From the NCBI GenBank assembly GCA_024679065.1, contig JAGIQG010000009.1:107570001-107634000 (forward strand): 64,000 bases of DNA. Reading direction: 5' to 3'. Numbering within the stretch: position 1 is the stretch's first letter; the number at the start of each line of letters is the position of its first letter. The notes beneath the pieces are model-generated. The model was given only the letters and a program-made list of their open reading frames with translations, made no database searches and was not told the origin of the DNA. The position numbers and the translations under genes were made by a program. Below are positions 1 through 64,000 of the stretch, piece after piece. The DNA comes from Sphyrna mokarran. Taxonomy: Eukaryota.

Positions 1-314
1 GCTCTGGGAACACAGTTACAGCTTATGTTCAATAAATTAATGTAAACAATCTGGAATATAATGTTTTTTCGTGTTAATGACCATCGTCGTATTATCGTCA
101 AAATCCAGGTACATTATTAATGCCTGTTAGGGAAGGAAATCCACCATCTTTACCCGTTCTGATCTACATGTTGGTCGAAACCCTTCGAGTTTTGCTTGAC
201 CCTTAAGTTCCCTTTGAGATGGCCTCGCGAGCTTCTCATTCCAATGGAAATTACCGATAGGTAACAAATGCTGGCCTTACTTTCCATTTCTCTCAATTTT
301 AAAATCGAAGTTAC

Positions 315-369
315 CGATCAGAATAGTAAAAAGATATGCGGATAAATTCTGAACATGACTTCTGCTTTA
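315..369 (-). pseudogene. Probable leader exon of a fourth paralog, carrying a 1-nt frameshift; the gene body would lie left of the window
   Basis: Acceptor ttctgttccttag 13 nt before the ATG at 356, then ATG TTC AGA ATT TAT CCG CAT ATC TTTTT ACT ATT CTG ATC G|gtaact. One extra T would give MFRIYPHIFFTILI, phase 1, 43 nt. Confidence 0.45.
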
Positions 370-1182
370 CTAAGGAACAGAACGATAAAAATCTACTTAC
401 TTTAATTTGACAGAGAAATTTACGGTCGACTTCTGCAATTATCTTTCGCCTGTACTGTAAAAGAATTATTTGTGGAACAAATACAGGAAGCATGATGCCT
501 TATAACGATTAAAGAGGCTTGTCAGCATTTTCTAGAAGAACAAGAAAGGGAGATTAGGAACTGAAATTCATGGCAATTACAGACAACATGGTCTAATAAC
601 TCCATATGGAGTATCACTGAACAGAACAGAGTAGGATCCGGGTCCCTCAGAGCGATTAAGATTATTCCAAGCAATAAATGACATTGATACTGATTAGGTG
701 CATTGGCCATACTAAATTCTCCATCCGCGTACTCGAACAGGCTCTACAGGTTGGTGACTAGAGGATTTTCACAGTAACCTCATTGCTGATTTTGTCCATT
801 TGTTGAATTCAAGTTGCTGTTAGATGCATGTGTATCGATCTACTCTATTATTTAAGTACAGTAACAATATAGAATGCTACTCTCATTGATATTTCAGTCT
901 CCAAGTATTTGTCAATATGCTGTTGCAAGTTTCATTGCTTTGATAGTTCATGAGATGACTGAATCCTCGCGGAATGATCAAAGTAGCCAGTTACGGAATC
1001 AGAAACTGCAGTTACTATAAGAAATTGAGATAGTGAAGATCCTTGTTTGCATTTTATGGAAAGCTCTGCTGTAATAGTTTATAAAAATGAGTAAGCTTAA
1101 ACTGTCGCCCTCTACAAGCATTCGAATGAAGGCAGGAGTAGACCATGCGGCCCCCTTGAACCTGCTCCATCATTGGATAAAA

Positions 1183-2345
1183 TCATAGAACATAGAACAC
1201 TACAGCACAAACAGGCCCTTCGGTCCACAAGTTGTGCCGATCATATCTAAAACTACCAGGCCATAGAACTATCTGTAACTCCCAATCCTATTAAATCTCA
1301 TGTATTCATCCAGAAGTCTCTTAAAAGACCCCAGCGAGTTCGCCTCCACCACCACTGACTGCAACCGATTCCATTCACTCACCACCCCCTGAGTGAAAAA
1401 ACTTACCTCTAATATCTCCTCTGTACTTGCCTCCCAGCACCTTAAACATGTGTCCTCTCGTAGCGATCATTTCAGCCCTGGGAAATAGCCTCTGAGAATC
1501 CACTCTATCTATTCCTCTCAACATCTTATAAACCTCTATCAGGTCACTTCTCAACCTTTGTCTCTCCAGGGAGAAGAGACCTAGCTCTCTCAACCCAAAA
1601 GACATGCCCCCCAATCCCCAGGCATCATCCTTGTAAATCTCCTCTGCACGTCTCAATAGCTTCCACATCTTTCCTATAGTGAGGCGACCAGAACTGCACA
1701 CAGTACTCCAAGTAGGGCCTGACAAGGGACTTATAAAATTGCAGCATTACCTCCCGACTCCTAAAATCAATCCCTCTATTAATGAAGGCTAGTACACCAT
1801 ATGCCTTCTTGGCCACATCGTCCACTTGCAGGGCAGATTTAAGAGTCCTGTGGACCCGGATCCCAAGATCCTTCTGCTCCTCAACAGTGCCAAGACTCCT
1901 ACCCTTGATATTATACTGCTTCAACCCATTGGTCCTGCTAAAATGGACCACCACACATTTATCCGCGTTGAAGTCCATCTGCCACTTCTCCGCCCAGTCT
2001 TGCACCCTATCTATGTCTCGCTGCAACTTCAGACATCCCTCCAGACTATCCACAACACCACCAACCTTCGTATCATTGGCGAACTTACTAACCCATCTCT
2101 CCACTTCCTCATCCAGGTCATTTATGAAAATGACAAACAGCAAGGATCCTAGAACAGATCCCTGGGGCACTCCACTGGTGACTGATCTCCATGCAGAAGA
2201 AAACCCATTCACAACCTCGCTCTGCCTTCTGCAGGCAAGCCAGTTTTGGATCCACAAGGCCAAAGCCTCTTGGAACGCATGCCCTCTCACCTTCTCAAGA
2301 AGTCTTGCATGGGAGACCTTATCAAACGTGTTGCTGAAATCCATC
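1183..2345 (-). mobile_element. CR1 LINE 3' fragment (RT, frameshifted), nested in an older CR1 3' end
   Basis: ORFs 1625-2383 and 1375-1725 have SGVPQGSVLG, KFANDTK and LGLFSLE, with a (ttctatg)n tail. The host CR1 tail continues at ~1125-1183 and ~2343-2690. Confidence 0.93.
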
Positions 2346-2703
2346 ATGGCTAATCTGCCTGTAGCCTCAGCTCCACATTCCACCTTCCACCGTTAACACT
2401 TGTCTGCTTTATTAGCATTGACCCTAAGTTAGACTTAAGATTATCCATTAACTCTACCCCTACTGCTCTCCAAGGAAAAGTATTCTAAAGACTGACAAGC
2501 CTCTGAGAGAATATAAAATTTGCTCCTCCCCATCTGGAACGTGAGACTAATTCTTTTAAAAACTCTATCTCCTAATTCTGGTCTCTCCCACAAGCAAAAC
2601 CATCCTTTCAGCCTCCATTCACTCAAGATCCGCATGATCTTATGTGTTTCAGTCGGGACACATTGAAATTGCCACATAGTCTTCTGAATTCGAACTGTCC
2701 CAG

Positions 2704-3005
2704 CACTGACACAGTGGTTAGTGACAGGGTTGCAGGTTCAATTCCAGTCTCGGGTCATTGTCGATGGCGACTTTACACGATCTCCCCTTGTCTGCATGGG
2801 TTTCCTCCGGGTGCTCCAGTTTATTCCCACAGTCCAACGATGTGCGGGTTAGGTGAATTGGCTATGCTAAATTGCTCCTTCGTGCTAGCGGACTAGCAGG
2901 GCAAATGCTTGGTGTTAGCGGGATAGGATCTGTGTCGGATTGTTATCGCTGCAGGCTCGATGGGCTGAATGGCCTCCTTTTGCACAGCAGAGATTCTATG
3001 GTTCT
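2704..3005 (+). mobile_element. HE1-like tRNA-derived V-SINE (CR1-type tail)
   Basis: tRNA-like head (cagtggttag..ggttcaattcc), V domain (gggtttcctccgggtgctcc), and gattctatg tail. Confidence 0.8.
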
Positions 3006-3035
3006 ACGAATAGAGTTCTGTTATCTCACACTTAC

Positions 3036-3206
3036 GTCCCAGAGTTCTCCTTTTGTTGTCTATAAAACATTAGACTTAGACACGCCGAAAGTCGCGATCA
3101 CTCAACCTCACCTGTCTATAAATAGTGCAGAATCTGAAAAGAGTTATTTTGCAAACATATAGGACATTTTTCGGGAATTCCATGAAGGGTAAGCAGTTCC
3201 CATGAA
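3036..3206 (-). promoter_or_regulatory. Candidate promoter and non-coding exon 1 of the fourth paralog
   Basis: Donor AC|gtaagt at 3035, TATA-like TATTTATAG near 3120, and GAS motifs TTCCATGAA (3178-3186) and TTCCCATGAA (3197-3206). Confidence 0.3.
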
Positions 3207-3781
3207 AAAGCAGTCTTTGTCTGTAATGTAGTTTTAATACTGCACGCAAAAAACCTTCCCTCAGCAGATCTGGTGCCATTTTTTATTCAAAAAGTTGCTT
3301 AGAATTAAATGCGAGGACAAAATGAATCACTATTTCCTGTTGTCAGTCATGTCGTGTTTTCTGGTAAGTCATTGCCTAATAAAGAAAGATGGCACTCAAA
3401 TTTAGTGAACTGGACGAAGATTGCAATTCAACCGTACTTGGTTTACGCAGATAGCTTTAATAAAAAGAGATGAAAAAATTGTGATTCTTTCCCAACCATT
3501 ACGAATAAATTTTATTACCAGTGGCGATGCCTGCATATCTTATATTGCATGCTTGAGAAAAAGAAAAAGCAGTATTTGGTTCACTTTGATGAACAGCGCT
3601 TACTTGCAAAATGCAGTGCTGGTTCTAGGCCGAAGCGAAACTTACTAAATTAGGATTATCTTCAAAATAAGAGAATGCGGCAATACACAATTGCGTTTCA
3701 TATTCATAGAAATCCAATTTCCCTCGCCCTGTAGGGAGAAGACGCATTCACCTTCAGCAACCAAAATGAAGAAGTTTAGTT

Positions 3782-4597
3782 TTTTTTTCAAAAATAAATT
3801 TTATTCATAAAGAATTTCAATTAAATCATTGCAAACCTACATATCTAAATGTTCCAAACAATGCAGAAAAAGTCATTTTTACAGTCCTATACAAAATTAC
3901 AGTCATTACATTTCAAAGCTTAAAACTATATATATGCCTCAGATTTTACTGTGTGCCGTTATGTCTCAGATCGGCACACAGTTACGCAGCCCATAAGTAT
4001 TCTGCAGTTACTGGCCTCTCGGTCTGCTTCCGTTAAAAGGCCTTATAGTGTGGCCTTTCCCCATTGTGCCATTGCGTTGGCTGCCCCAAGTTTGACACGT
4101 CCCTCAGCGCGTAGTCCTGGACCTTGGAATGTGCCAGTCTGCAACACTCGGTCGAAGACAGTTCTTTCAACGGGAAGATCACAAAAGTGCGCCCTTCACC
4201 AAGTTAATGACCCTCCAATAGCAGTGCATAGGTGTGCTTCCCAGGAAACAGCCCGTAGAGCACACAATCCTGCGTCACGGAACTACTCCAGATGAAACTC
4301 GACAAATACCACTGCACCTCACTTCAGACCTTCTTTGCAAAGGCACATTACATAAGGAGGTTTGCCACCATCTCGTCAGCCCGCAGCCGCTTCGAGGGCA
4401 GCATGCAGTGATGTTGAGACCTCGAGCGTGTATAAAGGGTCTGACGGAGGGAAGTGCCCTTCTCACACCAGCCAAGCCAGATCTTGGTGCTTGTTTGTGA
4501 GTTCTGGTGATAAGGCATTCTGCCAGATGACACTGACAGTCTGTTCAGGGAGCCATCCAACAAGATCCACTGTCTTAGTGCATCCAGGATGTTACAC
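3782..4597 (-). mobile_element. L1/Tx1-type LINE 3' fragment with poly(A) tail and 17-bp target-site duplication (TSD)
   Basis: C-terminal Cys-rich zinc-binding motif (CPRSGCG..), poly-T at the left end, and AATGAAGAAGTTTAGTT at both 3765-3781 and 4598-4614. Confidence 0.85.
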
Positions 4598-5699
4598 AAT
4601 GAAGAAGTTTAGTTACACGGCCCAAGTAGAGAGGGCAGCCAAGAGGGCAGCTATCCAATGGACTACTGTTCAACTGAATTGGCAAAGACAGCGTGTTATG
4701 AGAGCTACTTCTAGGTTCACAAGACCCATCACGAAATGTGATGGACTGCGTGAATGATGGTTCACGAAGTCACAGGTCTGGTATGTTTAAAAACACGAAT
4801 TTTACTCAAAAAACAATATCAGCACAATGATCTGATATTTACACCAGTTGCTTGTACAACATGGCAACATTAGATTGGTAAATGATTACTTTGCTTTAAG
4901 TTGACTGTCCTTCTCCATACTTAATCAGCAGACAATGCACTAAGAGAAGGCTTCTAAGGTACTTTTCAAGATCTTTGTAGGCAAGACTGACATAGAAAGG
5001 AACTGATTGTTCATATGTATTACTAAACCTAATCCGGGAATGATCATCACTCACTTATGTTATAAGCCAGGTTAGAAACTCCAGGGGGTTTTAAGAAGTC
5101 AGCCGAAACCATTTTTTGATTTTTTGAAATCAAAGTTTTGCGCACAAGTAAGATTTTTCAGTCCAGGTATGATTAACATGACACACTAGGGAGCTTTTAT
5201 TAAACAAAGTTTGTTTAAGAATACAGTTAACACGTAGAAGGAAAATTAGCAATTACAATTACAAACAAGAAAAAATGTAACCATGATACTGTACAAACCA
5301 TGATACAGCCACGAATGCTGTTCCAACACAACTTTCTTACAAACATACAGCTCCAGCGTAGGTTTAGCACAGAAAATACATTAGGTCACGTGATGCTGGA
5401 TCTTGCGTCTATAGCAACAACAGAAGACGCCGCTATAGACTTCACAGTGCCCATTGCAAAATAAAAAATACAGGCTTGCTTTCAACCCGCAGAGAACATA
5501 ATTAAAAATACACTTCTTAAAGGGCACAGCAGCGTGACATGTACCATCGGAATGTTGTCAAATATGGGCTAATATCTGTGCGGCTGCTGGTCCACTGAAA
5601 CAGTAAATCGCTTTTATTTTATGCAAGATCTTCCAATTAACTTAAATGAAGAACTATTATTTCACTGGTGATGGGCAGATTCCAAGAAAATATAGGGCA

Positions 5700-5920
5700 T
5701 TGATAGATAGACAGACAGATTGGCAGACAGGTAGACAGATAGATGGACAGACAGGCAGAGAGACAAATAGATAGATAGATGGATAGATGAATTGATAGAT
5801 AGGCTGACAGTCAGAGAGACCGGCAAACACACAGACAGATGGGATAGATAGATAAATAGATAGATAGATAGATAGACAGACAGATCAGTAGAAGGTAGAT
5901 GGATGGATAGATAGATGATT
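5700..5920. repeat. (GATA/GACA)n microsatellite
   Basis: Visible tetranucleotide runs. Confidence 0.9.
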
Positions 5921-7951
5921 GACTTATTGAATAAACGTCCTGACACTGCTTCCAATATATGGCGAAGAAAAAATGAATTAACTATAATCTACAACAAAGC
6001 TTCAGACAAACATTACGAAGCATGTCTAAGATAATAGAAGTTACCACAGTGACGTGCAGACGAAGCAAAGGTTCGTTTGAACTATGTGTTTTATTTTAAA
6101 ATCCATAGTCTCTGCATTGCCAGACTGAATTCATTCAGGTTTCAGTCTTTGATTGTAATGAGTCTGTGACAATACTCGGTCATTTCACTTTAGACGGATT
6201 TACTTCAATTAGAAATATGTGGAAGAATTCGTTACAACTAGAATTTTACATGTGGTCCAGTTACAATCAGTTTCATGTTGTTCAGTTTTGATTTAAGTAC
6301 ATTTTGTGTCTGCGTACATATGCGTTAGCAGATCTTTAGAATCATAGAAACCCGACAGTATTTGGCCCATCTGCATCGACCCTCTGAAAGAGCATCTCAC
6401 CAAGCCCCAATCTCCATAAACCCAAGTATTTGCCAATCCACATAACGTCCACATTTATGTATACTAAGGGGCAATTTAGCATGACTATTCAACCTAACCT
6501 CTACATTTTTGGTCTGTGGAGAGATGGCGTGCGGACTGTCACCCAAATTCGGACGGCCATTTTGCCACAGTGCCACCATGTCAGCATGTCTTTGATAAGT
6601 CAAAATGACAAGGGGTAGGGAGCGACAAGCACAACTATTACAAGTGATGATCCTGTATCGAATCGCATCATGAAACATGGTGGCAATACATAAAAGGTTA
6701 GCTGCAAGCGCCATTTGCGTCAAAAGGTTTTGGTAAATCTCATTATTGAGTAATGATAGGAGGACTAATGATAGGAGGACTTGTTAAATCTCATTATTGT
6801 ATAATGGTAGGAGGACTACTGTTGCTCACAGCCTAAATCGAATCTCATATAAGATGCCTTAACTTGCAGAGTGAGCGTGCAAAGCGGAGTAAACTCAACG
6901 CTGAACAGCAAAGTCAACAACAAATGCTTAGAGAAAAGGACAAGAAAACTTGAAAATAAATTCATGTTTCATTCTCTGCGATAAACAGCCAAGCTTTCAG
7001 TTAGAATTCCCCTTGCTTTTTTCCATTAAAATGAATATTCTTCAATGAAGCACACCCTTTTCTGTAAAGCAGCTAGCATCGGAATTTAACCACAGAGCTG
7101 CATACATGTATATTTTATAGCATATATTTATATTTAATGATAATGAAGAAGAAAATACAATAAATGTTGGCTAATAATGAGGGATAGATCTTCCGCTTGT
7201 GCTTTTATGTTGTTTTGTGTTCCTTGTACGATTGACATTATCTGACTCTTGACATCTTTTCCTGCCTTCGCTGGGGGAAAAAATACAACATGGTGTAAGA
7301 GCGTTAACACTATCAATGTCAGCTTTGTTTTTTTCAGAAATTAGGAGATAAAATTACTTAAATTAGGAATTTGAGACATATAAAATTGGCAATGATAGCG
7401 CCACCTAATAGACTTTCTACAATAATTCAGAATACAATCTTTTATTGGTAAACCACTTAAATATAAAAGGAGTTGGGGCGGGAGGGGGTGACTGAAGAGC
7501 TAATGGAGGGCATATGATCAGACCCGGGCGCAAGTGATGTTGGGACACATTGTATATGCTTCTCCCTGTGTACATTTAACAGCTAGAGCCTTGGGCAGCA
7601 TGGTAGCACAGTGATTAGCACTGCTACCTCAGATAGGCAGGGATCTCAGTTTGATTTCTGCCTTGGGCACTGTCTGTGTGGAGCTTTCACGTCCTCTACG
7701 TGGCAGTGTGGGTTTCCTCTGGGTGTTCCAGTTTCCTCCCACAGTCTGAAAGATGTGCTGATTAGGGGCATTGGCCATGCTCCCTCAGTGTAGCCGACCA
7801 GGCATTGGTGTATGGCGACTTATGGATTTTCACAGTGACTTCAATATGGTGGTGAACCTACTTTTGACATTAATAGGTAAACTAAAAAAAAACACTTCTG
7901 CTGCCACTTGATAATCAACTTCAAATACAATTTGTCCAAAATGTCAATCGG

Positions 7952-7957
7952 TTTATT
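7952..7957 (-). terminator. Poly(A) signal AATAAA immediately after the gene A stop codon
   Basis: The minus strand reads TAA AATAAA. Confidence 0.55.
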
Positions 7958-8160
7958 TTAACTTTTTACCATGAGACGCCTGCCAGCTGTGGTATCTTCT
8001 TCACGCTCTGCAGTGAGAAGCTTAGGAGAACTTCGAAACTCGCGGCAATATACGAGAGATATCGTTATCATGATTAACACAGCAAACACTGCAAGCCTCA
8101 CTCCCAACGTAATCAGTTGCCTTTGCAGCGAACGTCCGGTTCCGTCGTGCTGCTCCCGGT
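7958..8160 (-). CDS. Gene A stalk/TM/cytoplasmic terminal exon (TM Arg)
   Basis: ttctccacag|AC CGG... encodes DREQHDGTGRSLQRQLITLGVRLAVFAVLIMITISLVYCREFRSSPKLLTAEREEDTTAGRRLMVKS*. It is 203 nt long and colinear with the gene B terminal exon. Confidence 0.88.
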
Positions 8161-11100
8161 CTGTGGAGAATGAACAGTCAAATTGTTTTATTCATTTCAC
8201 TCGATCAGCTTATCGAAATATGTTATCAATTGTGTTACCAATTTCTTGTGCACTGATTGCACCGGAGATTCTTCATAACGTATTGTGTTCAAAGTTAGAT
8301 GCCTCGGAAAAGTATAATTTAGGACGCCAGACACCCCGAGCATACTCTCTTCCGTCTTCTTCCGTTGGGAGAAAAATTTTAAAAAGTCTAAGATCACATA
8401 CAGCAGGGTCAAGAACAGCTTCTTCCATGTTGCCATCGGACTTTCGACCGGAAACAAAAAATGCTGGAAAATCTCAGCAGGTCAACGTTTTGAGTCAGAA
8501 CTGAAAGGAGAGCAATGAAAATCAGACGAGATGTCTACTATGAGGATAGGGGAGAGGGGGGGGGGAGGTGGTGGTGTTTGGGGGCTGTAGTTGGATAGAC
8601 CAAATGTAAATGATGATGACAAAGCCTGAGAAAGTGCTAAAAGTGTTCCTTACTGATCGAAATGTGTGAATGAGAACAGAGTTAAAGAGATCTCCCAGTC
8701 TGCGTTTGGTGCCTTCGATGTACGCTCTGGGCTAGCCTAAACTGGAGAGTCAAACATGGACTGGGTCACTGCTTATAGAACATATTCGATCCATCTGCAA
8801 GCAGGCTCCAGACCTTCCTGTCGCTTGCTATTTCAGCACACCACCCTGCTCTCCCGTCCACTTGTCCATCCTCGGCCTTTTGCAATATTCTCGTGAACCC
8901 CAACTTAAACTGGAGGAACAGCAGCTCATCTTCTGATTGGGCATTTTATTACCTTCTGGACTGAGTATTGAGTTCAACAACTTCAAGGGATGAACTTGCT
9001 CCCTCACCTCCACCCCCATTTCCATTCTTTTTACTTTTCGCCTCATTCACCGATTTTAATCAACTTTCATTCGTATTTCTATTTTTCAATTCTCAAATCC
9101 GCTCCCCATCTTATCTCCAATTCCTCCCTCCTCTCCCACTTCCGTCTCCGCCTTCAGGGCAACTCCCATATTCCTCAAGCATTCTTTGACAATCTGTGCC
9201 TAGTTCTGCCATTCATACTTTTCGATTATTTGATGGACACTTTTCGCATATTTCTCAGCCTTCGTTATCACCAGTTGCATTTGCTCTATCCAACTAACCC
9301 CTCACCTCTTGCTCCCTACATGCCACCCACCCACCCACCCCCCCTCCCACCACCCTGGCACCTTCATAGTATAAGTCTCTCCTGACCTTTTTTTCTTCTC
9401 AGCTCTGAGGGATGGTCATCCAGACTCGAAACCACCTCGCTCGCTCCGGAATTGGGCGGGTGAGGCTCGCAGAATTAAATTCTCCGTTGGCCTCGGGCGG
9501 GACTTTACGAGCCTTGCCAAACTTGATCATAAAATCCCGGCCAGGCTCTATCCTTCTTTCACAGACGCTGTCAGACCGACTGAGATTTTTTTTGCATTTT
9601 CTATTTTGTTTCAAGTTCCAGCAACCGCAGCATTTTGCCTTTAGACTTTTGAATGGACTTACCTAATATTAAGTTAATCGTTCGCTACCTAGCTATAGCC
9701 CTACATTCTGCACCCTCTTCTTTCCTTCCCTCCATGTACTATATGAACGACATGCTATGTCTCTATTCCGTGCAAGAGCCAATACTATTCATTAAACACC
9801 AACATAAGTGATAATACAAATCATGTCAAAACAAATTTTGCGCCAGTGATTCACTGAGTCCTTCCACTTTGTCCTGAACCCTGATGTTAACTTCCCCTCA
9901 TGGCTCAGTCATTCACTTAGTCCTTTAAGCTGTTATCTGATTCAGAGGATTGAGCAATGTTTTATTTCGTCAAAGGGTCTGGGAATTACGAGGCATATAA
10001 GATTATTATAGCTTTGTGTCTGTAGTTTTAAATGAATTGGGTCATATGTCTTGCTCTGCAGTCTGTCCGCGAGTCAGCTTCACTGGTTTCATTCTTACAG
10101 ATCAAAGGAAGGCTTCGATTATAAAATTGAATAACAAATGCATTTCTTTTGGGGAAAATTACATCAGTGCTGGAGCTTACAATGAGCACAGTCCGAAATT
10201 TCCACTCGTCCAGAAAGGCGCTGAAGCACCGAGTTGTAAACAGTTGTGCTGTAAATTGTCTATTTACCACTAAGATGAAAGGAAGCTGCCATTCAGAATT
10301 CACAAGTTAGTGTTTCTACCCAGGGAGGAAGCTAATGCATTCCACGCTTTCACGGGGAAGAGGGCAGAAAAGGTCAATTCTGACACCAGTTGAAAGGCTT
10401 CCGTACAAATTATTGAATATCACAGGCAGACAGCAGTTCTGTGCGGCCAGCAACCAAAAACATTGCTGGGCTTTATGAGGTATTCCAGATAAATGACGGA
10501 AGAGGTGGTCAGTGATTGAATAGGCCCTTCCTCTCGTCTGGTCACTCGTAGCTGCTATTTTAGGCCAGCCCATTGGAAACAGGTAGCGATCGTGAACTGT
10601 TTTATATTTATGAGTCATGAGGAAGGTTTGCATTAACACTGCAATGAAGTTACTGTGAAATTCCCTGAGTCGCCACATCCGACTCCTGTTCGGGTCAATG
10701 CGCCTGATTAGTGTCTTTCAAAATGTGGGAGAAAACCAGAGCATCCGGCGAAAACCCTCGCGGGTACGGGGAGAACGTGCAACGTCCACACAGACAGTGG
10801 CTCAAGCCAGGAATTGAACCCGGGATCTCGCCTATCGTGCCACCAAAAATCCTGTAATTCATTGTAGAGTGTGATGAAGACAAAAAGAAAAACATCAGTT
10901 TCTGACATTTAAAACGTAAGGAGCACACAAAAAGTGTTCAGTCAGTATTGTTTCGTTACAGTCAAAGTTTTAAAACATGAGCTGGTGACCTGTTGACCTT
11001 TTGGCAATTCAGCGGAAATGCGGAATTGTTCCTAAGGATTGTCAGCCTCCCCGCGGATTGCAGCAGGGAATACCTTCAGAGTTATGGCTTGGAATAGGAG

Positions 11101-14100
11101 GAAGCAATTAATATCCTTCGCACCTTTCGTTTTTCAATGGGATCATGGCAGATATGTGACCGTGTCTTTGCTGGGTATAGCTGATGTGAACTTAAATGTA
11201 CCAAAGTTGTGTGTCTGCTTATCCATATGTATCTAACGTATGGGGAAGGCGACTTCAGTTGACTGGCCGTTCGATGTGTGTGTGTGTGTGTGCGTGTGTG
11301 TGTGCGTGTGTTATTCCACGTGCGCTGGAATAACGCCAAATGCCTTGGGGTCGACTCTGCTTCCAGCTGAAGAGGGTTTGTGACCTGCCTCCTCTCTCTC
11401 CTCCTTAGCAAAAATTCGAGGTCCGCCATGATTGTTGACTTTGGAAAAATGGAAGATGCTACTTGATTAGAAAGAATCAGCAATAGCGAATATAAACACG
11501 TGCCTATATTCCTATGGTGGAAGAGATGTATGTGTACACATACTTGTGTGTCAGCATCAAGTCAAGATTACACCTTTAGCCACAATTGGTTTTAAATAAA
11601 ACAGGAATACTCGTGAACGTACGTCAGACTGAACAATAATAGGAACAACAGGCATTTCTAACATTTTTCACACGGATTCAACCAAGGAAACATAAAGATG
11701 TTAAAAAGAATGATCAAATACGTCGGTTTATTGAAGGGGAGTTAGAGATAAGAGTGGGAGAGAGGAGTGGGAGGGACAGAAATCTAGAACTGAGCGACCT
11801 TGCAGTACAAGGCTTCCAATAGTGAAAGGATGTAAATCGGGAGGCCAGTTTTGCCGAATGATAAATACAATGGGGTGAATAATATAAGGGCCGATGACAT
11901 CTTTCTCCCCGCGCACGACATGGGCCGGAAGCACGTCAACCAGCCCCACATCCATAAAGCATTGTGGAGCTATTTAGCGAGGTCTAAGTGGTACACCCGT
12001 CTCACATTGGATCTGTTCAATCCAATTGGAAGGTGTGAATGGCAACTGCCTGATCCGAAGGTGAAGAGAGGAATCTAAAGCTATTCTATCCTGAGAAATA
12101 TTCCTGGGGTCTTGGGGGTAGAGGTTTTTGGGAGTATCCGGGGCTATCAGGTGGAATAAGGTGGGTTTAGGAGGAGAGAGATGATAGGAAGAGTGGGGCT
12201 AGTGGAGGGACGGCATTCAGCCTAAGGAGCCCTATTTCCCTTTACTCGTTTCAGATTAAAAATCGGGTTTTCTGCCATTATGCCCGAGGCAAACGCATTA
12301 TATCCAGAAATAAATCAAATTGTCAGACACATTGAAATACGATTCGTCGATTTGCACATTTAACGTATGTTCATGGCTAATATAAAAACAATGTTAGAAT
12401 AGATACTTTGATGGAGTACATCAGAAGCAAATTATTTAGCTATATAATTAAGTAAATGAATGTTCATTTCCAAACGTTCTTCATAACTAGTATCTCAGAA
12501 TTGAAGGATCATAGATTCCCTATAATGCATTAGGAGTTCATTCAGCCCATTGCGCTTGCATCGACCACAATCCCACCCAAGCCCTATCCACATGACCTCA
12601 TGTGTTTGCCCTAGCTATTCCCTTGACACTAAGGGGCAAGTTAGTATGGCCAATCCATCTAATGCGCACATCTTCTTGACTGTGGGAGGAAACCAGAGCA
12701 CCCTGAAGAAACCTACCCAGATACAGGGAGAATGTACAATCTCCACACTGACAGCACGGTGACACAGTAGTTTGCACAGTTGCCTCACAACGCCAGGGAC
12801 CCGCTTTCAATTCCGGTGTCGTGTCACTAACGGTGTGGAGCTTGCATATTTTCCCCATGTCTGTGTAGGTTTTCTCCGGGTGTTCCAGCTTCCTCCCACA
12901 GTCGAAAGATGTGTAGGTTGGGTGGATTGGCCATGTTAAATTAACTCTTTGTATCAGGCGGATTAGTTAGGGTAAATGCATGGAATGACAGGAATAGAGC
13001 TTGGGTGGGATTGTGGCTGGTGCAGATTTGATGGGCTGAATTGCCTCCTTCTGCATTATAGTGATTCTATAGAATTCTATGGGATAATTGTAGACTGGAT
13101 AGTATAGGAACAATTAATTTGATTTATTTTTGAAAAGAATAATTGTAAAGAAAGGCTGATGGTAGCACATAGAAACATACCTTTAACAGTTACTTGTGTG
13201 CCCATTCCAGTTCCGCCACCACCTAGCGGTAAAAACACTTCACAATAATATATGCCGGAATCATTCTGATTTGCCTTTATGACTGTAATTTGGGTGGTGT
13301 TTAAATATTGTCCATGTTTCCTCAAAACCCGACCAAAAAATCCTTCAGATGTGTTCATAATAGCACTCTTTTCATAACCTGGTGCTTGCTTATACCAGTT
13401 GATTCCAAATACTGATAACACTTCAGGATCATTAAATGTACAAGAGATTTGAAACTCTTCCCCTTCTGTTACTTCGATAATCTGTGGGTTTTGAGTTACT
13501 TTGATGTCGGCAATAGCAACAGCTGTAAAACAGAAGTTCCAGTTATTTTGTTAGACAAACTTATTCTACACTCCAAACTCCTGTCCTGACCACTGGCAAA
13601 GAATTCAAATCTGGCTTATTACAAATTCAAACAAGGAATCCTCACTCACATCCTTCAACATTCAGAGGCTACATGACCATCGAATTTCCTTCCATTGACC
13701 ATGCGAATTCTCGGAGACATTCAAATTCCTGTCTAAGTGACATATTGTACATTGCCATCCTTTGGCCCCCGCTGAGCCAGTTTGCCAAGAACGTTAAACT
13801 GTTCACAGAATGACGGCATTATTTTGCCAGTTCAGTAAGGAGCTTGTAAGATCATTGCAGGAACATTATCAGATAAATCCTGTAAGGAGGGGTCAATGTT
13901 ATGAAGGTAGCACATCGGAGCACATACAAGGTGAATAACAATAGCAGAAAGTTATAATTAGCGCTAAGCGATCCAAAGCAAGCTAATCAGCTCAAATCTC
14001 TACAGTGCTTCCCAATCGGCAGCTTAATGGTGCCTGCATAAACATCTCCCATGCAGTTTGGTTGAAATTTCAGCCCTTCAGTCTATAACGAGTTTGAAAG

Positions 14101-16074
14101 ATTTCTAACCATCTCGGCCTGAAACTGGGAAGTGGAGGATCAATCTAAGTTTCCTTTTCAGAGCTTCACCTCACAGATGCTAGTCTTCAGGTAATGCGAA
14201 TCATAGAATCATACAATCCCTACAATGCAGAAAGAAAGAGGCCATGTGGCCCATCGAGTCCAGGCTGACCACAATCGCACCAAGCCCCTATCCCCATAAC
14301 CACACTTATTTACCCTGCTAACTCCTAGACATTAAAAATCAATTTAACATTACCATTCAACCTAACCCACACACCTTCGGACTGTGGAAGGAAAGCAGAG
14401 TACTCGGAGCAAACCCACACAGACACGGGGAGAACGTGCAGATTCCACGCAGACGGAAATCGAATCCAGGTCCCTGGATTGGTGAGGCAACAGTGCTAAT
14501 CATTGTGCCACCATGCCACCCTCATTTCAGGATCTGATAATATCAGGGCTGTTGTACTGATGGTTTATGCTCCCTAACTAACAGTCAGGCTGCGCTAGTC
14601 CAGCTGCAAAACTGTCAGACAACCAAAACGGTAGAATTTGCTTACCTAAAACTGGTAGGATGCATGAAGATCCAGTTAATGTTGCCCAGAAATTCTAATC
14701 TGAACAAGCAGCAAATCGATAGAAGGTTTCGAAAATGTTATCAAGGGATGGTTTAATGACCTGTTCACCAGTGTTGGTTTGGATTTCATCAGGACCTGTT
14801 GGGTCCCAATATCCCTGAGGCTTTTGTCCAGCAATAGTCAAAAGCAAATTCCCAGTGATGAGGTGAAAGAAGTTGCTCTTGATATTCAATCAGCATTTTT
14901 TTTAGTTATTTATTTGTGTCATAAGTAGGCTTATATTAACACTACAAGGGAGTTATGTGAACGTTCTCTGGAAACTTTGCTGGTATTCAGTCAACATTTG
15001 ACCAACTGTGACATCGGACCGCCCTGAAAACAAAACTATTGAAACCTGTAAAAGCACGTCATTTGTTGGTGTCATGTCTATGTCGAAACAGGATGGACCT
15101 AGTTGTGGAATGCCAACCATTTGAATCCAGAACAAGCAGCAAGATTTACTCAATGCTATGCTGTGGGCCCAACTTTCATTTGCTTTATCACTGCATCGTA
15201 AGGCTATAAAAGGAAATATACGCAGATGACTATTCAATGCTCAGCCCCACTTGCCACTCTCAGATTTTGCAGTTTTCTGTGTCCATAGTCAGCAAGACTT
15301 GGACAATGTTCAGGTTTGAGCGAGAAATGATAGGCAATATTTGTTCTGAACAAGTGTTTGCCAATTACTGCTTTCTCCTTCCCTACCCCTTAGCATTCAA
15401 CAGCATTATCACCCTGAAGTACCCACCAAAATATTCTGCTGGTTATCGTTAAGCAGAAATTTAACTGGAGGAGCTGCTTGAATGCTGTTCTGTGGCACAT
15501 TTCTCAGTTCCTGACTCCAGCCTGTTCAGCATCTGAAATGTGCAAATCAGCAGTGTGATAGAACATTCCCTACCTGTCTAGTTGACTGAAACATCAGGTA
15601 TTTTCCATTATCTTGGAAACAGCAACCCGTCAGATCAGCAGCCTATTTATCACCTCTAACATTGGCTCCATCCACCTTTGTTGCACACTACAAGATCACT
15701 ACAGCCAACTATCCAAGCCTCCTCATACTGCACTGTCCAAATTCCCAACCTTAACCACCTCAGAAGAAAACGGCAACAGGCAAATAGCAACTCCAGCACT
15801 TTCATATCATCCTGATTTAGAGCAATATTGCTGTTCCGTCACAACGAAGCGACTAAATTCTGGAACTTCCTCCCATCAGCATTGTGGGTGTAGTTTCTCC
15901 ACAAAGGTTGGGATGGATAAAGGTGGCTGCTCACCACCAAGTTCTCAAGGTGTGCAATAAATGCTGACCTTGCCGGTGATATCCACATCCTTAACCAAAT
16001 GTAAAGAAATGTGACAAATAAGTTCATCACTTACCAGCAATCAACAGTACACCAATTATAGTATCTGCAAACAT
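7958..16074 (-). CDS. NCR3-like: Gene A: NKp30/NCR3-like single-IgV activating-type receptor; coding exons 16035-16074, 13181-13522, 7958-8160; 194 aa
   Basis: Leader MFADTIIGVLLIA, then a V exon, then a TM/tail exon. All junctions are GT-AG and phase 1, and the 585-nt total is in frame. The TM helix contains an Arg (LGVRLAVFAV; human NKp30 has LLLRAGFYAV). Confidence 0.88.
8690..9450 (+). mobile_element. Penelope-like element fragment (GIY-YIG C-terminus and 3' region)
   Basis: aaactggaggaacagcagctcatcttc...ggactgagtattgagttcaacaacttc encodes KLEEQQLIF..GLSIEFNNF. Confidence 0.75.
12507..13082. mobile_element. Two back-to-back HE1-like SINEs (minus ~12507-12752, plus ~12753-13082)
   Basis: The V domain and tail occur in opposite orientations. 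Confidence 0.8.
13181..13522 (-). CDS. NCR3-like: Gene A VJ-type IgV exon
   Basis: Boundaries ttttacag| and AAA G|gtatgt. Encodes IKVTQNP..EGEEFQISC..INWYKQ..FFGRV..DSGIYYCEV..GGGGTGMGTQVTVK, with canonical Cys/Trp/Cys and a J-like GxGT motif in the same exon. Confidence 0.93.
14198..14522 (-). mobile_element. HE1-like V-SINE
   Basis: Full head, V domain and tail on the minus strand. Confidence 0.8.
15540..16010 (+). mobile_element. LINE 3' end sharing its tail with the second SINE family (also ~33440-33810 and ~59600-59790, minus)
   Basis: ctggaacttcctccc...ctcaccaccaagttctcaagg...caataaatgctgaccttgcc. Confidence 0.55.
16035..16074 (-). CDS. Gene A leader (signal peptide) exon
   Basis: ATG TTT GCA GAT ACT ATA ATT GGT GTG-like hydrophobic run ending GCT G|gtaagt (MFADTIIGVLLIA), phase 1. 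The acceptor ctcttctttgccttcacag lies 17 nt before the ATG. Confidence 0.85.
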
Positions 16075-16484
16075 TTTTTTTCTATTTTTGTCTGTGAAGG
16101 CAAAGAAGAGATTTGTAACCACGATTTTAATTGGAGTGGACTTGAAATAAACTGCGAAATCAGTCGCTCGATTCTGTACAGATTTCCTTTATATATATAT
16201 GGAAACGAAACACCGCCAGATTCCACTACTTGCCCTCCAACGTTTAGGGCAGTAAATGGCGAAAATCCAGAGGAAATGCAGAAACACAGCTAAAAGGCAA
16301 CATCTAACATGAACTGGTTGGCCGAATACACTGAGTCTTGATCGTAACCTCTAAGTATTTATCTTTAAGGAAAGCAAAGACAGTTTTCAGGGAGTTGTGT
16401 TGAAATTGATCAACATTAGAAATAAGCATATCTTTAAATGTGTTTAATTTAATGTTTCTGTGTCTAGAACTGTAAGCATATCAG

Positions 16485-16830
16485 AGAATCATAGAACACT
16501 ATATTGCAAAAAGAGGCCCTCTGGCGCATCGAGTCTGCACTGAACACAATCCCGCCCAGGTCTTGCCCCCATATCCGTACATATTTTACCCACTAATCCT
16601 TCTAACCTGCGCACCCCTGGACATTAAGGGGTAATTTGTTAGCATAGCCAATCAACCTAACCCGCACATCTGTGGACTGTGAGGGGAAACTGGAATACTC
16701 GGAGGAAACCCACGCAGACACGAGGAGAATGTGCAAACTCCACACAGACAGTGAACCAAGCCGAGAATCGAACCCAGGACCCTGAACTGTGAAGCAGCAG
16801 TACTAACCACTGTGCTACCGTGCTGCCCAA
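16485..16830 (-). mobile_element. HE1-like V-SINE
   Basis: gggcagcacggtagcacagtggttag head, V domain and tail. Confidence 0.85.
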
Positions 16831-17809
16831 ATAGTTCGATTTATGCTGGGCAAAGACGTTTGTGTGCGTGGGGATTGCCTAAGTTCCAATTATTCTTCTG
16901 TTACGTTTATGGAAGAATATGACACGAAAAATAAATACAAATGCTTATGTGACCATTGCTGAGCAACTGCAGATACTTATGAGCATTGCTGGCTCACTGC
17001 GCCAGGTTGAAATACGGCCTTGGGTGGCTGCGTGGGATTTGTACATTCTCCTTTCATTTATGCAGGTTTATTCCGAGTCCTCCGGTTTCCTCCTCCAGTT
17101 CAAAGATGTTCAATGTCAAGCAAAAGGATGGGAAGGTGATTGGGTGCGCAATACAGCGATCAGGCTCATACTCTGGAGACGTTGATAAGTCAGGAATTTA
17201 AAACTAGTCTCAAGAATGGTGATCATGAAACGACCATTGACTGTTGAAATTAACATGAAGGAAGAAATTCTGCAGTCTGGCCTACATATGACTTCTGAAC
17301 CATAGCAGTTAATCAACTCTGCGTCATCTGAAATGACCTAGCATGGCATTCTGTTCAAGGGCAATTTGGGATGGGAAACAGGAGCGTCCTTGCTATTAAC
17401 ACCAATTAACAATAAAAAAATCCGGATTTTAATTGTAGTCTGACTTATGGTCATGTTAAAACGATCCTCTGTTGTTGTAAAACTCATCGGTTTCAGTTGG
17501 GGATAGTGCGGTGGTACAATGGTTAGCACTGCTGCCTCACAGAGATCTGGGTTCATTTCCCGGTTGGGCTACTGTCTCTGTGGAGCTTGCACATTCTTCC
17601 TGTGTCTGTGTAGGTTTCCTCTCATAGTCCAAAGATGTGCAGGTTAGGTGCATTGACCATATTAAATTCTCCCTCACTGTTCCCAACGCTGGAGTGTGGC
17701 GACTCGGCGATTTTCATAAGAACTTTATTGCAGTGTTAATGTAAGCATATTTGTGATTAATAAATAAACTTTACTTTTACTTTGATGTATTTTAGGGAAG
17801 GAATCCACT

Positions 17810-18290
17810 GGAGGTAGGAACAGAACTAAGCAGATCGAGTTTGTTCCAACATTCAATGATATTATGATTGATCTGACGTGATAATTTGAACTCCACTTTC
17901 CCACTTTATCCCCACAATCGTTGATTCTCTTACTGATTAAAAATCTATCCATCGCAGCCTTGAATATACTAATGGTCTAACTTCTACAGCACTCTGCAGC
18001 AAAGACTTCTACAAATTTACTACCCTCTGAGAGAAGAAATTCCTCCTCATCTCTGCTTGATATGGCGACCTGTCATCCTGGTTATATCCTCTCGTCCTCG
18101 GTTCCCCACAAGAGAAAACAACCTTTCAGCATCTACGCTGCCAAACCCTTTGGAAATCCTATTTTTCTTAATAAGGTTGCCTCATTTTTCCAAACTTCAA
18201 CGACTACAGACCCAAATCCTATTTAATCTCTTCTTATAGGAAGCTCCCACCATATCAACCCAGTGAACCTTCTCTGACCTGTCTCTTATC
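17810..18290 (-). mobile_element. Degraded CR1 3' fragment
   Basis: The minus strand reads gatgaggaggaatttcttctctcagagggtagta (RRNFFSQRVV). Confidence 0.65.
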
Positions 18291-18542
18291 TGCCATCCTT
18301 ATGCTACATGTGACTGCCAGTCCGCAGCAATGTGGTTATACTTAACTCTGAAATGGTTTAGCAAAGCAACGACAAATGTTCCCTTGCCAGCAACACCCAG
18401 ATCTCATCGATTTTTTTGTTAGACAAAAGCCTGATCTTCCAATTCTCGCTGCCCTGTCTGATTTGCGAATAAGAATAGCTGAGTGTCAGCCAGGGGGACT
18501 CAGAAATGTCGGCTGCTTCACTAAAGATAAACCTTGACTTAC

Positions 18543-18690
18543 CTTAACTTGACAGCGACGTGCAATATTTGCAATGAGATCTCTGCGGGTCCCTATTACT
18601 TTTGCTGTACCAAAATCATTTATGGGATACGATCGGAAAACAGTATGTTTCACAGATTCTAAAGGAATGTGTTAGCACTTCCTTGAAAGG
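18543..18690 (-). promoter_or_regulatory. Candidate promoter and non-coding exon 1 of gene A
   Basis: Consensus donor AAG|gtaagt at 18542, TATA-like CATAAAT near 18620, and overlapping ETS (CACTTCCT) and GAS (TTCCTTGAA) motifs at 18676-18687. Confidence 0.35.
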
Positions 18691-21269
18691 CAGGGAAAGA
18701 GGATAGAAATTGAAATGGCTGTCTCATGCAGACAGACTAACGTAATACCCATGTATGAAAGACCAGTAAAAGGAAGCGAATCTTGCTAAGTTTTCTAAGT
18801 ACCCTTGCTTTGAGTGAATGGGCAACCATCTGCTTCATTCCCGTCCTTGTAAGACTCATTCCTACTGGATATTTATCAGTGAATAACGAAATGGAAATCT
18901 CGATTTCGTTGAAATTACAATTTCCAAATGTTTGCTCTTAAAGTGTTAAAAGTTTCAAGGTTTTGGTGAGACAAAAGTTTAAGAAGAATGCCCATCGTGG
19001 CCAGACACTCAATCTGAAACTGAAGTTATATTTGGAAGCAAATGTTCTGAGAATCATTGTTCCTACATTTGAAGAGATTGTGCAAACATAGTTTCTGAAA
19101 AGGTTGCATTCACTTTCGCTGCAAACCTTCTTCAGCAATGCGCAAAATAGTATCAGTCGAGGTGAAGCAGCATATGATTGTATAGTTTGCAACAAGCAGA
19201 CACCGGAAGCTAAGTCTTGCTGTACAGGCTGCAATTTGTGAATTATAACAAAACTTGAGGTTCCTTAGCAGATTTTGTTAATTTGCCAGGCGCCATTTTT
19301 CAATTTCTCACCACATTTATACATGCTTTTGTTAGCAAATGTGTATCATCCTTTTGCGCCAAATGAATATTTCCTTTGGTAAATAAATAAGACGTGAATA
19401 ATATTATGAAATACCATCAGCCAGTGTGGGATTCGGGTGCTCCCTTAACTACCAACTCAGCAATCGGAAATTACCTCCACAAAACTTTTCCAACTTGCCC
19501 TCGGAGACTGTGGATGAGAACATAGGAAATAAGGGCAGCAGGAGGCCATTTGGCCCATCAAGCCTACTTCTCGATTCAAACAGATCATGGCTGATTATCT
19601 CTATGCTATATTCCCCCATTACTCTTATGTTCCTTGATATTGTTGGCATTCAAATGTTCTAGCGATTTCTGATTTGAGCCTGCTCAATGATTAGGTTTCT
19701 ACAACATCCTGGGGTTGTGATTTCCAAACAGTGCCACTCTCCAAGTAAAGAATTTCGTCCACATCTCAATTTTAAATGCCCCTGACTTCGGGTCATTGCC
19801 CTTTTCTTCCAGACTCACCAGGCACGGGAAACATCTCATCCACATTTAACCTGTCACACACAGCCTGTAAGAATTTTGTAAATTCTAGAAATGTCAACTC
19901 TCATATATTGAAAACATATACCATACAAAGACAATTTCTGCAATCACTAACCACAGGGATTAGTCTAATAGGCCTCAGTTGCACTCCTGTAGTAAGTATA
20001 TCTCTCTTTCGATAAGGAGAGAAAAACTACATGGAATACAATTTGGAAACTTGGAAGGAATGCATTTGTTATCCATATCCACTTCATTCATATCGACTGA
20101 AGCAACATTAACCCAATTGCAGCATGCTAGTGATAGCATGCTGCCATGCTGATAATGATCTGTTTATTGTTGCTGTCTGCTTCCCATCTATAATTCCAAT
20201 TTGTAATCCAGAACTTAAATATTTATTCACTTAATCATTTTTTATTCTTTAGAGCATCATGCCGTTAAATTTGATTTTCTAAACTGGATATTGAATATCC
20301 TGCAATTCAGGCCTGATGTGATTCGATGCCTACCGCATGGAGAACCAGAACTTATCCTCTGAAAAAAATATTGACTCCAATCTGGTAGGTGCGTCAATGT
20401 TAAACTGACACGAGTCACTGAATTTCATGACTTAAGATACAGTTTTATTCCAACTAAAGGCGTGAGAAAATATATAATTTTGTTTAACTGTGCTTTCATG
20501 TTAACGGTGGATTAAGTCCTTACAAATTAGGGTTTTTGAATTCTAACAACCCTATAGTGCTGAAGGAAGCCATTTGCCCCCTCGAGCCTGCACCGACAGT
20601 AATCCCAGGCAGGCTCTACCCCGGTAACCCCATGCATCTACCCTACTAATCATCCTGACACTAAGGGGTAACTTAGCATGGTCATCAACCTAACACACAC
20701 ATCCTTGTAGTATGGGAGGAAACGTAAGCACTTGGGAATAACCCACGCAGACATGGGTAGAATGTGAAAATTTCACAGTTACCCAAGGTCGGAATTGAAC
20801 CTAGGCCCCAGGCTCTGTGAGATGAGAATGCGAACCACTATACCACGCTCACTTACACTTCAAAATTACTTTTGCAAGTGTTGGACATGACTCTATATGA
20901 TTTTGATTATTGTTGAGTGTTTGCAAAAGTATTTTCTCTTATTTTTTTTCTGCCTTTTGTCACTGTCACATTAGTTCCATCAGCTTCATACTTTTCTCTG
21001 CCTGCTTTGGCTTCAGATTAAATATTCTATTTTAGGCTTCTTGTTTTAGACTCTTTGTACTCCTTTGTACTCCAGTATGGGTTCTTCAAATTTTTGGATT
21101 CAGAAGAAAATACAATTGCCCTTCCTGATCACAAAGGCCTTTTATCCTTAGTCTTGTCCCGAGAGAAAACTCAAAATGCAAGTCTTTCTTTCAGCAGTAT
21201 TAGAAAAGCGTAATTACACCTCATAGTCTTATAATGTCTTATAATCTTATAATGTCAGTATAAGCAGCA

Positions 21270-22312
21270 CTTGATTGCACTGGAGAGCGTACAGAGGAGA
21301 TCCGCCAGAATGTTGCTCGAGATGGAACAACTCAGCTACAAAGAGAGGCCGGACTGGCAGGGATTGTTATCTTTAGAGCAAAGAAGGCGGAGGAGGGAGG
21401 ATGAGGAGAGACATATTTAAGCTGTATAAGATTATGAGGGTATAGACAGAGTGAATACGGAGTAGCTGTTTTCCTTTGTTGAGAGATCAATCACGAGCGG
21501 GCATAGCTTTAGGCTAAGGGTCAGGAGTTTTAGAGGGGATTTGAGAAAACACTTATTTCACTCAAGAGGTGGTGGGAATCTGAAATGCGTTGCCTGGAAA
21601 GTGGAGGACCGAAATGTTACAACCTTCTAAGCGTATTTGGATGAAAGCTTGAAACATCACAGCTTTCAAGGATATGGGGCAAGTGCTGGAAAATGGGATT
21701 AGTGCGAATTTAGTGGTGTGCTTTGTCGGTGCAGACTGGATGGGCAGAAAGGCCTTTTTATGCGCGGTATGACTTTGCCGATCTATGGCATCACCCAGCA
21801 CGGAATTGGTGCGGGCGAGGGATGAGTCATGTCGGTTAAACTCAGTCGGCAATTTCCTGTCTCATTGGAGCGAGGCCGTAAAACCCCACCTTATGACTCT
21901 AATTACTACCCTCTAAATCAAACTGATTTTCTTTTCAAATTCTAATCACTGCAAGATTATAAGGGCAAGGACAGAATGGATAAGAAGAAGCTGTGTCCCT
22001 TACTTGAAGGGACACAAGTTCAGGATGAGGGGCAAGATATTTACGGGGCTCGGGCGGGGTGAGGAAGAATATTTTTATCCAGAGGGTTTTGACGATCTGG
22101 AATGCATTTGGAAAGTGATAGAGGTGGACTGCCTTCCAACCTTTAAAAAGTACCTGGATGAACAGTTGCCACATCATAAAATTCAAGATTATGGGCCAAG
22201 TGCTGGTGAATGGTACTGGCTGGGAGCTCAGGTGTTTCACAAGTATTGGTGCAGACTTAATGGGCCGGAGGGCCTCTCTTACACTGAAGGCTTCCATGAT
22301 TCGATGATAAAT
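21270..22312 (+). mobile_element. Two CR1 3' fragments (~21270-21775 and ~21985-22312)
   Basis: Degenerate LERVQRR, GHKFRMRG and TFKKYLD motifs with CR1-type tails. Confidence 0.75.
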
Positions 22313-22994
22313 TCCAATACAAAGCTCCATAGAATATTTGAGGATAGAGTGTGCGCAATGAAGTGTGAATTCGCTGGTTGGTATTATGGCGCGATAGATT
22401 ACATCCCCTCCTTTCATCTAGAAGTCATCAACTCCAGTGAACCCTATCACTTGCATCCTTTCCAATGCACCAGTGGCAGGTGGTGCCTGCTCTGCCTTGT
22501 GTGTGTGAAGCGGGGCTCCTGCAAGCTTTGATTCCGTTTGCATTGATGATAAATGGCATCCCTTAAGTTCTGTCCACAAGCTTGTGACCTTTTCCAGGAA
22601 AAATCTTGCTATGTGAATGATGTAGTGTGCACCACAAGGTGGGGCAAGAGGCGTTGGTGTTTTGCTGCTGGTCACAAAATCCGTGTAGTTTAATTAAAAT
22701 TCAAGAAATAACGTATATTGATTTTAATTTAATATTCAGATTTAATTTATTGAAAATTATTATATTGAGAGTAGCGTTACTCTAAATTGATGTGGAGATG
22801 CCGACGGTGGACTGGGGTGGGCACAATAAGATGTCTCACAGCACCAGGTTGCAGTCCAACAAGTTTATTTGGAATCACAAGCTTTTGGAGCACTGCTTTT
22901 TGTCTGCTGGTTTGTGAGACTTTTGTATACTCTAAATTGATTACCATGATCTCGTATTTGTCAGAACTATCGGTGTCAAGGGAGCACAACGGAT

Positions 22995-23322
22995 GGGCAG
23001 TACAGTAGCATAGTGGTTAGCACTGTTGCTTCACAGCGCCAGGCACCTGGGTTCGATTCCTTGTTCGGGTCACTGTCGATATGGAGTTTGCACATTCTCT
23101 TTATGTCTGTGTGGGTTCCCTCTGCAGTCCAAATTTCCTGCGTCCAAAGATGCGCGGGTTAGGTGGATTTGCCAAGCTAAATTGCCCCATAGTGTCTTGA
23201 GATGCGAAGTTAGAGAGATTAGGGGGTAAATATGTAAGGATACGGGTTTAAAGGTCTGGTTGGGATTGTTGTTGGCGCCGACTCGATGGGTCTAATGGCC
23301 TCTTTCTGCACTGTAGGGTTTC
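22995..23322 (+). mobile_element. HE1-like V-SINE. Further copies at ~6338-6580(-), 20545-20850(-), 26515-26850(-), 30092-30395(+), 37790-38240(+), 38831-39140(+), 42520-42820(-), 60362-60682(+), 61115-61430(+)
   Basis: Same head, V-domain and tail consensus in every copy. Confidence 0.8.
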
Positions 23323-24999
23323 CGTGGTAGCATTACTTTACAATGTAGCATTTATAAGTGTGACAGTTTTTTCAAGGGCTCATTATCCTTATTCGATATT
23401 TCGTTTGCCTGGGGAAATAGCAGATGAAAAAAAAAACGGCCCATGATAATGCAGAGAGCATTTTGATCGACTTGTGGCAGAAACACACTCTGTGAAACGG
23501 TAAAATAATGAAGTTCTGTTATTTAGCAGGAAGCAGGATCTATGCCAGAACACAAATTTATGATTCATTTCACATCGCCTGAACTTCTCCACCATATAGT
23601 TTTACTACCCTTTACGCAACTCGCTGTGGCAACATGATATAAGAACAAAACAATTGAGCGGAACTTCGCTGCATGCTACATGAAAACGAAACTGCACCCA
23701 ATAATTCTAACCACTACTAACTTTTAAACCTTTAAAGGGGCACAGAGTCCATTGTAAGTTGTTGCATACTGGATTCGGCTAACAAACCACGTGAAAAGAC
23801 ATTAACCGTCGAATCACAAGTGGAGTATTTTGAACACCGCTCATCTTGGTGGAAGAACAGTAAGGCTCAGCAGAATGGACTGTTGTTAGGCCAGATGAGT
23901 GCGTAATGCGAAATAATTTTGATCCATAGTCAATTTGTTTTACATTGACTGTCCCACAGATCACAAATTGGTAATGTAATAAAAATGAAGAGGGCTGCTG
24001 GGAGATTTTTCTCAATCTTTCTATAGGTTAGAGTGACCTAGAAAGAAGCTAATTGCCCATATTTTGTTAATAAGCATTGACTAATATTCTCAGACCCAAG
24101 GACAAGTTTCCAGATATATACAAGCTGCCTTAAGGAGCCAGGTTCGCGGTTCTATCAGTCGTTGATATTTATAGCTACAAATATAACTGGTTAACAAAAG
24201 CAAAACAGAAGTGTCTTGTCAATCAGAAGTGAACAGTTATCTTAATTATTTGATAGCTTCCCACTGCAACCCTTGTAATCTAGAAATAGATCATTGGTTT
24301 GGATACAAATCAGCACAGCGGCAGGATCGAATGGTGTTGATTATTGTTATATCCTGATCCCAGCAGGCGAAACTTTGAAACTGGAAGGAATGAATCAGCG
24401 AATTTCCGTGATGTTATCAGGGAAATAAAAGTACGGAAGCTTTCACGTCCGTCGCAATGGGTGTGCAAATCGCTACAATTCCGATGTCGGGACGCAGCGT
24501 GGCTCGGATCCCACGTGGATAAAAAAAAGTACAAACACATTTCATGGGTCAAGACAATTCTGACGGATGTGAATGGTTGACCACATCTCAAGAAGAAATT
24601 CAAAGGTTATAAAACGATGATGCGCAACGGAAACACTCTTTGTTTCTCAATTCTTCGCAACCATTAAAAAAATGCTTTAGATAGATTGATGGTTAGTTAA
24701 ATGAGAAATACCCATGGCGGCAAATGGCATTTTGTGACAATTTAAATAGAGCTAAAACATCATAAATTCACAACAGCTTCAAACGATACTTTAAAAATAA
24801 ACATTTACCAATTACACAAGTGTAAAAAAAATCATAATTATTTTACCGAATGCAAATAAAATTAGAACACAGCGCAAAATACAAGTCCCCTTAAATTATA
24901 GAATAGAAAGAAAGGTTGAATTCGGCATTCTGTTTTACATCCATTATTCACACATTGTCAGGTTGAATTCATTGAGCTTTCAGTTTTTCACTGAAAATA

Positions 25000-25280
25000 G
25001 GGTGGCACGATTGTTAGCACCACTACCTCACAGCGCCAGGGGACCCAGGTTTCATTCCCGTCTTCGGTCACTGTCTGTGTGGAGATCACATGTTCTTCCC
25101 GAGTCTGCGTAGGTTTAGTCCCACAGTCCAAAAGATGCGCTGGTTAGGTGGATTGGCCATGCTTAATTCTCTCTCAATGTACCCGAACAGGTGTTGGAGT
25201 GTGGCCGACTAGAGGATTTTTACAGAATCTTGCTGTGTGAATGTAAGCTTACTTGTGACTAATACATAAACTTTAAACTT
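25000..25280 (+). mobile_element. V-SINE variant with a different 3' tail. Further copies at ~7593-7890(+), 10600-10845(-), 17500-17780(+), 48662-48910(+), 52595-52820(+), 61676-61925(+)
   Basis: Same head and V domain, but the tail reads ...gtacccgaacagg..gactagaggatttt..gtaagc.tacttgtgactaata.ataaacttt. Confidence 0.75.
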
Positions 25281-25687
25281 TCGAGTAATTTGTATTGTTT
25301 CATTTTAAGGTTAGTTTACTTTAAAAAAAAACTTACCTGCTGCAATATTGTTTAAAATAAATTTTTACATAAGGAGCAGGAATAGGCAACTGAGCGCCTC
25401 ACTGCTCACACTCCATCAATTATCTCAACCCCATATTCCTGCCTAGGGCCAATGACCTTTCACCCTTTGCTAATCAAGTTGTTCAAATCCATATCAGCCA
25501 TTTACGCCTTCCTTAGATTTGATTTAAGCTACTGTTTTCGCCTTCTTTCCAACAAAGTATCTTCCTAACTTTGGAAGAAATTTGCCAGCAGTGTCCTTTG
25601 CAAGTTAAAAGAGTAAGAGATAGAGAGCAACAGTCAAAAATGTTACAAAGTCGCCAGATAGTAAGGAATCACATCATCAAGAATGGA

Positions 25688-26012
25688 CAAAGAACAAAGA
25701 ACAGTCCAACTGGAACAGGCCCTTCGGTCCAATCAGTTTAGAAAGACAGATGACGTCTTTCTAAACTGAAGGCCTTTTGCCAATATGCAGTCTGTATCCG
25801 TCAATCCCCTGTCTATCCACGTATCTGTCAAGATGTCTCTTAAACATTTTTATTGTGTCTGGGTATCTGCTTCTACCATCTCCTCTGGCAGTGCACTTAC
25901 CATCCTTTGTAAAAATACATGCCTCTCGCAACTCCTTTAAACTTTCCCCCTTTACCTTAGATCTTTGTCCCCAGTAATTGACATTCCTACTTTGGGAAAA
26001 AGATTCCAATTA
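25688..26012 (-). mobile_element. CR1 3' fragment
   Basis: FKRHLDRYVDRQGIDGY motif and (ttctttg)n tail. Confidence 0.75.
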
Positions 26013-27295
26013 TTGATTGTATACGTGGTGACAACATATAAAAGACCACGGTTACTTCTGAAGGCAGTGTTAAGTCACATTGTTGTTTCACTGTATTGGG
26101 ACTTTATTGTTACCCATAGGTTCTGCTGCGTCTCACGTGAGATTTTTTTTTGTTGTAGAATGAATGTATAAAGCTGAGTAACATTTCAATGCCTAACTGC
26201 ATCTGCCGAAAACACATCATTAACGAAGAGGTATAGAAATAAGTGCAAAATAATTACATTGATTGGCATCTGCAGAGAATAGTCACACTTTTGCGTAAAA
26301 TCAACATTATGCTGTCAGACTCTGATTTGAATTTAAAGGAAGTTTTCCCAATTTAATTGAATGTTTCTTCAGAAGTAAAACCATCTCTATATTGCAAACT
26401 AGAATCTGAACTTGAACTCCAGAGGTGCATACGTGCAAATTATGCAGCCCGCGTTCATATTCAATGGTTAAGAAGGAGACAGCACAAGAAACGACTGCTT
26501 ATAATGGTAAATTATAGAATCGTAGAAACCTTACAGTGCAGAAGGATACCGTTCAGCCCATCGAATCTGCATCGACAACAATCCCACCCAGGCTCTACCT
26601 CCATAGTTCCATGCATTTACCCCGCCAGTCCCTCTAACCAACACATCCAGGGATGCAATGAGAGACAATTTAGTATGGCCAATTAGCCTAACCCACATAT
26701 CTTTGGACTGTGGAAGGAAACCAGAACATCAGGAGGACGCCGACACGGGGAGAATGTGCTAACTCCACATAGGCAGTCGCCCAAGCCAGGAATCGAACCC
26801 AAGTCCCTGGAGCTTTGATGCACTGCAACCACAATGCTACCGTGCCGCCCATATACGCTTTCAATGTTCTACTTGCGCGTGCACTGTTTTTAAAAATGTT
26901 TTGTTTTAAGATACTATTATTATATTCCACTTTGGAGCACCTATCAGCTCCTCTATCTCCTAGGGAATAAAAGACATGTGAATATCTTCGCATGTTGACA
27001 TTGATTTTGTTGATTCACTGGGTAAAATCATTTGAAGTCACATGTAGAATATATGCAACTTCAACGAACGGGTTTCATTAGTTCAAGAACAGAATGCATA
27101 TTTGAATATTAAAATACTCTCGTATGAAATTGCACGAAGAAAAAGAGGGACGTACAGACATATTTGAACACAAGTTACGTTCTGACATTTGGCATAGTTT
27201 TGCATTTGCACTTAACAGCTACAATGATTGCACTTGTAATTTCACTTCAGAATCAATTGTAAATGCACACGGTCCAAAATGTCCATCGGTTCATT

Positions 27296-27498
27296 TTAAC
27301 CGATTTCCAAGTAACATTTCCAGGATGAATCAACCTCCTCTCGACCTGAATTAAATGACGCAGGAGAACCTCGAGAATCGTAGAAATGTACGAGAGATAT
27401 TGTTATAATGATGACCACAGCAAACACTGCAAGTTTCACTCCCATCACAAGCAGCTTACGAACTAACGATTCTCCGCTGTTATTCGGTTGCTTCTGGT
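27296..27498 (-). CDS. Gene B stalk/TM/cytoplasmic terminal exon (TM Lys)
   Basis: ccttctccatag|AC CAG... encodes HQKQPNNSGESLVRKLLVMGVKLAVFAVVIIITISLVHFYDSRGSPASFNSGREEVDSSWKCYLEIG*. Confidence 0.88.
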
Positions 27499-29339
27499 CT
27501 ATGGAGAAGGGAGCAATTAAATTCAGGAAATAGTTTATTAGATTCACTTTGGCAACTCATCGCAATATTCACTCAGCTTGTTCGCCAGTCTCTTAGACAC
27601 TCGTGCGGGAAGGTTTTCCAGAAGGATAGATACTTGATTGATTGATTACAGTACAAACATACGTAGATGGAAACTGATTGATTGATCGAATATGTTCATT
27701 CCATATTTACTACAAAATGCGTAATGGTTATAATATTTCAGCAATACATGCGGATGATTATCTCGAAATAATCAGTGCAACGAAAGCCTCATTATATTGC
27801 CACACACACAATAGAGAAAATGTAACATGCATTTAATTTATTAGTTCAATGGCATCCCGAACAATTTGTAAAAAAAAAATGCTCCTTTCTTAAAGCAGAA
27901 AGAAACATTGTTCAATGTTTTGGACGATGTAACAATGACATTAAGGAATAGGTAAATTATTGAGTAAAAAGAGAGTCGACATTAGGATTAAAGTCGAACT
28001 AGATGGCCTAAGAAGCGGGATAATTAGTACACATTTAACTGTATGGAATACCACTTCGAATGGCTACCCATTGCACTTAATACATATCAGTTGTTGCTTT
28101 GTGGCATGTATATCTGCATCCACTCACTCAATCCCATAATGTGAGGCTGCGAAATGGGTTTTCCAGATAATCATCTTCATATATTGCTGAAATATAATGG
28201 TTACGCTTTTTGAAGTAAATATGGAATGAAAATATTCGATCAATCAATCAGTTTCCATCTATGCATGTATGTATGTATGTACTTATAATCTATATACCCA
28301 TTGATCTATCCATCCATCCATCTATCTATCTATTCATCCATTTATCCTCTGTCTGTCTTCTACCTGCCTTTCTTTCTATCAATCTAGTCTATCCCTCCAT
28401 TTATCCATCTGCCTCTCTCTGTAACTGTTACTGTGCCTATCAATCTTTGAGTCCATAATATCTCTCGACCTCTGTCCATCTGTCTCCAGTCTGACATACA
28501 CACACATACGCACACGCAAACACATGGATTCTTATTCTTGTACCAAATATACAAACTTACGTTCAACTATTAGTATTGTTCCAGGTCCAAACTCTTTCTC
28601 GCCGAATATTATCTCCACTTGACAATAATAGATGCCTGAGTCATCCTGTTTCACGTTTCTGATCGCGATCGAAGCGTTTTGGTTGGCTTTGAAAGACGGT
28701 CTATCCACCTCGAAAATCCTACCCAAGTATTTTACGGATTTATTTGTCACTCTGATATCTTCGGTTCCATTTTTGATGATTTTATGCCAGGAGAAAGCTC
28801 CGTTCTGTTGAGTGTGAGATGTATTGTAAGTGCAGAGAAGGTAAACTGTCTTTCCCTCTGTTGTCACAATGGAGGGCGGCTTTTGAAACACTTTGATCTT
28901 GCTAGCAGTTGTTGCTGGAAGAAAAATGCTGAAGCCAGTTAATATACAAACTGAGGTAACTCTTCCTTGTATTATTTGCTACAACAGTCAGATTATCAAA
29001 CGTTATATAATTAATTATATCAAATTATTCTCTACTTCATCATTTGCTGGTCATAGTTCAAAAATAATGGGTCGCCCATTTTAGACACAGGTGAGGAAAA
29101 GTTTCTTTTCTCTGAGAGGATCGTGAATCTCTGACATTCACTTCCTTAAGAGGAATTTATTGACTGGCATAACAGGCTCGAGAGGTCAACTGACCTGCAC
29201 TTGCTCCTAATTCGTATTCCCATATACTTCTAGAGTTTGGTTACACAAGGTTGCTAGACAGCACAATAGGTAGTACTAAAGAAAATCACTTACTAAAGAA
29301 TAGTAGCATCGAGGCCCACAGCAGGTCAGCGGGATTCAT
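27296..29339 (-). CDS. NCR3-like: Gene B: NKp30/NCR3-like single-IgV activating-type receptor; coding exons 29294-29339, 28561-28914, 27296-27498; 200 aa
   Basis: Leader MNPADLLWASMLLFF, V exon and TM exon with a Lys (MGVKLAVFAV). Junctions are GT-AG and phase 1, and the 603-nt total is in frame. Confidence 0.88.
27630..28300. repeat. Inverted repeat in gene B intron 2 (arms ~27650-27768 and ~28160-28283)
   Basis: agatggaaactgattgattgatcgaatat.ttcattccatatttac and its reverse complement at ~28215-28260. Confidence 0.85.
28561..28914 (-). CDS. NCR3-like: Gene B VJ-type IgV exon
   Basis: Boundaries tttttcttccag| and GAA C|gtaagt. Encodes KVFQKPPSIVTTEGKTVYLLC..FSWHK..YLGRI..SFKANQNASIAIRNVKQDDSGIYYCQVEIIFGEKEFGPGTILIVE. 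Confidence 0.93.
29294..29339 (-). CDS. Gene B leader exon
   Basis: ATG AAT CCC ... TTC TTT A|gtaagt, phase 1. The acceptor ttttatgatttccag lies 14 nt upstream of the ATG. Confidence 0.83.
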
Positions 29340-29431
29340 TGCTTCACAATGGTCTGGAAATCATAAAACGTATTTTGAAATAGGCAGCATAGTGGCACAT
29401 TGCCCTTCTCCATGTGTTGCCGCTCCTGTTC

Positions 29432-29725
29432 ACACCACACAATATTGCTACGTCAACCTCTTCAAGAAGTGCCAGACCATCGACATGGGTACCACCATCA
29501 CATATGAGAACACCACCCACATAAACTCATACTCATGCCACTCGGCCAACGTTGTCTACTTCATACGATGCAGGAAATTATGTCCTCGGGCATAGCACAT
29601 CGGCAAGACAGTGCAGACCTACTGCAACGGATGAATAGACACTATGCAACAATCGTTAGTCAGGAATGTTCCCTTTTCCTTGGGGAACACTTCAGCAGTT
29701 AAAGGCATTCAGCCTCCGATCTTTG
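29432..29725 (+). mobile_element. Penelope-like GIY-YIG endonuclease fragment
   Basis: SCHSANVVYFIRCRKLCPRA*HIGKT. Confidence 0.8.
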
Positions 29726-29740
29726 TGGGGTGGGGGGTGC

Positions 29741-30035
29741 AATGATTAGTGGTATGGCTAGACTATTAATTAATGTTCTGGGGACCCGGGTTCGAATCCC
29801 GCCACGGCATATGGCAGAATTGGAATTCAATAAATAAAATCTAGAATTAAGCATCTATTGATGACATGGAATCATTGTACATTGTCGGAAAACCCCATCT
29901 GGTCTACACATGACTCCAGATCCGCAGCAGTATGGTTGACTCTCAACTGCCTTCCCAGGACAACTTGGGACGGGCAACAAAAGCTGGTCAACCAGCGACG
30001 GCCATGTCCAATGAATGAATAATAATAATAAAAAA
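29741..30035 (+). mobile_element. Second tRNA-derived SINE family. Other copies at ~80-300(+), 17180-17420(+), 39525-39850(-), 50430-50720(+), 52925-53250(-), 58115-58480(-)
   Basis: ggggacccgggttcgaatccc (B box) ...ccccatctgg...gcaatgtggttgactctcaactgcc...gggcaa.aaa.gctgg tail. Confidence 0.75.
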
Positions 30036-31105
30036 CCTTGATTCTACTTAGAAATCAAGGAATTCACTTTCACCTGTTAACTTAAGAGAGTAGGGGACGA
30101 CAGCGGCACAGTGATTAGCATTGCCGCCTCACAACGCCACGGCCCTGTGTTTAATTCCGGCCCAGGTGACTATCTGTGTGGAGTTTGCACGTTCTCTTCT
30201 TGTCTGTTTGGCTTCCTCCCACACTCCAAAGATGCGTGGGTTAGGTGGGCTGCGCATGATAAATTGCTCCTTAGTATCAGAGGGATTAGCAGGATAAATA
30301 CAAGGGGCTATTGTGATAGGGCCTGAATGGGATTGTTATCGGTGGAGACTCGATGGTTCGAATGGCTTCCTTCTGCACTAAAGAGGTTCTATGATTCATT
30401 CCATGACATAACATTACTGATTTTCTAACGTATTGATTTCTCCGTTATGTCTATCCATCTAATGACTACTCCCCTGCTTTGTCTCCCTCTGATGAAGGAA
30501 CACCTCTGCAGATTCTCCATTTACCCTGTCTAGAGCGCCTATTGAAGACATAGCGAGGGATATTTATATATTCCATGCACTTTTCCCTACAGAGAGATTG
30601 CGGCACATTAATAATGATCTTGAAATATGTATGTTTCTAGCAATAATGCATATAAAACATGCATTCAATTGATAATATAGAATTTATCTTAAGCGCACTT
30701 TTAACGAACATTGATTTTTAAACTGAAGCCACAACCCACCGATTCTACTTTCAAAATGGTTCGGAGGTTGCAGGAGTAACTGTTTTCACTTCTTCCAGTC
30801 GTATTAAATAAAGGAGAATCGCTGATCGAATGGACTTGCCTTCAGAGATACAAGGATAATAACTGTCTGTCACTCGCTTTTCCGAAGGTAGGTCGGACAG
30901 CCTGCATTCCCTCCACCAACATTGTTCACACTGAGTAATGTTAGTCGCCAGCAGCCAAAAGGTGAACAAGTCACTTTCAACCAGGTCAAATCGAAAGCTT
31001 CATGAAGCGGATGCAGCAACCCCGCAGGGGAATGCTCATCCAATCGTCTTCATCGATTCCTTGCGAATGTATAGTTGGTGGGGAACGGGGGTATGTCACA
31101 CGTTG

Positions 31106-31500
31106 CAAGAACAAAGAACTGTATAGAAGAGGAATAGGCCCTTCGACCCTCCAAGCCTGCACCAATCACGTTGTTCTATCTATACCAACCGCTTATATCT
31201 CTCTATCCCTGGTCTGTTCACGTATCTTTCCAGATAAGTCTTAAATGTCGCTAACGTACCTGTCTCAATCACCTCATTGGTAGTGTATTCCAGGCTCCCA
31301 CTACCCTCTGTGTAAAACCTTCCCCCGCACACCTCCTCTGAACCTTTCCCCCTTACCTTGAACTTGCGCCGCCTTCTGATTGTCACTTCTGTCCAGAAGA
31401 AAAGCTTCCAACTGTTCACCTTATTTATGCTCCTTATAACCATCCCTCACGTCGCCCCTCAGCCCCTGTCTTTCCAGGGAGAACAAGTCCAATTTATTGA
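31106..31500 (-). mobile_element. CR1 3' fragment
   Basis: TFKTYLERYVNRPGIERY motif and CR1-type tail. Confidence 0.75.
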
Positions 31501-33829
31501 ATCTTTCGATCATCTGCCACACGAAATGCACCGTCAACTTGCGTGCGAATTACATGGCTGCAAAGCAATGCGGTGAAGGTTGGGGAAATTACAGCTATAG
31601 ATATTATAATGAGGAAATAGATATCGAAATGCAGCCAATCAGTTGCGGTTAAATCGAAAATGCGGGTTGTAATTGCTTCAACAGATAACTGTGACCTAAT
31701 TTGGGAAATCCGGTGTGCGAAGCTGGGAGAATGCTTCCGCATTTTGGTAATGCACAATCTCTAATGGGAAGAATGCTTACGCATTCTGGTAATACACAAT
31801 CTCTAAAGGGAAATCGCATCAGAGAATCACAGAACTATTAGAGCGCAAAAGCAGGCCATTTGGATCATCCTACCTGCATCGGCTCTTTGCAAGAATAATT
31901 CGCCTAACTCACTTTTCCCGCCTTAAAGCTATTATCTTGAATATTCTTCCTTTTCTGATGCCTGCCTGCTTTGAATGCTCCCTCCACCCAACTCGCTTAA
32001 GTGCTTTTAGTTCTTTCCCCATTGATCTACAATTTAAAAGAAGATTGATTGTCTAGCTCTTTTATGCATTGAATTGTTGATGGGAGAAATTGAAATAGAA
32101 ATGGGAAAATTATCGAGTTTGTGTAGCGCCTTCCCGCCATAGGGCGTCCCAAGGAAATGTGCCTCCAATTCTGTACTTTCTCAGTTGTTTTCTGTAATGT
32201 AAGAAACGCGTCTTCGAGTTACCTGCCAATATGTTAGAGTCTTGTAGATTTGGAAGAGGCCCTCCCCTCCATCATGCCATCAAATGTCTAGTTTTGGAAT
32301 CCCATTTTCCAGCACTTGCTCCCTAGCCTCGTATTCTATGACATTTCAAGTGTTCATCCAAATACTTTTCAAATATTTAGAATATTGTGAGTTTGTCCAT
32401 ACCTACACTATTTCAGGCAGTGAATTCTAGATTCCCACCACCCTCTGTGCAAGCTTTTCTTCAGATCCCCTTTTAGTCTCCTTCCCTGACTTGATTTGAA
32501 AGATTTAGTTCTAGAGAAAGATTGTAATAAAGAGCAGATGATCTCCTGTCAGAAAATTCCTGAGTAGTGAATATTGATGTAGACTTCAGGGAGAATTCAC
32601 CCTCTTCTTCTAAAGCCGGAGAGAGATTAAGTGAGGTTTTTAAATATTTGTTATTTCACATGTAATCTGTATTGCTCATTATCTTTCCAGATACTTAGTT
32701 TAGTATAATGAGCAAAGTCGATTCAAATTCACTTACAGAAACTTCAGTTAAGTTGACACATTAAGTACCAAAACTCGAAACGTATAACGTTAACTCCTTC
32801 ACATCAATTCTCTAACATTAACTTTAAGTTTTAACGTTAACTCTTTAATTTACTCTTTTATTGAAAATGAGTGCTATCCTGACTTTTGAACGAACAGCCC
32901 AGGTCAGTTCTTGGTGTAACTTCTTCCTCGGGGTTGTCAACTCTGAAGATATTCTTCAGGGCGCACTTGCGATGGTGGAATTCGAGTTGTCACTGGAAGC
33001 AAAGGCTGAAACGCTATTCTTTATCCCCAAACTCTCCCAATCTTTAAGTTCCCTGGGACTCAGCCAACTACATCATCTGAAACCGATCACAATGTTTGAT
33101 CGTGGCCAATGAAATCATTTGTACACAACTCCATAATGTTTATCCCAAACTGCACACAGGTCACATCGCATTAAGTATATACGGACATTGTGGGAAACCT
33201 TGGTGATAGGAAGTCTAGCATAATCCAAATAACTTCCCTTATTTGGTCAACACAGAAAGTATGAGGTCACTTTCTACAGAACAGGTCAGGCTTACAGCAG
33301 CCTTCCAAGCTGCATCTGTTTAATTATAATTTGGCCAAAGTTCGCAGGATTCTTGTTTCTCGTTGTCACAATTGCTCTTACAACTAATATTTCCGTAGTT
33401 GTTGTCGTGGTCGTTGTTGTAGTTGCCCTTCTGGGCACACATGGGATATGGGCGTCGGTGGCAAGCCCAGTATTTATTGCTCATCCCAAATCTCCTTTCA
33501 GAATATAATGGTGAGCCGCCTTGTTGGACTGTTGTGATCTATGTTGTGTGGACATATCGACTGTGATGTCAGAAAGGCAGTTCTGGGTCATCCTACCAGC
33601 AATTGTAGAAGAATAATGCCATTGTTTCAAATCGGATTGTGTTTGGGAACTTGAAGGTGGTTATGTTTCCATGCATCTGCCGTCATTGTACTTTGAGGCG
33701 CTGGTATGCTGTACTTCGAGGTGGTGATGTCCTCTTGAAGAAGCTTCAGGGAATTGTTGTGGCGCATCTTCTAGATGTTACTCTTGTTGCCTTTGTGTTT
33801 TGATAGTGGAGAGGTGGATGACAAGGAAG

Positions 33830-34345
33830 TCGTGTCATAATTGTATAGAGTTTTGGCACGAACGTGCCACACAGCGCAGGATACTAGTCTCTGTATCTAA
33901 AGGGTGATGCTTTGGAAAAGATACAGTGAAGATTCAATAGATTATTTCCTGGAATGAATGAATTGTTCTATGATGTGACACTGGGTAAATTTGTCCTGTA
34001 CTCATTGGAATTTAGTAGAGTGTGAGGTAATTTATTGAAACATGCAAAATTTAAAAGAAGGTTCTTATGGTAGACACTCAAAAACGGGCAATCTAGAGGG
34101 GGGAGCAGTCTCAGGATAGGGGATTATTAAGGCAGGAAATGAGGATATCTTGTCACTCAGCTGAATGGATATCCTTGGGACTCTCTGTCGCCACCTCTCG
34201 GTGGTACAAAAGTAATCAAAGGATGTGGGGATGGTCAAGAAACTGGAGGTGAGGCCGATCAATCATGATCATCTTCAATAGCGGAGTGGGCTTGAGGGGC
34301 CATATTGTCTACAGCTGCTCTTATTTCTTATGATCTTGTGGTTTG
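33830..34345 (+). mobile_element. Degraded CR1 3' fragment
   Basis: Remnants tgtactcattggaatttag and ttattgaaaca, with a CR1-type tail. Confidence 0.6.
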
Positions 34346-34529
34346 TTATCAGAGTGTCCCGGTACAAAGGACCCAGAGAGTCAACCTACAGCTACTTAGA
34401 AAGACAAAAGACATGTTGGGCTTTATTGCATTTGGGGCTAGAATACTAGAACAGAGAACTGTTTCTCTGGTGAGAACACAGTCGCAGCAGTGAGTTTACA
34501 TAAAGGTTTAACAAATAGGATATATGCTA

Positions 34530-35180
34530 ATGTATAATGATACAGTGGTGGCTCTAGTTAGACATGGGCTAGTTGGAAGCGAAGTTGGAATCTTGCCTCG
34601 GAGTGGCATGTATACTCCATAACTTGTTTAAATGTGGTATTAATAAACAAGAGGTAAGCAGCTAACAGGGGATGTCTACACACTGTCTAAGCAGCAAGTC
34701 CCACGCTTTGTGTCCAAGACAGAAGGATCAATCTGAAAACATGGTGACAGCCATGGATATACCAATGTAAAGTAAAAACACATCGGTGCTACTAAACGAA
34801 ACTCAGAGTGAAGGGAGCTTTGAAATCAGCTGGATAGGTTTCTACAGTAGAAGGAGACACTATGGAGAGAAGTAACGATGACAGTAACCACTGAGCACCC
34901 TGCCTTGGGGAAGTATGTAGTGTTCATTCAGATTGTTGGTTACTGACACATCAAATTGAAGGCTTCAACAAAATTTTACAACATTGATACTGGGAGCGGC
35001 TGCCAACATACGAGCGATTGAATTCGACTGGCTTTAGGTGGTGACACCTATCCCTCAGACGTAATTTACAAGGTGCAGGCAGTCCTGATCTTCAAATAAA
35101 AGGCACGATTATTGCTGCTCTGAGCCTAAGATATTGGCGCTATTCATAACCAGCGTTGAATGGCTAAGTTTGATTACTTC
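34530..35180 (+). mobile_element. Degraded Gypsy-like LTR retroelement remnant
   Basis: TG...CA LTR-like block with AATAAA, followed by a primer-binding-site-like TGGTGACAGC and an attgatactgggagcggctgcc (IDTGA-like protease) remnant. Confidence 0.4.
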
Positions 35181-35269
35181 AAGGAATTACAGACAAAACA
35201 ACTGATGTTTGCCATTTAGGCCACTCATTGTCATTCGTGTACAATTCATCTTTTACTTATAGGAGTGAG

Positions 35270-36435
35270 AGTTTATTTATTAATGTCATAGATAGGTTAT
35301 ATTAACACCTCCATGAAGTTACCGTGAAAATCCCCTAGTCGTCACACCAGGGAAGCACCGTGCCACATTGGTTGGCACTGCTGCCTCACAATACCATTCG
35401 ATTCTCTGCTTGGGCCACTGCCTGTGTGGAGTTTGCACATCATCACCATGTCTGAGTGGGTTTCCTCCGGGTGCTCCGGTTTCCTCCCACAGTCCGAAAG
35501 ATGTGCTAGTTAGATGTTTTGGCCGTGCTAAATTCTCCGTCAGCTTAGCCGAACAGGCGTGAAAAATTCAAGTTTATTTCTTATTGACATGGGCAGGCTT
35601 ACAGTAACACTACAATGACGTTTTTATGAAAAACCCCTAGTGGTCACCTTCGGGTGGCACTGTGCCAGCTGTTGATTCCGAGCTTGGGCCACTGCCTATG
35701 CGGAGTTTGCAGGTTCTCCCCAAGTCTGCTCGGCTTTCCTCCCACAGTCTGAAAGACGTGCTGTTTAGATGCATTGGCCATGCTAAGTTCTCATTTCGTC
35801 TTCCCCGACAGGGGGCTAGACGGTGGCAACGGGGGGTTTTTCGAAGCAACTTCAGTGCAGTGCTAATGTAAGCCTTCTTGTGACGCTAATAAATAAACTT
35901 TAACTCCGCCACCTTGTCTGGGTACACTGAGGGAGAAGTTAGGATGGCCACTGCACCGAACCAGAATGTCTTTTGGACTGTAGGACGCCGACAAGGGAGA
36001 ATGCGCAGAGTCCGTGCAGACGTGATCCAAGTCGGGAATAAACCCTTGTAAATTAGCACTACTAACCACTGTGTCAGCACTTCAAAATTCAGTCTTCAGT
36101 AGGTGAAAAGCGCACTGCGGTAAACACTGCTGTCTCACAGCGCCAGGACCCACGTTAAGTTCCGGCTTTGGGTGTCTGTGTGGAGTTTGTACGTTCTCTC
36201 CGTATCCGTGTGCAGAAAGAGGCCACTCGGCCCATCGAGTCTGCACCGACAGCAATCCCACCCCCGGCCTTATTCCCGTAATCCCACACATTTACCCCTC
36301 CAATCCCCCTAACACTAAGAGGCAATTTAGCATGGCCAATCAACCTCACTCGTATGTCTTTGTAGTGCGTGTCGGGCGGGGGTGGGTAGGGGGAACTGGA
36401 GCACCGGAGGAAATTCACATAGATATGGAGAGGAT
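35270..36435. mobile_element. Dense pile of five or more V-SINE pieces in both orientations, just downstream of gene C
   Basis: Repeated V-domain and tail motifs on both strands. Confidence 0.75.
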
Positions 36436-36484
36436 TGTGTAAAGCAAGAGCAACAATGTCAGTAAAATCTAAGCTAGTAGGTTA

Positions 36485-36490
36485 TTTATT
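36485..36490 (-). terminator. Candidate poly(A) signal of gene C
   Basis: AATAAA about 90 nt after the TAG stop on the minus strand. Confidence 0.5.
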
Positions 36491-36579
36491 CATCTTTCCA
36501 ATGGATATTGGACATCAAATTAACTGGTTAAAATTGACAAAATGCTTTCCATTAAAGAATGGACATGTTAAAACAGACG

Positions 36580-36834
36580 CTACACTCTCACTCTCCCGTA
36601 CACTGTTTGTTCTTCATTCCTTCCTCGGGTTTCCAAAGACTCCAACGGAATTGAAGCCTTCAATGGTGCGTACACAACAGATTCTTCACTGCTGTCTGGG
36701 AGTGGCGTCGCCCGAGTCTCTCTTGGCTTTTTCCTCTGAACCGGTGCCCTGACCCTCTCATACACAGTCCTGTCAGTAGGCGGGCGGCTGATGTTCAGCT
36801 TTGCATAGACGAGAGTTTCCGATATGTCTTCCTC
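36580..36834 (-). CDS. Gene C terminal exon with ITIM-ITSM-ITIM-ITSM
   Basis: ctaatttaag|GAG GAA GAC... encodes EEDISETLVYAKLNISRPPTDRTVYERVRAPVQRKKPRETRATPLPDSSEESVVYAPLKASIPLESLETRGRNEEQTVYGRVRV*. Confidence 0.88.
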   Translation of the reverse strand, partial: EEDISETLVYAKLNISRPPTDRTVYERVRAPVQRKKPRETRATPLPDSSEESVVYAPLKASIPLESLETRGRNEEQTVYGRVRV

Positions 36835-39800
36835 CTTAAATTAGCATAAAGAACAATGAGAAGAACAGCACAGGAACAGGCCCCTTGACCTTTCAAGCGC
36901 AGGTCATGATGCCTGAACTAAACTAAAAAACTCTCCTACCTTTATTCGGTCCGTATCTCTCCATTCTCTCCCTATTCCTGTACTCATCCAAGATGCCTCT
37001 TAAGTATTACTAATGTGTTTGCTTCCGTCACCTCCTCCAGCAGCCCGTTCCAGACACCCATCGGGCCCTGCCGGAATAAAACCTCCCCCCCCCCACATCT
37101 CCTTTAAACTTTCTCTTCCTCCCCCTGAATCTGTGCCCCTTCGTAATTGACACTTCCACCCTTGGAAAAAGACCCCGACTATTTACCCTGCCCAAGCTTC
37201 TCGTAATTTTGTAGATCTCTATCAGGTGTCTCCTCAGCCTCCGTCTTTCCAGTGAAAATAATCCTAGCTTATCCACCTCTTCTAATTTCCAACACCCTCG
37301 CGACCAGGCAACATTCTGATGAATTAAGGAGATGATTTATTCCAAAATGTGATAAGAAGGACGATCAGATCACCCAGGTTATGAAGTATACAAACGATAC
37401 TGCAGTATCACTAATGTTTAATTCTACTGAGCTATTGGTATTGGTTTCGATTAAAAAGTATTTTTCTCACATCACAAATACAATGCAGAGAAATCAATGT
37501 TACTTAAAATCCCGACGGTTTTGGCAAATAGCCATTGCAAGCATGTTCTGATATTTAGTTCGGATTGGGTTTCATCCCTAACAGTACTCCGGGTATGCCT
37601 ACATCTCAGGGACTTCCGACTTTCAAAAGAGCAACTCACTAGCACCTTCTGGATGGCAATTAGGGATGGACAATAAATGTTGGCCTAGCAGCGACGCCCC
37701 TATCCGCTAAACAAATTAAAACAAATGAACCGTGTTCGCTATTCATGATCTGCTGAAAATAATTTCCATAGCTTCATTCACAGCAGCATACATGCAGTGC
37801 TTTGCACTGTTGACTCACTACAGGAGAGAGCCGGGTTCGGTTCCAGCCTTGGGTGACTGTGTGGGTTGTGCACGTTCTCCCCGTGTCTTCGTGTGTTCCC
37901 TCCAGTGCTCCCGCTTCCTCCTATAGTCCAAAGATATACTGGATAGGTGGATTTGCCCTGTTAAATTGTCCTTTAGTGTCAAAAGATGTGTAGGTTATGT
38001 AGATTATCTATGCTAAATTGCCGCTTAGTGTCCAAAGATATACAGGTTAGATGGATTGGCCATGTTAAATTGCCTTTTAGTGTCTAAAGATATGTAGGTT
38101 AGCGGTATCAACGGGTGTAAGTAAATGGAGTTACAGAGATTGGATGAGGGAGGGGGGTACTGAATAAGATGCTCTTCGGAAGGTTGGTGCAGACTTGATG
38201 GACTAAATGAGCCTCCTTCTACAGTGCAGCGATTCTATGAATAGAATTATGCAAAAGTTAGTGATATCATAAAAAGGATATTCTTTTCTGGCTGTTGCCG
38301 AAAAAAAACACACATTCAAAGAAATCTTTCGTTAATGATCGCCGTACAATCATTATGAGTGTCGTTTTCCAGTGGCCAGTTGGCATTCATCGTGGGAATT
38401 GGACAGTTAGCTGGTAAACTGATCAGTATGTTTCCCCAATTTGACGCTGCCGATTACGTACAGGGCAAAAAATCTCAATTTGAATTCGTAATCGGTTGCA
38501 CGAAAGGTTTTGTAAGTTCTAGTAGGTCAGCACTCTGTCGCCTTCGAGACTGAAGTTCAGTTGAAGCCTACAGCGGTGAGCCGAAGGCGCAACTGAGTCT
38601 CAACTTTGCGAGTGTCAACCTTGCCCTGTACTGTGTGGCACAAGCAACAGCTGGAGCTGTAATGCCTTGCTGGAGACGATTTGCAGAGAATGCAGTCTCT
38701 ATATGCAGTCTATAGCCATACCAGTCTGAAAATGCCCAATCTAGTCTGATTTTGGAAAGCTAAGCAGACTCAGGTCTAGTTAGTACTTGGATGGGTGACT
38801 TTCTGGGAATACCAGATGCAGAGAGCTTTTGGTGGCACAGCGGTTAGCACGGATGCCTCACAGCACCGGGGACCTGGATTTGATTCTCACTTGGGTCACT
38901 GTCTGTGTGGGGTTTGTACTTTCTTCCCGTGTATGCAAGCGTTTGCTGCCGTTCCCTCCCGCACTCCAAGGATGTGCGGGTTAGGTGGATTAGCCACGCT
39001 AACTTGCCCCTTAGGAGTGGGGGGGGGGGTTAGTTAGGAGAAATGCATGAGGTTATAGGGATGTAACCTGAGTGGGATTGTGGTCGGTGCAAATTCGATG
39101 GGCCAAATGGCTTCCTTCTACACTGTAGATTCTATGATTTAAATAGTCTGCATGAGGATGTCACTGAAATCAGGTCTATTTAACATTAACTTTCCAAATG
39201 CAAAAAAGAAACAAACTATCATCAAAATTGTTTGCTGGCCATTCGCTGAATATGAAGAAGGAAGAAACTATCTTGATTAAGATGAGAACAGAGAGGCTGG
39301 GCAAATTTTGGAGAGAGAATTGATAAACATGACTTGGTATTGTTCATGGCTCGGTGTGTAGGGAAAGTCAGGAAAAGTAGTAGTCAAGTTAATGATTGAT
39401 TTGCATCAGGGATTGAAATGTTTGCATTCTTGTGGGTTGATGACCAGTGAATAAGGATGTCGTCTATTCTTCAGTGATATCGAATAAGATGCTTATTTGC
39501 AGCCAATGTGGATGTTGCATGTTTTTTTATTAATTCGTGGGACGTAGGCGTCGCTGGCTGGCTATTTATTTTCCATCCCTTGCTGCCCGAGGGCAGTTGA
39601 GAGTAAACCATATTGCTGTGGCTCTGGAGTCACATGTAGGCCAGACCAGGTAAGAATTTCCTTCCTAAAAGGACCTAAAACCACATGGACAATCGACCAT
39701 GGCTTCATGGTCATCAGTATGTTCTTAATTTCAGATTTTTTGGAACTTAGTGTGAAATTCCGGGATTCGAAGCATCATCCACAGAAGATTAGTTGAGCTT

Positions 39801-42800
39801 CATGGATGGAGAGTCTAGAAATAACACCAGTAGGCAGTCGCCTCCCCACATCTCACTCTTACCTCGGCCCCGCCCTATGTAAGGAGCAAAAGGATGGATA
39901 GAGGCAAGATTGGACCTCTCAGGGACAGAGGAGGGGATCTATGCTTAGAGCCTGAGGGAATGGGGGAGATCCTGAATGAATACTTTGTGTCGGTATTCAT
40001 GCAGGAGACTGGCCAGATGTCTGTTGCTGATTTTGACAAAGTTGAGGATCTGTTGAGGGAAATAAAGATTACGAGGAAAGAGGTGTTGGGGCTGTTAGGC
40101 AGCTTAAAGACATATAAAGCTCCGGGACCTGATGGCATTTACCCCAGGCTGCTAAGGGAGTTGAGGGAAGACCTAGCTGGGCCTCTGACGCAAATTTTTG
40201 TCTCTTCCTTGGACACAGGTGAGGTCCCAGAGGACTGGAGGATAGCAAACGTAGCACCGTTGTTTAAAAAAGGTCAGAGGGATCACCCAGGGAACTATAG
40301 GCCGGTGAGCTTGACTTCAGTTATAGGTAAGCTAATGGAGAGGATCCTCAGAGACAGGATGTATGAGCATCTGGAGCGCTGCGATCTGATCAGGGATATG
40401 CAGCATGGCTTCGTCAAGGGGAAGTCTTGTCTTACAAATCTAGTGGAATTTTTTGAAGAAGGGACAAAAACAGTTGATGAAGGACATGCTGTTGATGTCG
40501 TCTACATGGATTTCAGTAAGGCGTTTGACAAGGTTCCTCATGGTAGACTGATAGAGAAGATGAAGGCGCATGGGATACAGGCCCAGCTATGTAGATGGGT
40601 CGAGAACTGGCTCGGGAGGAGGAGACAGAGGGTAGTAGTGGAAGGCTCTTTTTCTGACTGGAGGCCTGTCACTAGTGGAGTGCCACAAGGCTCAGTACTA
40701 GGTCCTCTTCTATTTGTGGTCTACATAAACGACTTGGAAGTAGGGGTAGGTGGTGAGATCAGCAAATTTGCTGATGACACCAAGATGCTGGGATTGGCGG
40801 GTACAGAAGAGCAGTGTCAGGCAATACAACAGGACATAGACAGGTTGGTAGACTGGGCAGATAGATGGCAAATGGAATTTAATCCGGATAAATGCGAGGG
40901 GATGCATTTTGGCCGGAAAAATGTAGAAGAGAGTTATAGGATAAAAGGTAAAACTATTCGGAGTATAGAGACGCAGAGAGACTTGGGGGTGCAGGTTCAC
41001 AAGTCTCTGAAGGTGTCTTTACAGGTGGAGAAGGTGCTAAAGAAAGCGTATAGTATGTTAGCTTTCATAGAAAAGGGTATAGAATACAAGAGTAGGAGTT
41101 TGATGTTGCAGTTGTATAGAACTTTGGTTAGGCCTCACTTGGCATACTGCGTCCAGTTCTGGTCGCCGTACTATCGGAAGGATGTGGAGTCCTTGGAGAG
41201 AGTGCAGAGGAGGTTTACCAGGATGCTGCCTGGTATGGAAGGACTGTCTTATGAGGAACGATTGAATAGACTGGGGTTGTTTTCCCTTGAAAGACGTCGG
41301 CTTAGAGAGGATCTAATAGAGGTGCATAAGATTATAAGAGGTATAGATAGAGTAAATGGTGGTAAACTTTTTCCACCTTCAGAAATGAATAGGACGAGGG
41401 GTCATGGCCTTAGGGTGAGGGGGGCTACGTATAAGACGAATATTAGAGAGCAGTTTTTCACACAAAGGGTAGTGGGGGTGTGGAATGCACTGCCGAGTAA
41501 GGTGGTGGGAGCAGGCACGCTAAGACTGTTTAAGGGTCTCTTGGACAGCCACATGAGCGGTATGCAGATAGAGGGATATAGTAGGACTGTTTAACTATGA
41601 CTTTTTTTTTCACAGGTAATTCGGTCCAACTTGACCAACAAGGAGCATGCATTCGGCAGGTGGTGCGAGGACAGCTCTTGGATGTTGATTCATGGGTTGC
41701 CTGGTGCTTCATGTCGTAAATGAGTGCTTTATCTGGACCACCTGAAGGGCACCATGACAGCTACAGCGATAGTCACTGAGCTGTGCAGACACTTGGAATT
41801 GGGCCGGTGTCTGCGGGAGTTTGCGCATTCTCCCTGTGGTTGCGTGGGTTTTCTCCGGGCGCTCTGGTTTCCTCCCACATCCCAAAAATTCGCTCTTAGG
41901 CTGATTGGGAAACAAATTGACCCTATATTGAGATTCTTCCATATTAGGAATAACCTAAAATTAGAATAAGAAAATGGAATTGTTACTATAAAGTTATGAC
42001 GGCGGCGCGGGCTCATTGGGCCGAAGGGCCTGTTTCCCGTGCTGTGTTGCTCTTTGACTTCTTTGACTATAGAAAGCATTGGGTTAGCACAACCATTCGG
42101 TAACAGACGGTGGACTAATTTCGCCAGCTATGCAGCTCGATGATAAGTTGCACATCTCTCTCAATGTTCCTTACCTACTGCAATCTATTTGCCGTAACCA
42201 AAGCCAGAGCTCTTAAGAAACACGAACTTTAGATGTTATTTGTCTCGCTCCATACTAATCATTTATACTATCATGTTTCCCTGAATCTAGAATCTTATTA
42301 CTTAACCTAGCTTTAGAGTAATGGCGATTTATCACAGTACAAATCAAGAGTGCGAATCAAAACATGGTACATACCTCTTTTACTGTTTGGGCTCCATTTC
42401 TTTTACCTATAAAGTGTATTAAATAGATTAGATTTTAAAACTGGAACATAATTCGCAATCCTAGTATGAAAGCCAATAGTAAATTAAAATTTTCAGACCG
42501 AAATATATTTCTTCATTATCATAGAATACCAAGAGTGCAGAAGGAGACCATTCGGCCCATCAAGTCTGCACGGACCACAATCCCATCCGCCCCATTCCCG
42601 TAGCCCCATGCATTTACTCTGCGGGTCGCCCTGGCACTAAGGGGCAAATTAGCATGGCCAATCAACCTAACCCGCAAATCTTCGGACTGTGGGAGCAAAC
42701 CAGAATATCCGGAGGAAACTCACACAGACGCGGTAAGAATGAATAAACTCCACACAGACAGTGACTCAAGCCATGAAGTGAACTCGGGTCCCTGGCGCTG

Positions 42801-45800
42801 TGAGGTAGCAAAGCCACCACGTCTGGTGACTTTAGTTTTTACTTTTACAAATCATATTATTTCTAACTCACCGTCATTAATTTTGCATGTGACTTTTAAA
42901 ATTTAGATCATTTAAGAGTAAGATTGCCTTTGGAGCAAATTATTTAAACTAATGAGGTTTTCTAAGCTGAACAAGGTAACTTTTTGATATTTTGCAATTT
43001 CGATCACCACGCTGTAATTTTATGAATTCTAAAAATAACATCTAATGCAATGTAGTGCCGCAGTGATGATTTTTCATTGTTGCAGTTTGGACGGTCTCGT
43101 ACTTTTGACTCTCCTGTCGTTCCCTGTTCCATCTCTACTCCACTCCGCTCCTCTTCCTACTTTAAAATTATCTTTTTCAAATTAGTATATTGCAAGCAAC
43201 GCCTAACATGTTCACGTGTGTTTCGTTGTTACTTTTTGCCTGAAGTACATTGACAATAGCGTCAACTTTATTTTATTCCCCCTTGTTGGTCACCAGGATT
43301 AAACATTTAGAGACCGTCCTGCTGTTAGAGCTTCGCAGGAACAAATCTTAAAGGTGCAACAATGTGAGTGGAGATCGCATTAAGCATAGGTTAAAGAGAT
43401 GTGTATTGTCTCCAGATAGGGCACTAAGTGAGATGTTGCTAGTTCAGGCAAGTCATGGAGGTTACAGATAGTTTGACATGAACCCAAGATCCTGGTTTTC
43501 CCTTCCTGTTGGTGAACACTTCAGCAGTCATGGGCATTCAGCCTCTGATCTTCAGTAAACGTTCTCCAAGGCCGCCTTCACGACAGCACAGAGTCACTAA
43601 GCAGAAACTGATAACCAAGTTCCGCACACATAAAGACGGCCTCAACTGGGATCTTGGGTTCATGTCAGATCATCTGTAATCCCCATGACTTGCCTGGGCT
43701 TGTAACATCTCACTTATGTCCTGTCCGGAGACAATACACATCTCTTTAACTTACGCTTAATGCTATCTCCTCTCACATTGTTTGCACCCTTAAGACTTGA
43801 ATAGCAGATTAGCTGTAAAGACTCACATTCTAATGAATTTTCTGTAAACTTGTATGCCTTTATATGCCCTGTGTGATCAGAACTCTCCACTCACCTGACG
43901 AAGGAACAGCGTTCCGAAAGCTGGTGGAGTTTACTATCAAATAAACCTGTTGGACTTTAACCTGGTGTTGTGAGAGTTCTTCTTGTGTTTATCCCAGTCT
44001 AACGCTGGCATGTCCACGTTATGACTCCTATGAGATAGCCAGTTACTTACCTAATTGCCCAAATTTCTCTCTAAGCCCACACCTCCTTACTTTCTTCATG
44101 AGCTGACCATGGGAAACCTTATCAAATGCCTTACCAAAAACTGCTCTACTTTCATCTACGCACTTAGTTACTTCCTCAAAGAATTCAACCAAATTTGTGA
44201 GGCAAGACTTATCCTTCACAAATCCATGTCGACTATCCCAGATTAAGCTGCATCTTTCCAAATGTTCATAAACACTATCCATCAGGACCTTTTCCATTAT
44301 ATTACTGACTACTGAAGACTAACCAGCCTATAATTACCAGGGTCTTACTACCCTTCTTCAAAACAGGACCAACATTTGCCACTCTCCAGTCCTCTGGCAC
44401 AATTCCTGTGGACAGTGAGAACCAAAAGATCAAAGCCAAAGGCTTTGTAATCTCATCCTAGGATATATCCCATCTGGCCCAGAGGACTTATCAACCCTCA
44501 GATTTTTCAAAATTGATAATTCCCTCAGAACATCTACCTCCTCCAGCCTATCAGCCTGTATCACATTCTCATCTTCAAAAACATGGCCCCTCTCCTTGGT
44601 GAACACAACTTCATTTGTCGCCTCTCCCATATCTTCTGACTTTATGTGCAAGTTCCTACTACTATCCTTGAGCCGTCCAAACCTCACCCTGGTCATTCTT
44701 TTATTTCTCACATAAGTGTAAATAGCCTTGGGGTTTTCCTTGATCCGACCCACCAAGGATTTCTCATGCCCGCTCCTACTTCTCTTAATCCGTATTTTTG
44801 AGCTCATTCCTTGCTACCTTGTAACCCTCAAGCGAGCCAACTGAACTTTGTTTTCTCATCCTTACATATGCTTCCTTTTTCCTCTTGACAAGACATTCAA
44901 CCTCTTTTATTAACCATAGTTCCCTCACTCGGCCATTTCTTCCCTGCCCGACAGGAATACACCTCTCAAGGACAAGTATTTGTTCCTTGAACTAGCTCCA
45001 CTTTTCATTTGTGCCTTTCCCTGACAGTTTCTGATCCCATCTTTTGTTCCTTAATTCTTGCCTCATCGCATCATAATTACCCCTCCAATTATAAACCTTG
45101 CTCTGCTGTATAGCCCTACCCCTCTTTATTGCAATAATAAACGGCACCAAAATATAGTCAGAATCTCCAAAGTGCTCTCCACAAACAAATCTAATATTTG
45201 GCCCGGTTCATTACCAGTACCAAGTCCAACGTGGCCCCACCACTTGGCCTATCCACATACTCTGACAGGGAACCCTTTTGCACACACTGTACAAAAATTG
45301 CGCCATCCTAATTATTCAACGTATAAAAGTTCCAATCAATATTCAGAAAGTTAAAGTCACCCATGACAACTGCCCTGTGACTTCCACACTTATCCATGAT
45401 CTGCTTTGCAATTTCTTCCACCGCATCTCTATTATTATTTAGCGGCCTATAGAAAACTCATAACAACGTGACTGCTCCTTTCTTGTTTCTAACTTCAGCC
45501 CATATTATCTCAGTAGGCAGGTCCTCTTCGAACTGCCATTCTGCAGTTTTTAAACTATCTTTGATTAACAATGCTACTCCTCCATCTCTTTTACCACCTT
45601 CCCTCCTCTTACTGAAACATCTATACCCCGGAATTTAAAACAACCATTCTATTCTTGTTCTAACCATGTCTCCGTAATGGCCATAACATCATAGTTCCAG
45701 TACAAATCCATGCTCCAAGTTCACCTACCTTATTCCAGGTGCTGTTCATCTATCTTATTGGGGATGCTAGTTCACCTACCTTATTCCACATGCTAGTTCA

Positions 45801-48800
45801 CCTATCTTATTCTGGATGTCTTACCAAAGCAGGGATCAGAAAAAAAAAACAAGTATGATATGAGGAACATCTTAATGCGTCGATTTGGAAAGGTAACATT
45901 CTGTCTGGTCAGTTATACCTCCAGAAGACGCTCACAAAATGATCCATGGAGTGAAAAACGATTCTTATGAGGAAGCGTTGAGGACTGTGGATATATAGTC
46001 CTTTCAGTTTAGAAGGATAAGGGAGGATCTTATTGAAACTTACAGGATACTATGGTAGTGTGGATGTGCAGATGATGTTTCCACTAGTAGAAAAAAATAG
46101 AACCAGAGAGCAAAACCTCTGGTTAAAGGGACGATCCCTTAAAACAGAGATGAGGAGGAATTTCTTCAGCCAGAGAGTGGTGAATCTGTGGAATTATTTG
46201 CCGCAGAAGATTGTGGAAGCCAGATCATTGAGTGTTTTTAAGACAGTGGTACACAGGATTTTGATTAATAAGGGAATCAGGGGTTATGGGGAAAAGGCAG
46301 GAGAATCAGGACGAGAAAAATATAAGCCATGATGAATGGTGGAGTAAATTCTATGGGCCGAGTGTCCTAATTCTGCTTCTATGTCTTTTGGTCTTATGGT
46401 CTTATACTGGGATTTTTAGTGGAGATAAAAGAAAGAGCAGAGAACTGCAATGGAATCGATGTAATTTATCAGGATTTTCTAAAGGAATTGATAAGATGTC
46501 TGGACTAATGAATAAGGCCAGAAAATGTGTATTTAAGGGATAGGTGCCAGAATGGCTCGCTATCTGACGTTGAGCCAGAAAACAGAGAGTAGAATGAAAG
46601 GGCAGTTATTCAGAATGAATAAAATTGTATTTCACAAGGATTAGTGTTGAGACTGCTGATGCTCGGTGCTTACATTAACAAATTGGTGTTGGAAGCAAAC
46701 ACACAATTTTTAAATTGCCCGATGACCCCACTTTGGGGTGAATCGCTAATATCGAGAAGGTCTCCAACAAATTGCATAGAATACTAACAATATTGAAGAA
46801 AGGGAAGTAAATTCGCAAACATTTAATGATAAAATGGTACATGTTACTAGGAAGAATAAAGAGGTAATTTATTGCCTGTAAGGTGCACGCCCAAGTGGGA
46901 TACAGGACCAGAAGAAATACATCAACCACTAAAGTTTGCTACAGTTGAACAAAGCAAGCCAAGTACTAGCCGTTATTTCTAGGGGAAGAGAATTAAAAGT
47001 AGGGAAATCACACTAAACCTGCATTGAATCTTTGTTAGACTGCACTTAGAATGCAGAGTATAGCTATGGTGGGCATGTTATGAAAATGATATAGAGACAC
47101 TGGAGAAGACGCAGAGAAGATATGCAAGGATGATATCAGAACCCCATAGGTATCAGGAACAATCATAAGAACATAAGAACATAAGAAATCGGAGCAGGTG
47201 TAGGCCATCTAGCCCTTCGACCCTGCCCTGCCATTCAATAAGATCATGGCTGATCTGAAGTGGCTCAGTTCCACTTACTCGCCTGCTCCCCATAACCCTT
47301 AGTCCCCTTATTGATCAGAAATCTATCTAACCATGACTTAAACATATTCAAAGAGGTGGCCTCTACCACTTCAATGGGCAGAGAATTCCAGAGATTCACC
47401 ACTCTCTGAGAGAAGTTCCTCCTCAACTCTATCCTAAACTGACCGCCCCCCCTCTTATTTTGAGGCTGTACCCCGTGGTTCTGGTTTCCTTTCTAAGTGG
47501 AAAGAATCTCTCTGCTTCTAACCTATCTAGGCCCTTCATTATCTTGTAAGTCTCTTTAAAATCACCCCCCAGCCTTCTAAACTCCAACGAGTACAGGCCC
47601 AATCTACTCAATCTTTCTTCATAAACTAACCCTCTCATCTCCAGTAACAGCCTTTGAACCTTCTCTGTACTGCCTCCAAGGCCAATATATTGTTTCGCAA
47701 ATAAAGAGACCAAAACTGCACACAGTACTCCAGTTGCGGCCTCACCAGTGCCTTGTACAGCTGCAGCAAGACTTCCCTGCTTTTATATTCTATCCCCTTC
47801 GCTATAAACGCCAACACTCCATTTGCTTTCTTGATCACCTGCTGTACTTGCAGACTGAGTTTTTGCGATTGGTGCACAAGGACCCCCAGGTCCCACAGTA
47901 GCATGCTGCAACTTTTCACCATTTAAATAATATTCCATCCTACTATTATTTCTTCCAAAGTGGATAACCTCAGATTTGCTAACGTTATACTCCATCTTCC
48001 AGGTCATTGCCCACTTAGTCAGCCTATCCAAATCTGTCTGCAGACTTTCCACATCCTCCATGCAATTCGCTTTTCCACTCACCTTTGTATCATCAGCAAA
48101 CTTTGTTACCCTACAATCAGTCCCCTCCTCCAGATCTCTATGTATCTTCGGTAAGGTAAATGGTAGGGTAGTATATGGTAGGGTTCTTCCCCCCCCCTCA
48201 GAAATTAATGTTTGAATGGTTACTGAAAACAGGAGTTTAAAAATTATGGGTAGGTTTGATGGAGTGGATATAAAGAGAATGATTCTTCTTGTGGGAAATA
48301 TATACATAGAATCAATATAATATGGTGGCAAAAAAATCCGATAGAGAATTCAGAAGAAACCCAAAAGCTGGTAAAAATATGGGACTTGTTACTACAGGGG
48401 GCTGGGTGGTACAAATAGTATAGACACATGTAAGAAAATAAGGGGAAAAGGCATGAATGGTTATATTGATATAATTAAATTTAAAAAGTTAGGAGGAAAT
48501 TTGAATAGATCACGAAGAGCAGTATGGATTAGTCAAGCTGGGTAGCCTGACTCTCCCACATATCCTATATAATTAATATCTACTTATGACACGAGCCATG
48601 ATATTTGCAGCTTCAAATGATACAAAGTTATAAATAATTTTCTAAATTTAACGTAACTAGTGGGCGGCATGGTAGCACAGTGGCCAGCATTGTTGCTTCA
48701 CAGCGCTAGGGTCCCAGGTTCGATTCCCAGCTTCGGTGACTGTCTTCGTGGATTCTCCCTGTATCCTTCGGTTATTTGGGCTTCCTCCCACATTCTGAAA

Positions 48801-51800
48801 GACTTGGTACTGCATTGACCTGAACAGGCGCTGGACTGTGACCAATAGGAGAGTTTCACAGTAACTTCAATATAGTTTTGATGCAAGCCTTACTTGTGAC
48901 TAATAAACTAACTAAAAATTCATTTTGGAAAATAAGAATATTCACGGAAATGCTGGTATTGCTGCAACTTTCAATCATGCTGATTATTGCAGAGACACTG
49001 TAGGTGTACAACAATGTAAACCATAGGTCAGCCACGTTGTTCTTCAGACATATAGTCATTCATGCCTTGCAGGAAAGAAATGGGTATAAAGTTCTCATTC
49101 CACGTCGTAAAATAGAATGAATTCAGAATAATTACCTGGTGGTCCACTGCATTGCCAAATATAAATTATTTTAGTTAGGATGACAGCGAGTACCACAAAA
49201 ACCAGCACCGAGAAAATAAGCAGATATATGTTCCATTGGCTTGGAGGTGTTGTCACATCAGAATCAACATGACCTTTAGAAAGAAAACAACAGTAAAACA
49301 TGCCTTTCTTTCCATCTGCTACAGTGTTTTTGATGGGGTTGGGGGGAGTTATTCTGGACTTCGTACTTCAGCTGAGAAACCGCAGTTTCAGCCTCTCGAT
49401 GCGCACAGCCCCAAGCTAATGAGCAGAGAAGTCAAAATAATGTGTCAACCACAATCCCTATTTGTGTATGGGTGATGACCATTGCTGGTCGTCCATTTTG
49501 TTTGAAAACAAAGTAACTTAAGATGAGAGATAAGAGCATTGATGCAGAATGGCAGGCAGATGGTGAGCAGATAAAGCCTTTAGAACATATCAGTTCTGGG
49601 AACACAAGATTTCTTCAGAAATTGTTTGATTCATTGTAGGGGGATGGTGGAGTGAGCAGTTGTACAACATTCTACACAACTGTCTCCCCTCCCCCCACCC
49701 ACCTCCCCAACCGCCCACACATTCCTCTCTCGTATTTCTGGGCATACAACTAAATTATTTCTTTTCCATTTGCTGCAGCTTTAATTCTTATTGCTATATT
49801 TTGCCATCCCTGAGGATATCTCGAGTTCTGACTCAGCAGCCAGCTGGACACAATGAATATCCCAAATATAAAAAGGTTGAGATGTCTTTAGCTTTGTTGC
49901 TACAGCAAATGACGATCTATGTTCTTGCTGCCTTGTTTTAATTTCTGCTTTTGGAGAGGAAAGGGTGTTCCAATACTATGTTTGCCTATTTCACCAATAC
50001 AGCATTCTAATATCAGACATGTAGAAAGAGAATGATCTAGTGAATCTCACCTAACTAGAATCCTCCTTTCTATTCTGACTTGTTTCGTTCAAATTCATGG
50101 AATGATGATTCCTAATAGCGAGCAGTTATACTGTCGTCAATAATGCAAAATAAGGATCTCCAAATCAAGTTTACTTTTCTGTAACTTCTTTATATTAGGT
50201 TATTCTGGAAATGAAGTTCGTACAGTTTCACCCATTCCACTGTAATTGGTCGTGGTTAACAAGGGGATCAGCTTTATGGTAAGCAAGCGGAATTTAAAGT
50301 TGGATCCACAATTCAATGATTAGCTATTACTGTTCCTATTTCGCTATCTTGTGTTTATGCAACAGCAGGTGGGTATTTTTGTCGAATGCATCATGAACCT
50401 ACAGCTTTAATAACTATGCCTACCTACATGGCTATTAATCCTGAAACCCAGTTATTGTTCTGGGGACCAGGGTTCGAATCCCACCACAGCAGGTGGTGGA
50501 GTTGAATTCGATAAAAAAAAAATTAAGAATGTACTGATGACCATGAAACCATTGTCTATTGTTGAAAAACCCCATCTGGTTCATTAATATTCTTTAGGAA
50601 AGGAAGTCTGCCGTCCTTGCCTGTTTTGGCCAATATGTGACTCTAGAGCAACAGCAATGTGGTAAACTCTCAACTTCCCTCTGAAATGGCCGAACAAGCC
50701 ATTCTGTTATATCAACGTTTCAACAAGGCAGTTCACCACCTTGGTAGTAAAGTAGTTTATGGTAGTATATGGTAGTAAAAAAAAACTTGTAAAGTGCAGT
50801 ATTCGATAGGGCAACTCACTTGAAGTTGAAAGTTCCCAGGGATGGTTGAGATGCATCCCTGAATTGTCGAGAGGGCAGGAATCATGGGGGTACAGGAAAT
50901 GTATGAATTAAAATTAAGTTAGTGTCATGGATTGCAGTCTGCTCTCATGGGCTGCTGCGATTCACGGAGGCAGAGCAACACCATCTTCTCAATGGCAACT
51001 AGAGATGGGCAATAACTTCTGGCCTAGTCAAAGACACCCATGTCCCACGAATGAATTTTTAAAAAGTGTTGGTGTAACAAGTAGACTTATATTAGCACTG
51101 CAATAAAGTTGTTATGAAAATCCTCTATGAGGGTATATGTACAGAAATCGATGGAATTACCAGGGCGTGTTGAGAAAGTGGTTTGCAAGGCATACAGCAA
51201 CCAAGGCTTTATGAACAGAAGCACTGAATGCAGAAGTAAGGATGCTATGGCGATTTTAAAAAAAAACTTAAACGCCAGTTAGGCTTCAACTGGGGCATTG
51301 TTCCCAATTCTGGGTGCCAAACTTTCCAAAACGATGTTAAGGCTTTGGGGAGTATGCAGAAACGATTTACAAAAATATTTCCAGATTTGAAAGACTTCAA
51401 TATGTGGATAGATTGGCGAACCCGCTAGGCTTGTTTCTCCTCGAAGGACAGAGATTAAAAAGAGATTTCATAGAGGCATTCGCGATCATGACAGTCTGGA
51501 TAGACGAGTTGGAGTCAAATTGCTCTCTGATATAATAGTGTCGAGAAGGAGATGAGATGGATTTCAGGTGATCCGCCAACAAGGATATGACGAAACTAAA
51601 GCATTCATCTCACGTACTGAGTGGTTAGGACCTGGAATCCACTGGTTCAGAGTGAGTAGGAGGCAGCTAGTTCTGAGTTTTAAAAAAGAAGTAAATAAGA
51701 ATCTAACGTTCAAAATAGAATGTGATACGGTTTCAGAAAAGTGTCAGGGATTGGAGCACATTGTGTTGCTTTAGAGGTGAGCTTGTACAACAAGCATGCA

Positions 51801-54800
51801 TAGACACGGGGGCTGAAACCATTGCATGGTGTTGTGACTGTGCTTTATACCTGGCCCAGAATTCCCCTCCACTATTGTAGAAGCATAGTGAACCCGGACA
51901 GAGTGAAACCCCAAGGGCTGCATCCGATCCCGTCAGCATTCAATTTGTGTGGGCAAAACACAGAGTGGGGGACTTCCAATCTGCGGGTGGATTAATTATC
52001 CCTAGTTCCCATTTACCTGTCTATTTGTAAGGAATGTGAAGCTACAGGTGCAACACAAACTCACCATTTACTGTGACATTTGTTCCTTCTCCGGTCCCGT
52101 TTCCGCCGATCACAAGCTCCACATCACAGTAATACTTCCCTGTGTCGTTCAGGTTCACATTGGTTATCGATATGGATGCGGTTCTGAATTCGTAGAATGA
52201 AGATGCATGAGAATTCTGAACACGTCCGATATATTCTGTGCAGTTGTTGCAGACTTTACGGGTTCGGGAATCTTTATACCAAGTGACTGAACCAACGGCT
52301 CCGTTTCTTGAATCGGTTGCATTCTCACTGAAGTTACAATACAGATGGAAGGTGCCGCCTTCTTTTACGCTAATAGAGTTCGGTGTTTGCTTGACTGTGA
52401 CTCTAGAGTCAGTAGCTCCTGTAAACATAAATTTATATCTTCATTAACATCCAGGCCACTTCACATTGTTGGTTTTGAGTTACAGAAACATTGGGCTCTG
52501 AAATGGTTATCACAGCTAACAGCAACAAGCAGTTCAGTTACACAACTGGTCATTTTAATGCTTCAGTTTTCTGAAGAAGGGTCATTGATTTATGACATGG
52601 TGACACAGTGGCCTCACACTGCTAGGCACCCGGGTTCTATTCCCGGCTTGGGTCACAGTCTGTGCGGAGACCGCACCTTCTCCCTGCCCCTGCGTGGGTT
52701 TCCTCAGTGTGCTCCGGTTTCCTCCCACAATCTGGAAAGATGTGCTGGTTAGGGTGCATTGGCAATTTTGAATTACTTCATTGCAGTGTTAATTTAAGAC
52801 TACTTTGAAACTAATAAGTAAAATTAACACTTAAGGTTAAAAGATCCTGGCCGCCATTCTTTGGCCGTTCACACTTTCGGGATTCTCCGGCCGATTTCTT
52901 TCTGGCATAGGTGACATCAATGAGATATATTTTTCATTCGTTCATAGGACATAGTCATGGCTGGCTGGGTCCACATTTATTATCCATCCCAAGTAGCCCG
53001 AGGGTAGTTGAGAGTCAACTGCACTGCACTGCTATGCTCTGAAATCCCACGAAGGGCAGACCAGGTAAGAACCGGCAGATTTGCTTTTTGTTTTGTGGTG
53101 TTTTTTTGTGTGGTGGTTTTGGTGTGGTTTTTTGGTTTTTGTTTGGTTTTGTGGTTTGAATTTGGAATTCGGACCAGGGTCCCCACATTAGCTGAGTTTC
53201 TGGATTCATAGCCTAGAGAAAATACCGATAGGCCATCGCTTCCCAATTGATAGCGGTGGCACCAGTGAATCCCGCCGCTGGCAAAAAAAGCGCCACTACC
53301 CGCCTGCCAGAATCACATGGCTTGGAGGGCGGACAATCTCTCTCCTGTCTCCCTGTTTCTCGCCAACCTTTGCCCGACCTGAGTGTACACTGGGTACTCC
53401 CTGAATTCCGATTAATATATATTTTCCAGCTTTATTTCTGTTATGCAGTCTGTTGTTTGAGACTTTTCTTTCTACCGCTCAAACTAATCCACAAATAAAG
53501 AGGGGCAATGAGACTGAAGCTGGCCTTCCTTTAATGGGAATTGACTTTAGTCAGTTTTAACTGGGCTGTCGGCAGGTGCTGCAGAACAACTGAAGCCTAT
53601 ACTTGCAAATATTTCATTGGCTCCACTATATTGCCGAAAGCAAATCAGAAGGGTGAATATTACGCTTTATTGCAAATGTTATCTTACACTAGCTGGGAGT
53701 GTTAAATAACAAACTAGGCGCGTATAAAACAAACTTAAATTATAATTCAAATTGTAGGAAAATCTGTTCTTTTTGAGCAAGCGGTCAAGCGAACTCCAGG
53801 TTTTCACTCCAGCCAGCGAGTCGAAAATGTTAGGTCTTAGTGATTACCTGTCTTTTTTTTAAAGGCAGGCTCATCTTATGCATATAAAGACAAATTGTAA
53901 TGTCCATACAATCACAAAGATAGAAACAGGATCAATAATTCTTATCATTCTCTACCTTTGCTTGCTAGACTGTAACTCTAGAGTCGGTAACTCCGGTAAA
54001 CATGCAATAGTCGCGCCACGCTACATTGTTGCTCCGAGCTTTACATGCAAGGAAGAGTTGCAGCTCCTTCTCTGCACAATCGTCAAAGGGCGACAAGGAA
54101 TAAGAAACCTGTGACATTGCATGAATAAATAACCTTGATTCACAGGGCACAATTTTCTAAAGTTGTGGAGCATAAAAAAATTGAAAGCATTGTGAGGATA
54201 GCGGTGGAGTTCCAAATGGCATATGGACAGTTTGCTGGAACCGGAGGTTAAATGGCAGATTTAATTTAACGCAGAGAATTGTGAAGTGATTCGTTTTGGT
54301 AGGAAAAAAACACGAAGAGACAGGAGAAAAATAAAGGGTCCAAGTCTGTAGGAAAAGAGCCACCCCGATGTGTATGGAGAGGAGGTGGCTGTTAATGAAA
54401 TATACAGCATTTATTAATGGGGCACAGAGGTTATGTAAAATAATATTTTGGTCATCGCATAGGAACGTAGAAAATAGGGGCAGGAGTGTGCACTATAGCC
54501 TTTCCAGCCTTTCATTATATTAATTGCTGATCATCCAACTCAGTGCCCTATTCCCGCCTCTCTTCTACATTTAGCCTTAAGAGCTACATCTAATTCCTTT
54601 TTGGAAATATTAATGTTTTGCATTAAACTGCCTTCTGCGCTAACGAAGTCCACGGGATCACCAGCCTCTGAATGAAGAACTTTCCCCTCATCGCACCCTT
54701 AAACTGTTTACCGTGTATCCCTTAGGCTGTGACCCCTGGTTCTGGATACCACATTATCGGGAATATCCCTTCCTGCATTTACCCTGTTAGAATATTATCG

Positions 54801-55602
54801 GTATTTATAAGATCACCCCACATTTTTCTAATATCCATCTAAACTCTTCTGTGATCCGAATCTCACCCCACACGCCATTCTGGCATCCCAAAAATGATTT
54901 GGATAGATTGAAGAAATTACGAAAAAGATTCACGAGAATGGTTCCACGGATGAAGGGTTTCAGCTACTTGCCCGCAATTCCTATGTGTGTGCGTGTGTGT
55001 CTATGTCTGTCTGTGAGCATGCATGTGTGTGTGTTTATGTGTATGTCTGTGTGTGTGTATATGTGCGTTTCAGTGTATGTGCCCATATGAGTGTATATGT
55101 GTTTGAGTGTATGGATGNNNNNNNNNNNNNNNNNNNNNNNNNNNNNNNNNNNNNNNNNNNNNNNNNNNNNNNNNNNNNNNNNNNNNNNNNNNNNNNNNNN
55201 NNNNNNNNNNNNNNNNNNNNNNNNNNNNNNNNNNNNNNNNNNNNNNNCGTGCATGCATACCTGTGCTTGCGGATGTGTGTGCGTGTGTGCAATATGTTTA
55301 TGCATATACATTTATATATCTATATGAAATACGTATCTGAATAATACAGATGATATATTTACTGATGTTTGTATCGATGTCTCTGCGTGAAATATTTAAA
55401 TGTTTGTTTCTAATATAAGTTGATGTATAATATACGTATATATGGCTGCATAAATCTCGATAACAAGTACCTGTGTGGATGTGTAACAGTGTCTGTGCGT
55501 GTGTGCATACATATGTTTATTCATAGACACATGAGAGAGCCCGGGCGCAGATTACTTACCAGAGAGCAACAGATACGACCAAACGATTCTATTGCATAGC
55601 AT
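36580..55602 (-). CDS. NCR3-like: Gene C: NKp30/NCR3-like single-IgV inhibitory-type receptor with 2 ITIM + 2 ITSM; coding exons 55560-55602, 52065-52418, 49136-49273, 42375-42406, 36580-36834; 273 aa
   Basis: All five exons are GT-AG with compatible intron phases (1,1,1,0), giving 822 nt in frame. The V domain closely resembles human NKp30 as recalled (AVGSVTWYKD vs AIGSVTWFRD; GNGTGEGTNVTV vs GVGTGNGTRLVV). Confidence 0.82.
36846..37322 (-). mobile_element. CR1 3' fragment abutting the gene C terminal-exon acceptor
   Basis: ORF 37028-37276 (LGLFSLERRRLR); the tail is cctgttcctgtgctgttcttctcattgttctt. Confidence 0.85.
38708..38830 (+). pseudogene. 5S rRNA pseudogene (full length, diverged)
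   Basis: GTCTATAGCCATACCAGTCTGAA...AAGCTAAGCAG...GTTAGTACTTGGATGGGTGAC...TGGGAATACC...GCTTTT aligns end to end with vertebrate 5S rRNA, with many substitutions. Confidence 0.85.
39877..42066 (+). mobile_element. CR1 LINE, 5'-truncated and young (open 566-aa ORF2 segment with RT), including 3'UTR and tail
   Basis: ORF 39894-41594 has KAPGPDGI, NYRPVSLTS, QHGF, YMDFSKAFDKV, SGVPQGSVLGP and KFADDTK. The 3' tail is gggccgaagggcctgtt...ctttgacttctttgact. Confidence 0.95.
42375..42406 (-). CDS. Gene C 32-nt cytoplasmic mini-exon
   Basis: cactttatag|GT AAA AGA AAT GGA GCC CAA ACA GTA AAA GAG|gtatgt. Phase 1->0 is exactly what is needed to join the TM exon to the ITIM exon. Confidence 0.65.
43345..44025 (+). 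mobile_element. Penelope-like element with inverted pseudo-LTR segment and hammerhead-like core
   Basis: 43345-43497 is an inverted copy of ~43644-43797. CTGACGA...GAAA core at 43895-43919. Confidence 0.8.
44040..45745 (-). mobile_element. CR1 LINE internal fragment (endonuclease to RT, degraded)
   Basis: ORF fragments IKENPKAIYTYVRNKR, KSSGPDGIYPR and HGFVKDKSCLTNL. Confidence 0.88.
45719..45818. repeat. Four copies of a ~26-bp tandem unit at a CR1 5' junction
   Basis: gttcacctaccttattcc...tgct(a) repeated four times. Confidence 0.8.
45940..46405 (+). mobile_element. CR1 LINE 3' end
   Basis: RRNFFSQRVVNLWN motif and ggtcttat tail. Confidence 0.8.
46430..47150 (+). mobile_element. Old degraded CR1 RT fragment
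   Basis: Remnants such as aaattgcccgatgacc (KFADD-like) and ttgttagactgcacttagaa (LVRPHLE-like). Confidence 0.6.
47162..48145 (-). mobile_element. CR1 LINE 3' fragment
   Basis: KFADDTK and LVRPQLEYCVQFWS motifs, with a (cttatgtt)n tail. Confidence 0.9.
49136..49273 (-). CDS. Gene C stalk/TM exon
   Basis: ttttctttctaaag|GT CAT ... CCA G|gtaatt. Encodes HVDSDVTTPPSQWNIYLLIFSVLVFVVLAVILTKIIYIWQCSGPP, phase 1-1. Confidence 0.85.
52065..52418 (-). CDS. NCR3-like: Gene C VJ-type IgV exon
   Basis: Boundaries atgtttacag| and AAT G|gtgagt. Encodes VTVKQTPNSISVKEGGTFHLYC..GSVTWYKD..YIGRV..ASSFYEFRTASISI..DTGKYYCDVELVIGGNGTGEGTNVTVN. Confidence 0.95.
53959..54003 (-). pseudogene. Short dead duplicate of the start of the gene C V exon
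   Basis: atgtttacCG GAGTTACCGACTCTAGAGTTACAGTCTAG compared with the real exon start atgtttacAG GAGCTACTGACTCTAGAGTCACAGTCAAG. Confidence 0.7.
54982..55330. repeat. (TG)n-rich repeat containing an assembly gap (N at 55118-55247)
   Basis: 130 N flanked by TG repeats, inside the leader-V intron of gene C. Confidence 0.95.
55560..55602 (-). CDS. Gene C leader exon
   Basis: gccATG CTA TGC ... CTC TCT G|gtaagt (MLCNRIVWSYLLLS), phase 1. The acceptor tttgttcacag lies 13 nt upstream of the ATG. Confidence 0.85.
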
Positions 55603-55720
55603 GGCTTCGCGTTGCCTGTGAACAAATGAGTAGTATTTCTTTTATAACATTTTTCATAGCAATTCATTCAACATCGGGAACAAAATAGGTGAAGAAATTA
55701 AATTTAGTGCATTTGGTTTT

Positions 55721-55790
55721 TTTTATAGCCGGAAGTCGCTACAGTGTAACAATGGAGACTAACTGGCAGGAATTCTAACTGATTTCCTGT
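55721..55790 (-). promoter_or_regulatory. TATA/ETS cluster upstream of the gene C leader exon
   Basis: TATAAAA on the minus strand at 55721-55727, CCGGAAGT at 55729-55736, and ACAGGAAAT near 55782-55790. Confidence 0.35.
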
Positions 55791-56284
55791 TTGAAATCAA
55801 TTGAGAATCTGTTCTTATTTATTAAGCATCAAACACACTAGAAAATGTAACGTCCAGTTATAACCCGTGTGGAAATCAACCACGGCCTAGGCTTCAGAAA
55901 TTAACCCTTCGTTACATCTTGAGACGACGGACGGATTATTTAAAATTTTCCTTGATATAGAGAACAAAACGATAAAGAATAATGAGAAACTCGACTTCAT
56001 ATCCTCCCTCTGGACTATTAGACTTGGCAAAGAGCTTTCAGTACACTGAACTATTTTGGAAATCACTTCAAACCGATTTGTTAAAGTTTAGTCGGATATC
56101 TTTGCACGAGACAAGCAGATGGAGACATCCACGGTCATATTGCTGCGCGCATCAGTTACATTGTAGAACCATCACCTTCTGCAATCAACCTCTGCCTGAT
56201 ATCAATGTTAGGGTATTGATCAGTCAATGATACACTTGTGGTAAGCAATATGCCACTTCCGTCATCTCCGGTTACTATTATTAT

Positions 56285-56725
56285 AGAACATTACAGCACA
56301 GAACAGGCCCTTCGGCCTTCGATGTTGCGCCGACCAATATAAAAAGCAATGCCCCTCCAAACTAAACCATTCTCTTCTCTTCCATATACTTATCAACTAA
56401 CCTCTTAAACGCCACCAAACTTGGCGCATCTACAACCGCTGCAGGCAGGGCATTCCACTCCCGAACCACCCTTTGGGTAAAGAACCTACCTCTGATATCC
56501 GTCCTATAACTATCACCCCTTAATTTAAAGCTGTGTCCCCTCGTGCTAGCTTTTTCCATCCTAGGAAAAAGGCTATCACTGTCCACCCTATCTAAACCTC
56601 TAATCATCTTATATGTTTCGATCAGGTCCCCTCTTAGCCTCCTCCTTTCTAACGAAAACAACCTCAAATCCCTCAGCCTCTCCTCATAAGACATGCCCTC
56701 CATACCAGGCAACATCCTGGTATGG
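56285..56725 (-). mobile_element. Young CR1 3' fragment with 9-bp TSD
   Basis: ORF 56362-56715 (LFSLERRRLRGDLIETYK), with TATTATTAT at 56276-56284 and 56726-56734. Confidence 0.9.
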
Positions 56726-56893
56726 TATTATTATCGTATGGGAAATGAGCTAGGCCTTGGATCATCAGTCATTAGTAGACATATTTCTGTCAGAGGTCAT
56801 GATTGGGGTGATGGCTGTTGAGTGCGATGATCGCAGTCCATTCAGGCGGGATTTCCTGGCGCGGCTGCAACAGCGATGTTTCAATATAGTCAC

Positions 56894-56907
56894 CCACTAG
56901 GGGGCAG
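56894..56907 (+). promoter_or_regulatory. CTCF-like motif
   Basis: CCACTAGGGGGCAG is close to the CTCF core consensus. Confidence 0.45.
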
Positions 56908-58794
56908 GGCGCGGTACAATGTCCCTTCTAGAAACATCAACTGCCGCACTCAAAAGAAGTGGTTAGAGATCTCAAAGACATTCAGTGTGAGGGTGATCAG
57001 TGACTGTCAAGGTGGAACAGGTGAGTGAACGGATGAGCGGTTGGGTGAGCAGTTGGCTGAGCGACTGAGTGGTTGTGTGAGTGAGTGTGTGAGTGATTGA
57101 CTGTGTGAGTAGTTGTATAAATGGGTAGATGACTGTGCGAACGGCTGCGTGTGTGGGTTAGTGAGTGGGTCTGTATTAGGTAATTGGGGTTGGGATTAGG
57201 TCCGAGGATGAATGGGGAGAGGGGTCGGAAGACTGATCGGGGAATGGGAAGATATGTCGGTTGCTTGGGGGAGGGAAAATCAGGATAGGGTAGTCGGGGA
57301 TGGGGAGAGTGTCCTGTAGTGGGGGTGGTAGGTGGGGAGAGTTGCAATGGTCCGATCACTAGATTGTCTGGAGGGCAGTCGATCAGGTTGGGTTGATTGA
57401 TGCGTCATATTGGCGGCTGAGGCACTTAGATCCATAGGATTTAGGGTAAGATGTCAGGATGGTCAAGGTCAGCTAAATTGGGGTGGCAGTGCACTATTAA
57501 TCCCTGGGTAAAGCCAGTGATTGAACAGCGCACCTTTTCTATGGTTACAAATCGGAATATGCGATGCCAGTCACTCACACTGAGTAAGTGACTCTGCGTA
57601 AAAGACATTTGCAGAAAATCCCGGGCAGCACAGTTCAGCTATTCAGACATTTGCATTGCTCCGGCAATTCCATTGCAAGTACATAAGTTAATATGCTAAA
57701 GTGTAACAACACGAAGGAAAGATGTTTACTACAGAAGTAATACCCAGATAGCTTGAGAAAAGTCATGTTCAACAAACTACAGATTGAAAAGTGATCAGCC
57801 AAGATGATGGCGTGGTTTTATTTCAGTGAGATGTTTATTTTCACAAAATATCAGCATTCGGTACATTTTAGAAGACGTTGGTTGATTTCTTCGTGATGCA
57901 GCGTGGCTTGTTCAGTTGGCAAAAGGTTTTGTGCGGCAGAAGGTAATTGATTTCAGAATTGTGGAGCTGTTTAACATAGGCCAGAGATAGTTGCTGAGTG
58001 GAATCTCCTCTCATGATCTGATTGAATTGAACGTCACGACGACCTGCCGTTTCACGGTAATACTGGCTGACCACCAGTGGTCAGGTCCTTGTACTATTTG
58101 CGCAACTCTCATTTTCTTTTCATTCATTTGTGGGACATTGGTTTCGCTGGCTGGTCAGCATTTATTATCTATCCCTAGTTAGACTTGGAGAGTAGTTGAG
58201 ATTCAACAACATTGCTGAAGCTATGGAGTCACGTGTAGACCAGACCAGGTAAGGATGTTAATGTTCCTAAAGGGCATTAGTAACTCAGATATTTCATTTC
58301 TCACAATGGACAATGATTCCATTCTCATCGGCAGATACTTAATTCCAGATACCATTTTCTATTGCATTCAAATTCCACAATTTTCTGCGGTGGGATTCGA
58401 ACCCTGGTCCCCAGGACATTAGCTGAGTTGCTGGCTTAATAGTCTGATGATAATAACACAAAGCCATCACCTCCCATCATATGACTCATGTTCATGGGCA
58501 GAACTAAGAAAATATGACAAAAACATCTATAGCTTTCCCTCACTTATGGCAGCACTGTTATTCCTGTCTGGTAATTGTTACCAATTGTCTACAATTGAAT
58601 AGATATGGAAGGACAAGCAAGCAATAGCTGCACTTCCGTGCCTCCTGACTCATCCTGACCCATGAGGCCAAAGATCAGCAAGTTCAGGCACATGAGGATG
58701 CATGGTGGAAACACGCTTCTCTGAGTAACTACCAAGGTCAAATTGAAAGAAAGCCAATGACAAAGCCAGAAGGTAAGAAGTTTCACAGCAGCGG

Positions 58795-59265
58795 ATTAAA
58801 GTACAACAGGTTTATCTGGAAACACGAGCTTTCGAAGGGTTGCCCCTTCATCAGGTGAATGGAGAGGTGGGTTCACAAACACAGCATATATAGACAGAGA
58901 CAGAGTTGCAAGATAATGGTTGGAATGCGAGTCTTTACAGGTAATCAAGTCTTTACAGGTACAGACAATGCGTATGGAGAAAGGGATAATCACAGGTTAG
59001 AGAGATGTGATTTGTGTTCAAGACAGGACAGTTAATAGGATTTTACAAACCCAGGCCGAATGATGGGATTACAGGTACTGTAACATGAACCCAAGATCCC
59101 TGTTGAGGCCGTCCTCATGCGTGTGTAACTTGGCCATCAGTTTCTGTTAGGTTATTCTGTATTGTCCTGGGTCTTCAAGGCCGCCTTGGAGAACGCTTAC
59201 CTGAAGATTGGACAGAGTTTTACTGTGTCCACTCCAATACAACTCCGGCATCTCCACATTATGTC
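58795..59265 (-). mobile_element. Penelope-like element 3' region (same family as the 43.5-kb copy)
   Basis: Shares gacggcctcaacagggatcttgggttcatgt, the hammerhead core, and ataaacctgttg. Confidence 0.8.
58823..58857 (-). ncRNA. Minimal hammerhead ribozyme motif in the Penelope pseudo-LTR
   Basis: CAC-CUGAUGA-AGGGGCAACCCUUC-GAAA-GCUC-GUG. Confidence 0.55.

Positions 59266-64000: not shown

What the first reader, a model, noticed from the sequence alone, without database searches (positions are those of the whole stretch)
7958..55602. Paired activating/inhibitory NKp30 (NCR3)-like receptor cluster in a cartilaginous fish
Seen: three tandem minus-strand genes, each with a leader, one germline-joined VJ IgV exon and a TM exon. 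Genes A and B have an Arg or Lys near the start of the TM helix and tails with no ITIM. Gene C has an unrelated TM exon and four inhibitory tyrosine motifs. Established: human NKp30 is a single gene that activates through a TM Arg pairing with CD3zeta/FcRgamma and binds B7H6. Multigene NCR3 families are known in sharks and Xenopus, and paired receptors such as KIR, SIRP and CD300 combine these two architectures. Inference: this is a paired-receptor system built on the NKp30 fold, possibly MHC-linked. I cannot confirm from here whether these particular members have been described.
Basis: partly seen in the sequence, partly recalled or inferred. Interest (0 to 1): 0.85.

Follow-up and report, generated by a model that had tools for sequence, protein, structure and literature searches.

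The report
Shark NKp30-like receptor gene cluster
Three neighbouring shark or ray genes encode NKp30-like immune receptors, two built to activate cells and one built to inhibit them; this family is already known and annotated in other sharks.

Summary
The window has exactly three minus-strand VJ-type IgV exons. Each has a short leader exon and a TM exon, and every junction has AG/GT sites and matching Ig-type phase.

They end in paralogous 203-nt TM exons with Arg or Lys and no ITIM.
It has a different TM exon and a last exon with LVYAKL, TVYERV, VVYAPL and TVYGRV.

Two corrections: TM-to-ITIM splicing is out of frame unless a 32-nt mini-exon (42406-42375) is used. The N gap lies in the leader-V intron of gene C, not in coding sequence.

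- **Family:** V1 and V2 match human NKp30 best by sequence, and V1 also by fold. V2 is 69% identical to a deposited nurse-shark NCR3. V3 looks as much like Ig/TCR V domains.
- **Relatives:** horn-shark and bamboo-shark proteins carry V1-type V, TM and ITIM tail in one chain.
- **"Paired":** only loosely. The ectodomains are 32-37% identical.
- **RNA:** no run was listed.
- **MHC linkage:** not testable here.

The scan noted the same kind of cluster elsewhere in this genome. Verdict: a new member of a known kind.

The parts
55560..55602 (-). Gene C leader exon L1 (MLCNRIVWSYLLLS plus 1 base), donor GTAAGT
   Evidence: Read from DNA. By eye, the stretch resembles the N-terminus of P0004, MLWNRFIWLLLMFP, with 6 of 14 residues identical. 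It lies across the N gap from V1.
55118..55247 (.). Assembly gap (130 N) inside the L1-V1 intron of gene C
   Evidence: Both flanks are TG/CA-rich simple sequence. The gap is not in coding sequence. I did not fill it or look it up.
52065..52418 (-). Gene C V1 exon, VJ-type IgV, 354 nt, phase 1 at both ends
   Evidence: Pfam V-set 1.2e-12. Human NKp30 is the best PDB match, E 2.6e-11, against 4e-05 for the next. AF2 pLDDT is 91, and Foldseek ranks 1-4 are NKp30. 61% identical to P0001.
49136..49273 (-). Gene C stalk and TM exon TM1 (..QWNIYLLIFSVLVFVVLAVILTKIIY..), donor GTAATT, phase 1
   Evidence: 66% identical over 44 residues to the TM part of P0001.
42375..42406 (-). Gene C cytoplasmic mini-exon, 32 nt (KRNGAQTVKE), phase 1 to 0. 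Predicted, not shown by RNA.
   Evidence: One of 8 candidates with good splice signals among 709 open AG..GT candidates in the right phase. It matches the linker KRTGTQVVSK of P0001 at 5 of 10 residues. The pattern KR.G.Q.V occurs once in 127,996 six-frame positions.
36580..36834 (-). Gene C last coding exon: LVYAKL, TVYERV, VVYAPL, TVYGRV, then stop
   Evidence: tblastn of the P0001 and P0004 tails gives E 1.7e-9 and 4.7e-10. A minus-strand AATAAA lies at 36485-36490.
29294..29339 (-). Gene B leader exon L2 (MNPADLLWASMLLFF plus 1 base), donor GTAAGT
   Evidence: 11 of 14 residues identical to the N-terminus of P0005.
28561..28914 (-). Gene B V2 exon, VJ-type IgV, 354 nt
   Evidence: Pfam V-set 3.1e-16. 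NKp30 E 6.6e-11 in PDB. 69% identical to P0077, nurse-shark NCR3 QTT61904.1.
27296..27498 (-). Gene B TM and tail exon TM2 (Lys in ..MGVKLAVFAVV..), 203 nt, includes the stop
   Evidence: P0151 maps here at E 8e-12 and P0077 at E 1e-6. No ITIM/ITSM motif.
16035..16074 (-). Gene A leader exon L3 (MFADTIIGVLLIA plus 1 base), donor GTAAGT
   Evidence: 10 of 13 residues identical to the N-terminus of P0043, and 9 of 13 to P0053.
13181..13522 (-). Gene A V3 exon, VJ-type IgV, 342 nt
   Evidence: 50-57% identical to P0043, P0061, P0060, P0053, P0082 and P0037. It falls in the elasmobranch clade with V1 and V2. It is not specifically NKp30-like.
7958..8160 (-). Gene A TM and tail exon TM3 (Arg in ..LGVRLAVFAVL..), 203 nt, includes the stop, followed directly by AATAAA
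   Evidence: 72% nucleotide identity over 204 nt with TM2 and its 3' flank. P0061 and P0151 map here.

Best explanation
The window holds three intact-looking genes of the elasmobranch NCR3 (NKp30)-like family. These are type I membrane receptors with one germline-joined VJ IgV domain.

**Genes A and B: activating type (inferred).** Each has three exons: leader, V, and TM plus tail. An Arg (A) or Lys (B) sits in the outer part of the TM helix, and the short tail has no ITIM. By analogy with mammalian NKp30, they would signal by pairing the basic TM residue with an acidic TM residue of an ITAM adaptor such as CD3zeta, FcRgamma or DAP12. This step is inferred.

**Gene C: inhibitory type (inferred).** It has five exons: leader, V, an uncharged TM, a 32-nt mini-exon, and a tail exon. 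Its tail carries two ITIM-plus-ITSM pairs. After tyrosine phosphorylation these would recruit SH2 phosphatases such as SHP-1 or SHP-2. This step is also inferred.

**Shown versus inferred.** The exon anatomy, the family similarity and the recurrence of both architectures in other sharks and rays are shown. Transcription, ligands and signalling partners are inferred.

The three ectodomains belong to three old, divergent V lineages. They probably see different ligands and do not form a matched pair.
For: - **Anatomy.** All 11 exons are open, with AG/GT boundaries and consistent phases. The window has only three V exons and only one non-repeat ITIM tail exon.
- **Family, by sequence.** NKp30 chains are the best PDB matches for V1: E 2.6e-11, against 4e-05 for the next hit. 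For V2 they take ranks 2-5, E 6.6e-11.
- **Family, by fold.** For the V1 model, Foldseek ranks 1-4 are NKp30 (E 1e-12, TM about 0.8). Rank 5 has E 1.3e-9 and TM 0.68.
- **Database relatives.** An exhaustive search of 1.84 billion representatives gave 242 hits at E 1e-3 or better. Of 30 proteins whose names I looked up, 12 are called NCR3 or NCR3-like. These include horse/donkey, hamster, possum and Xenopus NCR3 and nurse-shark NCR3.
- **Tree.** V1, V2 and V3 sit in one starred clade of 21 rows (98/94). The other 18 rows are all elasmobranch proteins.
- **Gene C architecture.** P0001 (Heterodontus, named NCR3-like) and P0004 (Chiloscyllium) each map to V1, TM1 and the ITIM exon.
- **Gene B architecture.** P0077 and P0151 map to both V2 and TM2.
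- **Gene A architecture.** P0061 joins a V3-type V domain to a TM3-like TM.
- **TM basic residue.** It lies within 2 residues of the mammalian NCR3 Arg in a TM alignment.
Against: - No RNA evidence: no sequencing run was listed, so no junction has been seen in transcripts.
- The mini-exon is a prediction. A match of 5 or more of 10 residues to the homologous linker occurs at 15 places in the six-frame window. Its strength therefore comes from the combination of splice signals, phase and position.
- V3 is not specifically NKp30-like. None of the 60 best PDB sequence matches shown and none of the 50 Foldseek rows shown is NKp30.
- The tree has only one non-NCR3 outgroup (tapasin-related-like). 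It leaves the relation of the elasmobranch clade to mammalian NCR3 unresolved.
- The homologues are mostly automatic RefSeq models.
- Continuity across the N gap is unproven.
Confidence: 0.78

Rival explanations
1. In this genome the ITIM exon is not part of the V1 gene's product. Gene C would end soon after TM1 by read-through into the intron, where a stop follows 13 codons later. The ITIM exon would be an orphan relic separated by retroelement insertions.
For: - The ITIM exon lies 12.3 kb from TM1, with reverse-transcriptase sequences in between.
- A direct TM1-to-ITIM junction is out of frame.
- The mini-exon that restores the frame is only predicted.
- No RNA run was listed.
Against: - The ITIM exon is fully open, with a pyrimidine-rich acceptor and a nearby AATAAA.
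- Homologues in two sharks carry V1-type V, TM1-type TM and this tail in one protein.
- The mini-exon has the right phase, size and linker motif.
- No other V exon in the window could own the tail.
Confidence: 0.12
2. The genes are not NCR3 orthologues. They would belong to an elasmobranch-specific expansion of VJ-type IgSF receptors that is only distantly related to NKp30. V3 in particular would be as close to Ig/TCR V domains, and the name NCR3-like would be an annotation label, not a lineage.
For: - V3's best PDB matches are antibody light-chain and scFv V domains.
- The 50 listed Foldseek rows for V3 are antibody, VNAR and TCR V domains.
- The tree leaves the elasmobranch clade, mammalian NCR3 and the amphibian groups in an open polytomy.
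- 12 of the 30 relatives looked up are 'uncharacterized' and 5 carry other names.
Against: - V1 and V2 match NKp30 clearly best.
- The V3-lineage profile scores NKp30 as the best single-domain chain, 48.6 bits.
- V3 groups with the V1 lineage at 99/82.
- Gene A shares its TM exon type with gene B, whose V is 69% identical to a deposited nurse-shark NCR3.
- Unchecked notes of the scan place AIF1 and DDAH2, which are MHC class III genes, near by.
Confidence: 0.2
3. One or more of the three genes is an unexpressed pseudogene in a birth-and-death multigene family.
For: - The region is repeat-rich, and the scan notes many paralogous clusters.
- A 45-nt decoy copy of the V1 exon start sits in the leader intron.
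- There is no RNA evidence.
Against: - No exon has a stop or frameshift, and all splice sites are canonical.
- The hallmark Cys, Trp and Cys residues and the GxGT motif are kept.
Confidence: 0.1

Closest known systems
Human/mammalian NKp30 (NCR3)
   Same: - A single VJ-type IgV ectodomain.
- V1 and V2 are 37% identical to horse/donkey NCR3.
- NKp30 is their best solved-structure match.
- Genes A and B carry a basic residue in the outer part of the TM, like the Arg in ..LLLRAGFYA.. of P0085.
   Different: - Mammals have one gene (recalled). Here there are three in 48 kb, and more near by according to unchecked scan notes.
- Gene C has no charged outer TM residue and has an ITIM/ITSM tail.
- The basic residue is offset by 2 positions in the alignment.
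- V3 is not specifically NKp30-like.
Nurse-shark NCR3 family (GenBank QTT61904.1; MT914154-914161 cited in PMC12227049; Kinlein et al. 2021, not readable here)
   Same: - V2 is 69% identical to QTT61904.1 (P0077), and its TM maps to TM2.
- Both are multigene families of divergent subtypes. The figure of eight subtypes and the MHC linkage are recalled from the abstract, not seen.
   Different: - Different species.
- I could not read whether ITIM-tailed subtypes or V1-type and V3-type subtypes were described.
RefSeq ITIM-tailed NCR3-like models of other elasmobranchs: XP_067865303 Heterodontus (P0001), XP_043533738 Chiloscyllium (P0004), XP_041068169 Carcharodon (P0053)
   Same: - P0001 and P0004 have the same V lineage, TM type and tail as gene C. 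V identity is 61% and 59%, and the TM is 66% identical to that of P0001.
- The tail exon matches at E about 1e-9.
- The C-terminal xVYxxVRV/L ending is conserved.
   Different: - Gene C keeps all four tyrosine motifs. P0001 keeps one and P0004 two.
- P0053 has a V3-type V with an ITIM tail, whereas the V3 gene here has the Arg-TM exon.
Paired activating/inhibitory receptor families (KIR, SIRP, CD300, PILR); properties recalled
   Same: - One gene cluster holds members with a charged TM and short tail alongside a member with an ITIM tail.
- Within the V1 and V3 lineages of other species, both tail types occur.
   Different: - Ectodomains in this window are only 32-37% identical. Classical pairs are near-identical.
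- The closest activating/inhibitory pair I saw elsewhere is 63% identical: P0039 and P0024, both Hemitrygon.
Inhibitory IgSF receptors with ITIM plus ITSM tails (PD-1, SIRPalpha, PECAM-1); recalled
   Same: The tail alternates the ITIM pattern ([ILV]xYxx[ILV]) with the ITSM pattern (TxYxx[VI]) twice.
   Different: - The V domain is NKp30-like, not CD28/PD-1-like.
- No sequence relation of the tail to those proteins was tested.

Membership tests
NCR3/NKp30 family | A single ectodomain encoded by one germline-joined VJ exon, with the canonical Cys, Trp and Cys and a J-like GxGT motif | tested here: met
   All three V exons meet it. The invariant columns are C, W, C and G in a 56-row alignment.
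NCR3/NKp30 family | The V domain is closer to NKp30 than to other V families among solved structures, by sequence | tested here: inconclusive
   Met for V1 (E 2.6e-11 against 4e-05 for the next hit) and for V2 (E 6.6e-11). Not met for V3 as a single sequence: no NKp30 among the 60 shown. With a 7-sequence V3-lineage profile, NKp30 is the best single-domain chain at 48.6 bits, but the margin over Ig V domains is small.
NCR3/NKp30 family | The predicted fold is closest to NKp30 | tested here: inconclusive
   Met for V1: Foldseek ranks 1-4 are NKp30, TM about 0.8. Not met for V3: none of the 50 listed rows is NKp30. V2 was not modelled.
NCR3/NKp30 family | A basic residue in the outer TM for pairing with an ITAM adaptor, and a short tail | tested here: inconclusive
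   Met in gene A (Arg) and gene B (Lys), within 2 positions of the mammalian Arg. Not met in gene C, which has an uncharged outer TM and an ITIM tail. Other proteins named NCR3 or NCR3-like also have tyrosine-motif tails, for example Xenopus P0057 and newt P0036.
NCR3/NKp30 family | The nearest database relatives are NCR3 proteins, including cloned ones | tested here: met
   12 of the 30 names looked up are NCR3 or NCR3-like. V2 is 69% identical to nurse-shark NCR3 QTT61904.1.
NCR3/NKp30 family | Monophyly with tetrapod NCR3 to the exclusion of CD28/PD-1, NITR, SIRP, TCR and Ig V domains | tested here: inconclusive
   The tree of 89 V rows had only a tapasin-related-like outgroup. The elasmobranch clade and mammalian NCR3 lie in an open polytomy. 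No outgroup sequences of the other families were available as stored proteins.
NCR3/NKp30 family | Location in the MHC (class III) region | not testable with these tools
   The window holds no other gene, only reverse-transcriptase remnants. The only leads are unchecked scan notes of AIF1 and DDAH2 near by and passages in papers calling NCR3 MHC-linked in sharks.
NCR3/NKp30 family | Binds B7H6 | not testable with these tools
   Needs protein binding assays.
Paired activating/inhibitory receptor system | Charged-TM, short-tail members and ITIM-tail members lie in one cluster | tested here: met
   Genes A and B against gene C, within 48 kb.
Paired activating/inhibitory receptor system | The activating and inhibitory members share a near-identical ectodomain | tested here: not met
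   V1 to V2 is 36%, V1 to V3 is 37%, and V2 to V3 is 32%. The three belong to three separate starred sublineages.
ITIM/ITSM inhibitory receptors | A cytoplasmic [SIVL]xYxx[IVL] and/or TxYxx[VI] motif after an uncharged TM | tested here: met
   There are four motifs in the last exon. The last one is conserved at the C-terminus of P0001, P0004, P0033, P0039 and P0052. Phosphatase binding was not tested.

The most novel reading that the evidence does not exclude
NKp30-like V lineages of sharks and rays have repeatedly swapped between two signalling cassettes. One is an Arg/Lys TM exon; the other is an uncharged TM followed by a mini-exon and an ITIM/ITSM tail. On the V-domain tree, the 20 typed proteins need 6 changes of tail type, and starred branches force at least 4. 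That would make the shark NCR3-like cluster, if it is MHC-linked as reported, a modular activating/inhibitory NK-type receptor system. It would have arisen independently of KIR, Ly49 and NITR. Gene C would be an inhibitory NKp30 carrying a double ITIM-ITSM, checkpoint-like tail. This counts as new only if the primary shark NCR3 paper, which I could not read, did not already describe it.
Probability: 0.3. Interest if true: 0.6.

Novelty: new member of a known kind. Interest (0 to 1): 0.4.

Why it matters
NKp30 is usually cited as the one natural-killer receptor conserved from sharks to humans, and in mammals it is activating only. This locus shows what the family looks like in a cartilaginous fish. 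Several divergent V lineages sit side by side, and each is combined with either an adaptor-pairing TM exon or an ITIM/ITSM tail.

That gives concrete gene models for three questions:
- whether inhibitory NKp30-type receptors work in sharks;
- which ligands they see, for example B7H6-like molecules;
- how activating and inhibitory forms arise by exon exchange.

The V3 lineage is a non-rearranging VJ domain that resembles Ig/TCR V domains as much as NKp30. It bears on ideas about the origin of antigen-receptor V domains in the proto-MHC.

The family, its multigene nature in sharks and ITIM-tailed models in other species are already in the databases. This is therefore careful annotation, not a discovery of a new kind.

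Tried and rejected
**Steps that led nowhere**
- **Direct TM1-to-ITIM splice.** Rejected: it joins phase 1 to phase 0 and would shift the frame.
- **Alternative donor.** A GTGGAA 33 nt further into the intron, in phase 0, would keep the frame without the mini-exon. It is not excluded. It is a weak donor, and I saw no homologue with such a linker.
- **Mini-exon search by the motif [TSE]Q[VAI][VA].** It found nothing. A motif score over open AG..GT candidates brought up only retroelement pieces. Ranking by splice signals then gave 8 of 709 candidates, one of which carries the linker motif.
- **Word-based protein searches.** V1 gave nothing. P0004 found only itself. P0077 found two close relatives. 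None showed whether nurse-shark ITIM forms are deposited.
- **RNA evidence.** The look-up of sequencing runs listed no run, so read laying had no run id and was not called.
- **Further exons in the window.** tblastn with all 160-odd stored relatives found no further V, TM or tail exon. The one exception was a weak plus-strand hit at 19889-19999, E 0.002.
- **A second TM exon for V3 or V1** (the splice-switch idea from a neighbouring note). I found none.

**Literature**
- Not held, so not read: Kinlein 2021 (by DOI and PMC8273117), Flajnik 2012 (PMC3709836) and Ohta & Flajnik 2015 (PMC4594805). What I say of them is recalled or taken from reference lists.
- I ran seven searches. Among the papers I opened, none had a passage on ITIM-bearing shark NKp30. 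These searches do not cover most subscription papers.
- Passages only were seen of PMC12227049, PMC10751288, PMC11599192, PMC12272517, PMC10450919, PMC4536121, PMC6514059 and PMC5371597.
- No supplements were opened. The supplementary MHC maps of PMC10751288 and the supplements of Kinlein 2021 may show where NCR3 genes lie and which tails they have.

Full report
**What is there.**
- The window is 64 kb with one N run at 55118-55247.
- On the minus strand there are three V-set exons (Pfam V-set 1.2e-12, 3.1e-16 and 9e-06).
- tblastn of each V exon against the window hits these three places and nothing else of note.
- The same holds for tblastn with all stored relatives, apart from one weak plus-strand hit at 19889-19999.
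- Each V exon is a complete germline-joined VJ domain. It has the two Cys, the Trp, a DxGxYYC motif and a J-like GxGT..V.V motif. It starts after an AG with two bases of a split codon and ends one base into a codon before GT.

- Gene B: L2 29339-29294, V2 28914-28561, TM2 27498-27296.
- Gene C: L1 55602-55560, V1 52418-52065, TM1 49273-49136, mini-exon 42406-42375, tail exon 36834-36580.

The three leaders are 13-15 codons plus one base, and each is followed by GTAAGT. They resemble the N-termini of the nearest relatives:
- L2 to P0005, 11 of 14 identical;
- L3 to P0043, 10 of 13 identical;
- L1 to P0004, 6 of 14 identical by eye.

TM2 and TM3 are both 203 nt. They are 50% identical in protein and 72% identical over 204 nt of DNA including the 3' flank. 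No intron similarity remains, so the duplication is old. They carry Lys (..MGVKLAVFAVV..) and Arg (..LGVRLAVFAVL..). Neither tail has an ITIM/ITSM pattern. AATAAA follows the gene A stop directly.

**Gene C and the frame problem.**
- TM1 is unrelated to TM2 and TM3. Its only basic residue is a Lys at the cytoplasmic end.
- The tail exon encodes LVYAKL, TVYERV, VVYAPL and TVYGRV, then a stop. It is the only non-repeat open segment in the window with four such motifs. Five other segments have 3-4 motifs; all lie in two short regions and read as repeated SIYLSI-type units.
- TM1 ends in phase 1 and the tail exon begins in phase 0, so a direct junction would shift the frame.
- The relatives have a short linker between TM and tail, for example ..DKRTGTQVVSK.. 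in P0001.
- A motif search for it failed.
- I listed all 709 open AG..GT candidates of the right phase between the two exons. Keeping those with a pyrimidine-rich acceptor and a good donor left 8. One of these, 42406-42375 (32 nt), encodes KRNGAQTVKE.
- As a control, 5 or more of 10 identities to the P0001 linker occur at 15 of about 128,000 six-frame positions. That match alone is weak. However, KR.G.Q.V occurs only here, and the candidate was picked on splice signals first.
- I take the mini-exon as likely (about 0.75) but not shown.
- A weak in-frame alternative donor 33 nt past the TM1 donor cannot be excluded.

**The gap.** The N run lies in the L1-V1 intron, 313 nt from L1 and 2.7 kb from V1, between TG/CA-rich simple sequence. 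No frame crosses it. That L1 belongs to V1 rests on phase, on the shared leader style and on likeness to the P0004 leader. I saw no better leader between the gap and V1. A hidden exon or a misjoin in the gap cannot be excluded.

**Family.**
- *Sequence against PDB, V1.* The four NKp30 sequences lead at E 2.6e-11 to 3.7e-11; the next hit is 4e-05.
- *Sequence against PDB, V2.* NKp30 takes ranks 2-5, from E 6.6e-11. Only a 478-residue multi-V construct ranks higher.
- *Sequence against PDB, V3.* All 60 rows shown are antibody-type V domains; none is NKp30.
- *V3-lineage profile.* With 7 sequences, NKp30 reaches rank 12 (48.6 bits). It is the best single-domain chain, and the 11 rows above it are constructs of 254 residues or more. 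The lead over Ig V domains is small.
- *Fold, V1.* The model has pLDDT 91, and Foldseek ranks 1-4 are NKp30 (E 1.2e-12 to 1.4e-11, TM 0.79-0.82). Rank 5 has E 1.3e-9 and TM 0.68.
- *Fold, V3.* The model has pLDDT 91.5, and none of the 50 listed rows is NKp30.

**Relatives.**
- phmmer of V1 against 1.84 billion representatives gave 242 proteins at E 1e-3 or better, 50 at 1e-10 or better and 6 at 1e-30 or better.
- I looked up the names of 30:
  - 12 are NCR3 or NCR3-like. They come from horse/donkey, hamster, possum, Xenopus, newt and several sharks and rays, and include nurse-shark NCR3 QTT61904.1.
  - 12 are uncharacterized.
  - 5 carry other automatic names: pIgR-like (2), IgSF11-like, turtle-like and tapasin-related-like.
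  - 1 has no name.
- P0001 (Heterodontus NCR3-like, 61% identical to V1) and P0004 (Chiloscyllium, 59%) each contain a V1-type V, a TM1-type TM and a tail ending in the conserved tyrosine motif.
- Both map to V1, TM1 and the tail exon. For P0001 the values are V E 1e-43, TM 66% identity and tail E 1.7e-9. For P0004 the tail gives E 4.7e-10. This is the main evidence that the ITIM exon belongs to gene C.
- P0077 (nurse shark, 69% to V2) and P0151 (sawshark) map to both V2 and TM2.
- P0061 (cloudy catshark NCR3-like) joins a V3-type V to a TM3-like TM.

**Tree.** The tree used careful IQ-TREE on 89 V rows and 119 columns, with few columns for so many rows.
- *Rows.* Rows were all single-V hits of 340 residues or less, plus the two domains of P0151. 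I dropped eight near-identical isoforms and both domains of P0005.
- *Placement.* V1, V2 and V3 fall in one starred clade of 21 rows (98/94). The other 18 rows are all from elasmobranchs.
- *Sublineages.*
  - V2 lineage: 4 rows, all with a Lys/Arg TM.
  - V3 lineage: 7 rows, of which 4 have an ITIM tail, 2 a Lys/Arg TM and 1 is truncated.
  - V1 lineage: 10 rows, of which 6 have an ITIM tail and 4 a Lys/Arg TM.
- *Tail type.* It needs 6 changes on the tree, and starred branches force at least 4. I took tail types from a script and corrected three by eye. P0001 and P0004 are flagged for the cytoplasmic-end Lys. P0061 has a weakly hydrophobic TM.
- *Limits.* The link from this clade to mammalian NCR3 (99/99) is an open polytomy. 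The PDB rankings stand in for it.

**Paired or not.** V1-V2, V1-V3 and V2-V3 are 36%, 37% and 32% identical. That is far from the near-identity of classical pairs, so the window holds both signalling types but no matched pair. Closer pairs exist elsewhere:
- Hemitrygon P0039 (ITIM) and P0024 (Lys TM) are 63% identical.
- Hypanus P0026 (Lys TM) and P0033 (ITIM) are neighbouring loci, at 41%.

**Mechanism (inferred).**
- A and B: the Arg or Lys lies in the outer part of the TM, within two positions of the mammalian NCR3 Arg in an alignment. This fits pairing with an acidic TM residue of an ITAM adaptor.
- C: the two ITIM-plus-ITSM pairs fit recruitment of SH2 phosphatases after phosphorylation.
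- None of this was or could be tested here.

**Transcription, linkage, literature.**
- No sequencing run was listed for the tail exon.
- The window has no other gene, only reverse-transcriptase remnants. MHC linkage is therefore untestable here.
- Unchecked notes of the scan report many NKp30-like clusters within about 300 kb, further ones 10.7 Mb away, and AIF1 and DDAH2 near by.
- Passages in PMC12227049 and PMC10751288 call NCR3/NKp30 a non-rearranging, MHC-linked VJ gene in sharks and list nurse-shark NCR3 genes MT914154-914161.
- The primary papers (Kinlein 2021, Flajnik 2012, Ohta & Flajnik 2015) are not held, and supplements were not opened. I therefore cannot say whether ITIM-tailed shark NCR3 forms are already in print.

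**Verdict.**
- The anatomy is real.
- The NKp30-like assignment is sound for V1 and V2 and looser for V3.
- The inhibitory member is supported by homologues but not by RNA.
- "Paired" holds only in the loose sense.
- This is a new member of a known, already annotated kind.

Noticed in passing
window 53959-54003: A 45-nt copy (87% identical) of the acceptor and first codons of the V1 exon (52384-52428) sits in the L1-V1 intron. In the exon's frame it reads into a stop. It may be a relic of a partial duplication or a decoy acceptor.
   Followed up: partly
window 39894-41594 (+); also 44043-48331 (-), 56362-56715 (-), 1375-2383 (-): A 566-aa open reverse-transcriptase ORF (Pfam RVT_1, 2.4e-33) lies in the intron between the mini-exon and the ITIM exon. 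Several shorter retroelement-like ORFs lie in the TM1 to mini-exon intron and in both flanks. They account for the long introns of gene C.
   Followed up: partly
window 12508-13070, 14208-14513, 38830-39139, 42518-42805, 52604-52783 and others: An interspersed repeat of about 250-300 nt (64-80% identity between copies, both orientations) is scattered through the introns of genes A and C. It was not classified.
   Followed up: no
window 5640-5988 (-) and 28219-28455 (+): Short regions whose translations read as repeated units such as SIYLSI. They imitate clusters of ITIM motifs and are a trap for motif-based scans.
   Followed up: yes
window 13181-13522 (V3) and relatives P0043, P0053, P0060, P0061, P0082, P0037: The V3 lineage is a non-rearranging VJ domain. 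Its best solved matches by sequence and fold are antibody light-chain, VNAR and TCR V domains, not NKp30. This may interest work on the origin of antigen-receptor V domains.
   Followed up: partly
P0005/P0151 (Pristiophorus japonicus) against window 28561-29339: The sawshark relative of gene B has two V domains in tandem before the Lys TM. Here the L2-V2 intron is only 379 nt and holds no second V exon. Domain number therefore varies within this lineage.
   Followed up: partly
window 19889-19999 (+): A weak plus-strand tblastn hit to the V domain of P0019 (E 0.002, 36% over 39 residues). It may be a decayed V fragment or chance.
   Followed up: no
P0026 and P0033 (Hypanus sabinus LOC132394821 and LOC132394822): Neighbouring loci in the Atlantic stingray encode a Lys-TM member and an ITIM-tail member of the V1 lineage, 41% identical in V. 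The mixed layout seen here recurs in a ray.
   Followed up: partly

What the first reader, a model, noticed from the sequence alone, without database searches (positions are those of the whole stretch)
36580..55602. NKp30-like V domain joined to a double ITIM+ITSM tail (checkpoint-like receptor)
Seen: the terminal exon, only partly captured by the ORF track, encodes LVYAKL (ITIM), TVYERV (ITSM), VVYAPL (ITIM) and TVYGRV (ITSM), with Tyr-to-Tyr spacings of 15, 30 and 24 residues. A 32-nt phase 1->0 mini-exon at 42375-42406 links it in frame to the TM exon. Established: ITIM-then-ITSM order with roughly 24-25 residue spacing, as in PD-1 and SIRPalpha, engages the tandem SH2 domains of SHP-2/SHP-1, and ITSMs can also bind SAP/EAT-2. 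Inference: this is an inhibitory or switchable NKp30 homologue that, if it binds a B7-family ligand, resembles a PD-1-like checkpoint receptor.
Basis: partly seen in the sequence, partly recalled or inferred. Interest (0 to 1): 0.82.

Follow-up and report, generated by a model that had tools for sequence, protein, structure and literature searches.

The report
Inhibitory NKp30-like shark receptor gene
This is an apparently intact gene for an immune-cell surface receptor of the NKp30 family whose tail carries "off-switch" tyrosine motifs; it sits beside two "on-switch" sister genes and is one more member of a receptor family already predicted in many sharks and rays.

Summary
On the minus strand there are five exons. 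They have canonical AG/GT borders and compatible phases:
- leader 55602-55560
- V 52418-52065
- TM 49273-49136
- 32-nt mini-exon 42406-42375
- tail 36834-36580

The tail has four tyrosines, all inside ITIM or ITSM consensus motifs, spaced 15, 30 and 24 residues apart. The N gap lies in the leader-V intron, inside a CA-rich repeat, and touches no coding sequence.

The V domain is closest to human NKp30 by sequence and by predicted fold. The leader, V, TM, mini-exon and tail are collinear with RefSeq models from horn shark and bamboo shark. The tail is also homologous to tails in three rays, so the gene model is supported by homology. No RNA run could be listed, so splicing is not shown.

Only the last tyrosine is present in all six tails compared. 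The second tyrosine (TVYERV) occurs only here. The threonine that makes the last motif an ITSM is found in just one of the five relatives.

Two neighbouring genes in the window have Lys or Arg in the TM segment, which marks them as activating. The best reading is therefore the inhibitory partner in a paired NK-type receptor cluster, not a PD-1-like checkpoint.

Unchecked notes of this scan describe the same kind on other DNA of this genome. Verdict: new member of a known kind, of modest interest.

The parts
55560..55602 (-). Leader exon: ATG at 55602, 43 nt, phase 0 to 1, donor GTAAGT. It encodes MLCNRIVWSYLLLS.
   Evidence: It ranks 1st of 50 ATG..GT phase 0>1 candidates between 52.4 and 60 kb for similarity to the N-termini of six relatives (summed score 182 against 116 for the next).
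55118..55247 (.). Assembly gap (130 N) inside the leader-V intron, within CA-rich simple sequence. It is not coding.
   Evidence: Relatives show no residues between the leader and the V domain.
53959..54003 (-). A 45-bp decayed copy (87% identity) of the 5' end of the V exon, lying in the leader-V intron. Its acceptor AG is lost and it has an in-frame stop.
52065..52418 (-). V exon: 354 nt, phase 1 to 1. It encodes a VJ-type V-set Ig domain with Cys27, Trp46, YYC and a J-like GTGEGTNVTV.
   Evidence: Pfam V-set E 8.6e-13. Best PDB sequence hits are the four NKp30 sequences at E 2.1e-11 to 2.7e-11, with the next hit at 6.9e-5. The AF2 model has pLDDT 89.3, and the top 4 Foldseek hits are all NKp30.
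49136..49273 (-). Stalk and transmembrane exon: 138 nt, phase 1 to 1. The hydrophobic core NIYLLIFSVLVFVVLAVILT has no charge, and one Lys sits at the cytoplasmic edge.
   Evidence: BLASTP against P0001 residues 134-177 gives E 6.6e-15, and against P0003 residues 134-178 gives 3.5e-10.
42375..42406 (-). A 32-nt mini-exon, phase 1 to 0, encoding (G)KRNGAQTVKE. It is needed to bring the tail exon into frame.
   Evidence: It ranks 1st of 356 stop-free AG..GT phase 1>0 candidates of 17 aa or fewer in the 12.3-kb interval for similarity to the juxtamembrane segments of 4 relatives. It fills exactly the 11 residues of P0001 that lie between the TM and tail matches. Skipping it gives a stop after 20 codons.
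36580..36834 (-). Terminal coding exon: 84 codons plus TAG. It contains LVYAKL, TVYERV, VVYAPL and TVYGRV.
   Evidence: BLASTP to the C-termini of relatives: P0003 E 1.0e-11, P0001 2.4e-10, P0033 3.6e-8. Alignment.
36485..36490 (-). AATAAA, starting 90 nt after the stop codon. It is a candidate poly(A) signal.
   Evidence: This is a pattern match only.

Best explanation
The span 55602-36580 (minus strand) is one apparently intact five-exon gene. It encodes a type I membrane protein of the elasmobranch NCR3 (NKp30)-like multigene family. The protein has a signal peptide, one non-rearranging VJ-type V domain, a short stalk and an uncharged transmembrane helix. Its cytoplasmic tail is about 95 residues long and has four tyrosine motifs.

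It is the inhibitory-type member of a local tandem cluster. The two downstream paralogues (V exons at 28.9 kb and 13.5 kb) carry Lys or Arg in the TM segment and have short tails, which is the activating type.

Inferred mechanism (not shown here): ligand binding by the V domain brings the tail near Src-family kinases. The phosphorylated ITIM-type tyrosines then dock the tandem SH2 domains of SHP-1/SHP-2-type phosphatases. Tyr1, Tyr3 and Tyr4 are the ones shared with relatives, and Tyr3-Tyr4 are 24 residues apart. The phosphatases damp signals from ITAM-coupled receptors such as the neighbouring paralogues.

Shown here: gene structure, domain identity, motif presence and tail homology. Inferred: expression, splicing, phosphorylation, phosphatase recruitment and ligand.
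For: - Exon borders and phases are consistent.
- The V domain is closest to NKp30 by sequence and by fold.
- The nearest proteins among 1.84 billion representatives are RefSeq 'natural cytotoxicity triggering receptor 3-like' XP_067865303 from Heterodontus francisci (P0001, 61% identity in V) and XP_043533738 from Chiloscyllium plagiosum (P0003, 59%).
- Both relatives are collinear with all five exons of the window gene.
- The tail is homologous in 2 sharks and 3 rays. Tyr4 is present in 6 of 6 aligned tails, and Tyr1 and Tyr3 each in 4 of 6.
- Four motifs arise by chance in only 5 of 200,000 shuffles.
- The two neighbouring genes have K or R in the TM, and no second tail exon or K/R-type TM exon lies in this gene's territory.
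- On a V-domain tree of 83 rows, ITIM-type and K/R-TM-type labels interleave, needing 16 and 17 changes. This is what a paired-receptor family would show.
- ITIM-tailed NCR3-like models also exist in a newt, the axolotl and a bichir.
- Both ITIMs have Ala at pY+1, the SHP1-favouring state in human receptors (abstract of PMC8631942).
Against: - There is no transcript evidence. No RNA run was listed, so read laying could not be used.
- The supporting relatives are computational RefSeq models.
- The closest relative, P0001, has His, Cys and Ser in place of Tyr1 to Tyr3, so strong constraint on the full motif set is not evident.
- The clade winA+P0001+P0003 has only SH-aLRT 87 on a quick tree of 116 columns.
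- The tail exon lies 12.3 kb from the TM exon, across introns that hold LINE fragments.
- A Lys sits at the inner edge of the TM segment.
Confidence: 0.72

Rival explanations
1. The receptor is a switch or checkpoint. The two TxYxxV motifs would be true ITSMs that bind SAP/EAT-2-type adaptors as well as SHP-2. The receptor could then change sign with cell state, like SLAM-family receptors, or act as a PD-1-like checkpoint on T cells through a B7-family ligand.
For: Two exact TxYxx[VI] matches are present, TVYERV and TVYGRV. The distal ITIM-ITSM spacing of 24 is close to the 25 between PD-1 Y223 and Y248 (abstract of PMC7078208). Both PD-1 motifs bind SHP2 together (abstract of PMC6994217).
Against: Thr at -2 of the last motif is shared with only 1 of 5 relatives; the other four have I, V, F and V. 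Tyr2 is unique to this gene: three relatives have Cys, one has His and one has a gap. Among the 97 hits of 340 aa or fewer that were scanned, only 2 carry a canonical ITSM in the tail, against many with ITIMs. The V domain is NKp30-like, and no chain named PD-1 is among the 60 best of 94 PDB sequence matches. The activating paralogues next door fit a paired NK-type system.
Confidence: 0.15
2. The gene model is wrong or the gene is dead. The tail exon would be a relic that is no longer spliced to the V-TM exons. The functional product would then be a short-tailed receptor, or there would be no product.
For: There is no RNA evidence. Read-through past the TM exon donor reaches a stop after 13 further codons, counting the split Gly codon (ORF 49095-49301). 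Skipping the mini-exon gives a stop after 20 codons. Introns are long and repeat-rich. The nearest relative has lost three tyrosines.
Against: All five exons are open, with canonical splice sites and matching phases. Every tyrosine of the tail sits in a motif, which 5 of 200,000 shuffles reach. The mini-exon and the leader each rank first among candidates. A relic would be expected to carry stops or frameshifts, as the 45-bp V remnant at 53959-54003 does.
Confidence: 0.1
3. The tail exon belongs to another gene and was joined to the V-TM exons only by proximity.
For: The tail exon lies 12 kb from the TM exon and 7 kb upstream of the next gene's leader.
Against: The tail exon lies upstream of the leader of gene B (29339), so it cannot be B's 3' exon. 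No other V, TM or leader exon was found between 49 and 36.6 kb. In P0001 and P0003 the same tail type follows the same V and TM types.
Confidence: 0.03

Closest known systems
Elasmobranch NCR3 (NKp30)-like family: RefSeq models XP_067865303 (Heterodontus francisci), XP_043533738 (Chiloscyllium plagiosum) and relatives in rays; nurse-shark NCR3 cDNAs of Kinlein et al. 2021
   Same: The architecture is the same: leader, one VJ-type V domain with the VCNNCTEYIGRVQ segment, an uncharged TM segment, a KRxGxQ juxtamembrane piece and a homologous Tyr-containing tail. Identity in V is 61% and 59%. The neighbouring gene B is 67-68% identical in V to nurse-shark NCR3 QTT61904.
   Different: This gene has four tyrosine motifs, whereas the horn-shark protein keeps one and the bamboo-shark protein keeps three tyrosines. 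Tyr2, in TVYERV, is seen only here. The Kinlein paper could not be read. Whether it already describes ITIM-bearing members is not known to me; I recall only its abstract, which does not mention them.
Mammalian NKp30 (NCR3), PDB 3NOI / 3PV6 / 6YJP
   Same: NKp30 is the best solved relative of the V domain by sequence (E 2.1e-11 to 2.7e-11 against 6.9e-5 for the next hit). It is also best by fold (TM 0.76-0.82, 34-36% identity, top 4 of the Foldseek list). Both have a single V domain and a VJ-type G-x-G motif.
   Different: Mammalian NKp30 is activating. It has an Arg in the TM (seen in P0079, P0148, P0139 and P0092) and a short tail. Its coupling to CD3zeta/FcRgamma is recalled, not tested here. 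This gene has an uncharged TM core and a long tail with ITIM/ITSM motifs.
Paired activating/inhibitory IgSF receptor families (SIRPalpha/SIRPbeta, KIR, LILR, teleost NITR)
   Same: Related ectodomains are coupled either to a charged TM or to an ITIM tail, and the genes lie in tandem clusters. By recall, SIRPalpha also has four tail tyrosines arranged as two pairs.
   Different: The V-domain lineage is different. SIRPalpha V scores only E 4e-4 or weaker. The resemblance is functional, not a matter of membership.
PD-1 / BTLA (ITIM + ITSM checkpoint receptors)
   Same: Both have a single V domain, an ITIM followed by an ITSM, and a distal spacing of 24 against 25 in PD-1 (abstract of PMC7078208).
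   Different: The V domain is not PD-1-like. There are two further tyrosines. The ITIM pY+1 is Ala as in BTLA, not Gly as in PD-1 (abstract of PMC8631942). The ITSM is not conserved among relatives. The gene belongs to a multigene paired family rather than being a single-copy checkpoint gene.

Membership tests
NCR3 / NKp30 family (broad, vertebrate) | A single V-set Ig domain encoded by one exon, of the non-rearranging VJ type with a J-like G-x-G-T motif | tested here: met
   One 354-nt phase 1-1 exon ends in GTGEGTNVTV. Pfam V-set E 8.6e-13. G109, G111 and V116 are invariant in a 30-sequence alignment.
NCR3 / NKp30 family (broad, vertebrate) | NKp30 is the closest characterised relative of the V domain | tested here: met
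   By PDB sequence search the four NKp30 sequences score E 2.1e-11 to 2.7e-11 and the next hit 6.9e-5. In Foldseek ranks 1-4 are all NKp30, at E 3.6e-12 to 2.2e-11, and the next hit is 4.7e-9. The nearest database proteins are named NCR3-like by RefSeq.
NCR3 / NKp30 family (broad, vertebrate) | Linkage to the MHC | not testable with these tools
   There are no MHC genes in the window. An unchecked note of this scan places AIF1 next to an NKp30-like gene about 308 kb away. The published MHC linkage in sharks is recalled from the Kinlein 2021 abstract, which was not read here.
NCR3 / NKp30 family (broad, vertebrate) | Binds B7H6 | not testable with these tools
   There is no ligand gene in the window and no binding data.
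Activating NKp30 of mammals (narrow) | A basic residue within the TM helix for pairing with ITAM adaptors, and a short tail | tested here: not met
   The TM core NIYLLIFSVLVFVVLAVILT is uncharged and the tail is about 95 aa. The feature is met by the neighbouring genes B (K) and C (R).
ITIM-bearing inhibitory immunoreceptors (functional class) | At least one [SIVL]xYxx[IVL] in the cytoplasmic tail of a receptor with an uncharged TM | tested here: met
   LVYAKL and VVYAPL are present. Tyr1 and Tyr3 are each kept in 4 of 6 aligned tails, and Tyr4 in 6 of 6.
ITIM-bearing inhibitory immunoreceptors (functional class) | Tyrosine phosphorylation and SHP-1/SHP-2/SHIP recruitment | not testable with these tools
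   This needs biochemistry.
ITSM 'switch' receptors (SLAM family, PD-1) | A conserved TxYxx[VI] that binds SAP/EAT-2 or SHP-2 | tested here: inconclusive
   The consensus is present twice. However, Tyr2 is unique to this gene, and Thr at -2 of Tyr4 is shared with 1 of 5 relatives. Binding was not testable.
CD28/PD-1 family | A V domain related to PD-1/CD28 | tested here: not met
   No chain named PD-1, CD28 or CTLA-4 is among the 60 listed of 94 PDB sequence matches. NKp30 heads both searches.

The most novel reading that the evidence does not exclude
Tyr2 (TVYERV) is a recent, lineage-specific gain at a position where three relatives have Cys. Any Cys codon becomes the matching Tyr codon by a single G-to-A change. 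The gain would turn an ancestral three-tyrosine ITIM tail into two ITIM-ITSM pairs, a SIRPalpha-like double docking site for tandem-SH2 phosphatases. This gene would then be a strengthened or switchable inhibitory partner for the two activating paralogues beside it, with inclusion of the 32-nt mini-exon acting as an on/off splice control of the whole inhibitory tail.
Probability: 0.15. Interest if true: 0.5.

Novelty: new member of a known kind. Interest (0 to 1): 0.3.

Why it matters
The finding adds a well-defined inhibitory member to the shark NKp30 family. It also shows, within one 64-kb window, inhibitory and activating forms side by side. That supports the view that paired NK-type signalling on an NKp30 scaffold is old in jawed vertebrates, because the homologous tails are shared by sharks and rays. 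The practical value is a clean exon map, including a 32-nt exon that gene finders easily miss, and a list of which tyrosines are conserved and therefore worth mutating first. It does not open a new mechanism.

Tried and rejected
RNA evidence: the look-up of sequencing runs (kind rna) on 36400-37000 listed no run. Read laying was therefore never called, and splicing is untested.

I did not try it again and used protein collinearity instead.

Closer orthologues: the search for homologous proteins found almost nothing new. P0001 found only itself. P0003 residues 130-294 found only itself. P0072 found itself, one bamboo-shark orthologue and P0005. No closer orthologue of this gene was obtained, and no further nurse-shark NCR3 protein.

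ESM Atlas search on the tail exon gave no usable hit.

Pfam on the tail exon found no family. The TM exon gave only a chance-level OSTbeta match at E 0.53.

Literature:
- Kinlein et al. 2021 (by DOI and as PMC8273117), Flajnik et al. 2012 (PMC3709836) and Ohta & Flajnik 2015 (PMC4594805) are not held.
- Four searches gave no held paper whose listed title or abstract start concerns ITIM-bearing NKp30 homologues in fish or amphibians. The searches were NKp30+shark+ITIM, NCR3+shark+NKp30, NKp30+ITIM+cartilaginous fish and NKp30+Xenopus+ITIM.
- I read passages only in PMC12227049, PMC10450919, PMC10751288, PMC11599192, PMC12272517 and PMC6514059. None describes such homologues.
- This does not show that the point is unpublished, because the key paper was unreadable. 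Supplementary files were not consulted.

The bacterial-type promoter and terminator scan is irrelevant to a vertebrate gene and was ignored.

Rejected ideas:
- A hidden exon in the N gap. The relatives leave no residues for one.
- A K/R-type alternative TM exon inside this gene, as an unchecked note reports for the next gene. None was found by tblastn with 21 family proteins.

Limits of the counts and the tree:
- The tree is a quick tree on 116 columns. It used only hits of 340 aa or fewer with exactly one V-domain match, which is 80 of the 151 proteins held, plus 3 window exons. Multi-domain and long proteins were left out.
- In one search proteins longer than 340 aa were likewise left out.

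Full report
**Observation**

The minus strand of 36834-36580 translates without a stop to 84 residues followed by TAG. The peptide contains LVYAKL, TVYERV, VVYAPL and TVYGRV. A script placed the four tyrosines at residues 10, 25, 55 and 79, giving spacings of 15, 30 and 24. It also confirmed that these are the only tyrosines in the tail. Shuffling the same 84 residues 200,000 times gave four motif matches only 5 times. In a six-frame scan of all 64 kb, the only other stretches with four matches were two translations of a simple repeat near 5.9 kb. The motif cluster is therefore real and is not a chance product.

**Gene structure**

Reading the sequence around each proposed exon gives five minus-strand exons (tabulated).

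| Exon | Coordinates | Length | Phase |
|---|---|---|---|
| Leader | 55602-55560 | 43 nt | 0>1 |
| V | 52418-52065 | 354 nt | 1>1 |
| Stalk/TM | 49273-49136 | 138 nt | 1>1 |
| Mini-exon | 42406-42375 | 32 nt | 1>0 |
| Tail | 36834-36580 | 255 nt | 0>stop |

- Every acceptor is AG and every donor is GT.
- An AATAAA starts 90 nt after the stop.
- If the mini-exon is skipped, the tail exon is read in another frame and stops after 20 codons.
- If the TM donor is not used, the frame stops after 13 further codons, counting the split Gly codon (ORF 49095-49301).
- The ITIM tail therefore depends on inclusion of the 32-nt exon.

**The assembly gap**

The only N run, 55118-55247, lies in the leader-V intron. 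It is flanked on both sides by CA-rich simple sequence. The relatives described below run from a 16-residue leader directly into the V domain. No exon is expected in the gap, and frame continuity across it is irrelevant. I made no attempt to fill it.

**Identity of the ectodomain**

- The V exon matches Pfam V-set at E 8.6e-13.
- Against all PDB sequences, the four NKp30 sequences lead at E 2.1e-11 to 2.7e-11. The next hit, an antibody heavy chain, is at 6.9e-5.
- An AlphaFold2 model built on a 30-sequence alignment has mean pLDDT 89.3.
- The four best Foldseek matches in the PDB are all NKp30 (3NOI chains A and B, 3PV6, 6YJP). They score E 3.6e-12 to 2.2e-11 with TM 0.76-0.82. The next hit is at 4.7e-9.
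- The domain has the canonical Cys, Trp and YYC, and a J-like GTGEGTNVTV. It is thus a non-rearranging VJ-type domain, as in NKp30.

**Relatives and support for the gene model**

Support comes from homology instead.

A full HMMER scan of 1.84 billion representative proteins with the V exon gave 240 hits at E of 0.001 or better.

- The best is P0001: 280 aa, 61% identity, RefSeq XP_067865303, 'natural cytotoxicity triggering receptor 3-like', Heterodontus francisci.
- The third best is P0003: 294 aa, 59% identity, XP_043533738, Chiloscyllium plagiosum.

Searching exon by exon gave these matches:

- The TM exon matches P0001 residues 134-177 (E 6.6e-15) and P0003 residues 134-178.
- The tail exon matches the extreme C-termini of P0003 (E 1.0e-11), P0001 (2.4e-10) and P0033 (3.6e-8). 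P0033 is from the ray Hypanus sabinus.
- The 11 residues of P0001 left between the TM and tail matches (DKRTGTQVVSK) align with the mini-exon peptide (G)KRNGAQTVKE.
With longer candidates included it ranks lower on raw summed score (33rd of 604), because long candidates collect score by length.
- The leader ranks first of 50 candidates.

All five exons are therefore collinear with gene models from two other sharks. 

**Conservation of the tyrosines**

A MAFFT alignment was made of the tail exon with the tails of P0001, P0003, P0033, P0037 (Hemitrygon akajei) and P0051 (Narcine bancroftii) (names).

| Position | Motif in window | Tails with Tyr | State elsewhere |
|---|---|---|---|
| Tyr1 | LVYAKL | 4 of 6 | His in 2 |
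| Tyr2 | TVYERV | 1 of 6 (window only) | Cys in 3, His in 1, gap in 1 |
| Tyr3 | VVYAPL | 4 of 6 | Ser in 1, gap in 1 |
| Tyr4 | TVYGRV | 6 of 6 | - |

- The threonine at -2 of Tyr4, which makes it an ITSM, is shared only with P0001. The other four have I, V, F and V.
- P0001, the closest relative, keeps only Tyr4.
- The tail type is old, because sharks and rays share it.
- The 'double ITIM+ITSM' pattern is peculiar to this gene.
It is not known, however, whether these proteins are orthologues or paralogues.

**Context**

TBLASTN of the V exon and of 21 family proteins against the window shows three NKp30-like genes in tandem, all on the minus strand.

- Gene B: leader about 29339-29298, V 28909-28565, TM exon about 27514-27329. 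Its TM reads LLVMGVKLAVFAVV, with a Lys. Its V domain is 67-68% identical to a nurse-shark NCR3 protein, QTT61904.
- Gene C: leader about 16074-16033, V 13529-13185, TM exon about 8158-7958. Its TM reads LITLGVRLAVFAVL, with an Arg.
- Both have short tails without ITIMs, which is the activating design.
- No second tail exon and no K/R-type TM exon lies between 52 and 36.6 kb. The tail exon is upstream of gene B's leader, so it can only belong to gene A.

On a quick maximum-likelihood tree of 83 V domains, gene A groups with P0001 and P0003 (SH-aLRT 87, not starred). Gene B groups with the nurse-shark protein (99). ITIM-type and K/R-TM labels are interleaved, needing 16 and 17 changes. The tree rests on only 116 columns, and it excludes multi-domain hits and hits longer than 340 aa.

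ITIM-tailed NCR3-like models also occur in a newt (P0036), the axolotl (P0124) and a bichir (P0113).

Family members share one large scaffold in the horn shark (P0001, P0083, P0042), the bamboo shark (P0003, P0158) and Hemitrygon (P0020, P0024, P0037).

Unchecked first-stage notes of this scan describe many further NKp30-like activating and inhibitory genes in the same genome. One lies just beyond this window and others about 10.7 Mb away. The scan has thus met this kind before on other DNA.

**Mechanism**

Shown here: an open five-exon gene, an NKp30-type V domain, an uncharged TM core, and a tail with ITIM/ITSM consensus motifs that is homologous to tails in other elasmobranchs.

Inferred from the general behaviour of ITIM receptors:

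- The tyrosines are phosphorylated by Src-family kinases.
- The phosphorylated motifs dock tandem-SH2 phosphatases bivalently. The abstracts of PMC6994217 and PMC8631942 show this bivalent mode for PD-1 and BTLA.
- The result is inhibition of ITAM-coupled signalling.

The distal pair (24 residues apart) resembles PD-1 Y223/Y248 (abstract of PMC7078208). Both ITIMs have Ala at pY+1. [quoted passage not shown] If that rule carries over to sharks, the tail is closer to a BTLA or SIRPalpha type than to PD-1. That SIRPalpha has four paired tail tyrosines is recalled, not tested.

**Comparison and novelty**

The gene is a member of the broad NCR3/NKp30 family on the features I could test. It is not of the mammalian activating NKp30 type, because the charged TM residue is absent. 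It works most like the inhibitory half of a paired receptor family. Similar NKp30-like V plus ITIM-tail proteins are already present as predictions in RefSeq for several sharks, rays, amphibians and a bichir. This is therefore a new member of a known kind.

The main paper on shark NCR3 genes (Kinlein et al. 2021) could not be read. I cannot say whether it already describes ITIM-bearing members. My four literature searches found no such description in the held library.

The most novel reading left open is that Tyr2 is a recent gain that creates a second ITIM-ITSM pair, with the mini-exon acting as a splice switch for the tail. I give this a probability of about 0.15.

Noticed in passing
window 27296-29339, minus strand: Gene B is a second NKp30-like gene: leader about 29339-29298, V exon 28909-28565, TM exon about 27514-27329. 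It has a Lys inside the TM (LLVMGVKLAVFAVV) and a short tail, which is the activating type. Its V domain is 67-68% identical to nurse-shark NCR3 QTT61904 (P0072).
   Followed up: partly
window 7958-16074, minus strand: Gene C is a third NKp30-like gene: leader about 16074-16033, V exon 13529-13185, TM exon about 8158-7958. It has an Arg inside the TM (LITLGVRLAVFAVL) and a short tail. Its V domain clusters with proteins that carry either ITIM tails or K-type TM segments in other sharks.
   Followed up: partly
window 53959-54003, minus strand: A 45-bp, 87%-identical remnant of the 5' end of the V exon lies 1.55 kb upstream of the real exon. Its acceptor AG is lost and it has an in-frame stop. 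It is probably a relic of an older V-exon duplication.
   Followed up: yes
window 52245-52256 (V exon, residues 56-59 of the exon translation): There is an extra Cys pair in a CxxC arrangement (VCNNCTEY) where most family members have only an N-x-S/T sequon. P0001 and P0003 share it, and P0020 has a related form. It might form a small loop disulfide next to a glycosylation site.
   Followed up: no
window 39894-41594 (+), and 44043-44807 and 47429-48331 (-): A 566-aa reverse-transcriptase ORF of LINE type and further RT fragments lie within the introns of gene A. They explain the long TM-to-tail distance.
   Followed up: no
window 36832 onward and 49135-49095, minus strand: Skipping the 32-nt mini-exon shifts the frame and gives a stop after 20 codons. 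Read-through past the TM donor stops after 13 further codons, counting the split Gly codon. Either event would give a tail-less receptor, so splicing could in principle switch the inhibitory tail off.
   Followed up: partly
other species (proteins P0001/P0083/P0042; P0003/P0158; P0020/P0024/P0037): Inhibitory-type and activating-type NCR3-like models share one large scaffold in the horn shark, the bamboo shark and the red stingray. The clustered, paired organisation therefore seems general in elasmobranchs.
   Followed up: no
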